In this document: one piece after another, positions 1-64,000 of the stretch
Layout: each line of letters opens with the position of its first letter
Numbering within the stretch: the first letter of the stretch is position 1
Virus record (IMG/VR): IMGVR_UViG_3300031949_001696
From: a virus
Lineage: Duplodnaviria > Caudoviricetes
Length of the DNA: 64,000 nt
Reading direction: 5' to 3' (one strand)
The notes under the pieces: model-generated
Databases searched by the model: none
The model's input: the letters and a program-made list of their open reading frames with translations, nothing else
Told to the model about the DNA's origin: nothing
Made by a program: the position numbers and the translations under genes

Positions 1-8346: not shown

Positions 8347-8799
8347 GTGAGTGATAAAATCGCGAGGCTCGGCATCGAGCGCGACAACAACCTGATGTAC
8401 TACATCAAGAACGACGGTAATGTCTGGGCCACTCCCCGCAAGCAGAAGGGACAGCCCAAGGGCAAGGCCCAGAAGGTCGCAGAGACGGGGCTCGAGCTGG
8501 ACTACAGCCGCTATCTGTACTTCCTCGATGGCGACGGCGACGTCGCGCGCAAGGAGCGCGCCCTGGGCGGTGGTCGTAAAGCGAAGGCCAAGGCGGCCAA
8601 GCCGACCAAGGCGGCGACCGCAGCTCCAGCGACTCCGAAGAAGACGGGAACGAAGACCGAGGCAGAACTCGACGCCGATATCGCCGAGTGCCTCGCTCAG
8701 GCGAAGAAGAAGGCTGGGAACGGCAACGGCACCAAGCCCGCCAGCAAGCCTGTAACGAAGACGAAGAAGGCGAAGACGCCGAAGAAGAAGCGCCGCTAG
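8347..8799 (+). CDS. Lys/Ala-rich putative nucleic-acid-binding protein with internal KTEAELDADIAECL tag
   Basis: Duplicated Y-Y/F-x-x-x-DG-x-V beta motif, histone H1-like tail, RBS GAGGAG. Confidence 0.7.
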   Translation: MSDKIARLGIERDNNLMYYIKNDGNVWATPRKQKGQPKGKAQKVAETGLELDYSRYLYFLDGDGDVARKERALGGGRKAKAKAAKPTKAATAAPATPKKTGTKTEAELDADIAECLAQAKKKAGNGNGTKPASKPVTKTKKAKTPKKKRR

Positions 8800-9127
8800 T
8801 CGCAACGTCGTTGCTTCAGAACCGGTAAAGCGCAAGCCCGGAGGTCTTCACGATGATCAAAGGACCGTGGCCGCTGTCCTCCGACAAGATGCGGTACGAG
8901 ATCCAGCTTGAGGGTCCTATCCTCACGCCAATGTTTCATGGTGAGCGCGTCGCGCTTCGGGTGAGCGCGTCGGACCACGAAATATTGCGACGGGGCCCCG
9001 GCACCTACGGCGTCATCACGGATCTCGACACCACGACTGGAAGCACTAGTCGCAACGAAGTTGCAGCGATGGCGCTGCCAGGTGACACTCGGGTGATGCA
9101 GTCTAACGGTCACGCGGAGACTTCGAG

Positions 9128-9514
9128 ATGAAGTGGAAGACGCTGCTCGCAGATCTCGATGAGTCCACGACACGCAAGCAGCTTCGCGCGCGCATCCAGC
9201 GACTGCTCGACAAGTGGCAGCCGATCTTGGGCGTCCAGATCGACGACTGGGATCTGCGGAAGATGAAGTTGTACTGGGGATCGTCGCGGCGTGCGGGCTG
9301 CGACGCGTTCGCCTGCCGAGACGGGCACATCACGTTCAACACCGAGCTCGCGAAGCTACCGGCGCGCTATGTCGAGTACCTCGTGGTCCACGAGCTGGTG
9401 CACCACTTGACCGACGGCCATGACGCGAAGTTCTACAAACTGATGGATCAGCATCTGCCGGGCTGGCGACAGTTGCAGGCGCGGATCGAGGAACCGCTCA
9501 AGCGATACAGCTGA
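9128..9514 (+). CDS. YgjP/DUF45-like (SprT/M48-type) metallohydrolase
   Basis: MK..WGS, ITFNTEL, EYLVVHELVH, HD.KFY. Confidence 0.85.
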   Translation: MKWKTLLADLDESTTRKQLRARIQRLLDKWQPILGVQIDDWDLRKMKLYWGSSRRAGCDAFACRDGHITFNTELAKLPARYVEYLVVHELVHHLTDGHDAKFYKLMDQHLPGWRQLQARIEEPLKRYS

Positions 9515-9945
9515 TGAGACTTGTGCCCGATCTGGAGGCGCGTTTCATTCGGCACGAGGTCCGCGTCGAGATGCGGCGGTTCGTCAAGCCCGAGGCATTC
9601 GCAGAGAGGCCGAGCGGTCCTTACACTGAAAGCGACTTCGAGGAGCGGACAGGACCTGTCGTGTACATTCCCGTCGTCGAGACGCTCGCGGAGGCTGACG
9701 GTGTGTGGTTGCTGTGCCCGAAGTGCTACGCGGAGAACGGAGGCTGCGTCGGCACGCACGCGGTGATCTGCTGGTTCGTCGGCAAGGTCGATGACGACGT
9801 CGACCCCAAGCCCGGACGGTGGACGCCGGCCGGGACGGGCCTTTCCGACCTGACGTTCGTGCCGAGCGCGGGCCGCAGCCATTCCGTGTTGCTCACGGGC
9901 GGGTGCATGGCGCACTTCTTCGTGAATAATGGAGATGCTCTATGA
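9514..9945 (+). CDS. Cys/His-rich phage hypothetical protein (CPKC...GC.AHFFV..G)
   Basis: ORF translationally coupled on both sides. Confidence 0.6.
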   Translation: MRLVPDLEARFIRHEVRVEMRRFVKPEAFAERPSGPYTESDFEERTGPVVYIPVVETLAEADGVWLLCPKCYAENGGCVGTHAVICWFVGKVDDDVDPKPGRWTPAGTGLSDLTFVPSAGRSHSVLLTGGCMAHFFVNNGDAL

Positions 9946-10619
9946 GGTGTGGTCTCTATAAGATCCTTGGGCCAGGCGGAAGATTCTATGTAGGCCAATC
10001 AATCGACATTTCAGCGCGTTGGCATTATCACCGCACGCAGCTTCGGTGTGGAACGCACGGGAATGCAAAACTACAAAACGCCTGGAACAAGTATGGCGAG
10101 AGCGCCTTCATCTTTGGGGTGATCGCTTTTTATCCTGTCGAGGACCTCGATCGTCACGAGCAGATCTGGCTTGACACCACTGATGCCGTCTCGCATGGAT
10201 ACAACATCGTGGCATTCGCCTCATCGAACCGAGGCTTTGCAAATCCAAAGGTGTCTGAGCGAAATCGACGAACACGAGGCAAGGATCATCCATCGTTCGG
10301 AAAGCCACGGCCTGATCTTGCAGCACGTAACCGCACGGAGCCTAATCCCATGAAGGGTAAGAAGCTGCCTGAGACAAGCGCTGTAAGAGTACGTGCACGT
10401 CTACGAGGACCACTGCATTTCAACTATGGCAAGAAGCGCGTGCATCCGCAGCATCTGTTTGGTCCGCAGAAACTGCGCGCACATATTGATGTCATTCAGC
10501 AGCGGCTACGCGCGGGTGAAACCGTCGCGGCGTTGGCGATCGAATTCGGGGTAAACTGGAAGACCGTCGACAAGATCAAGCGCTGGCACGGCCACGTGGT
10601 CAACGGGGTCGCGAGTTGA
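9942..10619 (+). CDS. GIY-YIG homing endonuclease with NUMOD-like repeats and C-terminal HTH
   Basis: GLYKI...FYVGQS.D..ARW..H, LQNAWNKYG, GYN; lower GC than flanks. Confidence 0.88.
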   Translation: MRCGLYKILGPGGRFYVGQSIDISARWHYHRTQLRCGTHGNAKLQNAWNKYGESAFIFGVIAFYPVEDLDRHEQIWLDTTDAVSHGYNIVAFASSNRGFANPKVSERNRRTRGKDHPSFGKPRPDLAARNRTEPNPMKGKKLPETSAVRVRARLRGPLHFNYGKKRVHPQHLFGPQKLRAHIDVIQQRLRAGETVAALAIEFGVNWKTVDKIKRWHGHVVNGVAS

Positions 10620-10694
10620 CGTGGTGGTGTGCTTGGCAGCGATGAACCAGTGCGGCGAATACGGACGCGTGTTGTTCGGCCGCAACGGGGTTCA

Positions 10695-11285
10695 ATGAAG
10701 TTGAAAGTTCCAAAGCTGGATTGGAAGGGAAAGACGCTCAAGCTTCGCTCGATCGTTCTCTCGGGCGCACCGCTCGTCGAGATTGATCGTGAGGTGCTCG
10801 ACATGTTTGACTTCATGCGCAAGACGCTGCGTGGTGATCACAACGCTGAAGAAGCTAATCTTCCCATGATGCAAGCATCGCCAGCATCGATGCAGTGTCT
10901 TATGCGCTTTATGTGGGAGCCTTACTCCGATGGTAAGGGCGCCGTCGAGTCCATCTACGGCTGGATCCTGGACGCCACGACGTACTGCGTAGACGGAAAG
11001 CCTTGGTGGCTCGTTCGCGCGAACAACAAGCTGGATGAACCACCGGCGAGATCGATCCTCAAGATCGAACGTGTCGACTGTCTTGGCGCAGATGTACAAC
11101 GCGATCGGATCATGAACTGCTCGTTCGGTGGCGGTCGCGGATACTCGATGTGGTGGACGTGGATCAATCAGCTTCCGATGCTGGAGATGCAGGTACGGAA
11201 GAAGCCCTTCGACATGCGTATTGTGGAGGAAGGATCTCCCTTGCCGGTTGGATACGAGCGAATGCCGCGTGCGATGTCAGCCTAG
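10695..11285 (+). CDS. Hypothetical protein
   Basis: Long ORF with natural composition. Confidence 0.6.
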   Translation: MKLKVPKLDWKGKTLKLRSIVLSGAPLVEIDREVLDMFDFMRKTLRGDHNAEEANLPMMQASPASMQCLMRFMWEPYSDGKGAVESIYGWILDATTYCVDGKPWWLVRANNKLDEPPARSILKIERVDCLGADVQRDRIMNCSFGGGRGYSMWWTWINQLPMLEMQVRKKPFDMRIVEEGSPLPVGYERMPRAMSA

Positions 11286-11704
11286 TCGCGCGCCGTCTTG
11301 CTGCCGACTAAATTTCGACATCGTCAACGCACGGCGCGTCGAGCCAGTGCCGAACGATCCGCCGGCCGGCGATCCGCTCGACGACGGCGGGACGCCACTT
11401 GTCGTCACCGCGCTTGCACATGCCGCACGCGATCTTCGGGTTGCCGAACAGGCGCCCGCGGCACTTGTCGCAGCCGAGCCCTTTGCGCTTCGCGAACCAC
11501 CAGACCGATTGTTCGCAGACGCAGTCGATGTTGCCAGTGGGATGGATGCGCGCGAGGTGATCGCGGCGGCGCCGCGCTCCCTTACGGTACGTACGATCTC
11601 GACGAGCCTCTCGCTTCTTCACGTGAACCTCCAAGCGCGCCCGCGAGGCGCGCGATAGTGAGGTCCAAGCTCGTCACGTTTTTACTGTACCAGTTTCGAT
11701 TGAG

Positions 11705-11780
11705 AGAGCCCGGCGGGAGTCGAACCCGCGACCAACGATTTCATCACTTCGCTGCTCTAACCAACCTGAGCTACGGGCCC
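11705..11780 (-). tRNA. tRNA-like gene, Ile-type body, aberrant anticodon loop containing GAT
   Basis: GGGCCCG-TA-GCTCAGGTTGGTTAGAGC; T arm GCGGG-TTCGACT-CCCGC; anticodon arm GCGA-AGTGATGAAA-TCGT. Confidence 0.75.
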
Positions 11781-11852
11781 GAACGGGTCGCGCTTCGCCA
11801 CGTCTGAGGTGGCGACGAAGGCGATGGATTCCGAGCCCACCACAAGCGCTAG

Positions 11853-11926
11853 CGGATCCCACCGGAGTCGAACCGGCCATGGCGAGGTCATTATTCTCGC
11901 TGCTTCTCCTCGAAGACTTGAGATCC
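11853..11926 (-). tRNA. tRNA-like gene, identity undetermined, 9-nt anticodon loop
   Basis: Acceptor GGATCTC/GGGATCC, arm GCGAG-AATAATGAC-CTCGC, T arm GCCGG-TTCGACT-CCGGT. Confidence 0.65.
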
Positions 11927-11931
11927 ATACG

Positions 11932-12007
11932 TGCAGGGAGGTGGGATCGAACCGACCGACCTCCGGCCATGTGATGTACCGGTGCTCTACCACTGAGCTA
12001 TTCCTGC
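11932..12007 (-). tRNA. tRNA-like gene, Gly-like body, 10-nt anticodon loop
   Basis: GCAGGAA-TA-GCTCAGTGGTAGAGC; arm CCGGT-ACATCACATG-GCCGG; TTCGATC loop. Confidence 0.7.
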
Positions 12008-12010
12008 AAG

Positions 12011-12082
12011 AGCCTTCGCACGGAGTTGAACCGCGGGTCGCCTCGTTAGAAACGAGGTGCTCTGACGTTGAGCTACGAAGGC
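12011..12082 (-). tRNA. tRNA with TCT anticodon (nominally Arg), degenerate D loop
   Basis: Acceptor GCCTTCG/CGAAGGC, arm CCTCG-TTTCTAA-CGAGG, T loop TTCAACT. Confidence 0.75.
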
Positions 12083-12154
12083 ATGGCGGAGGCGCCACCT
12101 CCGGCGTCCAGCTCGCGCTGTGCGCCGGTTGATCCGGTAACGCCTCCATAAGCG

Positions 12155-12613
12155 TTAGCGAACGAGCCGCAAGCTCGACACCGCCTTTCCGACCGTCTTG
12201 CGATCATGTGTGGGGTGAACTCCGATCGCGGTCGCCTGTTCGTCAAACGGACCGGCGTTTTCGCGGATCAAGACGTGCGGAACGCCGCGCGCGGTGAGAC
12301 GCGCAGCGATCGCGAGCAGCTCGGCCTCGTTCGGGACGCCGAGCACCACGGCGATGGATCCCGGCGGAGCGGGACCACTCTCGCCGGCGGCGTGTGCGAC
12401 GTGGGCGGCGAGGACGCCTTTCGGCAGGTCTTCGCGGACGACCACGTAGTGTGTCTTCGGAGGGTCCGAGGACGGGGTCTTGGGGACGCTGCTCGACGAG
12501 GAACTCGGAGCGGCATCATCGGCCTGGGGAAACGCAGAGAACGCTCGAAGGCGCTCACGGTCAATGGCTTTGCGACATGCAGCTATCCTGCGGCGCCGTT
12601 CGCGGGATGTCAA
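12155..12613 (-). CDS. Peptidyl-tRNA hydrolase, Pth2-like (start uncertain)
   Basis: YVVVREDLPKGVLAAHVAHA, VVLGVPNEAEL, LIRE, TAIGV.P, SLRL. Confidence 0.82.
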   Translation of the reverse strand: MTSRERRRRIAACRKAIDRERLRAFSAFPQADDAAPSSSSSSVPKTPSSDPPKTHYVVVREDLPKGVLAAHVAHAAGESGPAPPGSIAVVLGVPNEAELLAIAARLTARGVPHVLIRENAGPFDEQATAIGVHPTHDRKTVGKAVSSLRLVR

Positions 12614-12818
12614 GTGGGGTTGTGATCATGAAGCACCCGCTCCTCGCGCGGAGCGGGTGAAAGAACCGAGCCTGCGCGGGCTCACCAGCTCGTGTCCGAT
12701 CGTCATCGGGCGTTGCGGGACGCCGAGAGATGGCGTGCCTTGCGGCAGAGGCCCGGCGGGTGTGTTGTGGCGACTCTAGCACTTGATCGTGATCGACTCG
12801 CTCGCGCGATCGAAATTG

Positions 12819-12847
12819 TTGACGATCGCGCGGCTCACGAGTAGTTT
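12819..12847 (+). promoter_or_regulatory. Sigma70-type promoter for tRNA-Met/Ser/RF unit
   Basis: TTGACG-17 nt-TAGTTT just before tRNA-Met. Confidence 0.6.
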
Positions 12848-12852
12848 CTTCG

Positions 12853-12925
12853 TGCGGGGAGAGTGCTGGTTCTCAGAGTGGTCTCATAAGCCTCTTGACG
12901 TCGGTTCGATTCCGACCCCACGCAA
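12853..12925 (+). tRNA. tRNA-Met(CAT)
   Basis: CTCATAA loop, T arm GTCGG-TTCGATT-CCGAC, bulged acceptor TGCGGGG/CCCACGCA. Confidence 0.78.
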
Positions 12926-12937
12926 CGAAGTGTTCCG

Positions 12938-12982
12938 ATGACGTCGCACCTCTCATCTCTGTCTAGTCGCAGTCGCTCGTAG
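12938..12982 (+). CDS. Putative Ser-rich leader peptide MTSHLSSLSSRSRS
   Basis: 7 of 14 codons are Ser (TCG, TCA, TCT, TCT, AGT, AGT, TCG); stop inside hairpin 12971-13000; precedes two tRNA-Ser. Confidence 0.68.
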   Translation: MTSHLSSLSSRSRS

Positions 12983-13003
12983 CGTCGCTACGTGCTGACT
13001 CCT

Positions 13004-13089
13004 GGAAGGTGAGGTGGGGGCTGGTCCCCACGCCCGTCTCGAAAACGGGATGCCCCGAAAGGGGCCGGGTTCAATTCCTACTCCTTCCG
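13004..13089 (+). tRNA. tRNA-Ser(CGA), tRNA-Sec-like/allo-tRNA (8/4-type) fold
   Basis: 6-bp D stem TGGGGG-CTGG-TCCCCA, CCCGT-CTCGAAA-ACGGG, long V arm, short T stem, G73. Confidence 0.8.
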
Positions 13090-13100
13090 CTGCGAAAAAT

Positions 13101-13185
13101 GGAAGGCGAGTCCGAGCAGGTGCTGGAGGCCGGTTGCTAACCGGTTAGTCGCGTGAGCGACCGGGTTCGAGTCCCCCGTCTTCCG
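13101..13185 (+). tRNA. tRNA-Ser(GCT), 8/4-type fold
   Basis: 8-bp acceptor GGAAGGCG/CGTCTTCC, GCCGG-TTGCTAA-CCGGT, V arm GTCGC-GTGA-GCGAC, G73. Confidence 0.82.
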
Positions 13186-13194
13186 CGGAGGAAA

Positions 13195-13882
13195 ATGATC
13201 ATGAACGCTTCATCCGATTCCGTTGTCGTCGAGGTCCGTGCTGCGGAAGGCGGCAACGATGCCAAGCTCCTCGTACTCGAGCAAGTGAAGATCTACGTGC
13301 GGCTCTGCGGCCGGAGGTCTCTTTGACGTCGAACTCGTAGAGGATCGCCCCGGCATCGCCGTGCTCTGCGTCTCGGGCCGCGGCGCCACGGCGCTGTTCG
13401 CGGGCGAAGCGGGCGGGCACCGATGGCAACGCGTGCCCGAGACTGAGAAGCGCGGTCGTGTACATACGAGCACGATCACCGTCGCCGTGCTCGAAGAGCC
13501 GCGTCACGTCGACCAGACGATCCGGCCCGAGGACGTCGACGTCGAGACGATGCGCGGATCAGGTGCCGGCGGCCAGCACCGAAACAAGACCGACTCGGCC
13601 GTGCGCGCGCGCCACCGGCCGACCGGCATCGAGGTCCGCTGCGAGGCGGAACGATCGCAGCATCGGAATCGTGAGCTGGCGATGCTCGTGCTCTCCGCGC
13701 GTGTCGCGGAGCTGACGCGATCGGCCGTGCAGGGAGCGCGCGACGCTGATCGACGACAGCAGTTAGGATCGGGGATGCGCGGCTGCAAGATAAGAACGAT
13801 TCGTGTGCAGCACGACGTAGTGGTAGACCATCAGACAGGTCGACAGTGGGCGCTGAAACAATACCTTCGCGGCGACTGGTGA
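13195..13882 (+). CDS. Class I peptide release factor-like protein (PxT and GGQ motifs, lacks domain 1), join(13195..13323,13325..13882) by +1 frameshift
   Basis: Frame 0 VEVRAAEGG.DA; frame +1 GEAGGHRWQRVPETEKRGRVHTST and SGAGGQHRNKTDSAVR; GGAGG-TCT-CTT-TGA-C at 13313-13327. Confidence 0.92.
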
Positions 13883-14799
13883 TGGACGACGATGAGATGG
13901 CGAGTGCTTACCTTTCCGGCGCGTCTCTACCGCAGATCGCAGCTGTCAACGGACGTCCTTACGACTTCGCACGTCGTCACGTATTGCGAGCCGGCGCTAC
14001 GCCGCGGAGTTCCGCGGAAGGTGTCCATCTCGCCAAGCGCGTACAGCAGGACGTTGAGGTGACAGAAGAGCTGACCGAACTGATCGACGGCCTTCTTCTT
14101 GGTGACGGCCATCTAGAAGCTACGCAGTGGAGCGCGCGTCTGACACTTGGACAAACAGCAGCCCATCTTCCATGGCTACAGCAAGTACACGGCATTCTTA
14201 CGCGGAGTGGCGTTGCGTCGACAATACAAGTTCACGGGCGCGCAGGTCAGATGAGCGTGCACGGAAAGCGATTTCGCCGTCGACGATCACGCGCGTTGCG
14301 TACAGCGCGCTATGTGTTTCTGAAAGCAGTGCATGCGCGTTGGTATCCGAATGGCGTAAAGCGGGTACCGCAAGATGTTCGCCTAACGCCGCTTTCGATC
14401 GCGCATTGGTATTTTGGCGACGGTACTGTTGGGTGTCGTGGTTACCACGCAAAATTCTGCACTGATGGGTTCTCGGCGGCTGATGTGCGCAGGCTCATGC
14501 AGGCGCTCACGGAGCGGTTTGCATGGGCGCCTGTTCTTGAGCAACGAAACCGAATCTTACTTTGCAAGACGTGCGATCGAGCTTCTCTCGTCAAAATGCT
14601 ACGAAGCTCACAGGTCCCGCGCTGCTTCCGTCACAAGCTTCGGCTGCGACTTCAAGATCGTAGATTCGTCGTTATAGGAACCAAGGAAGAGCGCCTGCGC
14701 GACTTGCGCCTGCGCGAGCTGAGCTACGGCAGGATCGCGATGGAATTGAAATTGTCGAAGAGTGGCGTCTTCAGCGCCTGTCAGCGTTTAGGCGTTTAG
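13882..14799 (+). CDS. Double-motif LAGLIDADG homing endonuclease with terminal HTHs
   Basis: LIDGLLLGDG and IAHWYFGDG, WYPNGVKRVP, FCTDGF. Confidence 0.88.
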   Translation: MDDDEMASAYLSGASLPQIAAVNGRPYDFARRHVLRAGATPRSSAEGVHLAKRVQQDVEVTEELTELIDGLLLGDGHLEATQWSARLTLGQTAAHLPWLQQVHGILTRSGVASTIQVHGRAGQMSVHGKRFRRRRSRALRTARYVFLKAVHARWYPNGVKRVPQDVRLTPLSIAHWYFGDGTVGCRGYHAKFCTDGFSAADVRRLMQALTERFAWAPVLEQRNRILLCKTCDRASLVKMLRSSQVPRCFRHKLRLRLQDRRFVVIGTKEERLRDLRLRELSYGRIAMELKLSKSGVFSACQRLGV

Positions 14800-15022
14800 G
14801 GATCTGAGTCCACGCGGCGACAAGCGCCATCCGCACGCAAGGAAGCGGCCTGTTGTTTTCATGCAGGCACTCTACCCGGGTTCGCCTCGTCGCAGTCGGT
14901 GAGTGCCAACTGACCGTGGGGCCCCGCGCAGTTGGAGATCTTGCCACGGGTCCGCGGCCCCCGATCACGTCGACGGCCGGACGTGGCGCTACAAGGCGTA
15001 CGCACGCGGCGACTGGTGAGGC

Positions 15023-15280
15023 TCAGCCGTCTTCCGCTTCACACGTTCGTTTGCGGTCGAGAGACTCGATCGCCGCGATCGCGAGCGCGGCGATCACGAC
15101 CAGCTCGTGCCGATACTCGTCGTCGCCCGCTCCATGCCGCGTGGCGCGGATGCGGTGCTCGTCGAGCAGGCGCAGCCACGTCAGGCGATCGAGACGATCG
15201 TCGGCGGACGCACCGCCCCATTTCTCCGCCGCGCTCTCAAGCTCGGCTTCGACCTGCGCGAGCACATCGGATCTTTTCAC
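15023..15280 (-). CDS. Small MazG-like all-alpha phage protein
   Basis: V.AE..A..KWG and YRHELVVIAALAIAAIESLDR pattern. Confidence 0.5.
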   Translation of the reverse strand: MKRSDVLAQVEAELESAAEKWGGASADDRLDRLTWLRLLDEHRIRATRHGAGDDEYRHELVVIAALAIAAIESLDRKRTCEAEDG

Positions 15281-15299
15281 GTGTGGCGATGCCCTCGCG

Positions 15300-15773
15300 C
15301 TACTCGACGCCGATCGTCGCGGTTACGACGAACACGTTCCCTGCCATGTTCAGGATGGTGAGCCGCAGGTCGAAGAAGTCGTCTCGCGAGAGCTTCAGCC
15401 CGTCGGTCTTGACCGACTTGAGGCCGGTCGTCTCGCCGGGAACCCACGTGACGACGAAGTCGGGGACCGCGACTCCGTTCTTGAACAACTGGACGGTGAC
15501 TAAACCCGTGCCCGGCACGAGTACGGGCGGGGCGATGTTGACGGCCAGGTCCTTCAGCTTGCCGCGACGGGCGACGGGGTACGACACGACCGCGACCGTG
15601 CTGTCACTGAGGATGACGGGGCCGGCGTCGCCGAGGTACGTCGTCTGCGACGCGAGGAGAACCGGGACGATCCCAGAAAACTTGAGGTAGGAGCTGTTCT
15701 CCTTGTGCTTCTTGTCGCACCCGCATTTGGAGCCGCCGCAACAAGGATCGCAACCGCAACAGGTGGAGCCCAT
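15300..15773 (-). CDS. Cys-rich N-terminus plus beta-sandwich protein, possibly structural
   Basis: CCGCDPCCGGSKCGC start; beta-rich body; CATGAT 6 nt before ATG. Confidence 0.6.
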   Translation of the reverse strand: MGSTCCGCDPCCGGSKCGCDKKHKENSSYLKFSGIVPVLLASQTTYLGDAGPVILSDSTVAVVSYPVARRGKLKDLAVNIAPPVLVPGTGLVTVQLFKNGVAVPDFVVTWVPGETTGLKSVKTDGLKLSRDDFFDLRLTILNMAGNVFVVTATIGVE

Positions 15774-16008
15774 ATGGCGATCATGGCGTCTGCCCGTCGA
15801 GAGGACAAGAAATCGGCATTCGCGCCGTGTGAGACCCCAGCTATCCTTTGACGACTAACGGGGTTTTAAGGCGGCATCGGGCCCAGCCATTTGCCCCCGC
15901 GCAGAAATTCGCGCACTAGCTTCGGAGGCGCGAAACCAGGATCTTCGCTGGATCACCACCGGTTCTCCTAAACTTGGCGCGACCACCGGTCGAGCTAGTT
16001 TCGCGTTA

Positions 16009-16986
16009 TCAGCCCCAGCCTGCGATCCCGGTCGACTCCGGCCAGCCGTACCAACTGCCTGCGATTTGAGATCTCCGCATCAGGGCGAACTGGTCGTACA
16101 AAGGAGCGCCGCGGTTCTTCGTGAAGTCGAACGCGGCGATGTACGTGTAGCGATCGGGCTGATCGAGGAGCCAGGAATACTGTGTGTCGAGGTTGTACCG
16201 GTGAGGAAACTCCTGATGGACCAGAGATCCGTCGCGCCGTTCGATGACGAGGACGTATGGTGTCACGGTCTCGTTGAGCGCGCGCTGGGCGAGGTCCGTT
16301 GCGCGCTGGCGCCGCCGCTTGATGTCCTCGTAGATCTGGAGCCAGATCTTGGACATCTCGCGATCTTTTGGATCGTGCATGTCGAGATGTTGGCCGGGCT
16401 TGTACTTCGTGATCGCCCAGAATGTCGCGTTGGTCGTGTTGGTCAGGACGCGGTCGGTCACGGGGCGATGCGGTGGCGCGTAGGCTTCGCGCCTCCGTTC
16501 GGTGAGTTTTTCTCCCGATAGATCGGCGACCAGGCGCGCGTAGCCTTTGTGAGCCCGCTCGGCGAGCTTCGTGCCCGATGCCTCGGCGACTGGGATGAAA
16601 TCGGTCCACGATGCGAGGTGACCACTGTTGATCGTGAGCAGCCAGAGCGAGATCTGGTAGCCGACGACAGGTGCTGCGCGCTGCGATCTGCGATCGATCC
16701 GTCCGTACAGCAGGTAGTTGGCGTTGAGCGCGCGACCGATCTTGGTCAGGCACTCCTTCCGATCGTCCGGACAGTTGTGCATTACCTTCTGGTCGAGTAG
16801 TTCCTTGTCGCTGTTCGGCGCGATCGCGTACGGCCCGTTGGCCGCGCGTGAACGTAGAGCAGCTGTCAGCTCTCGTGCGATTCGCAATGATGCCAGATCG
16901 ATCGCTCCCACAACCTCAAGGCCGAGGATCGCGATCGTCGCCGCGGCGCGCGGATCTTGACCGACGTAGTAGTAGGGGGGAAGCAT
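16009..16986 (-). CDS. Protein with an N-terminal domain like that of myxobacterial PEGA-associated proteins
   Basis: IAILGLE...C.....CL.KIGRALNA.YLLYG.I pattern, recalled rather than searched. Confidence 0.5.
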   Translation of the reverse strand: MLPPYYYVGQDPRAAATIAILGLEVVGAIDLASLRIARELTAALRSRAANGPYAIAPNSDKELLDQKVMHNCPDDRKECLTKIGRALNANYLLYGRIDRRSQRAAPVVGYQISLWLLTINSGHLASWTDFIPVAEASGTKLAERAHKGYARLVADLSGEKLTERRREAYAPPHRPVTDRVLTNTTNATFWAITKYKPGQHLDMHDPKDREMSKIWLQIYEDIKRRRQRATDLAQRALNETVTPYVLVIERRDGSLVHQEFPHRYNLDTQYSWLLDQPDRYTYIAAFDFTKNRGAPLYDQFALMRRSQIAGSWYGWPESTGIAGWG

Positions 16987-17059
16987 CGGATCTCCGTTTT
17001 GGAGCAGCTACGAGGATAGCATTCGCGCGGGGGCCGACGCGAGATAGTCGCGGGACTGG

Positions 17060-17836
17060 CTACTCGAGCTCGTGCGCAAAGAGGACGATACCCTGCCCCG
17101 CATCGTTGTATTCGCGCGCCCGGCGTTTCATGGCGTTCCAGATCGCGTTCGACAGCTTCGCGTCGTAGCCGGTTCCGAAGCCTTTGGGAGGATCGACATG
17201 GACTCCCTCGTCGAACCAGCCAACGCCGTGACCGAGCGACTGCATCGCTCCATAGTACCCGGCGAGTTCCGCGGAGAACTTGGCGGCGATCTCGTTCAGC
17301 TCCGCATCCGTGAGTTTCTTCTTCGCAGCCGTGGTGAACTTCTTGCCGACCGCACGAGCCGCTGCCGGTGGATCTGGCAGGACGTTTTCCCACGAGCCTC
17401 CGGCGCGCGGCGACAGCGCTCGTCGAGCATCGTCAGATTCGAGGTTCTCGACTTCGGTGGCGTAGCCATCGCCCCAGAACGCGTTCGTCGCCCCTTCGGT
17501 GAAGGAATCCCAGTCGTAGCTGTGCGTGCTTACCAGGCCTGCTTGCTTGTCGAAGACGATGCGTACGGACTTTGGCACCTTGCGGATGGCCTTCGAGAAG
17601 TCGTCCGGCATCTCCGCAGATCCGTGCTCTTTGCGGATGTCGCGCACGAGTGCCGCGGCCGTCGCCGGATCGTGTTCGAGAAGCGCGTCCCTCGCGACGT
17701 CCCACGATGCTTCTGCCGGAACCGTCGCGACCATCGTGGCGTGGTGGCGCTGTCGCGGTTGGCGTCGTCGTTCGAGCGCCTGGGCAATCTCTTTGTCGAG
17801 CTGGGCTCGCGACTTTCTTTGAGAGCTGCGCTTCAC
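17060..17836 (-). CDS. Hypothetical protein with N-terminal KSRAQLDKEIAQAL tag, HHAT and WDVARDALLEHD module
   Basis: N-terminal half homologous to 38046-38666. Confidence 0.75.
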   Translation of the reverse strand: MKRSSQRKSRAQLDKEIAQALERRRQPRQRHHATMVATVPAEASWDVARDALLEHDPATAAALVRDIRKEHGSAEMPDDFSKAIRKVPKSVRIVFDKQAGLVSTHSYDWDSFTEGATNAFWGDGYATEVENLESDDARRALSPRAGGSWENVLPDPPAAARAVGKKFTTAAKKKLTDAELNEIAAKFSAELAGYYGAMQSLGHGVGWFDEGVHVDPPKGFGTGYDAKLSNAIWNAMKRRAREYNDAGQGIVLFAHELE

Positions 17837-17846
17837 GGTTAGTTCC

Positions 17847-18129
17847 TTGCCTGTCCGGTTAGAGTCATGTTCGCCACTTGTTCCAAATAGCTAGCGCTTC
17901 CGGTGTTTGCGGGGGCACATCTTCGGCTGGGCAGTCTAGATCGTGTGCGCCGAATGCTTCGACGTAAGGCGTGTCGCCATCGCCGTCGCCGGGGGCGGTA
18001 CCGCAAGTGCAGGCCGGAATCACGTGAGCTTCCTCGCCGAATGGCGAGCGAAGCGCAGTCTCGATGTCGTCCGTTATGTCGTCCGTTATTCCGACGTCGG
18101 GCGCCTTGGGTGTCAACCGGATAAGCATG
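17847..18129. mobile_element. Non-autonomous TIR-bounded cargo cassette 1
   Basis: Ends TTGCCTGTCCGGTTAG... and ...TTGGGTGTCAACCGGATAAGCATG; flanked by direct repeat GTTAGTTCC (17838-17846, 18130-18138). Confidence 0.65.
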
Positions 18130-18385
18130 GTTAGTTCCGTTCCCGAGGCGAGGGCTTTTTGTTTGTGCCGACGATCGCCCCGACGGCTACGCTGACGACG
18201 AAGACTCCGATCAAGAAGATCCAGTTCATGCGACATGTTTCTTCCGCGATCGCCCGCAGAGGAAGCACCCCGTGTACGCGCGATCACCGCTCGCATACGG
18301 GGTGTCACCGGCGCTGAGGTAGGCGTGATCGAGGACCACGGCGCGAGGGTCAGCCTTCTTGGACGTGTCCTTCTCGCGCTGCACG

Positions 18386-18934
18386 CTAGTTTCCTTCCTC
18401 GGCGCGACGATCGCGTTCCTGTCGCGCGATGTCGAGAGCTGTTTCGAGCCCCGTGTCGCAGAGCGTGCCGAACAGATCGGTGAGGTGCTCGCGGAGCTCT
18501 GCGTGATACGTGTCGTTGTGCTCGACGTGCTGAGGCGTCACGACGAAGCCTTGCTCTGGTTCGATGACCGTAGGCTGCTCGACGACGATCGTAGTCCGTG
18601 CGGGCTGCGCGCTAGGAGCAACGCGCTTGATGAGCGCGCTCAGCTCTTCGCCGATCTCGGCGATCGCGTCGTTGGCGACCGCGATCCGAAGGCGCAGGGT
18701 CTTGCCGCGGCGGATCTCGAAGTGAGTGAGGCGGCCCCGCGGACCGCGGGGCTTCTTGCGCGAAGGGGGCACGACTCCGCCTTTATACTCGTCGTAGGGA
18801 CGTGTCTCCTTCGAACCTCGGAGAGACTCCGGGGCCCTACTCCGAAGAGACTCCGGGGCCCTACTCCGAAGAGACTCCGGTGCCCTACCCCGAAGAGACT
18901 CCTGCGCCCTGCCTCGAAGAGACTTGCGCGTCAT
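18386..18934 (-). CDS. Hypothetical protein with N-terminal 8-aa repeats (RAPESLR[G/S])
   Basis: 24-nt tandem repeat at ~18817-18925. Confidence 0.6.
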   Translation of the reverse strand: MTRKSLRGRAQESLRGRAPESLRSRAPESLRSRAPESLRGSKETRPYDEYKGGVVPPSRKKPRGPRGRLTHFEIRRGKTLRLRIAVANDAIAEIGEELSALIKRVAPSAQPARTTIVVEQPTVIEPEQGFVVTPQHVEHNDTYHAELREHLTDLFGTLCDTGLETALDIARQERDRRAEEGN

Positions 18935-19181
18935 CGACGTCTCCCGCCGCCGCGCTGGATGCCGAGTAGCTCGTAGATGTAGCCGCGCGTGAGACCCGAG
19001 TTGGCCGCCGGCCAGCCATACCGCGCGCGCCAGTCGTCGATCGTCTTCAGGATGCCGGGGTAGCGCTTGTCCTTCACGAGTTTCATCGCCTCGGGAAGTG
19101 TCAGACCAAACTTCGTCATGTCGAACTTCGCGGCCAGCCGGAAGTCGGCTTCGGTGAGGACGTCGCCCATCTCGTTTCGCT

Positions 19182-19691
19182 TCATCGGTACTTCCAGAGG
19201 TCTGCCAGGTCGGTCGTCGCGCCGACGCCCTTGTAGCCTTCGATCGATCGGATCTTCGCACGATCACCCTCGATCGCAACGACGACGAAGGTGCCTCCGT
19301 AGCCGTCTTTGTAGCGGACGAGGTCTCCCACCTGGATCTTTGTGCTGCGCCCCGCGATCGACTTCTTCATCGTCGCGTGCGCGCGCGATGTCGGCGAGGA
19401 TTTCTTTGAGCGCGGCGACCGACGAATCAAGAAGCCCGTCAGGTCCTCGTCGTACTCCGCCTCGTCGCTGATTCCGCCGATCTCGTGATCGGCGAACGCG
19501 AGCGCGCTCGACGCGACTTCGTCGTACGCCTTGGGCGAATCGTACGCGATGCCGGGCCCGAAGCCGGCATACGCGGGATTCACGATGCCTCGCCACAGGA
19601 GCTTGCCGCCACGGCTCACGGCTGTGCGGTAGTGGTTCCTGTCGTCGTAGACGATGCTGATCTGGAGGCTGCCTGAGTAACGCTTGGCCAT
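19182..19691 (-). CDS. Two-module hypothetical protein joined by basic RAHATMKK linker; C-terminal KOW/SH3-like
   Basis: IQVGDLVRY...FVVVAIEGDRAKI. Confidence 0.6.
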   Translation of the reverse strand: MAKRYSGSLQISIVYDDRNHYRTAVSRGGKLLWRGIVNPAYAGFGPGIAYDSPKAYDEVASSALAFADHEIGGISDEAEYDEDLTGFLIRRSPRSKKSSPTSRAHATMKKSIAGRSTKIQVGDLVRYKDGYGGTFVVVAIEGDRAKIRSIEGYKGVGATTDLADLWKYR

Positions 19692-20685
19692 TGCTTGGAT
19701 CCTATCGGTGCGTACCCCAGCCGGCGAACTTCTTTACAAGCTTTCGCTCTCGGTGCAGCTCTCATGCGCGATCTGGAAGTCGCGCTTCCAGGCGTAGAGC
19801 TTGGCGTCGAAGTCGGGAGGCGCATGGCTCGCGAGCGCGTCACCGCGCGTCCCTCGGTGGTATGCGATCACCATCGCGGCCGGCATCTCCAGCACGTCCT
19901 CCGCGCCGCAGCGCGTGCACTTCTGGAGTAGCTTCGCGCCGCCGTTGAGCGGCTTGGTGCCGATCCACCGCGCCGCCGGTGATCGTCCCAGCTCCTCCGC
20001 CGCTCGAGTAGCTTCGTCGCGGTTCATTGCGCCACTAGATCCGCGAGCGTGTCGCGCAGGTTCCACAGCGCGCGCAGAGCGCGGCGGCGCGGCGGCCAGT
20101 CCTTCAAGAGGTAGCGCCGCGGCGTCAGCGCGTCGTGGTGGTGCTTCGTGCGGCTCACGGTGGGCTCTCGCTCACGTGGCGTGGCGGTACGGTCGGGCAG
20201 CTCGCACGGATCTCCTTGAGCTGTTGCTCGATCCCCTCCAGCGCGTGGGCCTGTCGGTAGCTGAACGATTGTCCGACACACGACATGACCGACGCTCCGA
20301 GGCCGATGCCGGCGATCAGTCCCGCGATGAGGAGCTTCTTTCGCAGGGTGCTCTTGCTTGATGGAGGTTCGGGCAACGGCATCCCGGAGGCCACGAGCAG
20401 CCGCTCGAAATCCTCGGGGGATATGTCCGGCGCGACCTGTGGTGGTCCTTGCGACGCGTCGCTCACGCGCGGACTTCCTTGGCGATGCGCTCCCAGCGGC
20501 GGAGCAGATCGTCCGACGAGGTAAGGCGCTTCTGAAGATCGCGCGCGACGAAGTCGGTGGACGCGGGATGCTTGGCAGTACGGGACGCATGGTCGGTCGC
20601 GGGGTTCACGGGGGCATCCTACCTGACGGAATCGACGACCGACTAGTGAAGAGAGATCTCCCCCGTCGCGATAAGCTCTCGGCGC

Positions 20686-21045
20686 ATGAGCGCCTGGAGC
20701 AAGATCGACGAGCTTTGCCGTAGCGTGGCCGACCGTCCCGTCATCGAGATCGAGGCCGGTCCGATCAAGACGGTCAAGGACGCGCAGGCCGCTCTCAAGG
20801 ACATCGACTTCAAGCCGGATCGTCGCGTCGTCATGGGCTGGGAGATCCTTTTGTCGCGGCGCAAGCAAGATGGCGTCGTGCTCTGGCACTTCTCGGCCAA
20901 GCTTCATCCGCACGGCAGATCGTCGACGGAGAACGACTGGAAGGTCCTCGGCAAGATCGCCGCCCGCGTCAAAGCTCCTCGTGATCCGGTGCTCACACCA
21001 GAGGATCCGAGCGCGGTGATCCACTGGTCGTGGACCGAGCAGTGA
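20686..21045 (+). CDS. Hypothetical protein
   Basis: ORF with natural composition. Confidence 0.6.
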   Translation: MSAWSKIDELCRSVADRPVIEIEAGPIKTVKDAQAALKDIDFKPDRRVVMGWEILLSRRKQDGVVLWHFSAKLHPHGRSSTENDWKVLGKIAARVKAPRDPVLTPEDPSAVIHWSWTEQ

Positions 21046-21049
21046 TGCC

Positions 21050-21403
21050 ATGCGCGCCGTCGATCAGACGACCTACGGATCCGCCGATGGCAACTGTTTC
21101 AGCGCGTGCGTCGCGTCGATCCTGGAGATTCCGCTCGAAGAGGTCCCGCGTTTTATGGGTGTCAGCTGGCCGTTTTTGCGATGGCTCGCGGACCGCGGCT
21201 TGTCGGCGTCGCGCTACAAGCGTGTCGACTACGTACCGTTGGGCTACTCGATCGCGACTGGGTCTTCGATGCGCTTTGCGGGCAAGATGCACGCGTGCGT
21301 CGCGCTCGATGGAATCGTCGTCCATGATCCACATCCCAGCCGCGAGGGTCTTCCCTTCGGTGTCGTGGACTACATCGTGATCCACGAATTCCGCGGCCTC
21401 TGA
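21050..21403 (+). CDS. Phage protein with a papain/C39-like Cys-His-Asp pattern
   Basis: VDQT..GNCFSACVASIL, HACV, VHDPHP. Confidence 0.55.
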   Translation: MRAVDQTTYGSADGNCFSACVASILEIPLEEVPRFMGVSWPFLRWLADRGLSASRYKRVDYVPLGYSIATGSSMRFAGKMHACVALDGIVVHDPHPSREGLPFGVVDYIVIHEFRGL

Positions 21404-21501
21404 CCCGTCGACCCGTCGGGGCCGTCGGGGATCGGCATAACTGCACGTCGGCGAGAGGAAGGGACTGCTCGCGGCCAGGCTTCTTGAGGTAAACCTGCGG
21501 C

Positions 21502-22059
21502 ATGCAGATGCGGATGACCGACGTCGATCACCTGGCCACGTCTACCGACATGGTGGATGTCTTGAAGCAGCTCACGAAGATCATGCGCGACGTCGAGTCG
21601 CTGCCCGACAACGCGCAAACGCGCTTCTGGGACGACACGCAGCAAGATATCGGCGAGGTTTCTGTCGAGGATCTTCGCGTCGGTCAAATGAGCACGCGCT
21701 CGGTCACCGTGCTCTACAACATCCTCGCCAACATGTGCGGCCCCAAGCTCGCCGAGATGGTGAACGGACAGATCACCGAATACTACGAGCGCATGCTGGA
21801 GCAGCTGAAGACGGTCTCCCAGTGGGACACGTTCCTCGACGAGCAGTTCGAGGAGGCCAAGAGTGCGGGACGTGAAGAAAGCCTCGTGGCAGAGGTGACG
21901 CTACACGGTGCCCGTACAATCGGACAGGGCACCGTGCGACGTGTCGGCGGCAACTCGAAGCTCCTGACGTTGACGACGCCGGATCGTACGGTGCGTCACT
22001 TCTCGAGCAAGGATGTCAGCATGATGGTGATCACGCCGACAGCGGACGCGACGCTCTGA
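21502..22059 (+). CDS. Hypothetical protein
   Basis: 185-aa ORF with strong GC3 codon usage. Confidence 0.65.
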   Translation: MQMRMTDVDHLATSTDMVDVLKQLTKIMRDVESLPDNAQTRFWDDTQQDIGEVSVEDLRVGQMSTRSVTVLYNILANMCGPKLAEMVNGQITEYYERMLEQLKTVSQWDTFLDEQFEEAKSAGREESLVAEVTLHGARTIGQGTVRRVGGNSKLLTLTTPDRTVRHFSSKDVSMMVITPTADATL

Positions 22060-22122
22060 TCGTCCTGATCACGTGGCGCCGCAGATCGTTCGCGGTGCAA
22101 CACCGGTGTTGGATGTAAGCTG

Positions 22123-22506
22123 TTGCACGTGTCGAGGCGCTACGTCGCGGTGATCATCGAAGACGCACATGGACGCGTGCTGCTTCTCCTACGCGGACCT
22201 ACGGCGCCGTGGATGCCGAACCGCTGGAACTTGCCCGGCGGCGGAGTCGAGCACGGCGAATCGACCTTCGATGCCGCGCGGCGTGAGACGCTCGAAGAGA
22301 CGGCGCTGCGCGTTTATTCGCTCTCGCCGATCACGCGGATCGGCGAGCTCGACGTGTTCCGCGCCGATGATTGGGAAGGCCGCGTGCGCCTGGTCGACCG
22401 CGAGCACACGCGTTCGGCGTGGGTGCCCAGAGAGATCGCGTGGACGTGGGACCTGATCCCGCCGCAGCGCGAAGCGTTGCGCTACTACGCGCGCGCCTCA
22501 GCGTAG
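22123..22506 (+). CDS. NUDIX hydrolase
   Basis: Nudix box [25 protein letters not shown]. Confidence 0.92.
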
Positions 22507-22938
22507 CGTCTTGAGCGCCGCGGCGACGGTCTTGACGCGGTGCTGCTTCTCGACGCTCGGGACTAGCTCTTTCAGGCGCTCTCCGTTACTGCCCTGGAGG
22601 ATCAGATCGACGGCCACGCGCTCTGCGTCTTCTAGTTGATCGAGCAGGTCGCGCGGCGGCTTGGTGAAGCGGACGGCTTCGTACGAGTACCAGATCGCGC
22701 CGCTCCGACCGTCTGACGTCCGCGAGACGAGGAAGGCGACCTCGCCGGGTTCGGACGGGCGCTCCTTGTCGAAGAAGTGCATGCCACCGGACGTGTTCAC
22801 GCCGACGACGTAGCCGAAGCGTTTGCCGCGTGTGTTGTCTCCTCGCGTCTTGAACAAGATCTCGACGCGCTTGCCGGGCTTGGTCCAGCTCGTCGTTCCA
22901 GGCGCCTTAGACATCTCGCGTACGGAGGGTCCGCTCAT
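22498..22938 (-). CDS. Hypothetical protein
   Basis: ORF coupled to 22935-23147. Confidence 0.55.
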
Positions 22939-23397
22939 AGGGGTACCAAGCTCGTCGCGTCGAGCCAGCCGCTCACGTCGCGTTGGCTCCGCAAGTGTGC
23001 TCGCCAGTACGGATTGCCACGCGTCCCGAGGTTCTTGACCTCGTCGACGATCAGCGTCGCATCTTTGTAGAAGGGCGGCATGCGGAAGTCGGATACGACG
23101 ACGTCGCCGGGCGAGAGTGGCGGTATTCCACGAGGTCCACGAGGCACGGCTCTTGGACTTTAGCCTCGCATAGCCAGTTTCTTGAAGCCACTTCCCGCGA
23201 TCAGCTACGCTAGATCCATGCTCAAGCGCACCCAGATCATCGTGCCGATGGGCGCGTGTCCCTACAATCCGCCCGTCATTCCGACGAGCACCGTTGTTCT
23301 CTTGAGCATCGATACGGGGCCGCTGCCGATCTGCCAGGCGCTGCCGTGCTTCTCGGGTCGGCGACGGCGATGCCGGTAGATCTGATAGGCTGACCTC

Positions 23398-23847
23398 GTG
23401 ACCAAGTCCACCAAGCAGCTTGAGGATGACATCGCGGAGTCACTCGCAACCGCGAAGGCTCGCGAGATCTCAGAGCGGCGCATCGCGGCCCTGATCGCGA
23501 AGGGGGAAGACGTTCGCAATACGCCGGCGTGGCGCGACGCGATGTCCGAAAGCCGGATGATTCGCTTTCGATCGGGACCAACTCGGCCCGGTATTGACCG
23601 CTCCAAGCACACGCGTGTCGACATCCGCTGGTACGCGATCCCCAACGAGAACAAGGCATCTGGCGGGTTCCTCCCCGTGATCGAAGAGGACGGCAAGGTC
23701 CGCGGCGATACGTGGTCTGGCCGCGGTTACGGCAAGGCCGAAGCCGAAGCGATGGCAGAAGCGAAGGCTCACGAAGCCGCATCGCGGTTCACTGGAGATT
23801 GGAACGTTACCGTCAGGAAGGGCCGAGCCAAGGAGCACGCCCGGTGA
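23398..23847 (+). CDS. Hypothetical protein with N-terminal KSTKQLEDDIAESL tag
   Basis: TAGGCT 6 nt before GTG; shared motif. Confidence 0.7.
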   Translation: MTKSTKQLEDDIAESLATAKAREISERRIAALIAKGEDVRNTPAWRDAMSESRMIRFRSGPTRPGIDRSKHTRVDIRWYAIPNENKASGGFLPVIEEDGKVRGDTWSGRGYGKAEAEAMAEAKAHEAASRFTGDWNVTVRKGRAKEHAR

Positions 23848-24455
23848 AGCGCAAGTACGGCAAGAAGGCATCCGAGAAGGTCGAGCGCGCGCTGCACGAG
23901 ATGAAGCGCGGCACGCTACGGAGCGGTCGATCGGGTAGGAAGGTCACGAGTCGCGCGCAGGCGATCGCGATTGGTCTTTCGCAAGCGCGCCGCGCGGGCG
24001 GCAAGGTACCGCCTGCGCCTGGGCACGCCACGAAGTATCGGCCAAAGTACGGTGATGAGGCGGGTGCCTGGGAGAGTGGCTTCCAGTACGGATCGGAGGC
24101 CGCCCGCCACGAGACGCGCGCGACCGCGCGTGCGATCTTGGGCCAGCTTCGAGCGCAGGCGCGTACGGATTTCGATCGTGGTCAGGTCGCGGCGTACGAG
24201 CGCATGCTCGGTGATCATGGCTCCACGTCGCGTCACCACGCCAGCCGGAAGAAGTACCCGTACATCGCGTACTGGGTTCGCACCCGCGGCGGTCCGCGCA
24301 GCTCGTGGGACATCATGCCCATCTACGTCCTCGGTACGACGACGCGCGCTGACGAGGGCATCGTCGGTCATGATCTGCGCGTCCGCCCGCTCCATCTTGG
24401 CAAGGGTCCCTACACGGTGGTCATCTCGCCCGATGACGTGGAAGATCGGCCGTGA
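23844..24455 (+). CDS. DUF6496-like N-terminal domain protein with GHATK/HHASRKK-linked modules
   Basis: KYG.KA..KVE..LHE.K.GTLRSGRSG.KVTSR.QAIAIGLS.AR..G.KVP. Confidence 0.7.
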   Translation: MKRKYGKKASEKVERALHEMKRGTLRSGRSGRKVTSRAQAIAIGLSQARRAGGKVPPAPGHATKYRPKYGDEAGAWESGFQYGSEAARHETRATARAILGQLRAQARTDFDRGQVAAYERMLGDHGSTSRHHASRKKYPYIAYWVRTRGGPRSSWDIMPIYVLGTTTRADEGIVGHDLRVRPLHLGKGPYTVVISPDDVEDRP

Positions 24456-24775
24456 AGACGATCGGACAGACGAGCAGCGGCAAGCCGATCTATGCCGCTT
24501 TCCAGTTGCATCGGAACTTCGACGGTTGGACGGCTGACGATCACGCCGATGCCGCCGAGGTGCATCGCGGCGCGGTTCGCAGTGACATCAAGACGAACGT
24601 GTCCATGCACGAGAACTCTGCGGCGCTCCACGGCGAAGAGATGCAGCGGATCTACAGGGCGGTCGAGAAGCTGGGCTTGGCGCCCGCCGCGGGCAAGAAG
24701 AAGAGTCACGCGCAGCTCGACCGCGAGATCGCCAAAGCGCTAGCTGGCCGTCGGACAGCTAGTAGCAGACGCTGA
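24452..24775 (+). CDS. Hypothetical protein with C-terminal [15 protein letters not shown] tag
   Basis: IG.T.SGKPIY N-terminus; shared motif. Confidence 0.7.
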
Positions 24776-24782
24776 TCGCCGT

Positions 24783-26030
24783 TCCGAAAAGCACTTTTCT
24801 TGCCCTGTTCGCACGAGATCTCTACCGTCGTCGTATGACCGAAGTGCAACGTCTTCCTGCCATTTGCCCCCCCGACGACTGCGAGGGCGAGCGCGGCGAG
24901 CGAGGCAAGCGCGGTCACCGCGGACATGACGGTCCGACAGGTCCGACAGGTCCGACAGGTCCGACAGGAACGACGGGCGTCGGCAGTACGGGTCCGACGG
25001 GTCCGACAGGTCCGACGGGCCCAACAGGATCAATCGGCTTGACGGGACCGACCGGCACAACTGGCGTCGGTACGACCGGACCCACAGGACCGACGGGGCC
25101 GAGCGACGGACCGACAGGCCCGACGGGCCCAACAGGATCGATCGGCCTCACGGGACCGACCGGCGCGACCGGTAGCGGCAGCACCGGTCCCACCGGTCCC
25201 ACAGGACCGACGGGGCCGAGCGACGGACCGACGGGCCCGACGGGGTCCACAGGACCGACGGGGCCGAGCGACGGACCGACGGGCCCGACGGGGTCCACAG
25301 GGCCCATAGGGCCCACAGGGCCCGCCGAAGCCGTCGCTCCACTGATTGCCGCCGCACGGGTCAATGCTGATGGCACCTTCGTCGCGCAGCAGGGTTTCGT
25401 CGGACCTATCACGCACGTTCCCGGATCCGGCGTGTACGAAATCACGCTGGTGACTCTTCCGGTAGACACTGACAATCTCGCGATCAACGTCACGCAAGTG
25501 GCCAATGGCTCACCTGGCGTCGGCGGCGAAGAGACCGCTGGTTTCGTTGCTCCAGGCGTCATCGCGGTCGTTACCTTCGATTCGACAGGTACGGCAGCAG
25601 ACCGTGGCTTCATGATCACTGTCTACGACCTGAATTGACTCGACGGTTGGCGGTTGGCGTCGACTAGCAAACTTTGGATCTGGGCGGATCGGTCACGTCC
25701 GGCCCTGTCGTTGACGGCTAAGACCGTGGCTTCATGATCACTGTCTTCGACCTGAATTGACCCGACGGCGTTTTTGATCGCGGTCAGCTGCGTCAGCTGC
25801 GTGATCGCGCTCCCTCCATCGTTGTCGTGGACGCCGTCTTACGCGGTCGCCAGTACGCCAGTGCGCGGATCGTTGATCACTGCTCATCGCGTGCCCGGTC
25901 CGAAAAGCACTTTTCTTGCCCTGTTCGCACGAGATCTCTACCGTCGTCGTATGACCGAAGTGCAACGTCTTCCTGCCATTTGCCCCCCTGACGACTGCGA
26001 GGGCGAGCGCGGCGAGCGTGGCAAGCGCGG
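24783..26030 (+). repeat. ~130-bp direct repeat (24783-24913 / 25899-26030) covering promoter and N-terminal coding region
   Basis: Near-identical, with two synonymous differences; includes GAAAAG-CA-CTTTTC palindrome and TTGCCC-17-TACCGT. Confidence 0.92.
24835..25638 (+). CDS. Collagen-like (GPT)n protein with C-terminal beta domain, a fibre/spike candidate
   Basis: Roughly 40 Gly-X-Y triplets, mostly GPT. Confidence 0.9.
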
Positions 26031-26751
26031 ACATCGAGGAGCCACGGGACCGACGGGCCCGGCGGGCCCCGAATCAGGAGCGTTGCTCGGTCGCCAGGTG
26101 TTCAACGTGGCTGGCAACGGCACGTACACACCTACGCCAGGTGCGCGCTCGGCGATCGTACGCGGCTGCGGCGGCGGTGGTGGGGGTGGCGGCGTCGGAC
26201 CGTCTGGTGCGAACGACGCGGCTGGCGTCTCGGGTGGGAACTCTGGGACTGCCATCGAGGTCGAGGTAGTGGCGCCGCTTAACACGCTTCTGACTGGTGG
26301 ACCCATCACGGTCGGGGCCGGCGCTCCGGGCATGGTGGGCAATAGCTCTGTCCAGACCGGGGGTGATTCGACGCTCGTGATTGGTGGCGTGACGCTGACG
26401 GCTCCTGGTGGAGTTGGAGGCAACTCGGGTGGTAATGGTTTCCTCATTCCCAACGTCGTCGGGTCGCCGCCTCCGAACGCGCCAGCCATCGGAGTTGACT
26501 ATCAGGCTGCTGATCCGGGTGGGTATGGCTTTGCAAACACGCTCAACAACGTCGCTCTCCGTGGCGGCGACGGTGGAAGTGGCGACTTCGGTATCGGTGG
26601 GCTCGGTAGCAATGGCCTCGTCAGTAACGGCAACAACGCGAGCGGCAACGGTGCAGGGGGTGGCGGAGCGTCGCAGCGGGGTGGTCAGCTCGCTGACGTC
26701 ACCGGCGGCGCCGGTACGCCGGGCCTCTGGATCATCGAAGAATACGCGTGA
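25951..26751 (+). CDS. Short-collagen, glycine-rich domain protein; N-terminus paralogous to 24835 gene
   Basis: Identical first 30 aa; G.YTP.PG...GGGGGG...G..G..IIEEY glycine-rich tail-associated pattern. Confidence 0.85.
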   Translation: MTEVQRLPAICPPDDCEGERGERGKRGHRGATGPTGPAGPESGALLGRQVFNVAGNGTYTPTPGARSAIVRGCGGGGGGGGVGPSGANDAAGVSGGNSGTAIEVEVVAPLNTLLTGGPITVGAGAPGMVGNSSVQTGGDSTLVIGGVTLTAPGGVGGNSGGNGFLIPNVVGSPPPNAPAIGVDYQAADPGGYGFANTLNNVALRGGDGGSGDFGIGGLGSNGLVSNGNNASGNGAGGGGASQRGGQLADVTGGAGTPGLWIIEEYA

Positions 26752-26819
26752 GCATGCCCCTCGGTGAAGATCCCGGAGCACAACACCTCGCGTGAACATC
26801 ACACGCGTGTGATAGGCAC

Positions 26820-27377
26820 ATGGGCATGTTACTCGACCTCATCGTCTCCTTCGTTGCGATGTTCGTGACCCCGGACGCCGCGCGGGGACTCTCCTCGACG
26901 GCACCCGCATACATCGACGAGGACTCCGCCCGCCAGCACCTGGCGGCCGCCGTGGTCGCGGGCGTGATGACCAAGACCAAACCCGAGACGCTGCTCGCGA
27001 TCGCGTGGCACGAGTCGCGTTACAAGTACGACGCGATCACGCGAGAACCGCCGGATCCGGTCACGCGACAGGCGCGATGGAGCTGTGGCGTGCTAACGCC
27101 CGAGCCGATCACGGACCGAAGAGCCTGTGAAGTGATCGCGGGCAGTCTCGCGAGGGGCTATCTCGCCGGCGCGCGCCACCTGCGCGCCTGGCTCGACGCT
27201 TGCGGCGATCACTCCGGGTGCGCGCTCTTGGGCTTCGCAGGGGCCGCGACCCACGACTGCGCAAACTCGCCGACGCGTGCCTGCGTCGCGGCCCGAGACT
27301 TCGCCGTGCGGTCGATGTGGATCACGCGCGTGCTCCGTCCCGCGAAGTCCCGGCGGGAGAAGCCGCCGCTTAGCTGA
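26820..27377 (+). CDS. Lytic transglycosylase (SLT)-like protein with N-terminal hydrophobic segment
   Basis: PETLLAIAWHESRY catalytic-Glu motif, SCG.L, GA.HL..W. Confidence 0.65.
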   Translation: MGMLLDLIVSFVAMFVTPDAARGLSSTAPAYIDEDSARQHLAAAVVAGVMTKTKPETLLAIAWHESRYKYDAITREPPDPVTRQARWSCGVLTPEPITDRRACEVIAGSLARGYLAGARHLRAWLDACGDHSGCALLGFAGAATHDCANSPTRACVAARDFAVRSMWITRVLRPAKSRREKPPLS

Positions 27378-29157
27378 TCACGACTGGTTCCCCTAGTCGT
27401 GGCGACGCTCTCGAAGCAATGGGCGATCAAGGCTCGATCGGAGCATCGCGAGGTGCTGCCGGCAGAATCGGATCTTGTAGCTGCCGAGCACGAAGACGTG
27501 GATGTCGTCGCCTCGATCGTCGTTGGGATCGATCCTCCGTGCGCTGCGGCGGTCACCGGACCCAAGATGTCGATCACGGCGTCGCCTCTGGGATCTCGTG
27601 ATTGGCGTAGATCTTCCCGTACTGGAGGATGCTCGCGACCATCCAGTCGTAGCCCTCGAAGCCATCGGACGGCGTGCTCGGCGCATCGTCACGGACGATG
27701 CGCGCGGAAACTTCGGCGCGCCAGCCGTCGGACCAGCCGTAGGACCACGACCGGCCGTCGAGCTGAGCAGCGCGCGTGTCGTCGACCTCGCGCAGGAGCA
27801 CGTAGTTTCGGCGCTCGCCGGACCAGCCGCCGTTCCAGCTGGCTCGGCCGGGCATGGCGAGGCGGAACTCGACTCGGATCATGGGGACCTCACGAGCTTG
27901 CGGTACGCGCCGTAGCTGCTCTCGGGCGGGACGACCACGTACTTGAGGTGTGCCTTGCAGTACGGACACGTGATCGTGCCGATCGGGCGCACGAACGACG
28001 TGATCTCGCGTCGGCACGTCGGACAGTCGTCGAATCTCACCGGGTCCTCCTTCGCTTCGCAGTGCGCCGCGGCGGCGCGAGGATCTTGGCGACTTCGTCG
28101 GCCAGCTCGGCCACGAACGGTCGCCAGTCGGGCGGACTTGAGTGCCCGTCGTAGGCGGCGAGGTGCCGTGCGTCGTCCGCGAGCTTCCTCACGCGTGCGA
28201 GGGCTTCCTTGCGATCTGTTTCAGTCACGTGACCTCCTCCACTTCTCGCGGTACGCGCGAGCGAGCTTGATGGCACCTTCTGTTCGCGTGACGATGCGCC
28301 GTGTAATCGCGCGGATCTCGCCCACCAAGCGCTCGATCTCGGTGTCGAGATTGTGATCTTCCTTCGTCACAGCAGCGGCTCCGTCTGGGAGATGCCGATT
28401 TTCTCGGCGGCGTCGCGCGCGAACCTCGCGAGCGCGTTGTCGAGCGCGCGCCACGACGCCTTATCGTAGCCCTCCTTGCCGACCGCGGCTGTCCACAGGC
28501 GATGGAGCGTGGCGTGAGCTTCACGAAACGCAGTCAAGAACTCCTCGCGCGGGTAGGCGGCGACGTACTCCTGCCATCCAGTTGCTTGCATCGGCTTCCT
28601 CTCGTCGGTGAAGTTGTCGACGGGCGGCTCCAAGACAGATCGGCACTCGTCGACCGCGCCGACCAGCGCGAAGTGGTCGTCGAAGGGTACCGGGGACGTC
28701 CGCAGGCGCGCGGCGACCACGTAGACCTTGATCAGAGCCTCGTACTCGACGCGCAGGCGATGGATCGTCTCGCGGTTGTGGAGACACGCGGGGCACAAAG
28801 TCTGCACGCCGGATTTCGAAGCGCAGCTCGTGCATTCGGCGAATTCGTTCACGGGCGCGTACCCCCGCGCTCGGCCACGAGGATCGTGATTTCTTGCGCG
28901 AGGTCGAACGCGAGCTGCTCGACTTGTTCGCGCACGGTGCCGACGCGCGCGTCGAAGTCGACGGGGATCGGCAGATCCTCGTCGCAGCGCACGGCCTCGA
29001 CGATGGCGGCGGCGAGCTGTCGGCGCTTCTCGCGTTCGGCTTCGGTGGGTTCAGCAGGTTCTCCCATCTAGGACTCCTTCTGTTTCTTCGTGACGGCGCG
29101 CGTCGCAGCTCGCGAAGCTGATCATCGGTGATCGTATCGGCGGTCAGCCTTTGATCC

Positions 29158-29469
29158 ATGCTTGTCCGGTTGTCACCCAACGCTCCCATTGATAGCGCCA
29201 GGATCCGCAACTACACTCGATGTCTCGCCGCATTGAGCGCACACCAGCGACGCCCTCCTGGCCGCGAGCGATCCGATCTGGGCCCACGTCCAGGTGTTGA
29301 AGAACCCATCCTTCGGGTTTTGATGCAAGTCGCCGCAATGCGGACACGACAATCGGCCTGCCACCGGCTTTACCACGCGCCCAGAGGGATCGACGGCGGG
29401 GAGAAACATGGCGCCAAGAATTGGTTTCATAGTCGCCTCCTTGTTTTGGGCGTTAACCGGATAGGCATG
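29158..29469. mobile_element. TIR-bounded cargo cassette 2 (carries ORF 29173-29430, two CxxC)
   Basis: ATGCTTGTCCGGTTGTCACCCAA ... TTGGGCGTTAACCGGATAGGCATG; no clean flanking duplication. Confidence 0.62.
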
Positions 29470-30092
29470 CTTGGTAGTGTCCGTTGGCAGGCCGCTCGTG
29501 CTTGTGCTCGGGGCAGAGGTCGTGGGGAACGAAATCGTGACCGTTCCAGCGGTGTCCGGTCAGCCAGCGGTGTCGATCTGCATCGGTCGGCCAGTCGCTG
29601 TAGGGCAGTTCGATCCATCACACGCAGCCTGCGGGGTGGTCGCACGTGATCCGAACTTGCTTGCTCACAAGACTCCTTCCAGCTTGGCGAGCTCGTAGAG
29701 ATCTTCCTGCGCGGAGTCTCGCTCGTTGTAGCTGTACTTAACGGCATCGCGTGCGAGGTCGATCGCGCGCCGGAGGCGCGTCTTCAGATCGGCGACCTGC
29801 GCACGCAGGACCTCGCGTGCCATCTTCTTGGCTTCGTCGAAGTTCTTGGTCATCGATTCGCCGTAGAGGTGATCGAGCCAGCTCTCTTCGATCTTGATCA
29901 TCTGGGGCGGCTTGTCCCGTACACGCGCCTCTTCGCGTTTGGCACGCACGTGGGCGTTCGCTTGTTCCTCGCTCGTGTCGACGGCGACGAGGTACGGCCG
30001 GCCGCCGTCGGATGCGGCCTCCCAGACGATCCAGCACGGCTCCATGCCGGCCTCGGCCTTGAATTGCAGGGCTTCTTTTTCCTTCACGGCTC

Positions 30093-30560
30093 TTAGAACC
30101 CGAGGAACTTCAGCTCGACTGCCGTCAGCTCGTGGCCCTGCATGTATTCCTTGCCGTCGGGCGCGTAGCGGCGAAGGTCCTTCAGGTTGCGGACGATCAT
30201 GTCGAGCTTCTCGACCTGCGACTTTTCTCCCTCGATGTGGTCGCGCTCGGTGAGCAGCATGTTGACGACACCGGCGCCGATCGTGACGTCTTCTTCGCGC
30301 AGGCCGTCGTCGGACCGGACCTTCGAGTTGTAGACGAGGGCCATGGCACCGCGCTGCATCTGATCGCGTGCCTGCGCCATGATGTCGACGAGAGCCGCGT
30401 CGCTGATCTTGTACTCCTCGCGGACGCGCTTGATGCGGACTTCGCGCTCCTCGATCTTGCGACGGGTCGTGACCGCCTTGTCCTTGGCACGTTCCACGAT
30501 CTCGGCGGCGGGTTTTTCGAAGGTGAAGTTGAAGAGGCTGTCGATTCGCTGAACTTGCAT
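30093..30560 (-). CDS. Coiled-coil phage hypothetical protein
   Basis: Strong codon usage, RBS AGGAG, ends ELKFLGF. Confidence 0.7.
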   Translation of the reverse strand: MQVQRIDSLFNFTFEKPAAEIVERAKDKAVTTRRKIEEREVRIKRVREEYKISDAALVDIMAQARDQMQRGAMALVYNSKVRSDDGLREEDVTIGAGVVNMLLTERDHIEGEKSQVEKLDMIVRNLKDLRRYAPDGKEYMQGHELTAVELKFLGF

Positions 30561-31972
30561 GGTTTTTCGATCTCCTGGTTGTGGTGTTAGTTAGCTTTTC
30601 GTTGCCGTCGTTCGTATTCCTCGACGGTGATCATCATGACGCTGCATACCCAGTCCGATACCGGTACGCAGCAGATCGGTGGCGTCGCCGGGTTCGCGGT
30701 TTCGCGGATCTCCGCGTGCTCCGGCCACGAGCACCTCCACCGCAGGGTCTTCGGGACCGTGACCTTGATGTTCACGCGTCACCTCGGTACGGCAGCTCGA
30801 TGCGCTCGCGCTTGATCTCCTTCGAGGTCGGCTCGCACGGCCCGGCGTGATCGCGTCGGAGCCGGCACTGCCGGTTCGCGTAGTATCCGATCGTGCAGAT
30901 CGGATCTGTATCGCCGCCGAGGGCTTCGTACGGCATCCGTCGCGTGGTCACGCGGTAGACGCAGCCGTGCTGGAGACTCTTCCATGAGTCGTCCATGTAG
31001 ACGGAGTTGTGCTGGGACCAGATCGCGGTGGTCTCGATCGGGGTGCACACGAGGCACCGGAGGCGATCGTAGCCGTATGGAGGATTCTCTTTCTCGTAGC
31101 CCCAGTAGCACTCCTTGAACGCGTTGCAGGCTGGGCAGCGGGGCTCTCGCGCGAACGTGCTCTCGCAGGCGGTCTTGGATTCTTCGTAGCGGCGCTCGGC
31201 GGAGCCGTCGTGGTCGAGTAGGGCATGCTTGGCCGTGTTGAGCGCGTACGGCCACAGCCACGAGCTGCCGTCGACGTAGAGCCTCGGGAAGTCCCACGCG
31301 TTGTCGCCCGGGCGAAGCGCGACGCGGTCGAGGGGCAGGCCCGGCATGTCCACTTCCGTCGTGCGGATCCCGCGGTGGATCACGTAGCTGTATCGGCCGT
31401 CGGAGTTGTCGTTCGTGCGCCGCTCGATGCGGACGTGCGGAGGCCCGAGCAAAAGCTCGCGGCAGAACGCGCCGATGTTGTGCCGCGCGTCGCGGACGGA
31501 GCTTCCGTCGACAGGACCGGCGCCGGGGTTAATGATCATGACGGCCTCGACGTCTCTCACGGTTCCTCCGGCGATCGCGGCTGGGGTGGCTCGGGACACG
31601 TGTGCTTGGTCCGTGCCGCGTCGTCCGTCAGGCGTGCAGCGAACGTCTGCGCGGCGCATGCGCGGCAGGGATCGAGATCTTTGTCGAGACGGTGGGCTTC
31701 CAGTTCTTCGATCAGAAGAGGGAGGTTCGATCGGCGCACGATCGCCATGTGGCTGCGAAAGTGACCGGGCTCCCCGTCTGGGACGATCACGCGAATCTCG
31801 ACGGCGTCGTGTTCGTCGCCGTGCGGCGTCGACGCGATCTCGACCCTGTGCGTCGGTGATCCGGCGACGGCCGGGACCGTGGTGAGTCGCCGCGGCGTGT
31901 GCGCGATCGAGCGCTCGTCGTGTGTGATGGGCTTCCTGCCCAACTCGGGGCCGAAACCATGCTGCTCGATGG

Positions 31973-32215
31973 TCATGATTTCACCTTCTTTCGCTTCGGT
32001 GGATCGAGTAGGTCGGCGTGGAACCGCAGGGATGCTGCAACTGATTTTTCGACTGCCGTCGTGATGTCCTGCTGCACCTTGTCGTGTTGTGCGCAGCAGT
32101 TTTCGGCGTCGACTTTGTTATCGAACGTGGCGATGTAGATCTTCTTGTTGTTCCGCTGTGCGTACGCCTGCCAAACGACACGATCCTTGCGCTTGTGGGG
32201 CCTGACCATGCTCAT
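31973..32215 (-). CDS. AP2-like DNA-binding small protein
   Basis: WQAY...NKKIYIATFD...DA. Confidence 0.5.
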   Translation of the reverse strand: MSMVRPHKRKDRVVWQAYAQRNNKKIYIATFDNKVDAENCCAQHDKVQQDITTAVEKSVAASLRFHADLLDPPKRKKVKS

Positions 32216-35200
32216 GGAGCCTTCCTCCGCGCGCGGCGCACCGCTGCGAGCATCTCGCCGCACTCCTGTGTCCATACTTTGTGGACGAGCACGTAGTGAT
32301 CAGCTTTTTCGGGCCATACGAAGCCGTAACCGAAGAGATCGCGTGAGCCGAGTTCCTCGTCACAGATCCGGCAGTTCGCGCGACCCATGTAGCCCATCAG
32401 CACGTCGCCACCCATCGGGTTCATGGTCGTGCGGAGCTGGAGCGCGCGTCCCAGCTCCTCGCGATCGGCCCACGGGACGTCATCGCGAATGTGGTCTTTG
32501 GGTTGGCCGTGTTTGCGCCCGCCGGGAACGACATTGAGCAAGTCGAGCAGTGGCTGGAGCTCTCCGGCCAGCTCATCCCAGAACAGCAGCCTCTTGCCCG
32601 CGTCGGGTCCAGGCGCGCGCATCATCGCTCTGCCTTTTCCTTCATCTGCTCGACGTGGATGACCCACGCGCGCTCGGCCTCCTCCAGGGCGAAGAGCGTG
32701 TCACGCGGGTTCTTGGGATCGCGCGCGGCCACGAAGCCGTGTACGAAGCCCTCGTGTCGCAGGAGATCCTTCTGGTGGTGGTTGCTCACGGATGCACTGC
32801 TTGGTGGGGCGTTTCGTTATTCGTGTCGATCTGCTCGAAGGGAACGCAGAACGCGATGTCGCCCTCGACCATCACGTCGGCGTGCCCGTATGGGGCCGAG
32901 CACTCCTTGACCGTGAAGCGCCCAGAGCATTTGATGCGTAGGAGCGTGCCTCCTGGGCCATGGACCCAGATCGTGTTGCCGCCTTCGTCGAACTCTAGGC
33001 CGACGGCTTCGAACTGGACACGCGCACTCACCGTTGCACCGCCCGTCGGATCGCAGCGAGATCAGCCTCCAGCATGCCGACACCGCGGAACGAGGCGAGC
33101 GTGAAGTTGTTCTCCTTGATCAGGTGCACGACCATCTGACCGTCGTGGTGGCAGCGCCAGATCGTGGCGAGCGCGATGCCGAAGCCGCGCATGAACGCCG
33201 CGTCTTCGGGGGAGAGCTTCTTTACCTTCGGTGCTTTCTTCGCGGTCTTCTTGTAACGTCTCCGCGGGTTCATCTCTCGCTCCAGGTCGACCAGGTGCGC
33301 GTCGATGCCGCGTGCCTTGATGTCCGCGATCGCCGCACCGATCGAGGACTTCGCGATCAGCCCATCGAAGTCTCTTCGGGTGGCGTTTAGGGAATCTTCG
33401 CGGCGGTACCGTCGCACGTGGACCTCGATTGCGCGCTGGGTATCGTCGAGCATCGCGTAGCAGTCGCTCGACCAGCCGCATGAGCAGCGCGCGCGATGGC
33501 CGCCATGCGGCATGTACGTACCGTGCTCGTGGTGGATCTCGATGACGTGCTCCGATCCCAGCGCCCCCACGCGCACGTCGCGGCGCACTGCGGTGCTCGG
33601 CGATTTGCAGGCGGGGCATTCGCTGTCGATCGGTGTGGTCATGGTTTCTCCTTCGTCATCCGTCAACGCCTCTTCAACGCGAATCTAAGAAAGCGCGCGC
33701 CCTCTTCGTATCCCTTTTGGTATTCCGCTGAGGCTTCCGTGGGCGGCTCACCCATTTGCGCATCCATTTTCCCTCGTTCGAATCGAGCTTGCTGGATTCG
33801 CGCGGCCCGCGCTTCGTCGTCGGAGGGCTTTGCCTCTTGATTAGTCGGCACCTGGGGTTCTCTTTCCATTTTGTTCGACACTGGGAGGCCGACGATCGAT
33901 GTACTTGCGTCCGCAGCGCAGGCAGCGTCCGTAGCCGTTCCACAGCCGATCGCGCAGCTCGCAGTCGCACAGATCTTCCTTCGCAGGTTCGGTCACGTGC
34001 GCTCCTTGTGTTGGGCAGCTGCCTTGTCCAGCGCGTACGCCAACATCAGGCTCAGGTGCTTCGCGACGGCGAGCCAGCGCTCGTCAGTGATGAGCCGGTG
34101 CAGCTCCGCGAAGTGCGCGTGCCACGTCCAGCCGAGGAGGGTCGGCTCGGGCTTCATTGGTTGTTGGATGCTCGAGATTTCGGCCTTGAGCATCGTGTTC
34201 CACTGCTCGGGGATGACGTCAGTGATTGCTTGATCTTGTCGCGGACCTTATCGACGTACGTGGCGGGATCGAACTTGGTGACCTCAGTGCTCATGTTGCG
34301 CCTTTCGTTTCGGTGGACGGATCGGTCGTCTTCGTTGCTGCGCGCTCGGCGGCTTTCTGCCGTGACGGGTGATAGCCCGCGGCGTGGTAGCCGTAGTTCT
34401 TGCCTTTGCAGGCCCAGCCGACCCACGCGTAGCACGTGGGGCATTCGACGTCGGTGGCGTGAACGCGTGTGGTGCTCATGGGATCACGACCTCCCCGTTT
34501 TGAGCGGACGTGGACCTCGCGGGGTGAGCACGATGTGCGCGACGCTTGCTCCGTCGGCCCGCGAGACGGTTTCGGCCGCGTCCAGGACCTCGTTGAACCG
34601 ACGATCAGCCTCGGCGCGATTCTCGGGCTTCATCGCGCAGCCAAAGCAGATCAGCGCACCGTCCGGGCCGTACGGGCGCAGCTCGGTTTCCCCCCGCGGA
34701 TCCTCTCGGTCCGGCAGCTCGGGCCGACCGCACGCGCAGCAGACGCTCGCGGCACTCACTGCGGCAAGCTCCCACGGTAGCGCACGTCTGCGGGCGCGGT
34801 CGTGCCGTCCGCATAGAGGATCTCGGCCAGGACAGGGTAGTGCTCGGTGCCCGCGAAGCTCGGGATCTCGATCTTCGCGAGCGATCGGGCTTCGTCGAGC
34901 GTCACCGTCCGCGACCACACCACGCCGGTCTTGCCGCTGAGGAGCTGGAGCGTGATCGGGAACTTCTCCGGCGGGTAGTCATGTCGCGCGATCGGCTTGG
35001 TCACGGAACACTCCTCGCGGCGTCGACGGCGTCGAAGAGATGCGCATATAGACGCGCGCCGTCACGCATGTCGAAGCCGGGTCGGTTTGGATCGCGCACC
35101 GCGCACGCGGCTTCGTACACCGCGAGCAGCGCGGGGAGCGCGTTCACGGCGGCGACTGCCAGGCGGGAATCGTCGTCGAACTCCATGCCACCGATGTTGT

Positions 35201-36918
35201 ACTTCGTCGTCTGCGCGCCGATGCCTTTGCCCATGCGGTCGTCGTGAAGACACCACGGTGGCTGGTGCATCGCCTTCTCCAGTAGGGCGCGAAGTGCAGG
35301 GACGTCGATCACGAGGTCTTCCCTCGCATCATGGTGACGACGTCGACCGGGCGCACTGCGGCGCGTGGCGCTTCGCCGTCTTCCTTGAAGTAATGGTAGG
35401 GCAGCGCGTTCCATTCCATTTCCCGCACAGTGATGAGCTTGGTGTCGTCGTCACGCATGGCGTAAGCGCACATGACATCGCTGACGGGTCTGCCGTCCAC
35501 GACGTCGCGAAAGAACGCCGTGGGCATGAGGTAGCGTTTTTCCGTCGCGCGATCAGTCCAGACTTTCATGCGCAGTCGCAGAGTGCTCATCGCAACATCT
35601 CTCGCTGGTATCGTGCTCGGCTTCGTGAGGTCGCCGATGGCCACCGAGCGCATGTCATGGGGGCCTTCGTGCCCGACCGGCAGTGAGCACAACATCCAGC
35701 CGTCGGCGCTGGTGATCGGACACGCCGCGTTGGTCACGACTTTGGTCCTTCCGGCGGCATCACTCGTCGATGTGCGGTCGATCCGGGCGCGTCCGCGGGG
35801 CAGCTACAACACATGACGTAGCCAGGCGCTGGATTCGGGTGTCTCTTGCCGTAGCCGCATACCCACGTGTCGTTGCTCGCCGCGCTGTCGGTCACGAGTC
35901 GGCCTCCTTGCGATCTGCGGCTCTCAGCACGGGAGCATCGTCGCTCGCCGGTCTGACGTCGATGGAGGTACGCTCCTCCAGCTTCATCTCCAGATCTTCG
36001 ACGACCTTGCGGAGTCGCTCGCAGTCGCGCCGAGTTGCGGCGCTACAAGCGATCACGAGAGGGGCACGCGTCTGCGGAGGCAGTCCCTGATCGGTCATGT
36101 TGGCGATCACGCGCGCGTACGACACGAGGTCGACCTGCCGCTCGGCGAGGTCCTTCTGGGCTGCGGTGAGCTTCCGTTTGTGTTGGCGGTGGCGCGCGCT
36201 CATCAAGTGCTCCTCGTCGAATCGCGGGACTCCGCTACTTGCGCTTCCTGCGCTTCCTCAGCATCGATTTCGGCCCAGATCGACACGAACTGCGCGCTCG
36301 TCAGGTACCGCTTTGCTTTCTGAACGAAGAGTTCTTCGCGCGCTCTCGACGACGAGTGCCGATGCTGCTGACCCTTCAGCTCTGTGAGCTTCCGCTGCAA
36401 CGCGAGGGATGTCGTTTGAAGATCGGCTAGGTGCTGCTCGCGTTGGCGATACACGGCCGGCGGCTCGTAGATGCCGCGAGTCGCCGCGTTTGCCTTCGCC
36501 CGGCCGATCTGCACCTTGAGTTGGCGGATCTCGTTGTCGACTTTGTCTTTCATCAGGACGATTTCTGATCGTTGCTTCTCGAAGGTGGTAGCGGTGGGTG
36601 CGAGGTGGATCTGGACGTGCCGCGCAGCTTCCGCCTCGCGTTGCTGCTGTGCACGCTGGGACTTGTCGTCGTTCTCGCTTTGCTTGACGTTGCGCCACCA
36701 GCGGTTGCGGTCGCCCTCCCGGGTGTCGTGCGGCACGTCGTGCTCGTCGAGCGCGTCGCTCACGGCGTCGAGGTCGAACGGCGTCGCCAGCGTGGGCAGC
36801 CACAGCGTTTGGCCATCCGGCACGTAGATCAAAATCGTCTGCGGGTGTTCGGGGAACAGCGTGATCCGCAGGGGGCGAGGATCGAACGCACACGGCATCG
36901 GCGGCTTCGTCGGCATCG

Positions 36919-37395
36919 TCATCGGGGCGACCTCGTGCGCTTCGTCGGCATCAGCTTCGAGCGCTTGGGCAGCGGGATCTTGTTCGCCTTCATCATCGCG
37001 GTGAACGTCGGGAACAGCTTCGGACCTTTCTTGTCCTCGACTTCCTCGAACGTGACGGCTCCCCGCATGACGAGGATGCGCACGCCGATCGCGTCGAACC
37101 CCATCACGCGGATCCAGCCTTGACAGGGAATGTTGGACAGGACAGGTAATTTCGGCGAAGCTTGTGAAGCGATGGTTGCTCGATCGCTTGATGATCGAGA
37201 CATGTTCGTGCCGTCGTCTTTGCTGCTGCGCTGAATGTTGGCGAAGTGGCAAAGCATGCTGTGCAGACCGTCGTCCTGGCAGTTTTGCCAGACATCGACG
37301 AAATGCTGCGGGTCCCAGTAGTCGCGCGGAGCGTCGATGCGCCACGGGCAGTTCGAGCACGGCCGCCGGAGCTTCGTGGTAGCTGCCTCGGTCAC
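36919..37395 (-). CDS. DUF6283-like Cys-rich protein
   Basis: PC.NCPWR.D, CH, C.GW pattern. Confidence 0.55.
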   Translation of the reverse strand: MTEAATTKLRRPCSNCPWRIDAPRDYWDPQHFVDVWQNCQDDGLHSMLCHFANIQRSSKDDGTNMSRSSSDRATIASQASPKLPVLSNIPCQGWIRVMGFDAIGVRILVMRGAVTFEEVEDKKGPKLFPTFTAMMKANKIPLPKRSKLMPTKRTRSPR

Positions 37396-38045
37396 GTGCC
37401 GACCTTCCGCAGCTCGGCGATGCGCGCGCTGCCCCGCTGGTCGCGACGCCCGATGAAGTCGCCTTGCAGCTTGATCGCAGTCTCCGCAATACCGCACGCC
37501 TCGTCGCGTGCCGCGGTCATCGCAGCGAGACTCTTCAGCAGTAGGTCGATCTTCGTCCAGATGTCGCCGTGCCCCGGCACCATCTGGTGGAGGTCGTCGT
37601 AGCCGCGCTGTTTCGCGTCGATGTCGCCGAGCAAAACGAGGACTGTCATCGGGCCCGCGGCGTCGGCGAAGACTTCACGCGCGTTCGAGTTGACCAGTGC
37701 CGCCGCGGCGAGCGTGCGGAGCTTCTCGATCAATGCTCGTTGTTCCGCTGTCATGGAGCCCCCACCTTTCGCAGCTCGGCGATGCGCTTGAGCTTGTGTC
37801 CTGCGACGGCGGAGTGCGATTCGGCGATCGCTGCGATGGCACATGCCTCGTCACGCGCCGCGGTCATCTCGTCGAGCGCGCGGCGCAGCTCTCGCTCCAG
37901 CAGGTAGTTGTGGTCGAGGCTCGCGAAGTTGTGGCGACCGCCGTGGCCGGCGTAATAACGGCACTTGCGGTCGCTGATCTGGTCGTACGTCGAGCACATC
38001 TCGGGTTCAGTGGTCACAAAAACCTCCGATCGGTAAGATGTGGGC

Positions 38046-38666
38046 ATGGGCAAGACCGCCGCGCAGCTCGACCGGGAGATCGCAAAAGCGTTGGCGCGGC
38101 CGAAGTCTCTTCGGGTGGCGTTCAGGAAGTCGCGCAGGGGGCACGCCACCGTAGCGTGGGAACCGCGGGACGAGTCTGGTGACGCGTGGGATGTCGCGAG
38201 AGACGCGATCCTGGAGCACGACACCAAGCGCGCAGCCGACATCTGGCGGAGTATCCGTAAGGAGTACGGCGTGGAAGCAACTCGTCCGCCTTCGTTCGAT
38301 AAGGCGTTGGCCGAAGTACCGGCCGACGTACGGCAGAGATTCGAAGACGCGATCGGTGTGCAAACGGCAGCCAAGCACGTCAAAGCGATTCTCGACGCGA
38401 TTTACCGGTCGAAAGATCCTGATGCGCTGCTCACCGCGGTGAGTGCGGCCACCAAGCACGTGACCGCGATGAAGCGCGTCGCGCGAAAATTTGGAGGCGT
38501 CAGCCGACTGCTTGATTCGAGCGGCGCGTTCGATCCCCAGATGAGCGATCTGAACAACATGCTTGTCGGCGCCAAGGAAATGGTGCGGAGGATCAAGATT
38601 CAGCGCAAGACGGGGCGCTTGCCGAAGGCGACGAGCAGGACCGCTTGGCGTACGCGCGGAATGTGA
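38046..38666 (+). CDS. Counter-oriented leaderless gene with N-terminal [14 protein letters not shown] tag, GHAT and WDVARDAILEHD module
   Basis: TAAGAT 6 nt before ATG; homologous to 17060-17836. Confidence 0.78.
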   Translation: MGKTAAQLDREIAKALARPKSLRVAFRKSRRGHATVAWEPRDESGDAWDVARDAILEHDTKRAADIWRSIRKEYGVEATRPPSFDKALAEVPADVRQRFEDAIGVQTAAKHVKAILDAIYRSKDPDALLTAVSAATKHVTAMKRVARKFGGVSRLLDSSGAFDPQMSDLNNMLVGAKEMVRRIKIQRKTGRLPKATSRTAWRTRGM

Positions 38667-40447
38667 GAGCTTCCAAGTCACGGATAGTGTCCCTCGATCC
38701 GTACTAGTTCGTTCGCGAAGATCCGCTCGCCGATGCAGTTGTCGCAGACAGGACTCGCGGGGGCCGTCGGCGCATTCTTCACGAAGCGGTACAAGGCGCA
38801 GTCGTAGCCGGACGATCCGTAGTGGCCCTTCACGAGCCACTCGCCGACCGTGATCGACGGTGGCTGTTCGTGCCGGTTCGGGGCGCTCTCAAATTTCTTG
38901 GCCGTCTCTTCGGTGGCTTGAAAGACCGAAGCAGTGCAGTCGGCACCCTGCGTTCGCGTCTCGAAGGGAACGACGGCACGGTGCCGATTGCCGCACCAGG
39001 CGCAGACGACGGGGCGCGGAAACTGCGGTGATACGCCGATGAGGTCGTCGACGGCGACGCCAATGCGCTCGCGTACGGCCTCGAACGTCGCGTCGACCGC
39101 GTTCCACTTGAGTGGTAGTGGAGGCACGCTGTCGCGCAGGTCGCCGGCAATCTCGCTCGCCCCGTCGCCCAGGCGCTGGATCTCCTCCAGCAGCCGATGG
39201 TGCTGGGGCTCCGTCAGTTTCGATCCGTCGATCATCACGAGGTAGATCATGATCAATCCGATCATGCGTCGCGGAGGGTGCGCACGAGCGCGGTCGCGAA
39301 CTCCGTGGCGAGAAGCGAGTCGTCGGCGAGCACGAGTTTGCCGAGCGCGTCGCCGCATAGCTTCTCGATCCGCTCTCGGATGGGACCGGGGGCTCGAACT
39401 TGTTCGAACACGACCTCGCGCGCGACCTGCTGGATCGCGTCGTTGAACGCGTCTCGTAGCGGACTCGTGCGCGCGCCGTAGACGCCGTGACCCGAGGGTT
39501 TCTCTTCCAAGAGCGCGGCGATCGCGTTCTTGATCAGGTGCTCGCGCTTCTGGTCATCGAGCGACTTGTACATCGCCTCGATCACGCGCGCCTTCATCGC
39601 GGTGTCGTCCGTCATTACAGAAGCCTCCGAAATTCCGTCGTGGTGTGAATCCAGCCATCGTCGCATTCGATTTGCACGACGATCGCGTTGTCATCGCCGA
39701 TTCCGACGGTGACGATCCGGCCGATCAGCTTCCGTGTTTCATCGTGCAACGGCCCCTGTTTCTCGACGAGGGCCTCGACGCGTGTACCGATCAGCTCGGT
39801 GACGACGCGCGGACGGATGGAGCTGTCTCCAGTCATACAGCCTCCTTGCTGCCGCGCGCGATCGCGTCGGCCGTGGGCATGGGATCGTCGAGGTAGCCGC
39901 TGCCGTCGCAGCGCGCAGGGGGCAACGACGCGATCCACCAGCAGCTCTTCTCCTTCGAGTCTGGCGGCTCGAAGCAAAAGCCGATCCGGCGGTGCTCGTA
40001 CACCAGCTCGACGTGGGTCTCCCCGCCGGCCAGCGTGGTGTAGTGGAGATCGAGGAGCTTCACGGGGCTTCCTCGGTGTTGAAGTCGAAGCCGTGCAGCT
40101 CCGCGAACGTGTCGTCCCAGAAGCGCGTGACGATCTCGTGGGGCGTCGGTTTCTTGGTCGTCGTTAACCGGATGCCGATACCGTCGAGCTCGCGCACGGT
40201 GTGCCAGCGCCAGAACGTGCGCGTCGCACCGTCACGAGAGACACGGAATTTGACGGCCCAGGTGCCGGGATTGTTCGTGGCTTGGTCCTGGTGGGGTTTC
40301 ACGTCGACGATTCTGACGGTGATCATGTGCTCTTCTCCTTGTGCGCTCCGCGCTCCTCTCGTTTTCAGTTGGCGCATCGGTGCTCCTGACATTCTTGGGA
40401 ACTCGCGAAGTACGTCAGGCACGTCTGGCAGACGCGACGGTCGAAGC

Positions 40448-41248
40448 ATGCTTATCCGGTTGTCGCCCAATCACTTGGCAACCCGTCGATCAATAACCAC
40501 GGTCGCACCGCAGCGCTGGCAGTAGTTCTCACCGTCGCGCACGCTGCATTCGCCGCGCTCCTGGCACGACTTGAAGCACCCGCGCACGAAACCTTGAAGG
40601 AAGGCCAGATTGAGGCGCTTGCACTCCTCCTTGTATCTAGCCCAGTCGCTCTGCATTCCTACGACGGAGCCCCACGGTCCACGGAGCACAGGGCCGCCGG
40701 TCATCGACTGCTCACCGACGTCGAATGCCTCCATCTCGATTCGCTCAAGCTTTCGTTCGCCGCTCAAGACGAGATGCACGACTGCGTTGTTCCATTCGGT
40801 CTCGATGGCCGGCTTTGTGTGGTTATCGGTCACTTGCAAGCTCCTTGGGTTAGCACCCATCGATCATCCCGCCTTACGCCGAAGCGTGAACATTCCAGGT
40901 CTAAGCTGGACGCGCTCATAGTCCGGGTTCAGGTATTCGACGCACTTTCCACCACACGGCGGGCATAGCGTTTCATCCTGCGTTCTGGAGCTGATAAGCT
41001 CATCCGCGTTATACGAGGACGAGTGGAGGTAGCCGAATGTCTGCGTGCAGCAGCAACATTTTCCAACGCCTCCCCACCAGCCACCTTGCGGAAGTTGACT
41101 CCCGCCAATTGGGCGACCATGCGGGCATGCCACGACGCTCATGCGGCTCCTTGGGTGATAAGCGGAAGTTGACTCCCGCCAATTGGGCGACCATGCGGGC
41201 ATGCCACGACGCTCATGCGGCTCCTTGGGTGATAACCGGACAGTCATG
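40448..41248. mobile_element. TIR-bounded cargo cassette 3 (two lower-GC Cys-rich ORFs)
   Basis: ATGCTTATCCGGTTGTCGCCCAA ... TTGGGTGATAACCGGACAGTCATG; flanked by GGTCGAAGC (40439-40447, 41249-41257). Confidence 0.75.
41088..41235. repeat. Perfect 74-bp tandem duplication
   Basis: 41088-41161 identical to 41162-41235. Confidence 0.95.
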
Positions 41249-44200
41249 GGTCGAAGCACGCGTTGCACATCTCGAAGCGCACCGTGCCGTCCTTGCGACG
41301 CACGGTCGCGCGTTCGTCAGCCAGGGCGCAGGTGCATGCACATTGTACAGCGCTCATCGATCTGCCCCCTTCGCGGCGGATCGCCGCGCTGCCAGCTCGT
41401 CGAGCGCGCGGACGAGCAGCGTGTCTCCCGACGTCGTCGAAGCGCGCAGGAAGCCCAGCTCGGCGTCGGTGAGGAAGTCCGTGTCCGCGTTCTCCGCGTG
41501 CTGGACGATCTCGGTCTTCGCGGCCTCCGATCGCGGCCGACCGTCGTCCTGGTCGCAGCCGTGCCCGCGATGCCAGTCGCGCCAGTGGCCCACGAACCAT
41601 GGCGGCGTGTGATCGGTGCAGGACTTGGACACCGCTTGCTCCGTCATCGAGGCCCCCTGACCACGGCTGCGTGGTTTTTCGCTCGGTCTTCTCGTCGTCG
41701 TCGCAAAAGATACGCGACGGCGCCGCTGCACGGCGGGCAGAGGTGTCCGTGAGCGTGCTGCGTGCAACCTGACTCCTCGGGCTCGGGCTCCGGTGCCCCG
41801 AAGATCATGCCAACAACAGAGGTGATGGCGGAGTCGACGACATGTTGTCGGCTCATCGAAAATTCGACGACATAGAGGATCTCCGCGCCACAGCCGACGC
41901 ACGCACTCTTGAGGCGTATTCCGTCCGCGTTCACGTCGACGACGGGTTGATCAGTTTTCAGCATGTAGTTGTCATCCGCGGTGCGCCAATTCCTTAGCAG
42001 CCATTACGTGCGTTCAGGATCTCGGCGCAGCGGGCGCGCGCGGCAAGCTTGGACTGCGATGGAAACGGCCGCCGTTCCCCGAGCGCGACTGAGATCGTGG
42101 TGTAGGTCAAGCCATGAAACGGCAACACTCGCCGCAGCTCGCGAAGCTGATCATCGGTGATCGTATCGGCGGTCAGCATTTGATCTCCCTTGGGTGTCAA
42201 TCGGATAAGCACGGTTAGTTCCAATCACTCACCAGCCACCAGGCTGCCTTCTGACCGTCGATCTTGATGCCCATCGCCGCGCAGAATTCGGCGAGCGCGG
42301 CGTCCCAGGCGGGATCCACGGCCAGCGAAGTGATTTCGTTCATGTCGCCACGGTTGCTGATCGTTCGCGACGCCTGCACGGCCACGTAGGGCATTGGGCA
42401 CTCGCCCGAGCAGTGCGTGTCGATCAAGCACGTGGCCTCTTCGACGAGCTTTCGCTTCGCGGCCCAGTACGCCGTGTGCTGGTCGATGATCGCCTGCTCT
42501 TCGGCGCTGTAGTCCGTTGGCGTCGAGTTCCAGCCGTTCTCGCGCGTGGGCGTGACCATGCGTGCGGGGAACGGTGTGCTCGGCGGCAGGCAGCCCTTCG
42601 TGCGGGCGTAGCGTCCCTCCCAGTCGTCGTCGGGATCGATCTCCCACGGGCGTGAGGTCTCGTCGTCCCAGCAGTAGCCGTAGAACAGGATCGCGTCGGT
42701 TGACGTACCCATATCAGAGCCTCCTCTCCACCAGATCAACACCGAGCTCGTCCGGGACCTCGCCTGCCATGTGCAGCGGCTCCTCGAACTCGATCGCGCG
42801 CATACTGCACCGACCGATAGGTTCGCCGAACGCCTTGATCGTGTAGAGCTGTCCACGCCAGCTCACGCGATCGCCGACGTGGATCGCGCGGCCCGCACTG
42901 TCCTGCGGATCTCTCATAGTGATGATTTCTCCGTCGATGGTGGCGGCGGCACTTCGACGATGCGGAAGCCGCCCTCTTCGGGGATCAGCGCCACGTACTT
43001 TTTCGCCTTGATGATGGGGCCCGGATCGGTGCCGAGCGGCAAGAACGGCCATGTCTGCGTCACGACCAGCGCCGACCGCGCGAAACCATCGACATCGAGG
43101 TCGCACCATCCGACGACCTCGGGTCGGCATGGTCCGCCGAGAGCAGAGATCAGGGCGCGGTATGCGTCGTGGCCCTGTCCTTCCATCCCATAGCAGACGA
43201 CACCGTGGCAGCCGTGCGCCGCGGTCTTGAGCGGTAGCTTGGGCCGCTTCTCCTCGACGAAGCCGCGCCCCGCGGCGACGGCCTGCCGGGCCCAGGCCGG
43301 TTCGATCGGCTCCGTCGAGACGACTGAACCCGGACCGAACAGCCGTTTCATCAGCTCTGCCGTCGCGCCGTTTGGTGGATCGCCCTCGGGCCACAGCAGC
43401 ATCTCGACGAATGCGACGATCTGGAGCCCGAAGGCTTCGCGTGTTCCCGCCCACATCTCTGGCCGTGCCTCCATGCGCGCGAAGCGGTCGAAGATGTGAC
43501 GCTCTGTTTGATCGTGGGTCACGGAATCTTCACCCCTGGTAGTTCCGCGAGACGTTCGCGCAAGGCGCGCAGGCGCGGGGCGTCCTCGGTCTCGTACTCA
43601 CGCCCCTTGTCGGAGGTGATCTCGTCGAGCGCGTCGATGATGGCGCAGACGTCGGCGGCCGACAGCGCGGCGCGATAGACAAAAGGTCGGGATTCGCGCC
43701 GGGTCCTGCCCTCCTCGTCCGGTCTCCACGACGGGCGTGTCTGGGCTTGTGCCCAGCCGCGGTCGTCGATCATGACGTCGGGTGACTTCAAGGGATGCTC
43801 AGATCCGGCAAGGTTTCGATCGAATTCATCCAGGCTCGAACCGCGTCCTCTTCGATGAAGACGAGGGCCGCGATCTGTGTGCTGGGGACGCGCATTTGCG
43901 CCGTGGCGCGGTACGTCTCTTGGTCGCCGCTCGCGATCACGGCGCATACGTCGAGATCGACAAACGTCGGCGAGTGTGCGTTTTCGCGGAAGTCGTACAC
44001 GTGTGCGTAGGCCGCGGCGATCTTCCGCGACGCGCACGGTGTCGTCGGAAGTCGCGGCAAGGGCTCCGGGCCGTTGAACGTGACGAGAGCCAGGCGGCTG
44101 TTCTTGTCGCCGATCATGTCTTGGGCCTCTTGGTCCTAGCCGCGACGAGCGCTCGCGACTTGTCGCCGAGACGGCGCTTGTCGGCACGACGATCGGTATC

Positions 44201-45519
44201 GGTGCGACGATCGGTCTTGCCTGTTGCACGTCCTTTGATAGGTGCACTGCTTTGAAGCTGGACCTCGGGCTTGTGCGTGCCGATGTGCTCCTCGATACCC
44301 CACGCAGCGTTGTCGACGACGGACTCGGCGACGTCGATCGCTTCCTGGCGCGACCCCGCGTCCACGTGCACACGCGCCACCTGCTGCACGTCGCGGCGGA
44401 GCGTGACCTCGTACGTTGCCGGCTTCTTCACGAGATTCCGTTCTCGCGCAGCATGAGCATCACGCCTTCGTAGAGCTTGATCTTCTTGAGCGCGGCGAAG
44501 TTGGGCCCTTGAGACAGGCACACCATTTCGACGAGCGCACGCAGGATGGCGAGGAGCACCGGCGTTGGGTGCGTGCTGGCGAGCCGCGCGACCTCTGCCT
44601 CGAGATCGCGCAGCTTCGCGTCCTGTGCGGCGACGCGCGCCCTGGCTTCGACGTTGTTCATGGGGCTTCCTCGTAGTCGCGGGTGAACAGATTGTTCTCC
44701 ATCACGATGAACTCGCCGTCGGAGTAGAGGATCCACTCGCCCGGCTCGACGCGATTGTGATCGCCGTCGGAGCGGGTCTGTAGATCGGGAAGAAGCGCGA
44801 TGGGGCCACGTGTCTCGAACATCGCGTCGTGCTTCTCGAACCACGTGGCGAACGCCTCGCGATTCGCGTCGGTATCTGTCCAGCGCATGGCTTCGACGGT
44901 GCGCTTGCAGCGATACGTCTTCACGCAGGCTCCGTGGCAGCGATGTCTTTCACGAGCGTCACGCTCTTCTGCTTACGTGGTGCGTCCGAGGCGTTGCACA
45001 GATGGAGACGCAGGCTCTCGGCAGCATCGTTTCCGACGGTGATCGGTTTGTCGAGGCGATACAGACACTGCTCTCCGCCCGTCTCGATCGCGGCATCGAT
45101 CAGCCGCGTTTCGAGTGGAACTCGACCGCCGAGGACACTGGTGATTTGAACGAGGACAAAGCCCTCGACGAGGACCTCGCGGAATGTGACCGGTCCCTGC
45201 GGGACGAATTCGGTTACGTACGCGTCACCGGGAGCGACGTCCGGGAGCGGTGGCCTGGCCGTGAGTGCGAATCCCGCGTCCCAGTCCGACACGACGAGCA
45301 CGCGAACGCACTCCGGATCAGACGCAGCATCCACGTCGACCTCCACTCGTGATCCGGCGCCGGGTCGCGTATAGATCGGCCAGGCGCTCGGTGTCAGCGA
45401 CGGAGCGGTCGCGTATCGGCGCGCTCTCGATCGTGGTGATCTCCTCGTCAATCTTGTGGAGAGGCGCGGTGGCGAGATCTCTTGGTAGCCAACGGTTCAT
45501 GAGCGAAGCAGATCGGTAA

Positions 45520-45560
45520 CACGTCTTGACTGTATAGACAATGTCTTGTAGCTGTCGAGG
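45520..45560. promoter_or_regulatory. Divergent promoter/switch region
   Basis: AT-rich; TTGACT at 45526, palindrome AGACA-A-TGTCT; gene orientation flips here. Confidence 0.6.
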
Positions 45561-45788
45561 GTGTCTTCCAGGCGAGATCTCCATGATGCTCCGGTCATGT
45601 TTCGAGCACGCAAGCGCGAATTTGCTTTGTGGAAGCGAGCGGCGCGGCGTGCGGATGAGTCGTTTTCCTTGTGGGCGCGGAAGATGCTCAACCTTGCAGC
45701 TACTCCCGCTTCCGCTCCCGTTTCACCGACGGTGACTGGCGATCAGATCGAACTTCCATTCTCAAAGGCGAAGAAGAAGTCCTTATGA
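45561..45788 (+). CDS. Ribbon-helix-helix-type regulator
   Basis: VMFRA...E...WKRAA......S.WARKML; first gene after the switch. Confidence 0.6.
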   Translation: MSSRRDLHDAPVMFRARKREFALWKRAARRADESFSLWARKMLNLAATPASAPVSPTVTGDQIELPFSKAKKKSL

Positions 45789-46291
45789 AGAGCTGGATCT
45801 ACTTCGCACGCTACGGCGAAACAGGACCGATCAAGATCGGGAGGGCCGACGATCCTCATCGACGCGTCCAAGATCTCAACGTTGCGACGCCTGTCCAACT
45901 GGTCTTGCTTGGGTCAATGTTCAGTGAACACGCCGACGCTGAGGAAGATGAAATTCATCAACGGCTTGCCGTTCACCACGTGAGAGGTGAGTGGTTTGAG
46001 GCGACGGCAGTCCTTGCAGAGATGGACAGGTCGGGTTCGCGCTTGCTCTCGCCGGATCAAGTAGTGACGTATGAATTTGAAAGTGCTTGGGCGCGAAGCG
46101 TGAACCTCAATATTCGAGTAAAGCCTGAAGAAATCACCCAGTGGCGAGCTGCGGCGCACGCACAGAACAAGCCGTTGTCCGCATGGGTACGCGACCTGCT
46201 GAACCCAATGGTTGAAGCCAAGGCTGAAGTCAGAGCTGAAGTCGAAGCCGATGTTGATTCTGATGACGTCGACGCTGGAACAATAACGTGA
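45785..46291 (+). CDS. T5orf172/MUG113 (GIY-YIG-like) domain fused to RHH
   Basis: IYF...PIKIG...P..R...L, E..IH..L.....GEWF; LNIRV..EE...W..AA......LS.WVR. Confidence 0.8.
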   Translation: MKSWIYFARYGETGPIKIGRADDPHRRVQDLNVATPVQLVLLGSMFSEHADAEEDEIHQRLAVHHVRGEWFEATAVLAEMDRSGSRLLSPDQVVTYEFESAWARSVNLNIRVKPEEITQWRAAAHAQNKPLSAWVRDLLNPMVEAKAEVRAEVEADVDSDDVDAGTIT

Positions 46292-48895
46292 AGGGTGCCC
46301 CGCTCACCGTCCCGGAGGCCCACGCGGTCCTTAGTGCTGACGAGGCGCTCTCTTCGATGCCGAACGTTTGGCCGGACGTTGCCTGGCGCGAGGCGTGGAT
46401 CAAGCTCGTCGAAAGTGCGACTGATCGGATCGCTGCGTTCGAGGGCACACGGAGGCCGTCATGATGATGTCCGTCCTCGCGTGCCGCGAAGGATCGACCT
46501 GGGTCGTGCAGGCGATCGAGCAGGACGTCGCCTCTCAGGGAGAATCGCTGCTCGGCGCGCTCATCGACCTCGGCCGCATGTTCGATGCGCGAGATCTCTT
46601 GCTCGCCTCCGAGGACAACGTCGCTCCGCATCCACGGGCACCTGCCGAGTACGAGAGCGCGCTGAATGAAGGCCACTACGTTGGTATTTTGCCGCTCGGA
46701 TCTGTCCGCGTCGCACAGGTCTATCTCGGGATCTCACCCTTCATCACGCGGAGCATCTCCGCGCGGAGGCCCTCGTGAGCTGCTTCCAATGCGATCTGGA
46801 CATCTCGCATGTCTGCTATGCGGGCATGCCGAACGCCCGGTGGGGCTGGAACGACGAGGCGGTCGCCGCGCTTGAGGGGGCGCAGCGCCACGGTTTCATG
46901 CTGCCCGCGGAGCAGCTCCGCGCGCAGCGGCAGTCGGTGGCGAAGAAGCGGAGGACACGGTGACGGCCAAGAAGCCCCTGAAAAAAGAAGCGAAGAAATC
47001 GACGAGCAAGCGAGGTGCTGTCGAAACATCCGGGTTTGTCCAGATCCAGAGGCCGATCAACCTCCACCTCAACCTCAATCTCCGGTGCGCTCGTGATGTG
47101 CGCTCTTCCCTGGAGAGAGCGCTCGCCGGGCTAGCGCGTGACGGCGAGCCCCTGATCGCCACGCCCGCGCCCGGTCACTCCGGCGCGATGCAGCTCCGGC
47201 TCGACGCTTGTGACTTGAATGATTCGATCTATCTGTATCTGAGCCGGACACAAGCGAAGAGGCTCGTCGCCCGTCTCACAGCGCTGGAACTGAGCGTGTC
47301 GCGGTGACGGCCAAGGAGACCGTGAACAAGAAGACCAAGACGATGCTCGTCGAGCGCGATCGCACGCACTACGCGCGATCGTACGGCGATCCCGAGCGCG
47401 TTCGCGTCGAGGAGCCGCTCGCGGTCGATCTGGAATTGCCGTCGTCGTACGTCCGGGATCTGCTCGCCGCGCTCCGGCGCGTGCTCGCGGCGGGGGACGA
47501 GTTCGATCAGGCATTGATCGCGGTCGACGTGCCGATGCGCCTCTACCTCCGGCCCTTGCAGGTCGAGCAGCTCGTCGAGAGGCTCGCGGAGGTCACGCGA
47601 TGATTGTCATCGGCTGCGATTGCGGATGGAAGTCGGACGCTCCGAGTCGTCGTCAGGCCGAGGTCGCGATCGACGAGCATCGGCGCCTTCACTGCACACG
47701 GGAGCGGATCTGTACGATCTGTGCGGACGTCGCGCTCGGGGCGATGCGCGAGCTGGACGTGGGCAAGCCGGCCGTTTTCGTATGCGATGACTGCCACGAC
47801 GAGCATCCACGCAGCGGACGCTACGGCTTCGACGACGCCGGTGCGCCGAGCCGGGTTTCCGACGGGCGGACACCCAGGAGGGGGCCGTGAAGATCATCCG
47901 CGTCGACAACTTCGATCGAGAGCGTCTGGGTCTTTCGGATGATGTGCTGATCGCCGAGAGCGTTTCCGAGCATTACGTCGAGACGATGGTGTGGGCTTTG
48001 AACGCGAAGTTCTGTCCGAATCCAAACGACGAGTATCACTTCAAGGCGGTACCCGACAACTACGAGCTGCGGAAGTACGTGCCGTGAAGCTCCAGGCTCG
48101 CTGGATTGGCCCGCCGCCGCGGGTCGGCGACTACCTCATGTCCGAGGTCCGGCCGCGCTACGCGTACCGCATCGAGCGGGTGACCCTCGCGTTCCCGAAC
48201 GTCCACTGGGATCAGAAGGCCAAGGCGGAAGTCCGCCTGTTGAAGATCGTTGTCGATCGGATCGTGGCGAGTGGCGTTCCGCGCGACGCGCGGATCCATC
48301 CCTGGAAGTGGGATCGTCGCGAGGCGCGGGCGGCTTCGCAGAGGAGGCAGGCGTGACTCTCAAAGCAAGCGACGTGCTGTCGGCAAATTTCCGCGCATCC
48401 CGCGACCACGCGACGATCAAGGCGAACCGCGAGCTATTGCGAGCAGCGGCTGTCGAGGCGCACGCGACCCTCGCGATGGTGCAAGCGCTATCGCAGACGA
48501 ATCACGCATTGTGTGATCACGAAGGCTCCCGCGGCTACACCGATCGTAGTGGCGTTGCATGCACCGATTGCCCGCACTGCGGGGGTGATTAAATGAAGAA
48601 GATCCTGACCTGCGCCGAGCTAAAGGCGACATGCGACAAGCTCACGCCAGAGCAGCTCGTGCAGCCCGTCGTGTGGAGCGGCGACGAACGTGGCGGACAC
48701 GTGCGACACGTATGGATCTCCGAGGAAGATTGGATCGGAGAGCCGCGTGATCCCGAGACGTGGGTGCCGCGCAGCCACGTCTGTAGTGCAGTCGACGCTG
48801 ACGACTACAAGGATGCACGTGTGTGTCTGCCCGCGGGCACCGTTCACTTGTTGGTGGACTAGGCAGGGCTCAAACATGCTCCAAACACAAAGAAG

Positions 48896-48931
48896 ATCGT
48901 GCTCGCTTTTCGCGGGTACGTGGATTGAAAC
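48896..48931 (+). repeat. Solitary CRISPR-repeat-like unit (type I-C-like)
   Basis: ATCGTGCTCGC-TTTTC-GCGGGTACG-TGGATTGAAAC: 9-bp stem plus canonical 3' ATTGAAAC; no second copy seen. Confidence 0.6.
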
Positions 48932-51900
48932 ACCATGAAGGCAAAGACGAAACAACGCACCACCAAGATCCGCGTTTTGGACGAGATCTGGCGCGTGCCG
49001 CGTGGCTTCGGCGCGGTGTACCGCCGCGTGCTCAAGGACCACTTCGCGCTGATCGCGGCCGGTGAACCCGGCAAGCTCATTTCCGAGGTGATCGATCTGC
49101 TCACGCTGGTCGGCTACGACGCGACCCGCGAGCAAGTCGCCGACTGGGATCTTCGCAAGCGTGTCGAGGCGGTGATCTACGCGGCGAACGAGTACGCGCG
49201 CGCATCGGACAACCCCGTACAGCGTTATCCGCGGCCGAGCTGGCTACCCGATCAGCCGTGGCAGGGACCGCCCGCGGACACGAGCCATATCAGGGCCGAT
49301 CTGCGCGGCGTGTTCGCCGGGCCGAGCGGGACACCGATCGCGGAGGCGTCGCGATGACTCTGAAGAATTTCACAGATCCGTCGATGACGGTGGATGCCTA
49401 TCCCGCGATGCGCGTGGGTGATCGACAGATCGAGGTCCGTGGCGAGCATCTGTTCGTCGTCACGGCCACGAAAGAGCTGGGCTGCGACACGGGCCGTCGC
49501 CGTTATCGCGTGATCTGTCGTTCATGCGACGTCGTCGTTCACCCCGCGACGACGGGACCGCGGCAGAACATGAAATCCCATCTGCGCGAGGTCGCTGAAT
49601 TCGGCGTCGCAGAGCCGTATCCCGGGGAGCAGTCGTATCCCCACGAGAAGATCGACACCCCATCCGAGGACAAGTCTTGAAGATCAAAATCAAGGTTGAT
49701 GGGGGAGTCGCTGAACTCGCCGACGATCAGATCGTCGAAGAATTCACATGGCACAACATGCGGGACTCTAATCACTGCCGCATGGTTCGGCGAAAGATCT
49801 TCGAGGAGGTGCTCGTGCTCGCACGAGCTGGTCAAGCGGATCCGAAGGTGTCTGATGAAGGAAGGTCGTCGTGACAAAGCACTACGCGAAGAAACGTGAA
49901 TCGATCCGCACCGTGCAGTGGACGGGCGAGATGACTTCCGACGTGGCGGAGCTGGTCGGCCAGCGCAAGGTCCACGTCGAGGGCGATCGCCAGCTGGTGC
50001 TGGGCGCCGGCTGGTTCGCACGTGTCGGCGACTGGATCTATTCGACCTCTGGCGAGGATCTGTCCGTGATCAGCGACGAGGTGTTCCGCAACGTCTACGA
50101 GGAGGTCGACGAGACAGGGCGAGTGCTGCCGCCGACGAACGACGAGCACGAGGCTGCGGGCAAAGAGTTCGTACAGAAGCTCGATGACCTACTCGCCGCG
50201 GGTCTGCGTCTCACGCGCGAGGAGCATCGGGCCATCTTTCGCGACCGCGATCAGCTCGTGCGGTGCCTCCGTAGGCTGCTCGAAGATCATGCGTGGGTCG
50301 CCGCGCGGCGCGAGCAGGCGCGGATCCGCGAGAAGATCGCGAAGGAGTTGTGGTGAAGCAGACGCTGTGGCTCCCCGAGTGCAATCACTGCGGACGGCCG
50401 AAGGCGCCGCGCGGTCACGTTCCAGTCAAGGACTCCGAGGCCAAGGACTACTGCGCGCGCAGCTGTCTCGGGTACGAGGAGTGGCCTCATCCCAGCGAGC
50501 TGCGTGAGTGGCACGCTGCTAAGAAGCCGGATGCCGATGACGAGAGACCGTCTCTCCATCAGGCACGGCTCGGGCCGTGGGCACCCGAGGAGTTGAAGGT
50601 GCAGCTCGCCGCTATCGTCGACAGGCTCAAGGATAAGCGCTCCGTCTCGCCGCTCGATGTCATGCTCGAGCTGCTCAGCGGCGAGCTAGACGCTTTCGTC
50701 CTGTTCGCTCGGATGGGTCATCTCGATCCGCCGCGCGAGGACGGCAAGATCCCGATCGGAATCCTTCAGCGCAGGAGCGAAGATCCGGAGATCGACGCGC
50801 GGATCCGCGACACCGCGAAGACGTGGGCGGCGAAGCAGGAGAGTCGGTCGTGAGCACCTCTGCTCTTCGCACGTGTCCTGACTGTGGTCGGAGGTTCGCG
50901 ATGCTCTACATCTGCGAGCGTTGCGGTCGCTGCGACGAGCGAGATCTGCCGCGTGACGCCGACGCCGATCGTGCGGGATCATGCTGCAACGGCACGTGTG
51001 CCGCGCGCGACTGGCGTGCCGACGCGAATGCCGTCGCTCCACACATCACCGAGCAGCTGTGGATTCCCGACGTCCGCGAGGACGGCATTTACCTGATCGG
51101 CGCCGACGATCGCAGCGTCGTTCTGAAGATGGGCCGTCCCGATCGTGACAGCGATCTCCTCACGGCCGGCTACATCGCGGGACTCCAGGTGCGGCGACGG
51201 AAGGAAATGCCGTGAGCCTTCCGCCGCCGAAGTGCAAACAGCCCGACGCAATACTTCCGTCGCTCCCCTGCGATCGTCCGCCGCCTTGCGAGATTCACAA
51301 CAAGGAAGAAGCGGCGGCTGCGGCAGTCCGCAACGAGACCAATGATCTTCTCCAAAAGATCGTAGCGCGGCTCGACGAGCTGGTGCAGCTCCAGCGCAGC
51401 GCGATTCAACCAAAACCCCAACGACGAAAGAAGGCTGTGCGTGCTGCCTGAAGATCGCGTCCACGAGGCTGTGGCGAGTGCAGAGCCGGCGACTTTCCCC
51501 ACGTTCAATCGAGAGGCGCTCGCCGCGTTGCAAACGCGTGAGGTGCCGCGCGTGCGCGCGGCCGACTACTTCGATAAGAAGCCCGACGAGTCGCGCACTT
51601 CCGAAGAAGAGGCCGCGGCCGAACAGGAGATGGCTCGCTGGGACGCGTACCTGGCGAGGTTCGCCAAGCTCACCGACGCGCGGTGCCTGTGTTGCGGCAG
51701 CTCTCTGCGCTGTCCGCTCGGGCTGGGACTCATGGGCGGCTTCGAGTGGGGCCTCACGCACGGCGAGGGGCACTGCGCGAATTGCGGCTATCCGATGCGC
51801 GCGCATCACCGCGTGGAGGGCCTCGGCAAGATCCACAACCTGTTTCTGCCCTACCACCCGAGCGAGCTGTCGTTCGAGCCCAAAGAAGATCTGCGATGAC

Positions 51901-52742
51901 GGCGAAGTTCCACCCACTCACCGACGACGCGCTCGCCGGCCTCAGAGGCAGCGAGGTTCTGCTTGCAAACTATTACCGCGAGCTGCGCGAGCGCTATGTC
52001 GCCGAGATCGAAGAGCGGACCAAGCGAGATCGATCGGCGATCCTGCGCATGGCCGGCAACATCGCCGGGGGGTTCTGCGCGGATCCCGAGTTCGAGGCCG
52101 AGACATGGGAAGACATCGCCGTGAAAGCCGTGGCCATCGCGCGAGCGATCGTGGTCGAGGTGGATCGATGACTCTCAAATGCCCCAGGTGCGGTAGGGAG
52201 CTGGAGGTCGTGCGAAGTACGGCGGTGATCCCGCCCCACACCAAACCTCCGCGCTCCGGGTTCTTGGACAACGGGGCGATGGAGATCGACGGAGAGATCA
52301 TCGTGGTTACGCTCTACAAGACATGCCGGCTGAGCGGCGCTGAGTTCAGGAGGGTGCCGTGAAGAAGCTACCGAAGACGTTTCGAGGCGCCGTCGTCGCG
52401 CGCGGCCTGGGCATGAAGTCAGCACAGCTCGACACCCTGATCGAGAAGAAGGCGCTCGATCAGTTCGACGCGACCAAGGACACCTACCTCGTGGTCGAAG
52501 ACAAGGCGCTGGAGGACGACTTCGGTGTCGTGGTTCGCTGCTTCATGAGCGAGGCCGAGGCGCTTCGCTACGCGCGCGCGATGGCGTGCGGCAACGTCGA
52601 CCACCGTGTGCTTCGAGTCATCGCGCAGACGCTCGTACTACTGCGGCAAGATCGCCGGCTGGGTGGCGACCGATGGAAGTAGTCTCGCGGCGGTGTGCGA
52701 GAGACATGGCGAGCAGTTCCACATCAAGAGAGAGGCGTGATC

Positions 52743-53513
52743 ATGACCAAGGAGCAGAAGCCCAAGAAGTCCGTGCGCGAGTACCTCGAAGGGCTCGTCT
52801 GGGATAAGAAGCCGCGCCTCGAGCGTTGGCTGATCGACTACGCGGGGGCCTCCGACACGCCGCGTGTCCGTGCGATCTCTCGTGCCGTGCTGATCGGAGC
52901 GGTCCGTCGAGTGCGGCATCCGGGCTGTAAGATCGACGAGATGTTGATCCTGGAGGGTCCGCAGGGCGGCGGGAAGTCGGCAGCGCTCCGCGTGATGGCC
53001 ATCGACGACGACTGGTTCACCGACGACTTCCCCGTCGACGTGGACTCCGGGAAGCTCGTCGAGGTGACCGCGGGCAAGTGGATCGTCGAGTTGTCCGAGC
53101 TGAAGGGCATGAGCGCAGGTGACGTCGCCGCGCTCAAGGCGCAGCTGTCGACGCAGCAGGACACCGCCCGGCGTCAGCCGTACGCGCGGGCGGGCGAGAC
53201 CGTCCCACGCCAGTTCGTGATCGTCGGGACGACCGCCGCGACGGAGTACCTTCGTGACACGGGCAACCGGCGGTTCTGGCCGATCCGCGTCGAGCGCTTC
53301 GACCTCGATCGCCTTCGGATCGATCGCGACCAGATCTGGGCCGAGGCCGTGGTCGCCGAGGCCGCGGGCGAGCCGATGCGCATCGACGCGCGCACCGAGC
53401 TCGTGCTGGCGGCGCGTGAACAGCTCGCGCGCACCGATCCGACGGACGGCCATCTCCACGCGAATTATCTCGCGCAGATGATCCTCCTGTTCTTAGGGGA
53501 GACGACGACGTGA
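52743..53513 (+). CDS. VapE/VirE-family P-loop ATPase (stand-alone helicase domain)
   Basis: WD.KPRL..W, PGCK.D.MLILEGPQG.GKS, WF.D, GKWIVELSEL, YLRD.TGNRRFWP. Confidence 0.92.
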   Translation: MTKEQKPKKSVREYLEGLVWDKKPRLERWLIDYAGASDTPRVRAISRAVLIGAVRRVRHPGCKIDEMLILEGPQGGGKSAALRVMAIDDDWFTDDFPVDVDSGKLVEVTAGKWIVELSELKGMSAGDVAALKAQLSTQQDTARRQPYARAGETVPRQFVIVGTTAATEYLRDTGNRRFWPIRVERFDLDRLRIDRDQIWAEAVVAEAAGEPMRIDARTELVLAAREQLARTDPTDGHLHANYLAQMILLFLGETTT

Positions 53514-55042
53514 CGAAGAGAAACCCGCTCGATCCGCACGTCCAGTTCGCCAAGGCACTCGGCGCGCGGATCATCTGCCGCACGTGCACGCCGTTCGCGC
53601 GCGCACGCTTCACGGAGAGCAGAGATCAGATGGCGCATCCACAGTGCGAGGACGTCGAATGCGGATGCAGCTGTCGTGATCAAGTGAGGAGGAGCTGATG
53701 GCGAAGAAGAAGATATGGAGCGTGTTCTACGTGCGGGGACAGGCGTAACCGTGTCGCTCGATCGATTCGACGATGAGTGCCCGGGCTGCCGTCCCATGAT
53801 GGTGGACACGAGAACCGCGCGCCCGTTTGCGGATGATTCTGTCGAGATGATGACGGTGAACCGGCTCTGGAACGAAACTACGGCCGACGAGCGCCGCGCG
53901 TGGCATCGCTTCACGTGCCAGAACTCGCGATCACTCGTCGACGTGCAGATCGCCAAGACGTTCGCGGACCGCCTAGAGGCGGCGTTCGCCGCCGCGGCGA
54001 AGAAGAAGGAGCGTCAGCGATGATGGGCCTCTTTGAGAGCATGCGCGTCGGCGACGCCATCGAGGCGCACGGCGCGAAGTGGTTTCGCATCAAGTCCCTG
54101 CGTGACGACCTCGAGAACGGACACCGGTTGTATCTCGCGGCGAAGATCGGGGACCCGTTGCCGGCGGCAACGTTCGTCGTCGCCGAAGAGATCGAGGCTG
54201 CGGAGCTGGGGCGGCTTCGGACCGCCGAAGCCAAGCATCAGGCGGACATCGCCAAAATCAGGAGTGGATCGCGATGAGGGACTGGATCTTTAGCGTTCGC
54301 TACTGGGAACCGCGGCTACACAAGGCACCGGCCGTCTATCGATGGGCAGTTGTCGGACCTGAGCGTGCCTCGACGGTGGAAGCAGCACTCCATCTCGCGA
54401 AGGTTCCCGAGGAGATCCGTGCCGAGATCCGTGCGGACGCCGTCGTACGTGATTTCGTCGAAGGCAGACTCGATCCGGATCGGACCGGCTACCACGTGCC
54501 GTCGGATCCGAAATCATCGTCAGGATGGCTCGTCTGCATCGGGCCGGTGCACGAGGTGCTTCGATGATCGCGCCGGCGACGATGGACGCGCTCGCCGACG
54601 TCGCTCGGGCGCTCGGCTTCGAGCTGCGCCGCGCGGCGCAGGCGGTTCCCGTCGGCGTCGATTTCGACCGTGCCCGAGAGCAGACGCAGTTCGCGCTCTT
54701 GCACGACGGCGAGGTCGCGTTCGACGGGACCGCGCGCGAATGCTCCGCGTTCTTGATCGGCTGGCGCGATCTCCGAACGAGTGTGCTCGGCGCGGCGCGC
54801 GCGCTCGAGACAACGAAGATCATGCCGGAGATGCGTGCCAGTACGATGTGCCCGGTGAGCGACAAGGCAGGACAGCGGTGCCTCCTACGCGTGGGGCATG
54901 ACGGGCAGAAGCACGCGACGCTCGTGTACTGGGAGGGCAGCTTACGCGGCGGTGCGACGAAAGAGACTTGTCAGCAGTGTGGCTCCAAAGCTCTCGGAGC
55001 CGTGATTTGTCGGCGATGCGGCTACAAAATCGAGGAGGTCTG

Positions 55043-55456
55043 ATGATCTCGCCGACGAAGGATCCTGCGCTCGACGTCGAGCGGAACCTCCCGCGCGACC
55101 TGCGCCAGAAGATGATTGTCGAATGGGCGATCGCGGCGTTCGGCCGTGAAGAGGCGACCGGCCTCCCACAGCGGGGGCTCCGGCTTCTCGAAGAAGCGAT
55201 CGAGGCGTTCCAGGCGGCCGGCGGTGATGAGGCGATCGCCCACAAGCTCGTCTCGTTCGTGTTCGCCCGCCCTGCTGGGACGGTCGGCCAGGAGCTGGGC
55301 GGCGTGGCGGTGACGGTGCTCGCCCTGGCGGCGGCCGCGGGCCTGTCGGCCGACGAGGAGGAGTGTCGCGAGGTCCACCGCGTGCTCAATAAGCCTCTGC
55401 GCGAGTTTTCCGATCGTAATGCGAGCAAGAACGCCGCAGGGTTCAAGATCCCATGA
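55043..55456 (+). CDS. MazG-like all-alpha NTP pyrophosphohydrolase-family phage protein
   Basis: R.LRLLEEAIE, GQELGGV.VT..AL. Confidence 0.55.
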   Translation: MISPTKDPALDVERNLPRDLRQKMIVEWAIAAFGREEATGLPQRGLRLLEEAIEAFQAAGGDEAIAHKLVSFVFARPAGTVGQELGGVAVTVLALAAAAGLSADEEECREVHRVLNKPLREFSDRNASKNAAGFKIP

Positions 55457-58400
55457 AGCTGGAGGTTACATGGACGCGCTCCTGATCCTCGTGATCTGCG
55501 GCGTCGCGCTGGCACGGCATCGCCGACGCCATCGTCAGCACGAGCCACGCCTCGTGCACCTGCTCGGAAGCGGAGGTCGTGTCCACGGACCAACGTGCGG
55601 CTGCGAGGCGTGCCTCGAGAATTACGCGGAGACACCGGCATGAAGCGAGAACCGCATCCAGCGAAACCGGCAGAAGAGGAAACCATGATGGAAGCCGTGA
55701 AATCATTCGGTTCAGAATTCGTAGGTCGAGCAACGCTCGCGGAGCATCTCAAGAACGAAGATCCTGCGAAGGCGTTACTCGCGTACATGCGTACTGCCGT
55801 CGACGCATTTCTGGTCGATTCAGGTGGGCCGCAGAACGCGGTCGAAGGCTGGGAAGTGTTCGCGCGTTGGATCAAGGAGCACTGCGAACGGCATGACTGC
55901 GACCTGACGCAGCCTGCCGAACTGGCCCTATTACGATTTGCCGCGCACGCCGAGAAGTGCATCTACCAAAACGATCGCTCACGGGCCCTCACTGATCTAC
56001 GCGTCGTGGAGCCCTGGATCGACGAGTTTTTTATCGAAGACGCGCGGGCTGCCGGCCGCGCCGACGCCATCGCAAGTTGCGAGGCCGTGGAACGTGCACA
56101 TCAGCTCTTCGAGTTGACGGACTTACGCTCCGAGGTCGCGCGCCTTCGGTCGGAGAACGCAGAGCTGCGCGCAGCGCTTGAGCAGATGAAGCTTGGCGGC
56201 ATGAGTTGCTCGTCGAATCAGCCGAGATACCAGATCGGTGACCGCGTGCGCGTGGACCGCGGTTGGGATCGCGAGGTCATCGTCGTCATCACGATCGATA
56301 CCATCCGAGCGAACCACGGTGGCCCAGGTGCGCATCGCTACTGGGGAACTGACGCTCGTGGTGGCGCGCACGGAGCGTACGAGGATCAGATCCGCGGGAT
56401 AGCGTCATGACGAAAGGGAGATCCGATGGCCGAACTCGATGAAGCGACCCAGAAGGTGGTCGAGGACTTCGACGCGCTCGCGAAGCAGCGCTGTGCGGAG
56501 CTGCTCGGCGATTCGAGCGCAGAGTTGCCCCACCGCGCGGCGCTCGAGCGGGCGTTCTGTCTCGGCTATAAGGCGGGCGCCGTCGACACCAACGTGGCGG
56601 CGAAGCAGGCGCAGCATCTGCTCAAGGAAAGGGCCATGCTCGACGTGAAAATCCCCGTACAGACGGAGCGGCTCGATCAAAATGTCATCTCGCCAGTTAC
56701 GCCGATGACTGTGCGCAAGTACGACGGCGGCGACGTCGAATTCGATCTCGACGTGCCTTCGTTGGATGCGCCCCAGTGGTCGAACGCTCGTCGGGTACGA
56801 ATCCATCTCAACGGTGTTGCTGCTGTCCGTTCCCTTCGGGAGATTCTGTGACGAATGCTCCGCGCCGGATTTCTGACCGCGAGAGGTCGATCTGCATCGA
56901 CGGCTACATCATGCCGACGGACTCTCCCAACGTACCGACGCTGATCGCGATGCCCGGCATCGACGACCTGTTCGTCTTCGTGTTCTCGACGGAAGAGAAG
57001 CTCGTCGCGGCGATGGGGGTCCTCGGGATCGAGTACGCGGGGGTGGCGCACGTCCCCGACGGCATCGAGCTATTCGGCGAGATCGCGGCCATGAACGCGC
57101 GTGGTGAGCGACCGTACCGGCTCCGTCTCGCCGTCGACGCCTACAAGGCCGATAACGGACGTATACGCTTCACCGAGCCAGCAGTTCAGGAAGTTCATTC
57201 GACGGTGCCGCACGCCGAGGGCTGCCAAGTTTCGTCCAAGAACGGAATCCCCGTGTCGATGTGTGTCAGCGACTGTCCCGCGCTGGCCGAGTTCATCGCG
57301 GCGTCGAAGGAGGGCTGATAATGGAGGCCGCTAAGAAACAGCAGGACGTCTTCGTCGTCGAGCGCTACTTCGATAACGGCGTCGGTTGGGTCATCGGAGC
57401 GTTTTCATCCATCGATGACGCACAGGCATTCAGCGATCTCTGCGTCGTGACTTGCCGCAGTCCGCACGAGGTCGAGATCACGCGATGCGCGCCGACGCCG
57501 CGTGAGACCTGGCGGCGGTTCGCGGACGATCGTGGTTGGTCGACCAGCGCGTGGGAGCATCGCGGGATCGGAGAATCCCGATGAAGGAGACGCCGCAGTC
57601 AGCGATCGAAACAGAGGTCGTCGATCTTCGGCGCCGTCTCACGGCGCTGGAGGAGCGCGTCCGGCTCGACGCGCACGCACACGCGTTTCTGCGCGGGGAG
57701 CAGCGCGTGTGCGAGGGGGACTACTGCGTGATCAACGGCTTTCCGACACGGGTGTCGCGCATTTCCAGCGAGGGCAAGTGGACCTACTTCAACGGGAACA
57801 ACGTGATCGAACCGTTTCGCGTTCCGCCGTCGGACGACATCCAGCGACTCCACACGCGGGCCGAAGTTGCCGAGATCGTTGCGAAGGCGCGCCAGGAAGC
57901 GCCGTGGGGGCTCACGCGTGACGACGTCGACGCGCTCGTTGATGGTTTGGACTACGCGATCCTCGGGCGCGCGACGTCCCTCGTGACCGTAGATCGTGAA
58001 GATCGGTGGAAGGCTCTTCGCAATCGACTCGCCAGTCTGTCGAGAGATCCGAAAAAGGATCAGCCGTGAGGCCGAAGATCGGCTGCCGCGTGATCTTCTG
58101 CGAGCCCGTGCACGGCTCGGCCTCTGTGGGAATCGTGAAGCGATACGCCTGCGATGCCGGCGGCACCTATGCCGAGGTCGACTTTCACGGCGCGCGTCTA
58201 CGCATTCACCCGTCGCAGCTTCGCATCGAGGAAAGCGCGAAGGACAAGGGACCTCGATGATGTCGCCGCAGTGCGTCCATCGCGTGTCCATCGCGAAGGA
58301 GGGCCAGATCTTCTGGTCCTCTCCGTGGGTCTCGGAAGATCGTGCCGAGGCCATTCGGCGAAAAAATCAGCGCCTCATCGATCAACAGGGCTGGCAGCAC

Positions 58401-58764
58401 GTCGTCAGCGTCGAGAGCAAAGGCATGCCTACCACCAAAGTCGAACAGATCAGGGATCAGCTGCGTTCGTTGGAGTCAGCAGTCGCAGCGCTGCCCAAAG
58501 ACACGGACGATCAGCGCACGGCAGTGCACAGAATCCGTACGATGATCGGAGATCAACTCGCAGAACTCACCTGGTGGAGATCGACCTGCGACACGTGCGG
58601 GGCGTACCTCGGCGACAAGGCGTGCGATCACGGACCGAGGCCGGCGTGATGAAGACGGTGTGGTTCAAGACGAGTCGCCACGTGAACCTTGTACCGGCGA
58701 CGCAGCACACCCAGGCACTGATCGCCACCATCGACGCGGCGATCGCCGCCGAGAGAACGTCCCG

Positions 58765-59244
58765 ATGATGTCTCCTGAGGGACAGCAGCTGCTCGCACGC
58801 TACGCGGACCGAGGTTGGTTCAACGCTGCGGGCGATACCAGACTTCGAGAGGACGCCTCTCGATTGGAATCGGTGCCGCCGCGGCCTGCGTACCTGCTTT
58901 TCGCGAGCGGCATGCTGGTTTTTCCGTCGTGCGAAGTACAGGTCACGACCAGGTGCAATTACCGGCCGTTTCGCGGTCGGCGGTTGGTCGTCGCCGCTGA
59001 CGCCAGGCGCTTCGATCTGATCGATCTGAAGATCAGGTACCGGTCACAGTTCCGCAGGGACGAGTCTCTGCCGCTGCGCTCTTGTGTTGACGAAGCGATG
59101 CCGGAGCTGATCCAGTGGCCGCTGGACATTTGCGGCGCGGGTGCCGACATCAGCGTGCGCGCGATCATTCCCGCGCGGGTTGACGGGGAGGAAGAGGCTC
59201 TCGGCGCGACGTTCGAGATGATCCTGCTCGGAGAGGTGATTTAG
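58765..59244 (+). CDS. Single beta-sandwich protein related to the repeats of 6949-7986
   Basis: V.VT.R....PF...RLVV...F.L.DLKI..RSQF...C.AG..I.V pattern. Confidence 0.5.
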   Translation: MMSPEGQQLLARYADRGWFNAAGDTRLREDASRLESVPPRPAYLLFASGMLVFPSCEVQVTTRCNYRPFRGRRLVVAADARRFDLIDLKIRYRSQFRRDESLPLRSCVDEAMPELIQWPLDICGAGADISVRAIIPARVDGEEEALGATFEMILLGEVI

Positions 59245-62200
59245 TGAAGACGCTTCGTCGCTTCTTCTGCTGGCTCGTCGGCCACGCTTGGGACGAGGGC
59301 TGCCCGCGGGGCTGGTCTGGGATCGTCGATCACCAGTGCCAACGCTGTCAGCTCACCACGTTCACGCAGTTTCACTTTTAGAGGAGCCATAGCTGAGATG
59401 AGCATGCGCAAGTGTTCCACGATCAAGTGCCCTCACTACGTGCGCGAGGGTCTGCGCCGCTTCGGGGCCGGCGTCGATGGCCAGGAGCTGGCCGACGGGC
59501 GGTTCTGCTGGCGGTGTCGCGCGCGGCACGCCGCCTCTGAACGCCGAGATGTACGTCGAGACGCGCGCCGAGATGCGCGGAAGGAGATCCCGTGAGCGAG
59601 ACGCCCCCTTCCTTTCAACCAGAGCCTTGTACGGGTTTCTACGTGGGCTACGACCTGGAGGGCGGAAGCTCGTACCGGAAGCCGTGCTGGAGGCGCTGTG
59701 GCTGCGGGCTGCCGGGATGTCCGTCTCTCGATCCTGCACTGCCGCCCGTGCCGATCGCGCACGTCCGCTCGCAAGAAGATCAGCCCTACGGATCCGAGAG
59801 GCGCTGCTGCAACCACTGCGGCGTCATGCTCTGGGGGTCGTCGTCGCCGCCGTATGTCGACAACTGGACCGATTGGCGTGAGCGGCCGGACAGATGTGCG
59901 CTGACCGAGCTAGAGAGGAAGGCTGCGTTGGAGCGGAGGGCGGGCGCGTGAGTGTCGAAGTCATCGCAATTCGCCGTCCGATCGCTCGTCGATCCGGCGA
60001 CCTGCCATGTCGGCCGCGCGCCGACGACACCGCGTGGGCAGTCATGATTCGCGTCGGTGCACGTACGTTTACGTCGGACTGCCAGGATCGCGAAGAGGCG
60101 ATCGCGGCGGCGACTGTCATCAACGCTGAGCTGTCACAACACTACGTGGATCAGCGGGGGCGAGGATGATCGACGTCGTCAGTAACCTCGTCGGTGAGAT
60201 CGTCGAGATCTACGAGTGGGACGACTATCGCGATTCGGGCGGATACAGTCTGCGGAGTCGTGGCACCGTCCGCGCGGTCTACGTCGCCGACAAGAAGCTC
60301 ATGGTCCTCGTCGAGCATAACCTCCTCGGCTACGATTCGTATTCGTTCAGCGATAGAGCCAAGGACGGGGGTTTCGAAATGTACTCGCTCCACGAAGGCC
60401 GCGTGCGCGCCGTGCAGCGCTGCCGGCACTGCGCGTCGTGGGACCAGAAAGCTCTCCTCGTTCAAGCGGGCCCGGGTTTCCGCGACGACGTCTGGGCGCA
60501 CAAGGATGGTGAGGGCTGCAAGGAAACTCGATGATCGTCCCGGGGCCGCCGATCCGCGACGTCACGCTCCGCGAAATGCTGGAGGCGATGTCGTCGTACC
60601 GGGACGACGAGACGTTCCGATGGTTTCAGACGTCCGTTCTGAACAGCCGCGGCGAGCCGACCGCGACCGACACGTTGCGCGTCTCAATAGGACAAGCGCG
60701 CCGTGAAGTGCTGGGGTGTCCGTGAGCGAGCTGTTCAAGCCTGGTCACACGGGTTCGTGCTCGCACATGCGAACGTATCGTGGCAAGGACGCTCCACTTC
60801 GGTGGGGATCAGCGCGCACCGAAGTCTGCCGTGACTGTGCCTCGTTTCGTCTGCGAACCCATCACGACGAGATCCGCGGTGATTGGACGTCTGGCGATCA
60901 GTACGCTGACGCTGTAGCGGAACAGGAGCTGGACTAGATGCTAGTTCTCGCGCCGTGCACGTTGGATGTCCTCCCACGTAGCCGGATCGATCGGCTGGAT
61001 GAGCACCGATCGCGCGTACGATTTCGCGGCGACAGTCCAGCTGACCCAGCCGGCACCGAACGTGAGCGTGGCCGGGGCATGAAAGCGACCGGGACACTCG
61101 TCGCCGTGATCGGCGATGCCACCGAGCGGCGAAAGCTCGACGAAGGCGTGGCACTTCTGGCAGAAGCCGCATTCGCACTGGTTCACGGGCGCAGTGTAGC
61201 GCGGAGATGCGCGGCGTGATCGCGTTCTGCACCAAGTGCGGGGTGTACGTCGACGTTGACGGCTCCATCTCGGAATGTCCGCTCTGCCATTTCGACACCG
61301 TGATGCGGGTTCCGACCACCGTGCACGAGGCGACGACGCTCGTCGTACGCAAGCTCAAGGATCTCCACCTCGAGATCGCGAAGGAGTACGGGATTCCGGC
61401 CGACGTGATCGCCGCCACGCAATTCGGGCTCGGCGTCACGATGATGTTCGAGTGTGGCTCCAGCGAGGCTGATCTCATCGGATCGGTCCAGCGCCTCGTG
61501 GGCGACTTGATGGAGACACCCGAGAAGCGAGGAGCATCATGAGGGAGGGGACGAGGAAACTCGACGCGTGGTTTCGCGGACGGCTGCGCTTCCTCGCCGC
61601 GCGTCAGCGAGTCCCAGCTCCGTGCTTCTCGCGGTACATCCGCCACAACACATGGCATTTTTGTGATTTCGATCAACGTGATTTGAAATTCGACGATGAT
61701 CGATGGATCGAGGTGACATGGTGACGTCTGAAGACAAGCTCGTCGTGGCGGCCAAGCGCTATCACCAGGCACGCGAGCGGCTGCGACAGACGCCGCGTAC
61801 CAGTTGGGCCGCGGCTATGGCGCGAGAGTCGCTTCAGGAGGATCTGGAGCAAGCCGCGCGCGAGTTGCACGAGGCGGCCGACGCGTACGGAGTGAGCCAC
61901 CCGTGATCGACGTCGAGGCATGGCAGCGCGAAGTTATCCTCGGCAACGTGGAGAAGGATCCGTACTACGCGCCGTACTGTCTGCGCTGCTCGGGGCTCGT
62001 CCGTATGAAAGCCGTCGAGCGACATTACTGGCGGTGCCGTTGCGGCGCGCAGTGCGACCTTCGAGCCCTGCCCGGAAGAGACTACCGCCCGAGGTCGCAG
62101 TGAGCTGTCCGAGACAGATCCTGCTACCGAGCGTGGATGCTCCGGCGTGCGACTTGTGCGGCGGCATCTTGCTGCGGGCCGGTGCCACGGACACCCTGGT

Positions 62201-64000
62201 GAGCTACAGGTGCGCTGACTGCGGCATCCCGACCACGGTGTATAGGAGCGATCCCAGCGTGCGCTGGCACGACATCCCCCCGGGTATCGAAGGAGCGAAA
62301 CCATGAACGAGCTGTCGCGCGGATGTCCTTGTCTGCACACGACGCCGTGCCACGAGCGCTGCACGTGTGTGTCACCGCTGTCGTCGAGCGGCTGCCGTCG
62401 CTGCTGCTCGTACGGCTCTGCGGAGCAGCAAGCGGCGATGGCGGCGCACCTGGCCGGGCTCGAAGATCTCGCACGCCGCATGGGTGACGACCTCTACGCG
62501 CGGATGCAAGAGCCTGGCTTCGAAGACGCTCTCAAGCAAGCGTTCGCCGCGACTCCTGCCGAGATCGGTCGGGCTGCCGTCGAGGCAGCGCATCGGCCTA
62601 TCCACGAGCTGCGCGAGGTTCTCGATAGGACCGTCGAGCACGCGAGCGACCTCGCCGCCGCGCTCGACGAGCTGGCACAGTTCCGCGCGAAAGAGAGGCT
62701 TCGCGCCGACTCGGCTCCGCCCGCGGATACCGACGACTTGCCGCCGGACGCCGCGACCGGGCTCTACCTCGATCGTCCGTTCGACGCGGACGATCTGTCG
62801 TGGATCAAGATGGCGTGGGACGCGTACCACGCTAGCGAAGGTCCCGCTCGACCGGGCCAGCTCATGCTCGTCTTCGAGGCGATCCGTCGCGACGAGCGCG
62901 CGACTGCCGAGTTCTTGTGGGTCATGAACACGACCGTCTTGCCGCTCCTTCGTCGACTGCGACTCAAGGAGCATCCCCATTTCGCCAAGCTCGGAGCGGT
63001 CGACCAATGAGAACTGCAAGCCAGATGATCACGATCGCCACGCGCGCTGCGAAGGATTTGTACTCGGATCACGCGCGAAAGTGGGGATTCCCCGCCTCCG
63101 TGCTTGCCGACGCGGCGTGCGATCTCGGTATCACGATGATGCTCGAGACCGGCCGCAGCGAGGAGCAGATCGTCGAGATCGTTCGCCGCATCGCGCAGGA
63201 CGTGGCTACCAAAAAGCAAGGGTGGACACGATGACTAGCTCCATGGAGCAGCCCGAGTGTCGCGCGTGCGATGCGGGCTTGCCACTGGTCTGGTGCGTCC
63301 AGAGTCGCAAGATGGTGCATCTTCGGGGACTCGGGACGTTCACGTGTGAACGCCTCGCCGTGCGCGAGCTACGTGCGAAGGTCGGAGCCGACCGGCGGTG
63401 AGTGACAATGATCTAGTTACCACGCTCGGCCTCCTGGCTAACGACTGCGAGACCGACGATCGCCGCATGACGGGGGGTCCGTGGACGTATAACGATGACG
63501 ACACGGAGATGCGCGCCGGCCCCGAGCTCGTGCTGGCCGGCGGTTCCGTCGGGTACGAGAACGCGCGCATGATCGTCGAGGAGAACGACGGTCTCGCGAT
63601 CGCCGCCGCTCGCAATCGGCTCCCTGATCTGGTGAAGGCGCTCCGGGAAGCCGCTCGCCAGATCGAGGTCCTGCGCTCCGATCGCGATGGCTATCAGGAC
63701 GGCTTGATCGTCGCGAACAACGCGGCCGAGCGCCGCGGCGTGAAGCGCGACGAGCTGGCGATCGACCACGCGCATCTCCAGCGCCTGTACAAGGAGAGTC
63801 GCGAGTACGTCGCTACACTTGTGCGCGAACGCGACGACCTCGTGGAGTGGAACAAGCGACGGGTCGACGAGGTGAACCTGTCCGACGCGCGCGTCGAGCA
63901 GCTAGAAGCGACGCTGGCCGAGGCGCTGGACATCGTGACGTCCGTGGTTTGTCCTGGTATTGCGCACCTCGTGCGCGTGCCGGAGCTTCGCGCCGTGCTC

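Follow-up and report, generated by a model that had tools for sequence, protein, structure and literature searches.

A conserved serine-rich mini-ORF ending in a hairpin precedes two tRNA-Ser genes in a phage genome and may act as a serine-decoding sensor

The window, by which we mean the whole 64,000-nucleotide stretch of viral DNA analyzed here (IMG/VR record IMGVR_UViG_3300031949_001696), comes from a phage-like contig of 332,853 bp and carries a plus-strand series of tRNA and protein genes in which a very short leader ORF lies between two tRNA genes (Table 1). The ORF runs from an ATG at 12938–12940 to a TAG at 12980–12982 on the plus strand and encodes MTSHLSSLSSRSRS; it has 14 codons plus TAG, and 7 of the 14 specify Ser (TCG twice, TCA once, TCT twice, and AGT twice), drawing on both the TCN and the AGY box. 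It sits in a 77-nt spacer with a tRNA-Met-like gene on the 5' side and tRNA-Ser(CGA) on the 3' side; this placement, after the tRNA-Met-like gene (12853–12926) and not directly after a promoter, corrects the earlier layout. The TAG adjoins the apical loop of a hairpin whose 5' arm belongs to the ORF. An earlier note made from the letters alone had described seven Ser codons spanning both boxes and a TAG inside a hairpin that ends 3 nt before the tRNA, and both descriptions are borne out, by the ORF at 12938–12982 and by the hairpin at 12971–13000 with the tRNA beginning at 13004.

Table 1. Features of the leader and tRNA locus, with positions in the window
Feature	Position	Strand	Remarks
Promoter-like element TTGACG-N17-TAGTTT	12819–12847	+	Ends 5 nt upstream of the tRNA-Met-like gene
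tRNA-Met(CAT)-like gene	12853–12926	+	ARAGORN call; aberrant, with a short D arm and CGA instead of a CCA end
Short spacer of AGTGTT[TC]CG type, from tRNA-Met 3' end to ATG	12927–12937	+	Conserved in the core family; no Shine-Dalgarno sequence
Leader ORF with 7 Ser codons	12938–12982	+	ATG, frame, Ser richness, and stop kept family-wide
Pyrimidine-rich tract, C-rich and G-poor (ORF codons 4–9)	12947–12964	+	Composition; nascent-RNA fold
Hairpin, 5' arm formed by the last four ORF codons	12971–13000	+	Fold; stem base 3 nt from the tRNA
tRNA-Ser(CGA), 8/4 type	13004–13089	+	Relaxed ARAGORN; Rfam tRNA-Sec model; class in PMC5389517
tRNA-Ser(GCT), 8/4 type	13101–13185	+	Relaxed ARAGORN; Rfam tRNA-Sec model; 8-bp acceptor stem
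Short RF1-type release-factor gene, co-oriented	13201–13882	+	Needs a +1 shift; GGAGG 8 nt upstream of ATG
LAGLIDADG endonuclease gene	3' of the release-factor gene	+	Last in the listed plus-strand order

The release-factor gene begins 15 nt after tRNA-Ser(GCT) and is probably the last gene of the leader/tRNA transcription unit. Its +1 shift site reads GGAGG-TCT-CTT-TGA-C (13313–13327), and within the range searched, 17 of the 24 family loci have the CTTTGAC motif 3' of the leader. Upstream of the minus-strand tRNA cluster, no mini-ORF of comparable kind was found.

Both tRNA-Ser genes were missed by ARAGORN at default settings and by the Rfam tRNA model at its gathering threshold; relaxed ARAGORN settings recovered them with misdrawn acceptor stems. 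The best Rfam match of both was the tRNA-Sec model at 41–43 bits (cut-off 47), a score below the cut-off because these genes have an 8/4 fold. In each gene the acceptor stem has 8 bp and the variable arm 5 bp, the D stem has 6 bp and closes a small loop, and the T stem is left with 3 pairs by a mismatch at its fourth position. The eighth acceptor pair is G8:C in both window genes and in nearly all GCT-type relatives, is A8:T or T8:A in some relatives, and is missing from some CGA-type relatives. Mukai et al. (2017, PMC5389517) described an (8/4) tRNA-Ser class, with an 8-bp acceptor stem on a 4-bp T stem (a 12-bp acceptor branch), in some bacteria, proteobacteria among them, and in their phages. 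The window genes resemble it in the acceptor stem of 8 bp, the shortened T stem, the long D stem and its small loop, the long variable arm, the serine anticodon, and the position in a phage tRNA cluster; they differ in that the mismatched fourth pair leaves a T stem of three pairs here. Both genes are real and belong to this already known unusual kind, (8/4) tRNA-Ser.

The tRNA-Met-like gene scored 24.5 bits with the Rfam tRNA model, below the cut-off of 29, and in many relatives, L002, L467, and L469 among them, the tRNA at this position is initiator-like and its CCA end is encoded. The 77-nt spacer itself was considered as a decayed tRNA and rejected, as it gave no Rfam signal even at E values up to 10. 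BLASTn analysis of window positions 11000–15000 against phage genome records returned matches of just 71–75 nt, to a tRNA on the opposite strand (annotated as tRNA-Met in phage Merlin).

To sample homologous loci, we reached relatives by way of the neighboring release-factor protein instead of the leader, which keeps the sample free of bias toward the ORF. It comprised 24 loci with 22 distinct leader-hairpin sequences, and the release factors showed 57–87% protein identity to that of the window. The ORF and the hairpin were present in all 24 loci, with ORF lengths of 14, 15, 16, or 18 codons and the frame kept in every case; all length differences between lineages were multiples of three, and the contig of one relative carried a +1/−1 pair five bases apart. 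The start codon was ATG in 23 loci and GTG in the decayed L188, and the stop codon was TAG in 22 loci and TGA in L471 and L188; among the high-GC3 ORFs of the window, TGA accounts for 77% of stops. In 22 of the 24 loci the leader frame held 6–11 Ser codons from both the TCN and the AGY box, as against 0–3 in each other frame. The two Ser-poor exceptions, L034 (4 Ser) and L188 (2 Ser), retained the hairpin. Leader peptides include MLSRCSSRSSSSSRS (L001), MIRFSSQSSTSRSSSSSS (L165), and MYTLSSHSSSSRSSS (L055), and the distant lineages L055, L165, L470, and L471 have composition in common, not sequence. The earlier note had named homologous loci without the ORF or its Ser enrichment as the finding that would speak against a leader; with the ORF and hairpin in every locus and Ser richness in all but two, chance can be ruled out, and the locus is best read as a regulatory leader.

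More distant release-factor loci that carry tRNA-Ser genes had no counterpart of the leader, which makes it specific to one clade. No matches came from scanning viral contigs with a single protein or from an exact scan with a portion of the tRNA-Ser. A 14-base leader pattern was also run against viral and genome collections, and its approximately 220 matches, none of them beside a tRNA-Ser gene, were set aside as chance matches.

Dinucleotide-preserving shuffles of the spacer gave an ATG ORF with at least 7 Ser codons in 0.12% of trials (P = 0.0012), and with any start codon allowed the value was P = 0.005–0.007; in 12 loci from separate lineages, P ranged from <0.0002 to 0.014. Many tRNA upstream regions were open to the reader who wrote the earlier note, so the window alone would not settle the question of chance. 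When the window was compared with its relatives, identity was 37–68% at four-fold degenerate positions in the release-factor gene, which is near saturation at this GC3, and 65–98% in the leader ORF; measured against these near-saturated synonymous sites, the element is under purifying selection. In L467 and L472, two Ser positions have undergone AGT to TCG and TCG to AGT exchanges, and the stem has a new sequence with the peptide tail unchanged. Three aligned columns were Ser in all 16 core sequences, two of them using more than one codon. These features, like the length differences in multiples of three and the +1/−1 pair, are signs of constraint on the reading frame.

Selection also acts at the level of the RNA. 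Minimum changes by codon position were 13/12/13, with no concentration at third positions, particular codons were conserved, and the non-Ser positions were mostly Phe, Leu, Arg, and Cys, so constraints from the stem and the pyrimidine tract act too. The same residue bias indicates that the signal is partly one of pyrimidine richness and not of Ser alone. Codons rare in the genome (AGT, TCA, and TCT) filled 54% of leader Ser positions, compared with 17.5% in genes, an excess that fits a sensitive sensor and fits a non-coding composition as well. The match to the CGA and GCT anticodons claimed in the earlier note holds in part: 4 of the 7 Ser codons of the window leader (TCG and AGT) are read by the two tRNAs, but the other three are not, approximately 38% of leader Ser codons in the family are TCA, TCT, or TCC, and the codon choice does not track the tRNA-Ser genes that follow.

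The hairpin of the window is marginal taken alone (local segment z = −1.74, P = 0.04; whole spacer z = −0.43) and significant across the family, with a mean z of −2.7 over the 22 distinct homologues. The stop lies in the apical loop or within 2 nt of it in 20 of the 22 distinct sequences. Stem pairs differ by subfamily (GTAGC/GCTAC versus GTAGT/ACTAC, GTCGCGC/GCGCGAC, and CGCGTC/GACGCG), and with at least seven different stem sequences, pairing has been kept by compensatory change. The distance from the hairpin base to the RNase P site is 2–12 nt across the family.

Folding of the nascent RNA predicted that, in every member, 6–13 of the first 14 tRNA bases pair with the pyrimidine tract and thereby extend the hairpin. 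This pairing appears mostly compositional, with a mean z of −0.87 against shuffles and a position near the 85th percentile against random genome segments, and the comparison of cognate with non-cognate pairs gave P = 0.036; these models only weakly suggest that the leader has a dedicated anti-acceptor interaction with the tRNA 5' strand. For full precursors with the ORF unmasked, the cloverleaf and the state in which the leader pairs with the tRNA 5' strand were predicted to differ by approximately 0–4 kcal/mol, and with the ORF masked the tRNA acceptor stem formed in 20 of 21 predicted folds.

No terminator-like site was detected on either strand from 12684 to 13303, and scanning for an intrinsic terminator after the hairpin gave none in the window, L055, or L181. 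Inspection by eye found no hairpin with a direct U-tract in any family member, in agreement with the earlier observation that none follows the Ser hairpin; some loci have a run of 3–4 T before the tRNA that is separated from the stem. A trp-type attenuator was considered and rejected on the negative intrinsic-terminator scans, and with no such terminator the output step would not be classical attenuation.

No Shine-Dalgarno-like 4-mer was found at −20 to −4 of any of the 24 leaders, while GGAGG is present before the neighboring release-factor gene in at least 16 of the 24 loci. In the core family, the AUG lies 9–12 nt past the 3' end of the upstream tRNA, and in L034, L181, and L188 it lies 6–11 nt past the −10 element; L055 has approximately 80 nt of untranslated region upstream of the ORF, also without a Shine-Dalgarno sequence. 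With L055 excepted, every AUG is close to a likely 5' end. The motif TTGACG-N17(18)-TAGNNT stands at the same place in 17 of the 24 loci, and TTGACG-N17-TAGNNT occurs a single time in the whole window, counting both strands. A stricter sigma-70 scan did not call this conserved element, so the suggestion that TTGACG-N17-TAGTTT acts as a promoter comes from its conservation only.

Taken as a whole, these observations incline us, at slightly better than even, to read the leader as a translated Ser-codon sensor whose ribosome would open the hairpin beside the tRNA. The mini-gene would report the speed of ribosomes on serine codons and possibly the speed of termination at UAG. A ribosome dwelling on the Ser codons or on the stop would keep the hairpin and the preceding pyrimidine tract unpaired, and fast passage and departure would let both re-form; the state of the hairpin would then change the operon's yield of mature tRNA-Ser and probably of release-factor mRNA as well. 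Initiation would be independent of a Shine-Dalgarno sequence, at an AUG that coincides with, or lies close to, a 5' end produced either by a transcription start or by cutting at the 3' end of the upstream tRNA. The output step would, by a slight margin and on weak support, be the gating of tRNA folding and of RNase P access to the 5' leader, and the alternative is that the ribosome masks a C-rich Rho loading site.

This reading draws on the 22 of 24 loci with Ser-rich ORFs, the frame specificity, the shuffle probabilities, the purifying selection, the exchanged Ser codons, the stop held at the apex, the AUG near a likely 5' end, and the predicted masked and unmasked folds. Set against it are the lack of a Shine-Dalgarno sequence in all 24 leaders, changes that do not favor third positions, the pyrimidine-rich codons at non-Ser positions, the loss of Ser codons in L188 and L034, leader:tRNA pairing near background, and the absence of the leader at distant tRNA-Ser loci. 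The regulatory leader proposed in the earlier note thus stands as the best reading by conservation. The sequences show its anatomy, its purifying selection, and its frame-specific Ser codons, but its translation, its sensing role, and the output step are things we infer, for leaders that lack a Shine-Dalgarno sequence throughout.

The foremost alternative, which we consider unlikely, is that the spacer is an untranslated RNA element, a pyrimidine tract with a stable hairpin, that serves tRNA-precursor processing, stability, or polymerase pausing, for example as an RNase entry or blocking site or as a 5' leader that guides folding, the ORF and its Ser codons being by-products of a UC-rich tract and a GC-rich stem. 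Such an element would need no Shine-Dalgarno sequence, and none was seen in the 24 loci; it would be conserved at the nucleotide level without third-position concentration, would have pyrimidine-rich codons at non-Ser positions too, and could keep its hairpin while losing Ser codons, as in L188 and L034. The significance of the hairpin on its own family-wide, and the fact that in every member the tract can pair with the purine-rich 5' strand of the tRNA, point the same way. However, an untranslated element does not predict that 23 of 24 loci have an ATG at a fixed distance, that lengths change solely in multiples of three, or that a stop is held at the stem apex despite turnover of the stem. 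Nor does it predict Ser codons concentrated in one frame (6–11 versus 0–3) and taken from both boxes, including the purine-rich AGY, or the peptide-preserving AGT/TCG swaps in L467 and L472.

A second alternative, which we judge very unlikely as the main function, treats the C-rich, G-poor tract as a Rho loading site limiting read-through into the tRNA-Ser and release-factor genes, with translation merely masking the tract in the manner of tnaC and mgtL. The C/G ratio of the ORF is 1.9 in the window and 1.3–2.7 across all leaders of the family (pyrimidines 62–72%), and a stretch of approximately 80 nt with C exceeding G extends over 12881–12960. The lack of an intrinsic terminator after the hairpin in the scanned loci would suit Rho, as would the stop-in-loop hairpin, which resembles the 1:2 pause hairpin of the classical trpL leader. 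Half of the C-rich stretch, however, is the structured 3' half of a tRNA, which leaves an unstructured tract of only approximately 30–45 nt, and C richness is expected from TCN codons anyway; because the ORF follows a tRNA in the window, coupling of a lead ribosome to the polymerase is also hard to picture. Rho loading can double as the output step of the Ser-sensor reading, for which we would slightly favor tRNA folding and RNase P access over Rho, because tight ribosome–polymerase coupling is unlikely for an ORF that follows a tRNA and because the hairpin is held near the tRNA 5' end.

That the ORF encodes a functional Ser/Arg-rich micropeptide, with the flanking tRNAs as processing punctuation that releases its mRNA, seems highly improbable: the ORF is conserved and a C-terminal S-R-S or S-S-R-S pattern recurs, but conservation of the peptide sequence is poor, many positions showing H/R/F/L, S/F/C, or R/S/C exchanges, and what is kept instead is the Ser-codon content and the RNA hairpin, as the distant L055, L165, L470, and L471 illustrate by sharing composition and not sequence. 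That the ORF arose by chance in a GC-rich inter-tRNA spacer can be dismissed, since the marginal hairpin of the window and the number of tRNA upstream regions available are outweighed by the shuffle P of 0.001–0.007 and by features that recur in 22 of 24 homologues despite near-saturated synonymous sites.

Comparison of the proposed sensor with known systems revealed both likenesses and differences. Like trpL, hisL, pheL, thrL, leuL, and pheM (before pheST), it is a tiny ORF rich in the codons of a single amino acid, with the stop in the hairpin loop region and the sensing codons in the 5' arm, and its logic would tie decoding speed to genes that supply the same amino-acid pathway. Unlike those leaders, the window element lacks a Shine-Dalgarno sequence, a 3:4 terminator, and a U-tract, and no clear antiterminator was found in it; where they control biosynthetic or synthetase genes, it would control tRNA genes and a release factor, and its ORF follows a tRNA gene. 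With tnaC of the tna operon and mgtL of mgtA it shares a leader ORF by a C-rich stretch without an intrinsic terminator, where the position of the ribosome near the stop would decide the outcome. It differs from both in that the C-rich stretch is short and inside the ORF, the target is a set of tRNA genes, and the role of Rho is putative.

In mycobacteria, leaderless polycysteine short ORFs have been described in which stalled ribosomes block an inhibitory RNA structure (Canestrari et al., 10.1101/834739). The leader resembles these in being a short ORF without a Shine-Dalgarno sequence, putatively at an RNA 5' end, and, under the sensor reading, in that ribosomes stalled on a run of codons would block a downstream RNA structure with no need of a terminator; in the mycobacterial case, what the structure conceals is a protein gene's ribosome-binding site, whereas here it abuts the tRNA 5' end (10.1101/834739). 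Most leader ORFs studied here start 9–12 nt from a tRNA 3' end, as opposed to a mapped transcription start.

A more far-reaching version of the sensor, which we regard as quite unlikely, is that the mini-ORF forms a self-referential test of translation capacity, in which ribosome dwell would gate tRNA folding and RNase P maturation, not termination, and which would constitute a new class of switch with feedback from tRNAs and a release factor. The AUG, the Ser codons of all isoacceptor families, and the UAG would be served, respectively, by the operon's own initiator-like tRNA, its two tRNA-Ser, and its RF1-type factor. No paper on the control of tRNA genes by a leader peptide came up in full-text literature searches. 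The usual view of phage-borne tRNA genes is that they are constitutive add-ons, which correct a codon-usage mismatch or replace tRNAs cut by host defenses. If the proposed sensing is true, giant phages would gauge host decoding capacity for a particular amino acid and supply tRNA and release factor on demand, and leader-peptide sensing would extend from amino-acid biosynthesis to the translation machinery, without a Shine-Dalgarno sequence or a terminator. Small and well defined, the element is represented by 22 distinct natural variants.

The earlier note also set the locus beside a Leu unit, offered as an independent second instance of the same design. The architecture is common to the two, the stop of the Leu unit lying in the loop of a hairpin of 12 bp that precedes a tRNA, but only 4 of its 17 codons are Leu, which makes it a weak second instance. 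The window copy of the Ser leader, for its part, looks slightly worn next to its relatives: the tRNA-Met-like gene before it falls below the Rfam cut-off and has CGA for CCA, TCG, the eighth codon in 15 of 16 core relatives, is replaced by CTG, and its stem is mismatched at 12993, where the relatives read A.

The release-factor gene that follows the two tRNA-Ser genes encodes a short protein with domain 1 missing, and reading through it requires a +1 shift at GGAGG-TCT-CTT-TGA-C. This site lies within the conserved core of the protein, whereas the shift site in prfB is located near the N-terminus. The CTTTGAC portion was conserved in at least 17 of the 24 relatives, the homologous loci sharing the leader, tRNA-Ser, and release-factor arrangement. 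Among the loci sampled with the release-factor protein, the same short family was also carried by Myxococcota chromosomes (L172, L177, L186, L220, L232, and others), including those of Minicystis rosea and Archangium gephyra, as well as MAGs of Kofleriaceae or Polyangiaceae. Because of these chromosomal copies, the family hints at Myxococcota as the phage host group and at a host origin of the gene. The LAGLIDADG homing endonuclease gene varied among relatives, being located on the same side (L001), on the opposite strand (L471), or absent.

Both tRNA-Ser genes adopt an 8/4 tRNA-Sec-like fold, and default tRNA finders detected neither of them in the window; tRNA numbers of phage genomes with such 8/4 genes are probably undercounted. 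The promoter-like element TTGACG-N17-TAGNNT was conserved before the leader/tRNA-Ser unit in 17 of the 24 relatives and may represent a promoter type specific to this operon.

Features of the window and of related loci (L-numbers)
Feature	Position	Strand	Remarks
Leu unit	6724-6883		17-codon ORF, 4 Leu + 5 Arg
Leu-unit hairpin	6758-6792		12 bp
GIY-YIG/NUMOD3-like gene	9942-10619		upstream
Three tRNA-like genes	11705-12007	minus	Rfam tRNA model for two, ARAGORN alone for third
GC-rich hairpin CGGAGG...CCTCCG	12083-12105	minus	6 bp; ends 4 nt before tRNA-Arg(TCT)
TTGACG-N17-TAGNNT	12819-12847		single occurrence in 64 kb, both strands
Two tRNA-Ser genes	13004-13185		
Short release-factor gene	13201-13882		~226 aa; PCRF + RF-1 domains, PET (RF1-type) motif, GGQ
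+1 shift site	13313-13327		
LAGLIDADG homing endonuclease gene	13846-14799		overlaps release-factor gene end
Long tRNA-Met(CAT)	L003 2538-2618; L005 821-900; L465 975-1056; L471 1012-1090		

The Leu unit has the architecture of the Ser unit, with its TAG in the hairpin loop and a tRNA-like gene (at 6809) 16 nt beyond the hairpin, yet its codon enrichment is weak. No mini-ORF of the Ser-unit type was present at the minus-strand hairpin before tRNA-Arg(TCT).

Of the three minus-strand tRNA-like genes, the two matched by Rfam scored 46-47 bits, with anticodon regions exceeding the model expectation by 1-3 nt in both, and ARAGORN assigned four-base 'anticodons' (gatg, tcac). Some relatives carry, ahead of the leader, a tRNA-Met(CAT) of 79-82 nt whose variable region holds an additional GCCGAAAGGC-type hairpin; such a class II-like tRNA bearing the anticodon CAU is unusual.

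Follow-up and report, generated by a model that had tools for sequence, protein, structure and literature searches.

An RF2-type frameshift sensor was found to have been re-invented in a truncated release factor of the RF1 lineage, carried by huge phages and a few myxobacteria, and the device is real and conserved. It was identified on 64,000 nucleotides of viral DNA from a giant soil phage (the whole stretch that was analysed, hereafter the window), where a class-I release factor gene is divided over two reading frames at a cassette of the kind known from prfB, the RF2 gene whose +1 frameshift is a textbook translational sensor. The product of this gene is quite probably a shortened RF1-type class-I release factor consisting of domains 2-4 only, the completion of which depends solely on the programmed +1 frameshift.

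A release factor gene in two reading frames

The class-I release factor gene extends from position 13195 (or 13201) to position 13882 of the window and encodes a protein of 226-228 aa. The features of the gene and of its immediate surroundings are given below, with the roles at the shift site being those predicted.

13004..13088, + strand: tRNA-Ser-like gene with anticodon CGA and a long variable arm (Rfam, 41 bits, tRNA-Sec model of the tRNA clan)
13101..13184, + strand: tRNA-Ser-like gene with anticodon GCU (Rfam, 43 bits), ending about 10 nt before the release factor start codon
13187..13191, + strand: initiation RBS GGAGG (from the sequence), 3 nt before ATG 13195 and 9 nt before ATG 13201
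13195..13323, + strand: frame-0 part (by translation), 43 codons from ATG 13195 or 41 from ATG 13201, the last codon being Leu CTT
13313..13317, + strand: internal SD-like GGAGG (from the sequence), with spacer TCT, 3 nt before CTT
13321..13327, + strand: shift site CTT TGA C, with a P-site Leu codon, an A-site stop in weak context, a slip to UUU and GAC as the next codon
13325..13882, + strand: +1-frame part (by translation), 185 codons plus the stop TGA at 13880-13882
13882..14799, + strand: LAGLIDADG homing endonuclease (Pfam LAGLIDADG_2, 4e-21; PHROG 11023)

The frame-0 product, from ATG 13195 or ATG 13201, is MIMNASSDSVVVEVRAAEGGNDAKLLVLEQVKIYVRLCGRRSL, with its C-terminal end reading VVVEVRAAEGGNDAKLLVLEQVKIYVRLCGRRSL. 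This part encodes the first strand of release factor domain 2 and helix alpha-5 (EVRAAEGGNDAKLLV...), was found to be homologous to residues 83-121 of T. maritima RF1 and was matched in relatives at 42-90% identity using tblastn. The +1 frame from 13325 reads DVELVEDRPG...GGHRWQRVPETEKRGRVHTST...GSGAGGQHRNK... and holds the remainder of domain 2, the PET tripeptide (codons 13436-13444), HTST, domain 3 with GGQ (codons 13568-13576) and domain 4. RF1 homology is present on both sides of the junction and in both frames, with no homology gap between them, and one four-base step at CTTT gives the joined product of 228 aa (P0003). Nearly all relatives possess a frame-0 part of 34-41 codons, none of them with a domain 1, and this favours ATG 13201, with its 41 codons ahead of the shift site, as the putative start.

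The whole cassette, GGAGG-TCT-CTT-TGA-C (13313-13327), has the make-up of a prfB-type site, namely a stop directly after CUU with continuation in the +1 frame, an SD-like element 3 nt upstream and a C after the stop. As a 15-nt pattern (GGAGGNNNCTTTGAC) it occurs once in the window, compared to 0.01 occurrences expected from shuffles. No RNA structure was detected at or downstream of the shift site (z = -0.04).

Type and fold of the factor

Searches against Pfam matched the C-terminal half of PCRF (profile positions 99-194 of 194) and RF-1 (4e-27). With the NCBIfam models, scores of 212 bits for prfA, 131 bits for prfB and 98 bits for prfH were obtained, each under its own cut-off (212 and 209 bits versus 400 and 423 for the prfA equivalogs TIGR00019 and NF001859, and 98.5 bits versus 166.65 for prfH, TIGR03072), because about 105 N-terminal residues are missing. 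Domain 1 is absent, with the prfA alignment beginning at profile position 103 of 347, and none can be encoded upstream, since the tRNA-Ser gene ends at 13184, about 10 nt before ATG 13195.

The decoding motifs of the window factor are of RF1 type, namely WQRVPETE (Q-R-V-P-E-T) and RGRVHTST (H-T-S-T), and are accompanied by GGQ. Across the family of relatives described below, the corresponding motifs are xQR, PPT/PPN/PET/SPT and H/Q-T-S-T, with GGQ being invariant. The positions that discriminate between RF1 and RF2 are all RF1-type (Gln before R-V-P and Thr in H-T-S-T), and the first position of the tripeptide is Pro in most members. A third of the family was found to possess PPN in place of PxT, with PPN and SPT equally common at TGA and TAG sites, and the Glu of alpha-5 is replaced by Asp throughout. 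The family also has signatures of its own, these being HRW-Q-R, GGxD, GGQHRNK and RGDKRRT.

An AF2 model (ma43ca51a52ae) was obtained for a contiguous natural relative, P0037, which is 63% identical and was used in place of P0003. This model has a pLDDT of 88 and aligns to ribosome-bound RF1 with a TM of 0.85 and an rmsd of 2.9 A. Domain 3 of the P0037 model takes the extended, ribosome-bound arrangement, with a TM of about 0.55 to the compact free RF1/RF2 crystals.

A passage in Baranov et al. 2006 (PMC1586002, citing Mora et al. 2003) reports domain 1 to be dispensable for codon-specific release and required for interaction with RF3. With this reported role of domain 1 and the RF1-type residues of the family, an RF3-independent UAA/UAG factor is to be expected, and, judging by its motifs, the product most likely terminates at UAA and UAG without recycling by RF3.

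Conservation of the shift site among relatives

Relatives were collected from IMG/VR, JGI metagenomes and GTDB species genomes, and P0003 was mapped onto them. A +1 break at the same codon was found in 104 loci, representing 89 distinct proteins of 216-235 aa and reaching down to about 46% identity, with no second defect in the 104 loci kept in the analysis. These originate from soil, sediment, marine and other metagenomes, in addition to cultured Myxococcota. CTT followed by T is invariant at this codon in all 89 distinct frameshifted relatives, with the stop being TGA in 63, TAG in 22 and TAA in four. A C follows the stop in 75 of them (84%), and GGAGG or GGAG is situated 2-3 nt upstream of CTT in 70. 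The residues encoded at the SD-like element differ (RRSL versus LERL), indicating that the constraint there acts on the RNA.

The original prediction, made from the window alone, described a prfB cassette joining the two halves of a factor of about 228 aa with the RF1-type PET motif and GGQ and without domain 1. The cassette and its +1 continuation read as it had described them, and the length, the motifs and the missing domain agree with P0003 and with the start of the prfA alignment. It had also named beforehand two outcomes that would speak against it, homologues without the site and a frame break due to misassembly. The homologues keep the site, with CTT-T-stop present in 89/89, and the break is not an assembly error: the contig likely to be from the source sample (depth about 27) has no indel at the shift site, and a diverged 727-nt contig from an independent sediment sample, with 77 differences over 680 nt, agrees with it, no difference or indel being listed at 13321-13327 in a comparison table that holds the best-supported differences only.

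The window's own clade of seven members has almost identical flanks, with TGA at the shift site in five and TAG in two. That close relatives exchange TGA, TAG and TAA in this way suggests selection for a weak stop after CUU-U, rather than for a particular stop. No protein column was found to co-vary with stop type, except for the codon that overlaps the stop (D versus S); a single variable column, situated in the helical stretch that separates domain 3 from domain 4, had an MI of 0.30, barely over the shuffle limit of 0.27. GC content did not differ between TGA loci and TAG loci.

The SD-like element is absent in 16 of the 89 relatives. Clades without it (L011, L051, L079, L085 and L110, from marine and other low-GC loci, and L065, L067, L071 and L074) were observed to carry conserved nonamers of their own, CGYTACTGT and CGGAACCAT. 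These clades may possess another stimulator, or their hosts may not use SD pairing.

Three other members, L093 (2657-2659), L125 (3034-3036) and L228 (about 2650), have no frameshift at the usual codon and contain an in-frame TGA around 10 codons later, in the contexts ERG TGA CTG, SRS TGA CTG and GHG TGA ACG, where other members have W, F or I. Situated on a 283-kb contig, a Rhodospirillales MAG contig and a Gammaproteobacteria MAG scaffold, these genes look as if they are gated by UGA readthrough, possibly as Trp. L228 also shows a frame change in a G4C6 run, which is maybe an assembly error. In L041 (2501-3103, on a 461-kb contig), homology was found only from HRWQR on, with the upstream part being unrelated in all frames, and this copy has either decayed or been truncated further.

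Phylogeny and separate origin of the cassette

A tree was inferred with a quick maximum-likelihood search, with SH-aLRT as the only support measure and RF2 as the outgroup. The short proteins group together as a single clade (support 99, stem 0.63), next to full-length RF1. All frameshifted genes share a further clade (support 95), within which contiguous forms are also nested, and the contiguous low-GC members L073 and L087 are the first branches of the family. The DNA of these two members reads TTC GAC and TTT AAA at the site, with no stop and no SD. At least four changes between the frameshifted and contiguous states and at least seven for the TAG label were counted, these being minimum estimates from starred branches. 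A scan of viral contigs with the contiguous member P0110 as query gave no match.

The shift site is located after helix alpha-5 in domain 2 and aligns at approximately residue 160 of E. coli RF2 (residue 10 of P0003 aligns with residue 128 of that protein). The frameshift site of prfB lies at around codon 26, in domain 1, and the cassette of Nannocystis prfB (CGGAGGCAT CTT TGA C) was found 31 codons into the frame-0 stretch, which starts at ATG in strain ST9. By this position test the two sites are >130 codons apart and not homologous in place, and the cassette in domain 2 is thus separate in origin, being analogous rather than inherited.

The prfB genes of Nannocystis and Nannocystaceae (L195, L196 and L197) have a string, CGGAGGCAT CTT TGA C (..LRRHL*), that is nearly the same as that of the window, CGGAGGTCT CTT TGA C (..GRRSL*). 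This near-identity could be due to convergence on a functional consensus or to a small sequence transfer.

Carriers and genomic neighbourhood

The gene is carried by IMG/VR contigs of 83-618 kb and by many metagenome contigs. Chromosomal carriers were identified among cultured Myxococcota, namely Nannocystis exedens DSM 71, N. radixulma, Nannocystaceae ST9 and Minicystis rosea DSM 24000, with the 6.6-kb locus of N. radixulma aligning nearly end to end to that of N. exedens. Full prfA and prfB genes are also present in N. exedens, N. radixulma and ST9 (the three genomes searched). Presence in bacteria is sporadic, with the gene found in two out of 201 genomes sampled from the Nannocystis phylum. 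Since the Nannocystis carriers use the classic cassette in their own prfB, the ribosomes of such hosts are expected to perform the slip.

The window itself contains a tail-fibre-like PHROG hit, the LAGLIDADG endonuclease, Pth2 and mostly orphan ORFs. The ATG of the LAGLIDADG gene overlaps the stop of the release factor gene (TGATG). It did not recur beside relatives among the loci, indicating that it is probably a recent mobile insertion; the endonuclease is a neighbour and not part of the device.

Both tRNA-Ser-like genes upstream of the release factor gene were missed by ARAGORN and fall under the Rfam gathering score, with their best match being tRNA-Sec-like. Processing of the tRNA 3' end may leave an mRNA with a very short 5' leader bearing the SD. 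Two tRNA-like genes with enlarged anticodon loops were also observed on the minus strand at 11704-12007, where ARAGORN reports one tRNA-like gene with a four-base anticodon (gatg) and Rfam reports anticodon-loop inserts of 10 and 12 nt.

Of the 89 loci, 36 have a tRNA gene within 600 nt of the release factor gene; in most cases the tRNA gene immediately precedes it in the same orientation, often with 12-17 nt between the two, an arrangement also seen in the window. tRNA-Lys genes (CTT and TTT anticodons) make up 56 of the 180 flanking tRNAs and are often present as tandem copies directly upstream of the release factor gene. No conserved protein-coding neighbour and no RtcB were found in the 89 loci, the largest neighbour cluster occurring in 11/89, and Pth2 is nearby in four loci only. 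The translation-damage island envisaged in the original prediction is accordingly upheld with respect to the frequent tRNA genes and not with respect to Pth2. The gene belongs to phage tRNA arrays, rather than to a fixed repair island or a code-change module.

A link to suppressor tRNAs or to recoding was ruled out, as a stop anticodon (CUA) occurs in just one of the 180 flanking tRNAs and stop use in a crude ORF set of the window (TGA 59, TAG 20, TAA 8) is ordinary for its GC content.

Proposed mechanism

The slip on the ribosome and its tuning by the level of RF2 are proposed here by analogy with prfB, and the role of the factor in infection is likewise a proposal. With tRNA-Leu on CUU in the P site, the weak stop UGA-C would enter the A site, and GGAGG, situated 3 nt upstream, would pair with the anti-SD of 16S rRNA. 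The P-site tRNA would then slip to UUU and GAC would be read next, with termination in place of the slip yielding only a peptide of 41-43 aa. The share of ribosomes that slip would be set by the speed of stop recognition, which at UGA would be that of host RF2. The factor would be co-expressed with the phage tRNA array, as one component of a translation toolkit belonging to the phage itself.

Host RF2, and not the factor itself, is most likely what reads the gate in this phage, because the stop changes freely, even among the closest relatives, without a change in decoding residues. The proposal that the factor is made when UGA termination is perturbed can be retained insofar as its yield would rise when RF2 is slow, and this by analogy with prfB only. 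As the motifs predict reading of UAA and UAG, autoregulation at its own site would not be expected at TGA; it is plausible for the 22 TAG and four TAA relatives. Two points count against an RF2 gate: there is no obvious logic in gating an RF1-type factor by RF2, and the drift between TGA, TAG and TAA, even in the window clade, would switch the host factor that does the gating. This drift would be a better fit to a generic weak-stop gate or to a factor that reads all stops.

Alternative explanations

Were the factor an all-stop reader, its stop would be predicted to drift freely between TGA, TAG and TAA without any residue co-varying, as is observed; the factor would then recognize every stop, including that of its own shift site, giving true negative autoregulation like that of prfB or of the eRF1-type gene of Mimivirus. 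Eukaryotic and archaeal class-I release factors read all three stops. The Mimivirus and Megavirus factor genes carry CUU UAG C and CUU UAA C (PMC3521657), the prfB product cannot read UAG and TAG has not been found at the prfB site (PMC12421855), and the present family often has PPN or SPT instead of PxT, together with Asp at the alpha-5 Glu. However, every position separating RF1 from RF2 is of RF1 type (Q before R-V-P, Thr in H-T-S-T and mostly Pro first in the tripeptide), and PPN and SPT are no rarer at TGA than at TAG sites, and a self-sensing loop is considered unlikely. The earlier suggestion that the factor reads UGA despite its PxT was set aside, given that RF1-type positions are found throughout and that the stop varies without a co-varying residue. 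The wider proposition, that all three stops are read by the factor and are hence interchangeable at its own shift site, making the family a domain-1-less, RF3-independent and fully autoregulated factor of bacterial type, is likewise given little weight, if slightly more. Whether or not it holds, the TAG members would represent the counterpart of the prfB loop for RF1 and UAG that has long been missing. The slip might instead act as a fixed attenuator, by which the yield of a factor whose excess is harmful is kept low and constant, with no release factor being sensed. Any stop would serve for this purpose, and the SD-like element is missing from some clades. Contiguous forms have emerged on several occasions, implying that the gate is dispensable, and over-produced RF2, and more mildly RF1, impaired the growth of B. 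subtilis (PMC12421855). Yet a weak start codon or promoter would suffice to the same end, and the invariant CTT-T-stop, with C following in 84% over a wide divergence, points to selection on kinetic competition, making attenuation of this kind decidedly improbable.

The lack of domain 1 is a feature shared with PrfH (RFH), a domain-1-less release factor homologue paired with RtcB2. A factor of that sort, freeing ribosomes stalled by RNA damage as part of a phage RNA-repair and tRNA set, would also suit the sporadic presence in bacteria (2/201 sampled genomes of the Nannocystis phylum) and the Pth2 and many tRNA genes nearby in this window. It is nevertheless very unlikely, and the original suggestion of a rescue factor was not sustained: the prfH score is 98 bits versus a cut-off of 167, with prfA at 212, and there is neither RtcB nor another conserved partner in the neighbourhood (largest cluster 11/89, Pth2 4/89). 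The RF1 decoding residues are also conserved, whereas the stop-codon-contacting regions of PrfH are described in a passage of PMC1586002 as differing from those of RF1 and RF2. Least probable, to the point of being negligible, is a broken gene, an assembly error or a pair of genes (a 43-aa peptide and a truncated factor from GTG 13361). Gene callers do split the gene in this way, with a 173-aa call (P0004) in the window and many calls of 171-207 aa for relatives in databases, the practical consequence being that genes of this family are currently truncated to 171-207 aa. However, the identical break and heptamer occur in 89 distinct genes with both halves conserved at the protein level, the 173-aa form would lose helix alpha-5 and two strands of domain 2, and independent contigs agree on the site. 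The reading as an assembly error or dead gene is refuted, as far as comparative data allow. A gate on termination capacity, whether general or specific to one release factor, is the best reading, ahead of a fixed attenuator and of an all-stop reader.

Significance and comparison with known systems

The same cassette, having arisen separately at another position in a gene of the RF1 lineage and having been kept in about a hundred diverged genes, may be regarded as a portable termination sensor. Natural TGA, TAG and TAA versions are on hand for testing what the cassette senses, and the question raised here, namely what role a domain-1-less and presumably RF3-independent RF1 has for a huge phage, can be tested in cultured strains that carry the gene (Nannocystis exedens DSM 71 and Minicystis rosea DSM 24000). 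Full-text literature searches returned no description of a short, frameshifted family of RF1 type, and a counterpart of the prfB frameshift in the RF1 gene, at UAG, has been stated to be "also unknown" (PMC5009743).

The factor shares with canonical RF1, its best-scoring family, domains 2-4, the PxT-type loop, the Q and HTST positions, GGQ and the fold (TM 0.85). It differs in having no domain 1, in forming a separate, long-stemmed clade with its own signatures and in its frameshift. Like PrfH, it is without domain 1, keeps GGQ and is sporadic; it is set apart from PrfH by a score under the prfH cut-off, by decoding residues of RF1 type, by the lack of an RtcB partner and by its frameshift.

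In work on huge and recoded phages (Al-Shayeb et al. 2020, PMC7162821; Borges et al., preprint 10.1101/2021.08.26.457843), full-length RF1 and RF2 genes have been described as modules for a change of code, together with suppressor tRNAs, and a frameshift is mentioned in neither report. Both these and the present gene are phage-borne class-I factors located among tRNA and other translation genes, but the window is without sign of recoding.

With bacterial prfB are shared the heptamer, the SD-like element, the 3-nt spacing, the +1 direction and the nature of the gene as one for a class-I release factor, and repeated loss in some lineages is common to both (PMC12421855 for prfB). Here the gene is of the RF1 lineage and the site is in domain 2, at residue 43 of 228, rather than at about codon 26 in domain 1. 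All three stops occur at the site in the present family, whereas a survey of 12,753 genomes (2025) did not detect TAG in this position in prfB and describes programmed frameshifting as demonstrated for prfB and not for prfA (PMC12421855). Where the stop is TGA, the codon that gates the product is presumably one that it cannot read.

The eRF1-type genes Mimivirus R726 and Megavirus mg280 combine UGA-C readthrough with a CUU UAG C or CUU UAA C frameshift (Jeudy et al. 2012, PMC3521657), and an in-frame TGA likewise takes the place of the frameshift in a few members of the present family. The fold of the Mimivirus factor is unrelated, being eukaryotic/archaeal; its host is a eukaryote, and its single gene has two recoding events. 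The factor described here is of bacterial RF1 type and is by its motifs not an all-stop reader. In both cases, a virus-encoded termination factor is gated by a prfB-like heptamer, the stop of which varies between relatives.

Follow-up and report, generated by a model that had tools for sequence, protein, structure and literature searches.

Small cargo cassettes in a soil jumbo phage are probable derivatives of an IS1595-family insertion sequence

Introduction

Insertion sequences of the IS1595 family generate AT-rich, 8-bp target duplications and encode a protein that combines a zinc finger with a DDE_Tnp_IS1595 domain (PMC8101967, PMC12561309). Other elements keep the ends of an insertion sequence around different genes: MIC231 of Bacillus cereus is described, in the part of PMC6542083 that cites Chen et al. 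1999, as a derivative of IS231. In a survey of viral genomes, MITEs were found in only 0.01% of viral sequences and insertion sequences were rare in phages; the survey makes no mention of cargo, passengers or IS1595 (PMC11602168).

We analysed a window of 64,000 nucleotides (the whole stretch of DNA considered here) from the genome, at least 268 kb long, of a soil jumbo phage. A first-pass annotation had described in it a family of transposase-less cassettes that are mobilised in trans and feed the accessory blocks of the phage. The paired orientation of the ends, empty insertion sites, and a transposase found between the same ends support the first part of this description; the second is plausible given the diversity of cargo in other phages. 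We conclude that the units in the window are very probably non-autonomous, transposase-less derivatives of an IS1595-family insertion sequence, of the 'mobile insertion cassette' (MIC) kind, and presumably mobilised in trans.

Results

A 24-bp end motif bounds three cassettes and one solo end

The window contains six clean copies of a 24-bp end motif. In a motif scan of the 64 kb, the consensus TTGGGYGWYAACCGGAYARKCAYG gave five matches without a mismatch and a sixth (end 4) with one, against 0 expected by chance (100 shuffles). Together with one decayed end, these make up three cassettes and one solo end (Table 1). The inverted pairs and the unpaired end are those annotated at first; the annotated coordinates of two left ends were each one base off. 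A PWM built from 79 ends revealed no extra strong site within the 64 kb. The degenerate left end of cassette 1 still matches at 13 of its 15 outer nucleotides and has lost its inner portion. The layout of the ends in the window is invariably CATG…CCCAA / TTGGG…CATG, and the orientation is non-random: the (-) end is strictly on the left and the (+) end on the right, both here and in about 110 elements elsewhere.

Table 1. Positions of the cassettes, their cargo and associated features in the 64-kb window
Feature	Position	Strand	Remarks
Cassette 1	17846-18129 (284 bp)	(-)	intact upstream end 18106-18129 (motif +), decayed downstream end 17846-17869; one cargo ORF
Cargo ORF of cassette 1	17865-18128	(-)	87 aa when read from the ATG within the end
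Target-site duplication of cassette 1	left 17838-17845, right 18130-18137		GTTAGTTC(C); 7/8 positions agree with GWWYRWWC
56-bp repeat	29101-29156		96% identical to 42130-42185; outside cassette 2, yet inside end 4
Cassette 2	29157-29469 (313 bp)	(-)	ends 29157-29180 (motif -) and 29446-29469 (motif +); duplication absent
Cargo ORF of cassette 2	29173-29430	(-)	85 aa, CxxC…CxxC
Orphaned C-terminal part of split zinc-finger gene	40365-40445	(-)	…FDRRVCQTCLTYFASSQECQEHRCAN*; GC3 0.71, highest of three frames
Target-site duplication of cassette 3	left 40439-40446, right 41249-41256		GGTCGAAG(C); perfect 8 bp
Cassette 3	40447-41248 (802 bp)	(-)	ends 40447-40470 (motif -) and 41225-41248 (motif +); two cargo genes
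Second cargo gene of cassette 3	40471-40836	(-)	121 aa
Probable remnant of two abutting inner ends	40841-40859	(-)	TGGGTG-CTA-ACCCAAGGAG; separates the cargo genes of cassette 3
First cargo gene of cassette 3	40864-41145	(-)	93 aa
74-bp tandem duplication	41088-41240		inner half of upstream end, RBS and start of first cargo gene of cassette 3
N-terminal part of split host zinc-finger gene	41244-41357	(-)	37 codons; stop TGA 41244-41246 from the element's end
Gene inward of end 4	41994-42179	(-)	61 aa
End 4, solo upstream end	42190-42213 (motif +)	(-)	1 mismatch, CGTG tip; inward GGGA, then the 61-aa gene

Most elements with these ends are flanked by perfect target-site duplications of 8 bp. 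We found them in 82 of 106 elements from viral contigs, the window and bacterial genomes, and in 27 of the 36 that make up the viral and window subset. The target consensus, GWWYRWWC, is palindromic and AT-rich, and 79 different reconstructed target sequences flank ends as 8-bp duplications. With so many distinct targets, the repeats are unlikely to belong to a longer conserved motif. The 9-bp direct repeats reported beside two of the cassettes are real at cassettes 1 and 3. Across the family, however, the duplication is 8 bp long, and the match at the ninth base is incidental. The flanks of cassette 2 hold no duplication (CTTTGATC versus CTTGGTAG).

A motif that sits at gene starts and overlaps the RBS and the ATG might be a regulatory operator or a palindrome for translation control rather than the end of a mobile element. 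However, 8-bp duplications of 79 different sequences flank it, it is found in unrelated phages and in bacteria, in other genomes it bounds a transposase gene, and it is missing from orthologous sites in relatives. These empty sites, described below, already refute the operator reading, to which we attach practically no probability.

Cassette 3 splits a zinc-finger gene

Cassette 3 is the only one of the four elements in the window that has both two intact ends and a verified empty site. It interrupts a zinc-finger gene whose N-terminal part is called as a 37-aa product (P0003) by the gene caller. Excision in silico of the cassette together with one copy of the duplication restored a zinc-finger ORF of 60 aa. 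In related jumbo phages the gene is intact (62 aa, 72% identity), and the restored ORF could be aligned gap-free over the junction with the intact 62-aa gene of one of them (L171). Of the four elements, cassette 3 alone has the look of a recent clean insertion; the others are decayed or rearranged.

The two-gene structure of cassette 3 probably arose by fusion. The fused remnant that had been placed between its genes is present, and gene-strand ACCCAAGG otherwise occurs only at element ends. At another locus (L032), tandem cassettes share one 8-bp target. A tandem of this kind would be a plausible precursor, and the remnant is then probably the scar left when two such cassettes fused.

Part of cassette 3 is tandemly duplicated in the window (a 79-bp self-match with 98.7% identity). 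By coordinate arithmetic, the ENA assembly for this phage does not have the duplication, and a Logan contig breaks there; the duplication is either polymorphic or an effect of assembly. The contigs of four sequencing runs over 28500-42500 contained no joint that skips a cassette; they break at the ends, and this result is neutral.

Cassettes 1 and 2 and the solo end show decay or rearrangement

The ENA gene call at cassette 1 is the 87-aa product. The 3' part of the cassette is identical in a relative (L178) in which the neighbouring protein is 90% identical, indicating that cassette 1 is old or fixed; L178 has the same cassette and therefore provided no empty site. According to the gene table of the P0012 contig, used without its DNA, only 101 bp precede the homologue of the 258-aa gene, which would leave too little room for cassette 1.

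Cassette 2 has a cargo ORF whose stop codon is a TGA inside the downstream end. Homologues of this cargo occur elsewhere (61-93% identity), and one freshwater run has a copy of the cassette that is 93-96% identical; the match stops at 29469, with only 9 letters beyond. Another relative (L177) is syntenic with both sides of cassette 2, and the approximately 850 bp in between are non-homologous. No empty site was obtained from L177 because the segment has been replaced. Homology to L171 breaks off precisely where end 4 has its outer tip. The conserved gene upstream has GGAACTAAC, the flank of end 4, as its native 3' end, and positions 41648-42213 of the window stand where L171 has a 142-aa gene.

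Recombination, instead of transposition, may thus have placed or reshaped all three of these elements. A 56-bp repeat adjoins cassette 2 as well as end 4 and is suggestive of recombination among copies or paralogues, and ends 1 and 4, each taken with its flank, form a 35-bp near-copy. The same could be supposed of the family as a whole, with the cassettes passing from phage to phage chiefly through recombination, homologous or illegitimate, the ends serving as handles and transposition being minor. Besides the two repeats, such a view would account for the position of cassette 2 and end 4 in segments replaced relative to syntenic relatives and lacking duplications, and for an element in L030 whose insertion goes with the loss of approximately 360 bp of a neighbouring gene. 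However, three quarters of the viral and window elements have perfect duplications, and the empty sites of cassette 3 and of two cassettes from IMG/VR are simple. We regard spread mainly by recombination as very improbable.

The same ends bound an IS1595-family transposase in other genomes

The ends are shared with elements of 1.07-2.6 kb that encode an IS1595-family transposase. These elements reside in phage contigs other than the window and in genomes of bacteria, mainly proteobacteria. The long copies (L012, L014, L022, L007, L001 and L030) encode proteins of 338-347 aa with PF12762 (DDE_Tnp_IS1595; E 1e-32 to 1e-34, e.g. 9e-34 and 4e-32). The partner transposases have the zinc ribbon PF12760 (E 5e-07 and 4e-12), with C…C…C…C columns conserved in the alignment. 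NF033547 matched transposases between the same ends with E values of 1e-54 to 1e-55 (184-186 bits; cut-off 75), and the transposase alignment contains D, D, H-x6-K and E-x3-R-x2-R. The transposase ORF terminates inside one end repeat, and a promoter-like TTGACA-N17-TAnnnT begins in the other end. Of the enzymes that the first-pass annotation had proposed to look for between such ends, it is thus the DDE transposase that was found, and not a Cas1-like or tyrosine recombinase.

Unrelated IMG/VR contigs contain the same ends in 37 stretches, and bacterial genomes contain them in at least 120; the ends are always paired as (-)…(+). Between the window and the end-bearing viral loci there was only one short match (~50 bp, at an end). 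The three cassette regions had no megablast match among 50,697 phage records, and an IMG/VR search with two flanking proteins found no relatives. Among the IMG/VR contigs, empty orthologous sites were obtained for element 1 of L011 (empty in L030) and for the RNA-ligase cassette of L011 (empty in L159, L160 and L161). The empty alleles whose existence had been put forward as a check were therefore found, both for cassette 3 and, in other phages, for two cassettes related to those of the window.

The window itself lacks the transposase, as had been claimed: tblastn with four transposase queries detected no IS1595 transposase in this 64-kb portion of the genome (at least 268 kb). PF12762 is also absent from six of the seven cassette-bearing phage genomes that are at least 98% complete; in one complete phage genome, a single transposase is accompanied by about 14 short copies. 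Non-coding members of the family are 70-303 bp, and bacterial genomes contain multi-copy MITEs with different duplications. The six near-complete phage genomes and the multi-copy MITEs support mobilisation in trans indirectly.

With no transposase in the window and no transposase domain in the cargo, the cassettes are derivatives and not insertion sequences. As in a MIC, the ends of an insertion sequence enclose one or more genes, none of which encodes a transposase; duplications are present at cassettes 1 and 3 (with the empty site for cassette 3) and absent at cassette 2 and end 4. MITEs are short and non-coding, whereas every unit in the window has at least one ORF with an RBS.

The transposase could have been lost in place. 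Some insertion sequences in phages carry passengers (L022 has the transposase plus a 468-aa DNA methylase; L012, L001, L007 and L014 have extra ORFs), and an autonomous copy of this type might have arrived, had its transposase gene deleted later, never moved in trans, and since been simply inherited; the decay of cassettes 1 and 2 and end 4 would fit. However, the cassettes are very compact, leading from one end through an RBS and an ORF to the other end, and are free of transposase fragments, and all those compared that hold only cargo have different cargo. In addition, the short non-coding copies with different duplications indicate trans-mobilisation within the family, and six near-complete phage genomes have cassettes without a transposase. 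Loss in place is unlikely, and we favour derivatives that were mobilised in trans.

Cargo genes are varied and co-oriented with their neighbours

The upstream end leads into the translation signals of the cargo. The claim that it runs into the RBS was borne out: a GGAG follows the end and precedes the cargo start, which is 34-59 nt from an end. The outer tip CATG of the ends supplies an ATG, and the ends hold TGA and TAA stops. In the window, cargo is on the (-) strand like the neighbouring genes, in agreement with the stated orientation along the host operon, and cargo is co-oriented with its neighbours in all 11 contexts in which both flanks share a strand. The orientation of flanks was scored by codon-position GC, as the longest-ORF approach is unreliable in high-GC DNA.

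The cargo differs in all cargo-only cassettes that were compared, and the cargo ORFs of the window have no similarity to each other. They were described as unrelated and Cys-rich; the former is correct, and the latter applies to the protein of cassette 2 and both proteins of cassette 3, which are zinc-ribbon-like, and weakly to that of cassette 1. None of the window cargo proteins gave anything above threshold in Pfam or the ESM Atlas. Cargo in other phages includes DNA methylases, Mom, RNA ligase and MazG-like genes.

Promoterless single-gene units that are co-oriented with the operon, and the tandem cassettes of L032, are reminiscent of an integron-like system or another cassette system run by a site-specific recombinase. 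However, two inverted ends with a target duplication are the signature of DDE transposition, as opposed to a single attC-type site, and the enzyme between identical ends is a DDE transposase. The chance of such a system is negligible. Taken together, the duplications, the empty sites and the DDE transposase linked to the ends led us to reject operator, integron-like and homing readings.

Discussion

A transposase acting in trans could account for the arrangement of these elements. Each unit would keep both of the 24-bp terminal inverted repeats needed for recognition by the transposase, with one or more passenger genes in place of the transposase gene. A cognate DDE transposase, provided from elsewhere in the phage genome, from the host chromosome or by a co-infecting phage, would bind to the pair of ends and integrate the unit at an AT-rich 8-bp GWWYRWWC site, duplicating this site. 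With the translation signals contained in the ends, insertion into a packed operon would stop the upstream frame and the cargo would be expressed from read-through transcription, which would explain why surviving copies are co-oriented. These signals could also be a by-product of a sequence that is conserved only for transposase binding. The ends, the duplications, the empty sites and the transposase partner are observed, whereas the mobilisation in trans, this logic of expression, the fusion behind the two-gene cassette 3 and any benefit of the cargo are inferred.

The elements resemble several described systems and differ from each. As in the IS1595 family, the partners have a zinc ribbon and DDE_Tnp_IS1595, basic elements of ~1.1 kb, terminal inverted repeats and 8-bp duplications, and some IS1595 members carry passenger genes; in contrast, the window units have no transposase, and most of the sampled phage copies contain cargo only, whereas those from bacteria are, for the most part, plain insertion sequences or non-coding MITEs. 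Like MIC231, the units have insertion sequence ends around non-transposase genes, no transposase inside, and a need for the cognate transposase. Unlike MIC231, whose parent is IS4/IS231, they have an IS1595 parent and an 8-bp duplication, reside in phage genomes (including that of a jumbo phage), and are very compact, usually with one gene and an RBS directly behind the end. Trans-mobilisation of MIC231 has reportedly been shown by experiment, whereas for the cassettes described here it is presumed.

MITEs are likewise non-autonomous, with inverted ends and duplications, and this family has short non-coding members; the window units differ in being coding. MPME1 and MPME2 of mycobacteriophages, which Sampson et al. 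are said to have described in 2009, are reportedly ~440 bp with 11-bp repeats and one conserved ORF of their own. They too are ultra-small phage elements with short inverted repeats and a small ORF, and differ in having this conserved ORF in contrast to varied cargo; no link between MPMEs and IS1595 is known. An integron cassette has one attC, no target duplication and the tyrosine recombinase IntI, unlike units with two inverted ends and an 8-bp duplication.

The acquisition and shuffling of small accessory genes by phages ('morons', counter-defence genes) are mostly credited to recombination, either illegitimate or homologous. The transposon family described here is a defined one that has a different single gene in nearly every copy and inserts at gene boundaries. 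Many unrelated phages from the environment carry it, and some of their complete genomes have no transposase. That many of these phages have cassettes with DNA-modification and similar accessory genes suggests that the cassettes are one route of gene acquisition, and they offer a testable mechanism for the exchange of accessory genes between phages and hosts. The 24-bp end can serve as a searchable marker of recently acquired accessory genes. DDE transposition of a non-autonomous derivative is conventional, so the finding extends known systems. The literature on IS1595 or MIC in phages yielded no description of this cassette family; one may exist elsewhere.

A broader reading is tentative, and we think it rather less probable than its negation. 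The IS1595-type lineage might be a platform for phage accessory genes, in which the ends act as portable stop, RBS and start, so that single genes lacking a promoter could enter packed operons without causing polarity. Reuse of duplicated targets would produce tandem arrays, loss of abutting ends would produce fused cassettes, and the cargo would be largely counter-defence. The cargo pool would consist of DNA methylases, Mom, RNA ligase, MazG-like genes and many small zinc-binding proteins; DNA methylases and Mom are classical anti-restriction functions. If true, this would be an unreported, transposase-driven analogue of the integron, widespread in phages of diverse environmental metagenomes.

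The elements may belong to the ISSod11 group. Groups of the IS1595 family have an N-terminal zinc ribbon, with the exception of IS1016, and Siguier, Gagnevin and Chandler reportedly included the ISSod11 group in the family in 2009. We take this group to be defined by ends of the form nnnGcnTATC, a DDHK plus ER4R7 motif, and a length of 1.0-1.1 kb. Our family has ends that begin CATGCTTATC, bacterial copies of 1071-1169 bp and a transposase alignment with H-x6-K and E-x3-R-x2-R; the ends and the catalytic motif would fit this group of the ISfinder scheme.

The cassette ends in the window are those of an IS1595-family insertion sequence

The 24-nt consensus end occurs at six sites in the 64-kb window, five of them exact and one with a single mismatch; 100 dinucleotide-preserving shuffles predicted none. 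With a position matrix derived from 79 different ends, no further strong site appeared in the 64 kb. All pairs in the window read CATG…CCCAA at the left copy and TTGGG…CATG at the right copy on the plus strand; the inverted-repeat-bounded cassettes described in the first-pass annotation are confirmed. Pair 1 is bounded by direct repeats GTTAGTTC and pair 3 by GGTCGAAG; pair 2 has no flanking direct repeat.

Coordinates of the end pairs and related features, and cargoes of viral cassettes (L numbers are loci compared with the window)
Feature	Locus	Position	Remark
End pair 1 (cassette 1)	window	17846/18129	inner half of left end decayed
End pair 2 (cassette 2)	window	29157/29469	
End pair 3 (cassette 3)	window	40447/41248	
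Solo end (end 4)	window	42190-42213	
56-bp repeat (96%)	window	29101-29156; 42130-42185	outside cassette 2; inside end 4
35-bp near-copy	window	18104-18138; 42188-42222	end 1 + 9-bp flank; end 4 + flank
74-bp tandem duplication	window	41088-41240	inside cassette 3
Variable block region	window	27461-34795	
Direct repeats (90%, 177 bp)	window	24779-24953; 25895-26069	within 24709-26069
Direct repeats (75%)	window	24949-25208; 25069-25322	within 24709-26069
Direct repeats (96%)	window	25599-25646; 25721-25768	within 24709-26069
Tandem cassettes	L032	3546-4580	
TnpB unit	L028	5316-6454	NF040570, 202 bits
TnpB unit	L024	4200-5335	tblastn similarity to L028
TnpB unit	L129	3494-4632	tblastn similarity to L028
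Cargo: N6/N4 DNA methylase	L021		
Cargo: Mom	L017		
Cargo: RNA ligase	L011		
Cargo: MazG-like protein	L009		
Cargo: nucleoside deoxyribosyltransferase-like	L005		weak match below Pfam's cut-off

Exact matches to the end motif were present in 37 viral-contig stretches of IMG/VR, none with DNA similarity to the window save one ~50-bp match at an end. In a relaxed scan, these ends paired (-)…(+), ~235 bp to 2.6 kb apart, and nearly all pairs had a perfect 8-bp direct repeat outside. The long members (L012/L026, L014, L022, L007, L001 and a composite in L030) encode proteins of 338-347 aa that match NCBIfam NF033547, 'IS1595 family transposase', with 184-186 bits (cut-off 75). The transposase ORF has its stop (TAA or TGA) within one end, and the opposite end of these IS copies contains TTGACA followed 17 nt on by TATAGT, TATGCT or TAGTGT, a predicted σ70-like inward promoter. 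An ORF stopping in one end and an inward promoter in the other is the layout typical of insertion sequences.

The same ends are found in prokaryotes. With one genome per species, at least 120 stretches had the motif, and among the matches listed the ends, again with perfect 8-bp duplications, surround three kinds of element: IS copies of 1071-1169 bp (one Paracoccaceae MAG, for instance, has eight of 1112 bp), many non-coding MITEs of 70-303 bp, and a few cargo-bearing forms. Across the viral contigs, the window and the listed bacterial matches, 82 of 106 elements had perfect 8-bp duplications, and 79 distinct reconstructed targets gave the palindromic consensus G-W-W-Y-R-W-W-C. [quoted passage not shown] The transposases align at D, D, H-x6-K and E-x3-R-x2-R, and the element ends begin CATGCTTATC. 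Both the catalytic motif and the end start fit the ISSod11 group of the ISfinder scheme, which makes it the candidate group of these elements. Seven phage-borne transposases formed about three tree clusters interleaved with bacterial transposases. We conclude that the units in the window belong to a branch of a known IS family that resides in phages, carries cargo and is non-autonomous.

Cassettes without a transposase

No transposase was found in the 64-kb window by tblastn with four transposase queries, and the window's cargo ORFs had no transposase domain. Viral contigs contained ~17 distinct cargo-only units of 280-1200 bp; in each, an ORF preceded by GGAG starts at a distance of 34-59 nt from one of the ends. 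No two cassettes had a cargo in common at E<1e-6. Whole records were searched for ten cassette-bearing IMG/VR viruses, seven of them at least 98% complete. The transposase domain PF12762 was absent from six of these seven; the seventh had one transposase and ~14 short copies. Cassettes without PF12762 in six of seven near-complete records are what mobilisation in trans would be expected to produce. Together with the empty sites described below, this supports the earlier interpretation that these transposase-less cassettes may be mobilised in trans. The pattern corresponds to that of the mobile insertion cassette, the name given, in work cited in PMC6542083, to IS231-derived units in Bacillus.

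Empty sites

When cassette 3 and one copy of its duplication were deleted in silico, two fragments fused to give an ORF of 60 codons, nine of them for Cys and two for His, and GC3 of the orphaned 3' fragment peaked in the frame of this ORF. A search with the reconstructed protein returned the window's own truncated 37-aa product and a 62-aa protein that is 72% identical across 90% of its length. The 62-aa gene is on four related jumbo-phage contigs (L171-L174) that are syntenic with the window and have no copy of the end motif. The window sequence minus cassette 3 aligned without a gap across the junction to the intact gene of L171, indicating that cassette 3 inserted into a coding sequence. 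CATGA of the cassette's end provides the new stop of the split gene.

Two cassettes of viral locus L011 also have empty counterparts. Element 1, of 380 bp, is absent from L030 (IMG/VR) at the orthologous intergenic site, and the RNA-ligase cassette is absent from three relatives (L159, L160 and L161). The latter is located precisely where a polymerase-like gene (DFET exonuclease-type motif; identity judged by eye) has its start codon, and the cassette's duplication, GTATGATT, contains the start ATG.

Orientation and expression

The genes around the window's cassettes are on the minus strand. On the gene strand, the sequence of the upstream end is C-ATG-CTT-ATC-CGG-TTG-ACA-CCC-AAG-G ('MLIRLTPK'), after which come GGAG and the start of the cargo; the downstream end terminates …AAGC-ATG. 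The cargo was on the strand of its neighbours in all 11 contexts in which both flanking genes share a strand; in those mixed-strand contexts that had both flanks scorable, it agreed with at least one neighbour. Because the -10 element of the IS copies is absent from cargo-only units, these units are probably transcribed by read-through. In several of them, a short frame from the end's ATG ends at or overlaps the cargo ATG (e.g. …GGAGCTAGATGATG), which suggests translational coupling; the end sequence may be conserved for transposase binding alone.

Possible recombination, and re-insertion

Cassette 1, with one end decayed, is an older, shared insertion, as its 3' part, duplication included, recurs unchanged in a contig where the neighbouring protein has 90% identity. 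Cassette 2, without a duplication, has syntenic flanks on both sides in the related locus L177 (77% and 73% amino-acid identity), and the ~850 bp between them are unrelated there. It falls within one of the different ~7-kb blocks that separate conserved genes in the window and in L171/L175. End 4 adjoins a conserved gene's native end (the window has …TGGAACTAAC, L171 has …TGGGACTAAC). Homology to L171 breaks off exactly at the tip of end 4, the 566 bp inside it stand in place of a 142-aa gene of L171, and no partner end is present.

The 56-bp repeat, one copy of which is outside cassette 2 and the other inside end 4, codes for a common N-terminus, LTADTITDDQLRELRR. Since two independent insertions on the same 8-mer would have a probability of ~1e-3, estimated from target base frequencies, we suspect that recombination between element copies lies behind this repeat and the likeness of end 1 to end 4.

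The tandem cassettes of L032 have three copies of the 8-bp target GAAAGAAC between and outside them, which shows that the family re-uses its target. Having duplicated a target, it inserts there again and can build arrays. A fused remnant had been proposed in cassette 3. The motif is there, at 40841-40859 (ACCCAAGG occurs on the gene strand only at ends and at this site), and target re-use in L032 makes a scar of two abutting ends plausible. The 74-bp duplication repeats the end's inner half, the RBS and the first 18 cargo codons; judging by coordinates, the ENA assembly of the window's phage does not have this duplication.

Phage context

The window is part of a soil jumbo phage (a 267,828-bp contig in the ENA assembly; a 332,853-bp contig in the protein index). 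No report of this IS1595-type cassette family in phages appeared in the literature searched. In a 2024 survey, which mentions neither cargo nor IS1595, IS were rare in phages and MITEs were present in 0.01% of viral sequences (PMC11602168).

In three other loci, TnpB genes (an RNA-guided nuclease family) lie between IS1595-type ends (GTGGGTGTCAACCGGATAAGCACG). All three units lack a target duplication, and the one in L028 has a MITE inserted in the tip of its end. TnpB as cargo of an IS1595-type cassette would be unusual. L024 and L028, with L027 and L170, belong to IMGVR_UViG_3300050119_000104, a complete 117-kb phage genome with ~28 ends (~14 non-coding copies, mostly of 235-256 bp), one IS1595 transposase and TnpB genes, a transposon load unusually heavy for a phage.

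In the window's phage, a Ro60/TROVE-vWA protein adjoins an RNA ligase (window 1-1617 and ENA locus L164/L166). Further Pfam matches, all precomputed, are to release-factor domains (PCRF/RF-1, in a 173-aa product), to a LAGLIDADG and an HNH endonuclease and, faintly, to PTH2. The window also contains three sets of direct repeats within 24709-26069.
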